The translations under genes and the position numbers were made by a program. The notes under the pieces are model-generated. The model searched no databases, was not told the DNA's origin, and worked only from the letters and a program-made list of their open reading frames with translations. A stretch of DNA of 28,438 bases, taken from Trichoplax adhaerens (lineage: Eukaryota > Animalia > Placozoa). Location: positions 5,066-33,503 of the forward strand of contig NW_002060968.1 in assembly GCF_000150275.1 (NCBI RefSeq). The letters are read 5' to 3'. Numbering within the stretch: the first letter of the stretch is position 1; each line of letters starts with the position of its first letter. Of the stretch, positions 1-28,438 are shown piece after piece.

Positions 1-83
1 ATTATTGAATTGTTGCTAGTCGTTACTTCATGGAAGCAAATATAAAATTGAGCTTGAATTATGAAATATTTTTATTATATTAG

Positions 84-221
84 GGTTGTCAAAGAGTTGA
101 ACATAATCTAGCAGAGGTACTCAGGAAACGAAATTTGGAGCGCTTTTCCGCTTACTCAAGTATAGCCAATGAAATTAGTGAAAATGAAGGAGTGGCAACA
201 ACTCGGCCTTTAAGATTCTAG
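84..221 (+). CDS. Possible terminal coding exon of an unidentified upstream gene
   Basis: T-rich tract + TAG acceptor (82-83), then an open 45-codon frame GCQRVEHNLAEVLRKRNLERFSAYSSIANEISENEGVATTRPLRF* that is more GC-rich than its flanks; AATAAA at 439. No family recognised. Confidence 0.3.
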   Translation, partial: GCQRVEHNLAEVLRKRNLERFSAYSSIANEISENEGVATTRPLRF

Positions 222-1450
222 GATTGGTATGATTAAATAGCATTTGTATAGATAGATTTTATTGCATTACGCGACATTACCATATTGTAGGCGTATGAAA
301 AGATTTTAAATTGAACCTAAGAGCTCTCTACAAGACATTGGTATAGTTACTACATAGTGACTAATATAGTATCAAATCCAATTAGTTTAATCAGTTTGCC
401 TATTATTATTATTGTATTCGGGATATGAGCGCATTTAAAATAAATTACATAACCGAATTTCTTGTCATCATAATGTTTAAAGTTATCTTATGATATATCA
501 ATATTGCTATTTATTGAGTTTATAACCTAGAACATTTATATTTACTTGGATTTACAATTGTGCACCGTTGCAATGAGATAGTATCATTAAAACTTGAAAC
601 CATTTCATATTATTGTACGTGAATAAAATGAATAAAATATTATTATTTTGATGATGTGATAATACTTTTCATTGATATGATATTGTATATACACACATTC
701 ATATATGAAGTTCATATATATATATAACATATACACCAATCTCTTTAAATTGAATAGAAACAATAATTTTTATAGTGTTAATTTCCTTGTAGTTCATTTT
801 TGAGCATTGAATTAAAGCTTGAAGTATAAGGTCATTCACAAAGAATCAAGGATCAAGATTGAATATTTTATCTAGAGTATGCTTGTCATCAACTTATGGT
901 GGGACCGCGCAGCGTATCGGTTACGTTCCCTTAAGTTCTACTATTGTACATTTAACAAAAATTTATCCTTAAGTAGTAAACCGTTTTTTTCGCTACATTT
1001 GAGAGACGGGTTTCAGAGTAGGGATAGGAGACGTATTTTTGACAAGCTCTTCGATCTAATTACTAGATGTGTGTAACGAGTGCAATTGAATATACGTATA
1101 TCATTTCCACTCACAATATTATTCAGCCTATCCGACTATGAAAATAAGCAATTAGACTATCAAATAAGAGGGACTGCAGTATGTCAGTACCAACTGACTA
1201 GCGTACAGAATCAATTAACAAAGTTGTTTTTCACACTAATCTATGTTGATTAAACTAGTTTTATTGAGATTATACAATTTTACGTACATTTTAATTATTA
1301 CCTGTGTACTGGCGAACCTTTTAATAAGTATAAAAGAGCTTAATAATTTATGAGCTAAAGACTATACTGAATTATACATGAAATTGACGTTGGCATTTCT
1401 GCTTTGCATGCTTTAAAGCTCAAAGTTCTGATGAGTTAACTCTTGAGTAG

Positions 1451-1808
1451 TGTAATGATATCTTCTTTAAGTAGCTTAAAGTATTTTAAGGTAGACGATG
1501 ATAGAAGGTATAAAGGATTTTATTGAGATACAAGTTACAGGCTAACAATGATATGGTTGTTATAGATAAGGTATTTGAGATAGCAGGAATATAGGAACTC
1601 ACTAACGAGTTAGCGTACAAGGGTATTTATAGGTTTTAGATGGGATTGAGATAATGTCTTTATATGTATAGCATGTCGTCTATATGTAGTCATGATGTCG
1701 TACATTATGAATGTAATACAATACAGTACTTAAACGGTATATGATAAGTATTCGTATATTAGGATATTACTATACTAGGCATCTTCTATATAAGATCATA
1801 ATGTTACA
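1451..1808 (-). mobile_element. Solo LTR (358 bp) of an LTR retrotransposon
   Basis: Termini TGTAA...TTACA; perfect 5-bp target-site duplication AGTAG (1446-1450, 1809-1813); minus-strand TATAAATA (1624-1631) followed by AATAAA (1519-1524), in U3-R-U5 order. Confidence 0.8.
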
Positions 1809-1913
1809 AGTAGAACGAACAGTAAAGCGGACTGAAGAACCAATACATATCAATTAAACTATTTCTCATTTACTCATATAACTTCAATTACAAATTAATT
1901 CATTATTTTTTAC

Positions 1914-2130
1914 CTGGCTTAAACTAAACCTACCGTCAGGGAGATACGGGAAATTTCGAAATTACGTGCAAACTGCAAAGTTACACAGTATGATCTACAG
2001 CACTACGGTGCAGTACTGTACACTGTACAGTACAGTATTATCGTTATCATACCGATGACGGGCTTTTCGGTACCGTACAGGGCGCTGCCACCACGACACC
2101 ACATTACTTACTGGCTTAAACTAAACCTAC
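1914..2130 (+). mobile_element. 177-bp insertion (GTACA-repeat family) bracketed by a 20-bp direct repeat
   Basis: CTGGCTTAAACTAAACCTAC at 1914-1933 and 2111-2130; the insert has CAGGGAGATACGGGAAATTTCGAA (1937-1960), 23/24 identical to the reverse complement of 11123-11146, and CAGTA/TACTG pentamers. Confidence 0.65.
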
Positions 2131-2271
2131 TAGCAGCATTATTGAAGTACCATTGGAAATGAAATATCACTAGAATCATTCAAAGTTATTAGCTGATATC
2201 AATGCGAAGGTTTATAACTTGGCCATAATAATTTCAAATTTCAATTCCATTCTTGTAACATCTCGCCAAGC

Positions 2272-2413
2272 ATGAAAGCAAGAAAAGCCTACGCCTATTT
2301 ATTCGCTTTAATTTTGAGTATATTGCTCTTACTGAATTTTTGGAGTCATAAAAAAAATCAAGACCATTTTCAGAAGCAAGCTATTCAATCAAAGAATATT
2401 AATCTCAATCTAG
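2272..2413 (+). CDS. FUT8-like gene 1, exon 1 (cytoplasmic tail + TM signal-anchor)
   Basis: MKARKAYAYLFALILSILLLLNFWSHKK...; basic tail followed by a hydrophobic run, as in type II Golgi enzymes; phase-1 donor AG|GTAATG at 2413/2414. Confidence 0.8.
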
Positions 2414-3329
2414 GTAATGTCAGTATGTTAAATTGCGTTTCAGTACATAAGCGGTTGTTGTTGATATTACGTAGCATACTGTCGTAAAGCTTAATTCGAC
2501 TTTATAAATTAATCTTACCTATTGACATGCATTGCCATATAGTATTATCCATCAAGCTATCTACAGTAATAATTTTTAAACTGTATGTGTAGGTTGTGTA
2601 GGCTAATGTAGATGCTTTCGAGTAATGGAAAATTCTATGTTAGTTGGTGGCATTATTTTGGTATAATGCTGTTTGTCGGTAACGTTTACGTTTCTAACTG
2701 AGTGATTAGTTGAATTGGCTTCACTGGAGGATCTGCAAGTTTTACTTCTAGTTTCTAACAATATAGTAAATGCAAGAAGTCTGATATTATATCTCTTGAA
2801 CGTTTAACAACATTTTTTATAGCTATCAAAATGTATTTCAACAGTGCTGTAGACTAGATTACAATATAACATACAGAATATTCCCCTATGAGAAAAGCTA
2901 CGTTTTTAACAAAGATCATCTATGTCTAATAGAAAAGATCTAAATCATACAAACCACCTTAACAACAACATTTATTTGACAATTGCAATCTTAACGATCT
3001 AAATATGTCTGTAAATTCTAATAAATTAAATAAATTGAAAGTTATATGGTAGTACTGAAAAAATAGAGTGAAATAGCTTTAATTACATTTGCATATTTAA
3101 CATTTTATCTTCAATTTTGAACTATAATCAAATAAGGCAATAACTAAACCTAAAGTATTCAGCTTAGAAACTGATTCAGTAAATATGTTAAGTAAAGATA
3201 TCACTTTATATATTTTTCAGTTGAGTTATTTGACATTAATTCTTATTAGTAGTCTAGAACACTTGAACTTAGCGTCGCTTTTAGTATAAAAAGCCTTGTG
3301 AAAAGTATCGATTGATAATTTTATTAATA

Positions 3330-4452
3330 CTAGTGCAAACTCCCGTCGCTTTGCTGACGGTTTACGATAATGTGCTCATTTAACAGAGGTTCAGTAACTA
3401 TCAGATCGCTGACTAACGAACATTATCCTCTTAGAAATACTTTTTGTAATATGATATATAGCAATCAAAAATAACCGGGACAGGGGAACTATAGTAGGGT
3501 AACACTACGAATTGCAAGAGAGCAATAGAACTAAGAGTACCTACTGATGTGTATCAATCACTTTTCAAATTTCGTTAAGTAACTTTCGTATTAGTATGTT
3601 TACCGAATAAGGATGGTTACTATATACAGTATAGAAATCAAAAGTAATTGGGACAGGGGAACTACAGTAGGATAACACTACGAATTGCAAGAGAGCAATA
3701 GAACTAATAGTACCTACTGATGTGTATCAATCACTTCTACCTTCTCAATAATATTTACATAAATCCTAGAGATCATTCATTTCTATACCAATTCAAATTT
3801 CGTTAAGTAACTTTCATATTAGTAATCGGGACAGGGGAACTACAGTAGGATAACACTACGAATTGTAAGAGAGCAATAGAACTAATAGTACCTACTGATG
3901 TGTATCAATCACTTCTACCTTCTCAATAATATTTACATAAACCCTACAGATCATTCATTTCTATACCAATTCAAATTTCGTTAAGTAACTTTCGTATTAG
4001 TATGTTTACTGAATAAGGATGGTTACTATATACGGTATTAATGCTATAGTAACAGTAATATACTATGCTATATTAAGATTAGTTAATGGTCCAGAGCACA
4101 TTACGATAACTAATGTACGGTGATGGACATACCAAGTTAAGATTAGTAGGTACTGTAAGATATCGACAGTGCGGTAGAATGTCCTTCGTACTGTGGTCAA
4201 TTCTATACCAATCATTATAATGTGTCTAAGAATCGCTGTCGTATGCAAGCAAAGCTTGCTCTGTCGATAAAAACCGTTATAAGAAAATGTAACAATCAAA
4301 ATGGCTGTATAGAAAACTCTATAAAGATTCTATGTTTATTCAATTTTCATCAGAATATTACATGAAATCAAAATTGAAAGGCCCAGTGGCCACCCTTAGC
4401 GATATAACGAATACTATTTTAATAATCAGTACTCTGCAGAAATTACTACCTT
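3330..4452 (-). mobile_element. Non-autonomous Helitron-like element, copy 1 (in gene 1 intron 1)
   Basis: Minus-strand 3' end reads hairpin CCGTCAGCAAAGCGACGG, 9 nt, CTAG|T. Colinear with 22231-23217; homology stops at AATTACTACCTT. No clean 5' TC terminus seen. Confidence 0.75.
3470..4050. repeat. Three tandem units inside Helitron copy 1
   Basis: GGGACAGGGGAACTA..GTAG..TAACACTACGAATTG starts at 3477, 3650 and 3828 (periods 173 and 178); only one unit in copy 2 (22498). Confidence 0.9.
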
Positions 4453-4516
4453 AAATTAAACTTTCTATACACATTTTACTTATAAACATACATAAAAATC
4501 AACTTTCATTATCTAG

Positions 4517-4608
4517 CAATGACCGCGAGAGCATTTACCTTAAGTACTGATCTTCGATCAGATCATACCACGAGAAGAGCTATGGCGATCAACTTCAAAG
4601 CTTCCTTG
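4517..4608 (+). CDS. FUT8-like gene 1, exon 2 (stem)
   Basis: Acceptor TTTCATTATCTAG|; open frame (A)MTARAFTLSTDLRSDHTTRRAMAINFKASL; donor TTG|GTAAAA; phases 1/0 join exons 1 and 3 in frame. Confidence 0.75.
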
Positions 4609-4700
4609 GTAAAATTACTTATTAAACAATTTATTATTTTTTATTTACATTCGTTCCACTAAGTTCTAATATTTCATATTACTTCTATTAATATTATTAG

Positions 4701-6068
4701 CAGCAACATAGTTGTAGTAGAAAAATAGAAATGGTGCGAAAGCGTCTCGACTACATACAAAATCCTAATAATTGCTCTATGGCTAATAAAGTCATATGTG
4801 ACATTAAGAGAGGTGGTATGGGCTCAACTGTCCATCATTGGGTATTTTGCTTGATGTACGCTTACTACACGAATCGAACCATGCTGATAGATAAAAGAGT
4901 ATGGGCGTATTATCGAAATGTTACTGGTGTAGATGGTGTCCAACATTTCGAAGATGTATTCCAGCCTATTTCTAAGTGTAAACTTTCCACTGAAGATGCC
5001 AAAAAGGCTATCAAATGGACGAGTCGTATTTATGACAAAGACTTAGCTAAAAATAATTCTGATAAGATTCCACAGATTATAAGATTGCAAAGAGTTGGGT
5101 TGCTATATCAAAATTTTGGTAAAGCACCTGCAATTTGCCGATATGGTATGCCGAGAAAACTATTTTACGATGTTGTTCAATATAAATGTGATCCTGTAGC
5201 TTGGTGGATAGGTGTTCTAGCCCAATACATAATACAACCTAGTAGTGACTTAAAACAATTGATAGATCAATCTCGAAAAGAATTCAAATTTCAATCACCT
5301 ATTGTTGGTCTACATATTAGGCGTTCTGATAAAAAAACGGAGAACGAAATATTCGATATTGATCGATATATGATTAAAGTGAATGCATATTTTAATGGTT
5401 TATCTAAGCGCAAAATCATTATTAAAAGACGAATATTTGTAGTTACTGATGAACCATGGCTTATTGATCGATTAATTACAAAGTATCCACATTATGAATT
5501 TATTCATCCTCCGGAAAAACAATTAACAGCCGATACCAATACTACAAGATATTCTGCAATTAATTTAAGATTTTTTCTTCGCGATTTATACCTGCTAGCC
5601 GAATGTGATCATTTAGTTGTCACAATGTCATCTAACGTGGGTAGACTTGCATACGAATTACATGAAGTTATTTATAGTCAATCTCGAGGTCGACATTTTG
5701 CATCGCTTGATTCAGATTATCATGTTTTCGGATTTGCTGCTAGCGGTGAAGGTCCATGGATTATGCAAGCCAAGAAAGATTGCGCTAGCAATGGGTCTGG
5801 TACTATTGATTTACTCAAGGGAGATTTGTTAGATTCGTGTGTATCCATAAAGGAAAAGAAAAACATAGTCTATGGTTATCTTAAACGTTTAAAAAAGTTC
5901 GGACACTTCCATCAATCATGTCTTTATTACCTTGCAGATAATCAAGACTATCCAGATTATAGCAAATCAGACGGATGGTATCAGCGGCATATACCTGATA
6001 TGAAAAGAATATCTACATTAGGAAATATTTGCATGAAATCGTCGATAACTGACATTGGTGTAATATAA
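4701..6068 (+). CDS. FUT8: Alpha-1,6-fucosyltransferase-like (GT23/FUT8-like) gene 1, catalytic exon 3
   Basis: [15 protein letters not shown], motif [10 protein letters not shown], motif II IFVVTDE, motif [30 protein letters not shown]3-like tail ending YPDY. Model join(2272..2413,4517..4608,4701..6068) = 533 aa. Divergent paralogue; orthology to FUT8 not established. Confidence 0.92.
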
Positions 6069-9000
6069 ATTTACTCTATAAAAAGTATCCCATAAGTGAG
6101 ATACTACGTTGGTTAAAATGAGAATTTTTTATAGTCATTTAATAGTTACTTACTGTTCAAGGGGCCATTCCAGTTTTAAACTACATGTGTATTAATTTCT
6201 TTATTTTATAATTATAATTGACCTCATTTGAAAATGCATTAGTGCTGTATATTGTAAACCAGACTTTTTATATTTTAGGTTAGAATTTATGATAATCAGT
6301 ACCATAATTTTTTGTTAAGATACTGTGAGTTTGTAATTCAAGCGATGTACTCGTATTTAGTCAATCGAATAAATATGTGCTAATTTTGATCATTAATTAC
6401 AGTAGAACATAAAAGTTACTTTATAACTATGCTACTTTTTTTGACATTAGCATTGACAGTTGATGTTTTAGCGTGAAGTTGTACGATAACTGTACGATTA
6501 TAGCCAACATTATAGTGCTTTACTGTCATGTTATAAATCTCCTTTCTCTGTAGATAGAAATTGTACNNNNNNNNNNNNNNNNNNNNNNNNNNNNNNNNNN
6601 NNNNNNNNNNNNNNNNACTAAAAGATTTTGTGACTTTCTAGGTATTTTCTATAGTAAATTAAAATAGTTACATACTAAAAGCTATAAAGAACTCTGCTTT
6701 TAGTCCTTTAATACACTATATTTGAACATTTTGCATTATAATTAAATTAATGTAGATGAGCATTTAGAATACATTGTGTTGTTATAGATCACTTATTTAC
6801 GTGACTCTCATCGGTAAAATTTATGCTTTCTGTAGCTTCTACTTCGTATTAAGTTAGGCTATTATAATTAGTAAATAAAATCACTTCCCAGTACACAATT
6901 GCAAATTTCTAGCATAATATCGTATCTTCCATCTTATTATAGAAATTTCAAACCGGTTAAACGTAGAAAGCATGAAATAACTTCAAAGTTATCCGTTAGT
7001 ACCATATTGCAGCTAATAGCAACATTTCGCAATAGGTCATATTTCATCGCAGCGCAGCGAGGATTCTGACGTCTATACAGCGCCTCTAGTACTTACATGT
7101 TTACTGTATTTGAATTCGGCCTTTTGTTAATATGATCATGACTAGCGCTATAGGTGGTATTGTTCTGTATCACTATTTAAGAGAATTTTATGAATAATTG
7201 TCACGATCAAATTAAAGAAAAGCCTAGCCAAGGTGACGAGAATCTAAATATAAGTTGGAAATTTGCATTGAGGCACATAATGCTCATCCATCTGCATTAT
7301 CTACGTTATAACTGATCTTTTCATTCAGTTATTCGTTCCAATATACGCGTAGTCTATTAGAACCAGCCCATGTGGTATATTCCAGAGCAGGGACATAGTC
7401 TGGGCTGTTACCCGGTACCAGTTAGAACACATAGAAATGGTTATGTTTGGCTCTTTATTAATTTAGTGCAGAGGTTCAGAAGTAGCCGGATTTATAAAAT
7501 TAAAAAGTGGGATATTCTGTATCAGTGAGTAATTCCGATTTATTTTTTATGAAATAGTTGGACTAAGCGAATAATTCTAGAGCTTTTGCGTATTTGTTTA
7601 ATTAATCTGTTAACGTTTATAAGTCCATTCGAAGCTATTCGTTAATGGCGATAAATCATGGCTTTTTCATTACTACTTTTTTTCATGTTATGTTAGACAA
7701 TATTCATCTCTATTTCATAATTTAGAGGCTAAAGTCCAGTATACATAGAGATAGAATACTTTTCATTCGAATTTGTATTAGAGTTTTCTAGTAGGTGGGA
7801 TACTGATGCACGTAAGTTTAAGTATTCATGTGTTTCAAATCGAAATTTGTAACGAGGAAAAGTTAAAACTATTATATAAATTATTCTACGAGTCTACCAT
7901 CAGGTTGTTCTCCCTGACATTAACCTACAGTACGACTCTAAATACCGATGATCACCTATCATCAGAAGGAACAGTAACACCACTAATCTCTCTTAGACTT
8001 AACTGAACCCAAACTTTATTGAAAAATTAGTTAAATTATAGTGAATCGATATTAACATAAATTATCAGTTTCTTGATAATAATATAAAACTATACAATTG
8101 TCTATTAAAAATATGTAAAACTTCAAAGATAGCGGTATGTAAATACATTCCTAGAAAGATTATCTTATGAAATCTATGTTACGATAGCTACGTAAAAGTT
8201 ACTCCGTAACAACATGTGATTAAAAGCGCTGCCGCATCTCTGGACAAACAGCACAGTTCTGATATTTGGTCTTCCTGAGACCAAAATTTGCTACATGAAG
8301 CGGCTAGTTTTCATGATAATTAGCTTAAACAAGAGATCATTGCTAGAAGTTCAACTACATTTGATGTAGCATTAGAACCATTTATCGAAAAGTAAAATAA
8401 TGCAATTTATTATCCGTAAAATATGTGAAAAATAATCTGATAATAATTTATTAGGGAATAGACGTAGATTATTTGATTCTGGGTTGAGCGAAGAAACTGC
8501 CTATTTTTTCAAAATTTAGGGATGAAACTCGAACCAGAAATACCTCCTTGAAATGTAGAATTGATAACACTACTTTAAGTAAAGAAGCAGTTCAATTCAA
8601 TAATACTATCCATAATTAACATGCAATTATTATTGATGTCTTATTTCACTAGTTATGATCGACATTTTTCCTACCAACTTCATAGTTACAATAGTTCTAC
8701 GAAGAAACGATATACGAAATAGCAGAACACACAACCAGAACAAGATGATTTCTAGCAGATCGTCAAATACTATACAGAATAATAAAATACTTTATAATCA
8801 TTATTAAAATAGGATGCATAGCATTATTGTGTTTACATACGACAAGAAGCTTTATACTAGTCATAAAGATTATCATATGAGCTTCCTAAAGATTTATTAT
8901 GAAAGGATTGATATGCCAACATCAAACGATGCAATCTCCTATAGAACAACAGGGATTGCAGCTGCCCGAAGGTCTTGCTAAGGGTGTTATGCTATTAAAT

Positions 9001-10272
9001 ACAGGTGTAGTAGCGGGTAGAATATTTTACAAGAGAAGGATCATTTTGACATTATAGGAAGTTAGTCATATTCATTAGATATTGACCAGGTTCGCCTAAT
9101 CTTCTGTAAACATCATAGTACACCAATAAATAGTTTTCTCTCCCTATAATTTATTACTTGACTATTTCGCTATGAAAATAATCATAATTTCTTTCTCAAC
9201 TCTATAGGGCCTTTAATTAATTATTAAATACGTAAGATCAATTTAGTAGACACTAGAATAACAGCTTTTGTTAATAGATATATAATTAATAGCATTAGTT
9301 ACGGTATTGAATATGAAGTTTATTTCTTGGCTTAAAGCTGTTAATTTAGCGTAGAAATAACTGCTAACTACTGATACTGTTAATAACGTTTAATTGAGTT
9401 CGGAGAAGCTGATGGGAACCTCGACTAATGTACTGTATTTTACGTCTAATTAAACTGATATACCGCAATGGGAATCTCTAGTGGCTTAACTTGCGTCCTT
9501 TCATTCGCACTTCGTTTACATTAATGAAAAACCATTGTTAACTTAACTTGCGTTTTTTCCTTAGTACATCTGATCCTACTAAAATCCGATCTCGGCTAAT
9601 GCAAACGTAATAAAAATGTGGAATTAATTCTTTGGGAAGACTGCATAATAATAGATAAAATTATTAATACCAGTTGTTTCTCTGTTAGAGCGAGCATGTT
9701 CGTATTAAACTGCTCGCATTTGTATGATTAAGTAGGTAATCATCTTAATGATGCGATACATATGATATAATTAAAGTATTACAGTCGGATATTACTGAAC
9801 AAATTACAACATTAACAGCCACTTTAGGTACCACCGCAGCGAAGATAATCAAACGGCATCCACACTTTAGCAGTGATCATCCAATCTACTCATATGACAG
9901 CTGTATCTGAACTTTTTACAAATGTTGAAATAAAACTTATCCAGTCTTAATGAAATATTTTGTAGCAAATTAATAATCCGATCCCAATTTTTTATACACT
10001 ATTTCAGATTATTACCGTACTAGCAGTATCAACAAAGCGAAGAGGTAATGCATATTGTTAGTAAAAAAGAATACGTATAATTTTCATTACTAGTTTACAA
10101 AGTGATCCAATCTTATGCATGAAGCTGCTTAAATTTTATTGAAAACTCTCTAAAACAATCTCATTATGTTTGTTTAGAGTATGATAAAGTCATATTCGTA
10201 ACAGTATCGATGATTCATATGTCATATTATAGAAGTCATACAACATGATCATTATTACTATAACTATGGACC

Positions 10273-10302
10273 ACTAAAAGTACCTTCGAAGGTATTTTTA
10301 GT
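10273..10302. repeat. 30-bp near-perfect palindrome
   Basis: ACTAAAAGTACCTTC|GAAGGTATTTTTAGT, one mismatch, no spacer. Confidence 0.85.
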
Positions 10303-10604
10303 AGTTTATGCCATTACAATTTATACAGATACTGTACATTGTATTTTACAGTACGATATAGTAAAATCTCAGTACATTGTACTGTGTCGTATTTCGCATG
10401 TTGGATGGAGCGATTGAGTTTGCTCAGAAGTAGTTCTGTCATCAAAACAAGATGGCTTCCGATGCTTACTTAAAATGGCGATAGGCCACTGGGGAATAAT
10501 AAAATTTCGTTTAAATTTAGGCCATTTAGTCCATTTGAGGATAGTCTAAACTGTAGTGATGATGCATTTTGAAAATCTTAGCAAAGCTGTTTTTCGATAT
10601 GGTC

Positions 10605-11146
10605 TAACGTACAGTATTACAGATGGCTACAGATTGTACCATTATCAGTTCTTCGGTTCCAATCTGTATTACTGCGTACCGTAAGTCTGTACTGAAGTAA
10701 CGCCGGCAGAGTTACACAGTACGTACTGTACAGTATAGTGCAGTACTGTAACGCAGTGTACAGTACTGTACGGTACAGTACGCTGTACTGTACAGTACAG
10801 CACAGTAAGCACAGGGCTTCGGATTCGGAAGCTCGAGAGTGGCAAGAAAGTAAGGAAGTCATTTAGTCGTTTAGCAATTTTGCCCCTATGCTTCTTACTC
10901 TTCTTCTGAAAAGCGTTTCCGCTACAGTACAAATGAGACTTATGTATACAGTACAGTACAGTACAGTACTGTTACATGTCGTTACGTAGTGCATTATTAA
11001 TAACGGGGGATATGCATGGTTAGTTACACAGTCTGTGCAGTACAGTACAGTACACTGAGTACAGTATAGTGTACAGTACTACAGGACCACTTTCTGTTGG
11101 TACAGTACGTTGGTACCATAAATTCGAAATTTCCCGCATCTCCCTG
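10605..11146 (-). repeat. GTACA/TACTG pentamer-rich interspersed repeat (probable transposon relic)
   Basis: Clusters of (CAGTA)n at ~10715-10805, ~10945-10970 and ~11035-11110; 24-nt end motif (11123-11146) shared in opposite orientation with 1937-1960. Left boundary uncertain. Confidence 0.65.
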
Positions 11147-11404
11147 CAATTGGAATCCAATGATACCATTTGATTGTGAAATGACTGTTAACTGAATTGT
11201 ATTCAAGCTTGATTTCACTTATAAGATTACTATATGCTGTTACAACATTTGATACCATATTTATATTGCTAACTACATAAAATAACCAACATCAAGATAT
11301 CGCAATAGCCACTACTTCTTTTCTTGGCTGGAATAAATGTTATCCTATCACTATGAAATGAACATCTCATTGGATAAAATATAATTTAAAAGTTCTCATC
11401 CACC

Positions 11405-11558
11405 ATGCGATTAAGAAGTGTCTTTGCTTATGGGTTCACTTTGATTACGTTCATATCCTTGCTGATTATCCAGCCTTATCTATTAATATGTCTCCAATAT
11501 AAGCTAAAACATATCCCAATTCAAGACACTGAATTGAAGAAAATCAAACCAAATTCTG
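11405..11558 (+). CDS. FUT8-like gene 2, exon 1 (tail + TM)
   Basis: CCACCATG start; MRLRSVFAYGFTLITFISLLIIQPYLLICLQYKLKHIPIQDTELKKIKPNS; phase-1 donor TCTG|GTACTA, homologous to the end of gene 3 exon 1. Confidence 0.85.
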
Positions 11559-11710
11559 GTACTACACATTGATATAATTAGACTGATCTACGTTGAAGCA
11601 TATAATTATTCCGATTTATGAGTTTATAGATAAAGTGTTAGAATTTAGAGACTTAGATAAGAAAATAATTATCTGCTTAATTCTTTATTTTAAATTTTAT
11701 TGCATATTAG

Positions 11711-11799
11711 TAAAAACTACAGCGTTTGATTTGAATTCTGTATTTCCATCAAGTTATACAATGAATACGCCTACAACAGCCAACCAGCAAACTCATTCG
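11711..11799 (+). CDS. FUT8-like gene 2, exon 2 (stem)
   Basis: Phase-1 acceptor after a T-rich tract (alternative in-phase AG at 11721-11722); ...MNTPTTANQQTHS; donor TCG|GTAAAA. Confidence 0.7.
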
Positions 11800-11895
11800 G
11801 TAAAAGTTATTATTAGCTATAGCGATTAATCCATTTTTAATTATACTCTGTCTATATAAAACTAACATTTATCTTACTCTAATTAATATCAACAG

Positions 11896-13254
11896 CAAGA
11901 TAACTGCATGAGCCTAACTCAAAAGCTCCGTAATCGCCTCGACTATATACAGAATCCTGACGATTGCTCTACTGCTAAAAAAATTATATGCGATCATAAA
12001 GAGGCTGGTATGGGCTCGACAATCCATCATTGGGTTTATTGCTTGATTTATGGATACTATACTAATCGAACGATGCTGATAGATACAAGTAAATGGTCTT
12101 ATTTACGAAATGTTATTAGTAAAGATGGGGTTGATCGTTTTGAAGATTTATTTCAGCCGATTTCCAAGTGTAGACTTACCGCTCATGATAGTAATGCCGC
12201 TGTTGTATGGGAAAGTCCTAATCCTAATAATATCGTTAACGGTAAAAGCGATCCTGAATTGATCCCACAAGTTATAAGATTGCCAAGAGCAGGCATTCTT
12301 TTCCAAAATCTGCCCGAGGCACCACCCGTTTGTAATTATGCTATGCCTACAAAACTATTTTATGACATTTTGAATTTTAAGCATAAACCTATGGCTTGGT
12401 GGATTGGTACTATAGCGCAATATCTTATACAACCTAACGATTATCTACAAAAGTTTATCGATCAATCTCGCAGCAAATTCAAATTTCAGACCCCTATCGT
12501 CGGTCTACATATTAGACGTACCGATAAAGTATCCGAAAATGAGTTATACGACATTGATCAATATATGATTAAAGTAGACGAATTTTACAATCGTTCAGCC
12601 GAGTACAAAATAAAAAGACGAGTATTTGTAGTAACTGATGAACCTTGGCTAATTGAACAACTAATTACAAAGTATCCCAAGTACCGATTTATTCATCCTC
12701 CGATAGAACAGTTAAAAGCCGGTACATATACGACGAGATATTCTGCCGCCAATTTAAAATATTTTCTTCGAGATGTATTTCTACTAGCTGAGTGTCATCA
12801 TATAGTTGGCACTATGTCATCTAATGTCGCCAGACTTGCATACGAATTACACGAAGTTATATATAATAAAACAGAAAGTCAACATTTTACATCACTTGAT
12901 ATAAAATATCATATATTTGCATTTGCTCCGAATCGGATTGGCCCATGGATTATGCGAGCCAATCAAGATTGTTTTAGTAATACATCTAATACTATCGATC
13001 TACTTGAAGGAGATATACTTGATCCTTGTGTACCTACGGAATCAAAAGAGCTGTACTACGGTTATTCTAAACGTTTACAAATATCAGGAAATTTTCTTCG
13101 ATCTTGTGTTACTCATCTTCTAGATATTATAGACTATCCAGATTATAGTAAAGTAGATGAATCATTTTATTGGGGTGAGATCGACGTAAACAGAACATAT
13201 TCATTAAATAATATTTGTACTAAGTCATCAATAAGCGACATTTACGCCTTATAA
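11896..13254 (+). CDS. FUT8: Alpha-1,6-fucosyltransferase-like (GT23/FUT8-like) gene 2, catalytic exon 3
   Basis: [46 protein letters not shown]3-like tail, YPDY. Model join(11405..11558,11711..11799,11896..13254) = 533 aa. Confidence 0.92.
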
Positions 13255-13779
13255 ACATAGATATATTTTAATTGTAGCGACATAAATGCTCATCTATCAG
13301 TTATAGATGATTTAGAAGAAGTTTAATTTGAAATTTTCCTTCATAGGAAATTCCAACATAGAAATAGATATAATCTATACGGATTAAATCAGGTAATGAT
13401 TTAAATGTATGAATGACTTTGATAAGGGGCTTGTTATTAGATTCTCCTATATGGTAAATTTTACTTTAGGAATAATTCAAATTTACAATTTTAACTAAAT
13501 AATGGCAATGTTATACGTTTAAAATTGGAAGATTAACGGAAGTTTGAATAAAGTTAAATCATTGTTGACTCCCGATTACGTCTATTAGAGCTTTGTGACC
13601 AGTTAGAGAACTTGGAGCAATTTCTCTCTCAGTTAGTGAAAGATACTAAAAGTGTAACAACTACACTTTACTATTAATAAGCTCAGATTGTTCTATAATT
13701 ATTTTGTATTTTACTTGCAGTACCTTATCACCATAGTGTGAGAAAGTAACCATAAGCTATCGGTAAGCCTTAAACAAAC

Positions 13780-13811
13780 TATATATCGACTAGTAAACTA
13801 GTCGATATATA
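13780..13811. repeat. Perfect inverted repeat, 15-bp arms
   Basis: TATATATCGACTAGT-AA-ACTAGTCGATATATA. Confidence 0.9.
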
Positions 13812-15280
13812 TGAGAATGGAATGTGTTCGTTATGTATAACTTTATTTCATTTGCATTTGGTTTAATTAATTTGTAAAGACCATGGAATAGACGACATTT
13901 TTTGGCGGTACACTATACGATAAAACTGCTACTGACGATATGATTTAAAAATTCTTGACAGATTTCGTGGTTGTTATCAACCGTCGAAAAAAAAAGGAAT
14001 GTTTTAATGCAATTTTATTTTAATTTGTATGTTAGCAATCGCCGCAAATCGATGCCGTAGTTCCTGTGTTTGTCTTCTGTTAGAAATACCTGTTAGCTAT
14101 TAAATAAAACTTTATTCCAATTCATATTGAATGATATCAATTTTATTAATTCTTTCTAGCATTTCAATCAACTAAATACGCACCAATACTATTTTGTAAG
14201 CTTACACTGTATGGTACTGTAAAATACTGTACAAGACATATCCACGGGATTGCCAGAATACGGATTGTAGCTCTGAATGCTGTGCTACAGGCTATAATGT
14301 AGGATTGCATTTATATTTACATTTAGGATTGTTGTTGTATGTGCCTGCGACCGCTGCAAATGTCGTACTAACAGAGAAAACCACAGAACACTTTACGTCG
14401 TTATTATTATTGCATATCCAAGTTGCTGGCGTATCATTATATATGCAATAACCGTATAATCAATGAAGTGTAAGAATTTACTGCCTGCCTTTCAAGATCA
14501 TATGAAAGCAATACTATATTAAAATTGAATTTATTTAAAGTTATACAGATCACAATCGAGCAATTACACAACTGAAAATCCTGCTACTTACTATTTCGAT
14601 AATGAGAAAATAAGCGTATTTGATTTGGTATAACGACTACATGTACAGTAAAAATTTTAAACTAGCTTATACTTAATGTCAAATAGCGATCGCTGTTAAT
14701 TCTTAAATACGGTCTACATAGTTGTGATATATACCGATCACGAAATTCCAAAATTTAGAAAAATAATGGCTTTATTGAATCTAATACAAATATTAACTAC
14801 ACACAGCTCTACTCTAGCCGAATACTACTACTAAAGACTTCTACAACGAACTAACAGAATAATCTAAAGTTGCATGCTTTTATACTTTTCGTAGCATTCG
14901 CAGCTACAATCCGCATGGCAACCTTTTACCTTATTTTACACATAGTTAATTATTCTTAGTAACACTATTCTACTGCGGACCATCATTTATAAGGATACGA
15001 CTACAGTATTTACGTAGACATTATTCACACCAGCCAAAGTACAATGAATTAACCATATCCTAATATATGATTTACAGTTTTATTTTTACCCATAACCTTA
15101 TTAGTAACTCAACACCTTACTGTATATAGCAATCTGTACTCTAGCATAGATTGTATACCACTGCAGCCTATAGTTATGGCTACCAATTATCTCTTAGGAT
15201 AAATATCTACCGTACATTATACTAAACGTGGCTAACAGTCTACAATCACAATACTAAGTTACATTACAATAGGTCAGCAT

Positions 15281-15338
15281 GGTCAATCCAAATCGAATAA
15301 AATTAATATAGGTCAATCCAAATCGAATAAAATTAATA
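15281..15338. repeat. Tandem duplication, 30-bp period
   Basis: GGTCAATCCAAATCGAATAAAATTAATA at 15281 and 15311. Confidence 0.9.
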
Positions 15339-15544
15339 ATTTTATTTGATATATAAATTGATTTCCTTATCCTAACATTTGTTGTTTCTCATACCGCCCT
15401 AAAATAAATTTCTAACATATAATAGCCTGTTGTGATGGAATTCTTCAGACACTTTAATACACTCAATAACTGTGTCACAAGCTGATTTAGAATGTAACAC
15501 GAGATCGTACTCTAGAGCACTAGCTAACGTATTGACTAGTCTAA

Positions 15545-15937
15545 TGTAATACTGAATGCCGTAGTTTAACCTTAACGACAACCGAAGTAGTACACTTTAG
15601 CTGGCTTGAGTAATAATAAAGCTTTATTAATACAGTAAAACCTTGACAACCAAGACTAACATAGATTTGAGTCAGCGACACTAGATCAGATCGGAAGAAC
15701 AGTCACTACTAACTGACTACTCAAAACCCCTGAGCATATAGCAGCGGCTCTTTTTATACTCTTGCACCAGTATCCTGGTGCATACTAGATAAGCTTTAGC
15801 ATAGAATCAATATACTTTAGTATGAATGACTATAAGGTCTCAGTATGAAATAGGGCTTAAACAACCTTTATAAATTTTAAATTAGTTGTGAATCAATTGA
15901 GAACCAATTAGCACTTAGTACTCATCACGATATTACG
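15545..15937 (-). mobile_element. Possible degenerate solo LTR (~393 bp)
   Basis: TGTAATA...TATTACG termini (6/7 inverted); minus-strand TATAAAAA (15751-15758), then TCAGTT, then AATAAA (15623-15628). No convincing TSD. Confidence 0.4.
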
Positions 15938-16051
15938 TCTTGCCTTTTTGTATCTTTGATAATTATAATCAATATTATTAAGTATAGGAACGAATAATAA
16001 GAAGAAAACAATCTAAATACAATATGCAAATTTAGTCAAAGGATCAAATAA

Positions 16052-16540
16052 TGTTACTAAAGTCTAGCCTACAATTTTTAAGATCTCGCACTTTTCCTGG
16101 CTTGTAAAGTCATACCGCACCATGAAGATGATCAGTAAGCGAAGTAACGATCAGTTAGTATTCTAGAAGTAGACCTACAATCATTTACTATTATATAGCC
16201 TGTTTACGGTATATGGTATATCTAATTATACAATCCTTTTCTGTGCATGTATTCTTTCTCTAAAACTATAAATATTGATGATTCCTGCCTCGGATTTGTT
16301 CAGTTGCACTTGTTAGTGTTAGTATCTACTCACGTTACTTCACGGCAGCTTACACGCTGATCTATCAGTAACTACCATGCTGTACCTACTTATTCTCTAC
16401 AATAAATATCTCATTTCTAATAACCCTTCGTATTATTATTGTAAAATGCCTAAGGAGTCTATGTCCGCAGATTCTTCGGCCTCTCCATCACAATTACTAT
16501 TTGCTTACCATTTGCTTATTCTGGCATCATCACGATAACA
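16052..16540 (+). mobile_element. Solo LTR (489 bp)
   Basis: Termini TGTTA...TAACA; 4-bp TSD ATAA on both sides (AT-rich, so weak alone); TATAAATA 16267, TCAGTT 16300, AATAAA 16401 in the expected order. Confidence 0.6.
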
Positions 16541-18028
16541 ATAAATAGAGTAAACCTAGACTAATACGTATGAGACACATTAATACCAAAAGCTATACAA
16601 TTTATTTTCTATATCTAAACGAAACTTTAAAATACGTAATCTATCTTATTTATATTAATTTATTCGTATAGGCCTTCCGCCTACTTCATAGAATAGATCA
16701 TTCGATAATTGATGAATATAGAGGCTTAATATAATATATAATAGAAGAAGATTTCCCTAAAATGTAGACCGCTCCCATATCTATTGCTGTGATTATAACG
16801 TTAAAAGTAACTCGCCTCTTTTACAGCGATGAATCAATGCCTTTGTATGATTTGCAATAGGTCATAAAGCGCCATGCTGATACTCCGAATTAGTTGTATC
16901 CAATCTGAAATTTCGTCATTTAGGTGCTGGCTCTTACTACTTTACAAGCTATTTGTCATCAATGTACCGACTTAATAAAATGTATTCATTCTATCTTACA
17001 GCTCTTGCAATTAATCATCATGCTTTCATCAATGCTATCCTATCCAGGAATATTTTTGACCCAGCTCTCCCGCTGCGTATTTTATGAAAAGCTAAATAGA
17101 GAGATGATGAGACAGAATCGATTTTGTATTCATGAGATTGAATAAACCTAGCATTATGAAAGCTTCCATTCAATAATGCCACGCTAGACGATTTAAAATG
17201 CCTTATCGAATAAAAAGATCACAAATTTTGGCTTAACTCGGCGATTACATTAATCCATAACTCTTGTTCAATTTCTAGTAATATAATATAGTGTAGATTT
17301 CAGCTGAGGCAAGCTAAAGATAGAGTAGATATTACTTAACGTAATATTTTGTTCTAATTTGGAGTGTTTAATACAGTTTGAAATGCTCCAATCTTAAACT
17401 GCTAACTTGTACGAATTTCACTTAATTGTACGAATGTAACATAATTTATATCTCCAGTCATTTCTCGTAACGTAGAGTATCTTGTCTTCGGTAAAGCTTC
17501 ATAAATTAAAGATTAGATATTCTATTGAAGAAAGATTACCCGACACAGTAACTTCATAGAATAAAATTGCAAATCCTTATGACACCATTGGTACTTCTAC
17601 AAACATTGGAATAGTAAATTTACCTCATTTTATTGCAAAGGAAACTGTAACCCTTCGATATCGACCTTACAAAGTTATCAACTTGGCTTATTTTTCCATC
17701 GACGATAATAACAAATAATATCCATCAACAGCGAGGTAACTATCTAATTGGATCGTATCCAAGCTTAAAGTCCACAACAAGTAGCATCATATAAATGATT
17801 TCCTTTGATCTACACGTATTGGATCGCATCGAAGCTAATATCCATTTATAAGATTGTTCTGTACTGATACACTTTTTGTATCATTTACTGCAAAATCTAA
17901 CTATAAAGATTTTGCGATACTCTTTAACTTCTCTCTCTTCTTCGGTTTCAACAAGTGGTGCGCTATCATCGTAACATCTCATTAGGTCGTCTCTCAACTT
18001 AAAATCCATTCCAAGTTCCTCATCGATC

Positions 18029-18176
18029 ATGTTGTTAAAAAGTTTAATTACTTATGTGGCCATCTTAATTGTGGTGATGTCCTTGTTGCTTCTCTACCGT
18101 TATCAATTGATTCGCTATAATTATGTCTCTATCAAAATTCCAGACCCTGAATTTAAGAAATACAAAGCAAATTCTG
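18029..18176 (+). CDS. FUT8-like gene 3, exon 1 (tail + TM)
   Basis: MLLKSLITYVAILIVVMSLLLLYRYQLIRYNYVSIKIPDPEFKKYKANS; phase-1 donor TCTG|GTACGT. Confidence 0.85.
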
Positions 18177-18749
18177 GTACGTTACATTGACATAATTTAG
18201 AATAGTCCATGTTAATGCATGTAATTGTTCCAATTTATTAATGTAGATATAGGATCAGAATTTAAAAACATAAGTCAATCATGGCTAATAGTACGACACT
18301 TTAAAAAGGAAATACAAGTGTTAATTCCTTTATTATCTGTACTCGCTAGTGAATATGTTATTCTATTACGCAATTTATCCTCATCCTAATATCGTTTAAC
18401 TATTTACATCATACAATATAAAGATCACTACTCATTACTGAACCGATAAAGTACTGAGTTACAGTTTTAATTTAAGAGTAAAAATTTACTCATTGATCAA
18501 TAGGCAATCTTAATAATAGGCTAAAGCACATCCTAATCATTTGCAGTATTCCGTATGAAATTATACCATTTGTAATTTTTTAAAACAGTTTCAGTCTTAT
18601 ATATCTCATGCATTAGATTTGTTATGTTATCTGAGTTGGCAATCTGGACTATATAAGCTACAATCTAAAGTATAAAAATTTCTGTGTCATTATATAATGT
18701 AATAGCTTCTAGTAAATCTATAACTATAATTACCTTCATTTCTTACTAG

Positions 18750-18784
18750 TACCCACTACAACGGCCAGCCCGCAGACAGTTTCG
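18750..18784 (+). CDS. FUT8-like gene 3, exon 2 (35-nt stem micro-exon)
   Basis: Acceptor CCTTCATTTCTTACTAG|; (V)PTTTASPQTVS; donor TCG|GTAAAA; resembles the 3' end of gene 2 exon 2. Confidence 0.7.
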
Positions 18785-18883
18785 GTAAAATTTTACGAAC
18801 TAAAACGATTAATACTTTTGCGATTGTACTATATTAACGTTTTGCTACTGTTTTTTTTGTCTAATTCTAATTAATATTCACAG

Positions 18884-20239
18884 AAACAAAGCTGCATTGA
18901 ATTTACAGAAATGTTTCGTTATCGTCTCAATGCCATACAAAATCCTAAAAATTGCTCTACTGCTAAAAAAATAATATGTGGCCATCATCGGGCGGGTATG
19001 GGCTCGACAATCCATCATTGGGCTTATTGCTTAATTTACGCATACTATACCAATCGAACTATGCTTATAGATACAAGTAAATGGTCTTATTTACGAAATG
19101 TAATTTCCAAAGACGGTGTTGATCATTTTGAAGACTTTTTCCAACCAATTTCCAAATGCAAGCTTACTGCTCATGATGCTAAAGCGGCTGTTGTATGGAA
19201 AAGTCGTCTTCCTAAAGATTTTGCCAACGGTAGTAATTCTAATAAGATTCCTCAGATTATACGATTGAAGAATGTGGGATCCGTACTTGAAGATTACCAC
19301 ATAGGGCCGGCCATTTGCAATTATGCTATGCCTGAAAAACTATTTTATGATGTTATGAAATTTAAAAATAAACCTATGGCTTGGTGGATTGGAGTTATAG
19401 CGCTATATATTATACAACCTAATCATTATTTACAAAAATTTATTGATCAATCTCGTAATGAATTGAAATTTCAGAGTCCTATCGTTGGTATACACCTTAG
19501 ACATACGGATAAAGCATTCGAAAGTAAATTATTCAATATTAATCAATATATGATTCAAGTCAATGCATTTTATAATCGCTTAGCAAAACATAAAATCAAT
19601 ATTAAAAGACGCGTATTTGTAGTTACCGATACACCAAAGTTTATTCCTCAATTAGTCACAAAGTATCCTAATTATCAATTTACTCATCCCCCGATTAAAC
19701 AATTAAAAGCTGGTACATTCACTTCGAGATATTCCGCAACTAATCTAAAATACTTTCTTCGAGATTTATTCTTACTGGCCGAGTGTGATTATTTAATTTG
19801 CACTATGTCATCTAATGTCTGTAGACTTGCATACGAATTACATGAAGTTTTCTACGATCAAACTAAAACTCAACATTCTAAATCACTTGATGTAAAATAC
19901 CATGTATTTGGACTTGCTCGAAATCAGGTCGGCCCGTGGATTATGCGAGCTAATCAAGATTGTCCTAGTAACGCATCTAATGTTATTGATCTAGGTAAAG
20001 GAGATATACTTGATCCTTGTACACCTACAGAATCAAAAACGATGTACTATGGTTATTCTAAGCGCTTGAAAATATCAGGAAGTTTCGCTAAATCTTGTGT
20101 AACTCATCTTCTAGATATTGTAAACTATCCAGATTATAGTGAAATAGATAAATTTTTTTATCGGAGTAAGTTGGATGTAAACAGCACATATGCTGTCAAT
20201 ACTACTTGCATTAAAACGTCGATAAATGATATACGGTAA
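18884..20239 (+). CDS. FUT8: Alpha-1,6-fucosyltransferase-like (GT23/FUT8-like) gene 3, catalytic exon 3
   Basis: [46 protein letters not shown]3-like tail, YPDY. Model join(18029..18176,18750..18784,18884..20239) = 512 aa. Confidence 0.92.
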
Positions 20240-21900
20240 TTATAAATCCGTAGTATAGATAGACTTCAATTACAAGCATTTGCAATGAAGGTTAATTTTT
20301 AGAGTTTTCCTTCAAGTTCTTTTATTGTAATTGTTCTAGTTTAGTTTTTGTATCGTGATAAGTATTCTTACTTTAAAAATATGACTTACTTGGTTGATTA
20401 TAATAGTAGATTTTACTTGGTATCTTAGTATATTGTAAACCTGACTGCTTCATTTGGGTTAGAAGCTAAGATAATCCGTTACATAATTTTTTCAAGAATC
20501 AGATATTATGATTTTATAATTCAAAAGATATATTTAGTTGATAGAATATATGTGTTACTAATTTTGATCATTAATTACAGTAGAAGTTAATGTTACTTTG
20601 TAATTTCGTGCAGTATGAACCCAAACACTTGATCTGGGATTGATATTTTGTCTTAGTGTATACTGTAGAAATGTACAGTTGCAAGCTAAACTATACTTAG
20701 TACTAATTTAGTAGTTTTCGGGAGTCTAGGGTATAATTTATCTTATCATGTGTGTTTGGTTGCTAGTTTAATTTGGATTACTTTAGAATAATAGTTAGAT
20801 AGTCTAATACCGCCAACTGCTCTGCTTAGCATATAATAGGTGGCGTAGTTCGGTAATTTAGCGCAGTTAAAGTTAGAGAAGGCAAGAAAAGTCTAGAATA
20901 ATCCTGAGTTATCTCATTAATCGATAGTTTGGTTGGTTGGGGCAGCGGTTCTGCCCGTATTTTTTATTCATTTAAGAATTTTTGCCAAGATTATTGTTAA
21001 AGTTATAATAAACTGGTGTTTTCTCCCTAATTTATTTTATTTGGACTTCTATGTTTGGTATTTCAATTTAATATTAGTAAAATTTTATATTTTTGTCAAC
21101 CAATACTACTCATAGTAATTGATATTTTTATTAATTATGGATGATTGCAATCGAAGTCTATTTCAGAATTCTCCTTCATATATTATCGTAGAAATATGGA
21201 TCATTTAGAATAAGTAAATCGAATAAGGATAGAGAATATGTATAACTGTGATGATTGGTCACTATCACGAAACAGCTTTGCGACAAGATAACGTAATGTA
21301 CGATCATAAGTCAATTCCTTGAACCACGTATCAAGGAACGATATCTGCGCTATTAGGAACACTTTTGCTATACCAGCAGACTACACAAAGACTTAGACGC
21401 CTCGCATTTTACGTTAAACACTAAGTTTAAGAATTAACTTTATTACATGATATACCACATTTATATACTCTTACTCAATAGTTCATGATTCATAGTTAGT
21501 ACGATTAACTTTGGAATCATTCACTGAATAAGACCTTAACTTTAGCTACTGCTCCCTAATGCCGATAACAGTATTTACGAACATAGACATTCTGGTGACT
21601 AATAAAGAATAAACAGATTACGATATGTCCTATCATGGGACATTTCCACGATAATTTACAATCTACCATAAGTAAGTTATAATCATAATGATTCGAATTG
21701 TAAGTAGATAATTTACGTTCCCTAATATAACTATTAATTTCAATATATGTATATAACATATATATATATATATACTGCATGTCACTGTCATAAAAAGCCA
21801 GTGCTATATTAAAACACAGTATATACAAATTAGAAGTTAACTAAATAAGGATAGGCTAACAAAATTATCCTTACATAAATATTTCTACTCTAATACAGCA

Positions 21901-22032
21901 TTATTACATTTAATTTAAATATTATTTCTACGATAAAATGAACTTTAAAGAATTACTCTGTACAGTCACATACAGAATTATTCTTTATAGTTCTTTTTAT
22001 CGTAGAAATAATACTTAATTTAAATGTCATAA
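21901..22032. repeat. 132-bp fold-back (MITE-like) inverted repeat
   Basis: 62-bp arms (21901-21962, 21971-22032), 7 mismatches by my count, 8-nt loop CAGTCACA. Confidence 0.85.
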
Positions 22033-22230
22033 GTTAATCAATATTAGGTTAGAGATGATCGTTCTAAGATTTATGTTTAAGCATATATATCTATATTTGC
22101 ATATTGCCGTCGATATCTATTGAATTGCCATTAAGAATAGTGTTTAACTCGTTTTTTTTATTTCGGTAATAATTTTAGCAGTCCACAGTACATCAGATAA
22201 ATACGAGAGTAATAACTGTTTTATAGTAAA

Positions 22231-23217
22231 CTAGTCCAAACTCTCATCGCTTTGCTGACGGTTTACGAAAATGTACCCATTTGTTAATAATTAACAGATA
22301 GTATTACCATTCGACATTATATATATCCTGGTAATAGCCGGGTACTACTATATTTAAAACAGATTGATTTAATGTACGTACTGATCGTGCATTTCCACGT
22401 TGTTCACTTCGCTTTCGCCTATCAGATCGCTGACTAACTAACATTATCCTCTTAGAAACACTACTTGTTATATGATATATAGCAATCAAAAATAACCGGG
22501 ACAGGGGAACTACAGTAGAGTAACACTACGAAATGCTTGAGAGCAATAGAACTAATAGTACCTACTAATGTGTATCAATCACTTACACCTTCTCTATAAT
22601 ATTTACGTAAACCCTAGAGATCGTTCTTTTCTATACCAATTCAAATTCCCTTAAGTAAATGTATTAGTATGTTTACCGAATAAAGATGGTTACTATATGC
22701 AGTATTAATGCTATGTTAAGGTTGGTAAGCGAAACTGTCAAATATACGTTTATGCTCAATTTATTAATAAAACTAACAGATAGCATTATCGTTCGATATT
22801 ATATATATTCCGGTAATAGTAATGTACTATGCTATATTAGTTAATGGTCCAAAGCACGTTACGATAACTAATGTATGGTGATGGACAAATCAAGTTAAGA
22901 TTAGCAGGTACTGTAAGATATCGACAGTGCGGTACAATGTCCTTAGTACTGTGGTCAATTTTATACCAATCATGATAATGTGTCCAAGGATCGCTTGCGT
23001 ATGCAAGCAAAGCTTGCTCTGTCGATAACAACCGTTATAAGAAAATGTTACAATCAAAATGGCTGAGTAGAAAACTCTATAAAGATTCTATGTTTATTCA
23101 ATTTTCATCAGAGTATTACATGAAATCAAAATTGAAAGGCCCAGTGGCCACCCTTAGCGATATAACGAATACTATTTCAAAAATGAGTACTCTTTAGAAA
23201 TTAGAAATTACTACCTT
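22231..23217 (-). mobile_element. Non-autonomous Helitron-like element, copy 2
   Basis: A|CTAG end with a slightly mutated hairpin; colinear with 3330-4452. Confidence 0.75.
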
Positions 23218-23489
23218 TGGAGCTATTCGTTTTACATGAAGAAATCTTGAGGTCAAAAGTACTGTAAGAATCTTATGCAGACCTATTGAAATCAACCCAT
23301 AATCAAAGTCATCTAACAGTAGTATAAATACCCCCGTGCTGCTTGATAATAAATGANAAAATAATTAAACTCATTTACTATTGAGGAGTTTATCTCGTTA
23401 TTCGTGAATATAAATGACTCTTGAGTACTATTGAACTCATTTACTAATGTGGAATTTATCATGTCATTTCACGATGCTATTGATACCAT

Positions 23490-23859
23490 AAATAGTATNC
23501 ACGCTGGACATGATGAATACATGTTCTGTCTATCACGGCAGGTAGCTATTTTAATGATGACTCTTGTCAAGTTTAAGAATGAATAAGACGGGGAAATAAA
23601 AATCCAAATATATTAAGTAAAGCTGAAGAATAAACGATGCTACTCAAATCTAGCATATAGCTATTAAAATCCCTTAAATAGTATCTATGCTGGACAAGAT
23701 GACTACATACTGTGTCTATCATGGCAGGTAGCTATTTTAATAAAGATTCTTGTCAAGTTTAAGAATGAAGAAGAAGGGGAAATAAAAATCCGAATATATT
23801 AAGTAAAGCTGAAGAGTAAACGATGCTACTCAAATCTAGCATATGACTATTAAAATCCC
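23490..23859. repeat. Tandem duplication, 186-bp period, just upstream of gene 4 exon 1
   Basis: GCTGGAC...GGCAGGTAGCTATTTTAAT...CTATTAAAATCCC starting at 23503 and 23689. Confidence 0.9.
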
Positions 23860-23930
23860 TGTAGCGTTTTGAATAACTTCATTTCCAACTAATTAATTCG
23901 TCCAGACTATCATCGAGTTAATAGTCCACC

Positions 23931-24093
23931 ATGTTTGGCATGCAGAAAAAACGGTACTGGTATATCTGCTTGCTTGTTTTAGCCATAGGGACGCACTAGC
24001 TCATTTTCTATCGTGGCCACATCTTTTCTTCCTACTTTCAACCTCGGCAAGTTGGCACAGTGAAGACATACACCATCAAACCTGTCGATGGCG
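23931..24093 (+). pseudogene. FUT8-like gene 4, exon 1 (tail + TM) with in-frame TAG
   Basis: CCACCATG; MFGMQKKRYWYICLLVLAIGTH*LIFYRGHIFSSYFQPRQVGTVKTYTIKPVDG; TAG at 23997-23999; phase-1 donor G|GTAAGC; size (163 nt) and phase match the other first exons. Confidence 0.7.
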
Positions 24094-24592
24094 GTAAGCA
24101 ATACTATTATTTCCATTCATCCATGGAGTTAGAAACTGTAGAGAAGTGCCGTGAAGACGATTAACCATCATACCAAGACGTAGCAAAGTTACAGAAATGA
24201 CCGAGTAAATGTTGATACGTTCAACTACTGTAGTATCCTGGGCATAGATTGAAAGCCATCAATGTTGTTAATAACTGTTACCATGTGCAACTTTGTCTTA
24301 ATTACAGGAGTTTCTGAGCAGACTTGAATTTGAGGTAATTTTGTAGTCCATGTGCTTATACGATCCCGGAAATAACATAAATTGAACCAATCATGAATTG
24401 TTCGTACGTCCGTACAATGTCCTCAAATAACGATCATTAGTAGTATCAGTGACGCTAGAACTATACTAGTATATTCGGTGATTGGAACTGAACTATTGGG
24501 TGATAGCTCATTTCGTCTCTTTAAATCTGTAAGAGACGTCNNNNNNNNNNNNNNNNNNNNNNNNNNNNNNNNNNNNNNNNNNNNNNNNNNCT

Positions 24593-24893
24593 CACAAAGA
24601 CTTAGACGCCTCGTATTTTACGTTAAACACTAAGTTTAAGAATTAACTTTATTACATGATATACCACATTTATATACTCTTACTCAATAGTTCATGATTC
24701 ATAGTTAGTACGATTAGCTTTGGAATCATTCACTGAATAAGACCTTAACTTTAGCTACTGCTCCCTAATGCCGATAACAGTATTTACGAACATAGACATC
24801 TGGTGACTAATAAAGACTAGACAGATTACGATATGTCCTATCATGGGACATTTCCACGATAATTTACAATCTACCATAAGTAAGTTATAATCA
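24593..24893 (+). repeat. ~300-bp copy of 21384-21685
   Basis: Direct alignment with only a handful of differences; begins right after the N gap. Confidence 0.9.
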
Positions 24894-25001
24894 CTAGTGC
24901 AAACTCCCGTCGCTTTGCTGACGGTTTACGATAATGTGCTCATTTAACAGATAGTATTACCATTTGTCGTACTCAGTAGACCTGTCAGAGGTTCAGTAAC
25001 T
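24894..25001 (-). mobile_element. Helitron-like element, copy 3 (3'-terminal fragment)
   Basis: First ~57 nt identical to copy 1 (CTAGTGCAAACTCCCGTCGCTTTGCTGACGG...); junction falls at the A|T of the empty site 21685/21686. Confidence 0.75.
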
Positions 25002-25045
25002 TTATACCGTGTACTGTGTACTGTATGCTGTACAAATGCACGGTA

Positions 25046-25346
25046 TGGGCATAGATTGAAAGCCATCAATGTTGTTAATAACTGTTACCATGTGCAACTT
25101 TGTCTTAATTACAGGAGTTTCTGAGCAGACTTGAACTTGAGGTAATTTTGTAGTCCATGTGCTTATACGATCCCGGAAATAACATAAATTGAACCAATCA
25201 TGAATTGCTCGTATGTGCGTACAATGTCCTCAAATAACGATCATTAGTAGTACCAGTGACGCTAGAACTATACTAGTGTATTCGGTGGTTGGAACTGAAC
25301 TATTGGGTGATAGCTCATTTCGTCTCTTTAAATCTGTAAGAGACGT
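25046..25346 (+). repeat. ~300-bp copy of 24239-24539
   Basis: Ungapped alignment at offset 807 with about seven substitutions. Confidence 0.9.
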
Positions 25347-26580
25347 TCTTCGTTAGCGTTTGAATGTAATTAATTACAGTTGATACCAAGCTATGAGCGA
25401 TATCGCACTATCGTACCCATTAGTAATCCCTATCCTAATTCTACAATGACAACACGCAGTTATGCCATGCTCACTTTGATGGACTAGCTAGGACTCCAAG
25501 TTATTCTCAATTATTCTTATGCTGGATCTGTTGCTTATGAAGCCTGGGTTATGAGGACTTCCAGGTGTTACAGAGGCTTGCTATCGATTCTACATAACAC
25601 CCAACGGTATCATCCGTCGTCGAGAGTAGAAATAGTGCAGAGCCTACAGTATGACTCCAAAATGGCTATGGTTGGATTATATAGAAGAATCACAAAAGTT
25701 ACGAGTTCCAAATGTTGGCAAGGCTTACTGTAGATTCTGCAGAAACCCTACTGATAGAATCCGCCGTCGAAAGTAGAAAAGCCGCCGGTTGTTAAGGGAG
25801 GAAGGGTTGGGGATAGTAGTCCATGCAGTGTGTACGAAATAAACTTAATAAGAGGCTACTAAAGAACCAACAATTCCTACAGTATGACAGAGAATAGCGA
25901 TGTTAGGACCATAAGGAAGAACCACTGTAGTTAGGACTTCCAAGTGCTGTACAGTATTAGGAAAGGGTTCAATCTTACCCTTTGTTTTGCTGGGGTAAAT
26001 TGATCCCCTATCGTTAATAATTTAATTCAGTATAGGCGCTACCTGCTTGCCAACATCATCATTGCGATAACTCAATGACAACGTTATAAATCAAAGCGTC
26101 TGCTCAGCTTTACCAAAATCATTTATATCTATTCTTAGTAACCTAACTATATCAAATATAGCTATATAATCCTTATAATCATATATGGGGTGAATCACTA
26201 CACCGCCATCATTGCAATAACTGAATGAAAATGTTTAAAATCAAAGTGTTTACTCAGTCATATCAAAATTTTTCCGTATGTATGCCTTATTGATGGAGCC
26301 TCAAGAGCATATATTGTTAGATTGAATTTGTCGTTATGCAATAACCTGTACTATAACTCAATAGCTGTATGGTATATACGGATGGTATAGTTTCTCTATA
26401 AGGCTATATGCTTATGATCATTGCAATTTCAATTAGAAATTCAACCAGGAATAGAGATAGACGACTACTATGGCTTTAGGAACAATTGAAGAAAATAGTG
26501 TAGCTTTACATAGCTGAAGTAAGAAATAAACTAGCTATGCACCTTTACCATAACTAAAAATTTTAAATCCCCATCTTTAG

Positions 26581-26942
26581 TGAATCCAACACCAACATTA
26601 AAAAGTCAATTGCCTTATTCTAAAGCAAAGTTAACCGAAAAGTCAACATCTACATCTATCCTAGCATATTCTACATTGAAATCAACATCGACATTAAAAC
26701 CTGCTTCGAGATCCATTCCAAATACGTTGGAGCTGGATATATCAACATCAATATTAAATGAAAATAACAATATTTCAACTCCAACATTAAAAAGTCAACT
26801 GCTTCATTCTGAAGCAACGGCGATCGAAAACCTAAAACCGAATTCAAGATTCACTCCAGTTACATCGAAGCTGGATGTTTCGAAAACAATGGTCAACATA
26901 TCAAATAATGTCAAATTAAATCAAACATCAAGTAAAATATAT
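26581..26942 (+). pseudogene. FUT8-like gene 4, exon 2 (long Ser/Thr-rich, mucin-like stem)
   Basis: Acceptor CCCCATCTTTAG| (phase 1), donor TAT|GTAAGA (phase 0); ~31% Ser+Thr; internal repeat PTLKSQL at 26592 and 26781. Confidence 0.75.
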
Positions 26943-27046
26943 GTAAGAAAGTTATAGCCATACTTTAATCTTGAAAATTACGGATTAGTTGATATCCCCT
27001 CGTGGTGATTTGATTTATTAACTAAGTTCGATTACTATTGTTACAG

Positions 27047-28396
27047 CCAAGACAATGCCAAGATTTGACTGAAATTGTTCGAAATCGTCTCGATTATTTA
27101 CAGAATCCAGCTAATTGCTCCACAGCTAAAAAACTGATTTGTGATGTTTGGGGCGCAGGCATGGGTTCAGTGGTTCATCACTGGGTCTGCTGCTTAATAA
27201 TATATGCATATAATACTAATCGTACAATGTTTATTGACCTAAGAGAGTGGCCTTATTTGCAAGGCGTTACATCGAAGGATGGTGTAAAACACTTTGAAGA
27301 CTTATTTCAACCTATTTCCAAATGCAGACTTACCGATTATGATAATAAAACAGCAATAACATGGCCTATATCGAAAAGCCAACTAATTTATAACCATAAT
27401 ATATCTGTTATTCGAATACTAGCGATAGGAAAAATATATCTAGATAAATTAAAATTACCCCAAATTTTTCATTTTGCATTGCCTACAAAACTCTTTTATA
27501 GGACGATCGACTTTAAATATCAGCCAATAGCTTGCTGGATTGGTCTGTTAGCCAAACATATTATACGACCAAACGATACTTTACAACAATTTAGTGATCA
27601 ATCGAGAAAGAAATTCAAATTTCAATCACCTATAGTTGGTCTACATATCAGGCGTACGGACAAAAGAACTGCAGCCAAAATCTTTAATGTTGATCAGTAT
27701 ATGGTAAAAGTGAAGGCATTCTTTAATCGGTTAGCTAAGCAAAGTATCCAAATCGAAAAGCGGGTATTTTTAATTACCGATGAACCATGGCTTATTAATC
27801 AATTAATTAAAAAGTATCCTGATTACCATTTTATTCATCCTCCAATAAAACAATTAACGGCTAGTACCTTTACTTCAAGATACTCGGCAATCCACTTAAA
27901 ATATTTTATTCGAGATTTATTTCTCTTAGCTGAATGCGCTTACTTGGTAGTCACTATGTCATCTAATGTTGGTAGACTAGCATACGAATTACATGAAGTT
28001 ATTTATAGCCAAACAAAAAGCAAGCATTATACTTCTCTCGACGATGATTATTTCATACAGGGACTGTATAGGAACCTTCAAGCCCCCAAAATTATGCAAG
28101 CTAATCAAGATTGTCGTAGTAATATATTGAATGGAATTAGTATCGTTGAAGGCGATCTATTAGATTCCTGTATATCTTCTAACCATTCGAATACCATGTA
28201 TTAAGGCTATTCTAAACGTTTAAAAAAATCAGGATATTTCCTTCGATCTTGTGTAACTTACTTAGTCGATAACGAGGTGTATCCAGATTATAGTGAAGTA
28301 GATAAAACACTACATTGGGATGAAACAGATAGATATCAAGCAAATAGTGAGGATAATGCTTGTACTAAATCTTCGATAATAGATAGAATTTATTAA
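27047..28396 (+). pseudogene. FUT8: Alpha-1,6-fucosyltransferase-like (GT23/FUT8-like) gene 4, catalytic exon 3 with premature stop
   Basis: [30 protein letters not shown]; TAA at 28202-28204 replaces the Tyr of MYYGYSKRL; homology continues in frame for 63 codons (GYSKRLKKSG...YPDY...ACTKSSIID) to TAA at 28394-28396. Confidence 0.85.
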
Positions 28397-28438
28397 TTAT
28401 AAATAAGATAAATACTGTATCAGCTGGTATCGACAACA

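Follow-up and report, generated by a model that had tools for sequence, protein, structure and literature searches.

A placozoan tandem array of FUT8-like GT23 genes with a conserved donor site and variable acceptor contacts

Known GT23 fucosyltransferases

Animal FUT8 (CAZy GT23; human structures 2DE0, 6TKV, 6VLD and 6X5H) is the core α-1,6-fucosyltransferase, and shares with the genes described here its Pfam family, a GT-B fold with a trailing SH3-like domain, type-II topology and the residues H363, R365, K369, E373, D453 and S469. The array proteins are approximately 33% identical to it and keep C204, C212 and C230, while a further conserved cysteine aligns one column off C266. Unlike FUT8, however, all of the paralogues lack C218 and C222, whose disulfide adjoins the donor site, and among them the C465–C472 pair is complete only in copy 3; they have gained five conserved cysteines and are extended at the C-terminus by some 35 residues, ending C-x-K-x-S-I-x-D. 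The genes themselves also differ from animal FUT8, being multi-copy and arranged in tandem, with the catalytic and SH3-like regions in a single exon rather than divided by the conserved introns of canonical fut8.

NodZ, the rhizobial GT23 α-1,6-fucosyltransferase that acts on chitin oligosaccharides, shows by example that an enzyme of this family can use an acceptor that is not an N-glycan. It has the GT23 donor motifs in common with the array and its fold is recognisable (Foldseek E approximately 4e-7), although it stands much further from the array than FUT8 does and has neither a membrane anchor nor an SH3-like domain. With the NodZ Pfam profile (PF05830) only copy 3 scored above the cut-off, at 35 bits (E 8.6e-9) compared to 253 bits for FUT8_N_cat.

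A sequence-only reading of this DNA took FUT8 to be normally single in animals, which is not universally the case. Divergent extra GT23 proteins, annotated as ‘Alpha-(1,6)-fucosyltransferase-like’, occur beside FUT8 in tunicates (Clavelina, Styela), oribatid mites (Oppia, Oppiella), the bivalve Ruditapes and the firefly Aquatica, and resemble the placozoan case at the level of the lineage. These paralogues are at most about 38% identical and lie outside the strongly supported placozoan clade; in the large tree they are placed beside it with weak support and on long branches. No description of the placozoan subfamily was found in the literature on placozoan GT23 proteins or Trichoplax fucosyltransferases.

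Layout of the array and its genes

The window, i.e. the whole stretch of 28,438 nucleotides analysed here, corresponds to positions 5066–33503 of Trichoplax adhaerens scaffold C1389 and contains four GT23/FUT8-like genes, all on the same strand. Their + strand ORFs lie at 4731–6068, 11908–13254, 18911–20239 and 27038–28204, and the starts of successive catalytic exons are 7.2, 7.0 and 8.1 kb apart. Copies 1–3 are intact and copy 4 is a pseudogene, and the four share 56–69% identity as proteins and 68–77% as DNA. The ORFs, Pfam matches and splice-site reading thus bear out the initial description of four same-strand GT23 paralogues about 7–8 kb apart with one exon plan. As a count, four holds for the window and falls short of the array, which has at least five members, since an intact copy 5 lies 18 kb downstream; the family totals about ten loci, with more paralogues, fragments and pseudogenes spread over four other scaffolds. 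A tRNA scan found none.

All four copies follow a plan in which an anchor exon (ending in phase 1) and a stem exon (ending in phase 0) precede a large exon that begins just ahead of a conserved cysteine and holds the catalytic and SH3-like domains (Table 1). Database and fold searches used the large exons; the two smaller exons of each copy were read straight from the sequence. The exon 2 donor G/GTAAAA is conserved in copies 1–3, and the acceptor site of copy 2 exon 2 was set from the Trichoplax sp. H2 model P0302 (...KPNS-VKTTAFDLNS...QQTHS-QDNC...), which has the same three exons and to which the 448-residue catalytic-exon ORF of copy 2 (11908–13251) is 100% identical. Another H2 model, P0007, runs from ...SSKIY into QRKCQDL at the splice site of copy 4 exon 2. 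The first scan of copy 4 for a signal-anchor was empty because the anchor exon holds a stop codon, and this exon was recovered by means of copy 5.

Table 1. Exons of the four array copies and assembly gaps, numbered from the first nucleotide of the window
Feature	Position	Strand	Description	Basis
Copy 1 exon 1 (predicted)	2272..2413	+	Start codon and hydrophobic signal-anchor; donor AG/GTAATG, phase 1	ORF/hydropathy scan; splice site read from sequence
Copy 1 exon 2 (predicted)	4517..4608	+	Short stem, phase 1 to 0	Alignment of three upstream regions; frame reading
Copy 1 exon 3	4701..6068	+	GT23 catalytic and SH3-like domains, C-terminal extension; intact; carries catalytic R365, K369, E373	Pfam FUT8_N_cat E 1.4e-74
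Copy 2 exon 1	11405..11558	+	Signal-anchor, phase 1	Agrees with N-terminus of H2 protein P0302
Copy 2 exon 2	11711..11799	+	Thr/Pro/Ser-rich stem, phase 1 to 0	
Copy 2 exon 3	11896..13254	+	Catalytic and SH3-like domains; intact; part-annotated as TRIADDRAFT_2213	Pfam E 6.9e-78
Copy 3 exon 1	18029..18176	+	Signal-anchor; donor G/GTACGT, phase 1	
Copy 3 exon 2 (predicted)	18750..18784	+	35-nt Thr/Pro-rich mini-exon, phase 1 to 0	
Copy 3 exon 3	18884..20239	+	Catalytic and SH3-like domains; intact	Pfam E 7.2e-75
Copy 4 exon 1	23931..24093	+	Signal-anchor broken by in-frame TAG	Alignment with intact exon 1 of copy 5
Copy 4 exon 2	26581..26942	+	120-codon Ser/Thr-rich mucin-like stem	ORF; splice sites
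Copy 4 exon 3	27047..28396	+	Catalytic and SH3-like domains; premature TAA; Ala for Glu373	
Assembly gap 1	6567..6616		Spacer between copies 1 and 2, 499 nt past copy 1 stop; no coding feature across	
Assembly gap 2	24541..24590		Inside intron 1 of copy 4	

Family, fold and domains

The Pfam profile FUT8_N_cat (PF19745) matches all four copies with E values of 4e-73 to 7e-78 and scores of 247–263 bits, compared to a curated cut-off of 27.6 bits. These matches cover profile positions 184–499. The coiled-coil stem of animal FUT8 is absent, the matches starting no earlier than position 184 and the upstream exons containing just the anchor and a stem that is short or rich in Ser/Thr. In a PDB search copy 2 hit human FUT8 structures at E 5.5e-54, and its AF2 model (pLDDT 83.5, pTM 0.88) has human FUT8 6TKV as its best Foldseek match (E 1.5e-37, TM 0.70, 429 columns), so that the model shows the GT-B fold of the solved FUT8 structures. 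Although no SH3 Pfam match was found at E ≤ 0.01 in copies 1–4, unlike in animal FUT8, an SH3-like β-barrel is present in the AF2 model. The array genes are predicted to encode type-II Golgi membrane proteins in which a signal-anchor is followed by a stem, either short or mucin-like, a GT-B domain of FUT8 type and a remodelled SH3-like domain.

Donor and acceptor sites

With the residue list for FUT8 from PMC7033129, the donor site was found conserved and the acceptor site variable, in agreement with the initial impression of conserved donor-binding motifs and divergence elsewhere. Copies 1, 2, 3 and 5, like every intact relative, have donor motifs I–III with Arg365, Lys369 and Glu373; H363, R365, K369, E373, T408, A436, D453 and S469 are kept throughout the intact paralogues (A436 being Gly in one relative), and donor-contact columns vary less than matched columns (P = 0.0002). 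One departure is a His in copy 2 at the otherwise invariant Asp461. The acceptor contacts K216, G217, D295, Q470, D495, Y498 and H535, on the other hand, are invariant in the tabulated canonical FUT8s from vertebrates to Trichoplax, whereas the paralogues have other residues there, which vary from copy to copy. Copies 1–3 have Gly in place of D295, Asn in place of Q470, His or Phe in place of Y498 and Glu in place of H535; low identity makes the alignment uncertain near positions 295 and 535. Among the paralogues the acceptor-contact columns have a mean entropy of 1.71 bits compared to 0.82 bits for matched columns (P = 0.002).

A donor site that is kept, together with acceptor-binding residues that differ between copies, suggests that the paralogues probably fucosylate other glycans. 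The intact copies would be active GDP-fucose-dependent inverting fucosyltransferases, the linkage formed would most likely be α-1,6 onto a GlcNAc-like acceptor, and each intact copy would probably use a different acceptor, other than the canonical biantennary N-glycan core. We consider it rather likely that the locus as a whole is a placozoan-restricted tandem GT23 array of active fucosyltransferases with copy-specific non-core acceptors, subject to turnover by duplication and decay. One of the simplest animals combines an unchanged FUT8 with a radiating subfamily in which the donor site is fixed and the acceptor surface varied. Should the copies act on new acceptors, they would bring to light unknown fucosylated glycans of placozoans and, as natural variants, would help to show how acceptor specificity depends on the FUT8 exosite and SH3 domain.

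The paralogues could instead be redundant or tissue-specific core α-1,6-fucosyltransferases, since the fold, catalytic triad and SH3-like domain are all retained, D494 is kept in every copy and both D495 and H535 are kept in copies 4 and 5. Loss of acceptor contacts could also indicate that core fucosylation has become looser or weaker, with no new acceptor gained. We regard core activity as unlikely, however, as nearly all paralogues have other residues in place of Q470 and of D295 and K216, the two that hold the reducing-end GlcNAc, the acceptor-contact columns are significantly more variable than matched ones and an unaltered canonical FUT8 is still present in the genome. If the copies were ordinary core fucosyltransferases, the array would be a routine lineage-specific expansion.

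Within the preferred reading of non-core acceptors, a tentative proposal, and one that may well be wrong, is that the intact copies form a panel of GT23 α-1,6-fucosyltransferases, each with its own acceptor outside the N-glycan core, such as the GlcNAc of O-glycans, mucin-type or otherwise, or, as for NodZ, chitin-like oligosaccharides. If true, this would amount to a second, independent class of animal α-1,6-fucosylation, diversified by placozoan tandem duplication. The roles suggested at the outset, in mucus, host–microbe contact or self-recognition, are speculative. In published work on Trichoplax mucus, trails bound WGA strongly and PNA faintly; the other lectins tested, UEA among them, did not bind, a result which by our reading says nothing on α-1,6-fucose.

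Canonical FUT8 and the placing of the subfamily

The possibility, raised at the outset, that Trichoplax has no separate canonical FUT8 does not hold, as a multi-exon gene of this type (TRIADDRAFT_49632) is found on scaffold C1414, with a match at E 1e-117 over four exons. Its product is of the same family as the array copies and 32–35% identical to them. Unlike these it has every acceptor contact, the eight tabulated cysteines, a Pfam SH3_9 match, a coiled-coil stem and the conserved introns, and it groups not with the array but with cnidarian and bilaterian FUT8. In unrooted trees, built without NodZ, the paralogue clade (support 100/99) lies outside this canonical clade (100/98). Joining the paralogues to placozoan canonical FUT8 was rejected in an AU test (p = 0.016) for which the group was chosen after the tree was seen and in which long branches are involved; with these reservations, a simple recent birth from placozoan canonical FUT8 is not favoured.

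Among 1.8 billion representative proteins searched, the paralogue clade was found only in Trichoplax and one or more placozoan-like organisms, and scores dropped from at least 280 bits for placozoan-type sequences to at most 191 bits for the next. The subfamily is a real and moderately interesting variant within a known enzyme family.

Selection, decay and turnover

Pairwise NG86 dN/dS among copies 1–3 is 0.27–0.37, and these copies are under purifying selection. Identity between strains H1 and H2 is 100% for copy 2, 99.8% for copy 3 (to P0301 over exon 3) and 100% for canonical FUT8. Copy 4, which was translated by read-through with X at the stop, has an in-frame TAG at 23997–23999 and a TAA at 28202–28204, at which its H2 orthologue P0007 also ends; with the loss of catalytic Glu373 this fits the earlier count of three live genes and one dying. 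The strains differ at 13 residues in this pseudogene, all of which arose on copy 4.

Might the paralogues in general be catalytically dead, whether they serve as pseudoenzymes or lectin-like proteins or are simply decaying? Copy 4 clearly is, fragments and pseudogenes occur elsewhere in the genome, and the dN/dS values indicate moderate constraint only. We nevertheless hold this to be very improbable, given the conservation of all donor and catalytic residues in copies 1, 2, 3 and 5 and in the placozoan-like relatives, the intact ORFs with canonical splice sites and the near-identity of copies 2 and 3 between strains compared to the changes in the pseudogene.

The birth-and-death expansion proposed from the sequence is visible as turnover, both in the fragments and pseudogenes elsewhere and in copies 4 and 5, which are 92.8% identical as DNA. 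The family probably grows and shrinks through local duplication, decay and fragmentation.

Integrity of the assembly

That the array is an artefact, in which haplotypes or collapsed repeats were set in tandem, has next to no probability: the region is difficult to assemble, with large runs of N flanking the window on both sides, duplicated sequence on both flanks of gap 2 and a patchwork tail on scaffold C1396 that is 96–100% identical to pieces of the array, but the divergence of copies 1–4 at both protein and DNA level means that they are not assembly duplicates, copies 2 and 3 sit on unbroken sequence, copies 2, 3 and 4 have separate H2 orthologues and a single H2 gene model extends over copy 3 and into copy 4, of which it takes in the stem exon. 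Divergence and separate orthologues rule out this origin for copies 1–4; the patchwork at the C1396 tail may have one of this kind. The flanks of gap 2 form a 301-bp direct duplication (24239–24539 and 25046–25346) that is 97.7% identical. Neither gap touches an exon, and no exon relies on continuity across them.

Array and gene models

Proteins encoded in the window (C1389:5066-33503) correspond to entries of Trichoplax adhaerens, TRIADDRAFT_2213 among them, which identifies this placozoan as the source. Four large open reading frames lie on the forward strand (4731-6068, 11908-13254, 18911-20239 and 27038-28204 in an ORF scan), and 4/4 match Pfam FUT8_N_cat (E 4e-73 to 7e-78, profile positions 184-499), so that the four same-strand GT23/FUT8-like genes proposed by the sequence-only reading form a real tandem array, in which its ‘three live, one dying’ holds as three intact genes and one dead. 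Against human FUT8 structures copy 2 aligns at E 5.5e-54 and on into the SH3 region, and the AlphaFold model of its exon 3 (pLDDT 83.5; a GT-B fold plus SH3-like barrel) has human FUT8 as best match (E 1.5e-37, 429 columns). Identity among copies 1-4 is only 68-77% in DNA and 56-69% in protein, which rules out assembly duplicates and identifies them as true paralogues.

All four share a plan of three exons with intron phases 1 then 0, where exon 1 encodes a signal-anchor and exon 2 a stem, short and Thr/Pro/Ser-rich in copies 1-3 and mucin-like, of 120 codons, in copy 4. In Trichoplax sp. H2 (H2; the window is from strain H1), the copy 2 counterpart P0302 (533 aa) matches the 448-residue ORF of the catalytic exon at 100% identity and has exactly the same three-exon plan, and in a contig from another placozoan-like organism the intron between a Ser/Thr-rich stem exon and the catalytic exon sits at this phase-0 position; the remaining junctions are predictions, and the searches covered the large exons. 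The public H2 model P0301 (RDD36205.1) is a chimera made by annotation, its catalytic exon belonging to the orthologue of copy 3 and its Ser/Thr-rich stem exon to that of copy 4; even so, it shows copies 3 and 4 to be adjacent in H2.

No exon of copies 1-4 depends on either assembly gap. Similarity between a near-identical piece of scaffold C1396 and the copy 1 side ends at 6426, short of the first gap, so that continuity across that gap is putative. The 301-bp direct duplication around the second (24239-24539 and 25046-25346, 97.7% identity) looks like an assembly overlap.

GT23 family members and assembly gaps (window positions unless a scaffold is named)
Feature	Position	Strand	Remarks
Copy 1	anchor 2272-2413; stem 4517-4608; catalytic + SH3-like 4701-6068	+	predicted junctions
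Copy 2	anchor 11405-11558; stem 11711-11799; catalytic + SH3-like 11896-13254	+	plan matched by P0302
Copy 3	anchor 18029-18176; stem 18750-18784; catalytic + SH3-like 18884-20239	+	predicted junctions
Copy 4	anchor 23931-24093; stem 26581-26942; catalytic + SH3-like 27047-28396	+	predicted junctions; pseudogene
Copy 5, TRIADDRAFT_32882	about C1389:50.7 kb		intact
TRIADDRAFT_60023	scaffold C1402		intact single gene
Divergent gene (L008)	G000:C1411:8058052-8062065		intact single gene, very divergent; one 503-codon ORF, anchor included, without introns
C1396 gene	scaffold C1396		disrupted; long Ser/Thr/Lys-rich stem
Gene fragments	scaffold C1396		96-99% identical to copies 1 and 3
Family pseudogene	scaffold C1407
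Gap	6567-6616	.	spacer between copies 1 and 2, 499 nt past copy 1 stop
Gap	24541-24590	.	intron 1 of copy 4, between arms of the duplication

Canonical FUT8 and phylogeny

The sequence-only reading would have failed had Trichoplax lacked a separate canonical FUT8, and this objection falls because the genome searched (105.6 Mb, 1414 contigs) carries one at C1414:4769906-4772075 (four matched exons, best E 1e-117), which Juliant et al. (PMC4204859) treat as the fut8 of T. adhaerens. Its introns, for example that after ...PIVG (profile position 362), interrupt a stretch that the paralogues encode in a single exon. ENA sample ERZ27263980, which together with Logan runs supplied the relatives outside Trichoplax, also has a canonical FUT8, 71% identical to that of Trichoplax.

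A careful IQ-TREE analysis separates a clade of the paralogues (support 100/99) from one of the canonical FUT8s (100/98), the Trichoplax gene included. Copies 1, 2 and 3 stand together in a group confined to Trichoplax, the C1396 gene falls with copies 4 and 5, and orthologues of the C1402 gene occur in the other placozoan-like organism. Joining the paralogues to placozoan FUT8 was rejected (AU p = 0.016, with long branches and a group named after the tree was seen). Among 1.84 billion representative proteins only placozoan-type clusters scored at least 280 bits, the next scores being 191 bits or less; the closest sequences outside this clade, all FUT8-like paralogues, come from tunicates, mites and a bivalve, and placozoans are thus not alone in having extra GT23 genes. 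No paper describing this placozoan subfamily was found in the literature. A 432-bit match, P0143 of the firefly Aquatica leii (KAK4886686.1), is a 1615-residue model with four FUT8-like stretches, a fusion of four ordinary FUT8-like units which may reflect an annotation that merged a tandem FUT8 array.

Donor and acceptor sites

Contact residues of human FUT8, taken from the GDP/G0 complex (PMC7033129), were mapped via a 575-residue salamander FUT8 whose numbering agreed with the human at 23/23 checked positions. The donor and catalytic residues Y250, H363, R365, K369, E373, T408, D453 and S469 are retained by every intact paralogue, and A436 is Gly in one relative. The acceptor contacts do not vary among the tabulated canonical enzymes, which range from vertebrates to Trichoplax FUT8, but the paralogues have replaced them: D295 by Gly and Q470 by Asn, while K216, G217, D495, Y498 and H535 vary from copy to copy, the alignment being less certain around 295 and 535. 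Compared with matched columns, variability among the paralogues is lower in donor columns (0.17 versus 0.95 bits, P = 0.0002) and higher in acceptor columns (1.71 versus 0.82 bits, P = 0.002). The donor and catalytic machinery has been kept and the acceptor surface rebuilt and diversified, with canonical FUT8 retained elsewhere, and the intact copies are predicted to be active fucosyltransferases that act on something other than the canonical N-glycan core.

Unlike canonical FUT8, the paralogues have five new conserved cysteines and a C-terminal extension of ~35 residues; all have lost the C218-C222 pair, and all except copy 3 the canonical C465-C472 pair. Copy 3 (18884-20239) alone has both cysteines of the latter, which suggests that the pair was regained, since the sister copies show Val/Gly or Gly/Ala at these positions. 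Copy 2 (11896-13254) and its H2 orthologue carry His (AECHHIV) in place of Asp461, a residue that does not vary in canonical FUT8 and that most of the other paralogues also have.

Decay of copy 4

Copy 4 is a pseudogene. A TAG (23997-23999) interrupts its anchor where copy 5 has Leu, a TAA (28202-28204) replaces the second Tyr of the conserved YYGY, after which the frame is open to 28396, the catalytic Glu373 is Ala, a Trp of the AWWIG motif has changed to Cys, and the copy has one inserted residue. Its H2 orthologue, P0007, stops at the same TAA and retains Glu373. With copy 5 as outgroup, all 13 residues at which the H1 and H2 copies differ changed on the H1 copy, in contrast to H1-H2 identities of 100% for copy 2 and canonical FUT8 and 99.8% for copy 3. 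Pairwise dN/dS (NG86) is 0.27-0.37 among copies 1-3 (dS 0.68-0.85) and 0.59 for copy 4 versus copy 5 (dS 0.06), which are 92.8% identical over 3.4 kb, non-coding DNA included.

Wider family and surrounding sequence

The C1411 gene is a second placozoan GT23 offshoot of retrogene-like structure. It is 27-32% identical to all others, retains R365, K369 and E373, and has a relative with 66% identity (P0185) from a Logan run.

The end of C1396 (G000:C1396:1317474-1364312) is a mosaic whose pieces, arranged around a 15.9-kb N run, show 96-100% identity to stretches of the C1389 array; they include TRIADDRAFT_61042, a C-terminal fragment resembling copy 3, and a copy-1-like fragment with an inverted junction inside it. 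The mosaic could be another, degenerate cluster, the alternative haplotype or an error of scaffolding; in H2 three orthologues, those of copy 2, of the C1396 gene and of TRIADDRAFT_61042, have consecutive accession numbers and share one 104-kb contig.

Intron 1 of copy 1 (3319-4445) and the stretch upstream of exon 1 of copy 4 (22219-23203) each carry a copy of a young dispersed repeat, which contains a 178-bp internal tandem duplication; for a 397-bp piece of this repeat the genome offers at least 157 candidate places, the 40 scored showing 93-100% identity. Just upstream of copy 2 lies an imperfect 10-bp tandem repeat, GTACAGTACT (10719-10807), from which arise minus-strand ORFs at 10617-11258, rich in Thr-Val-Leu-Tyr and probably non-coding.
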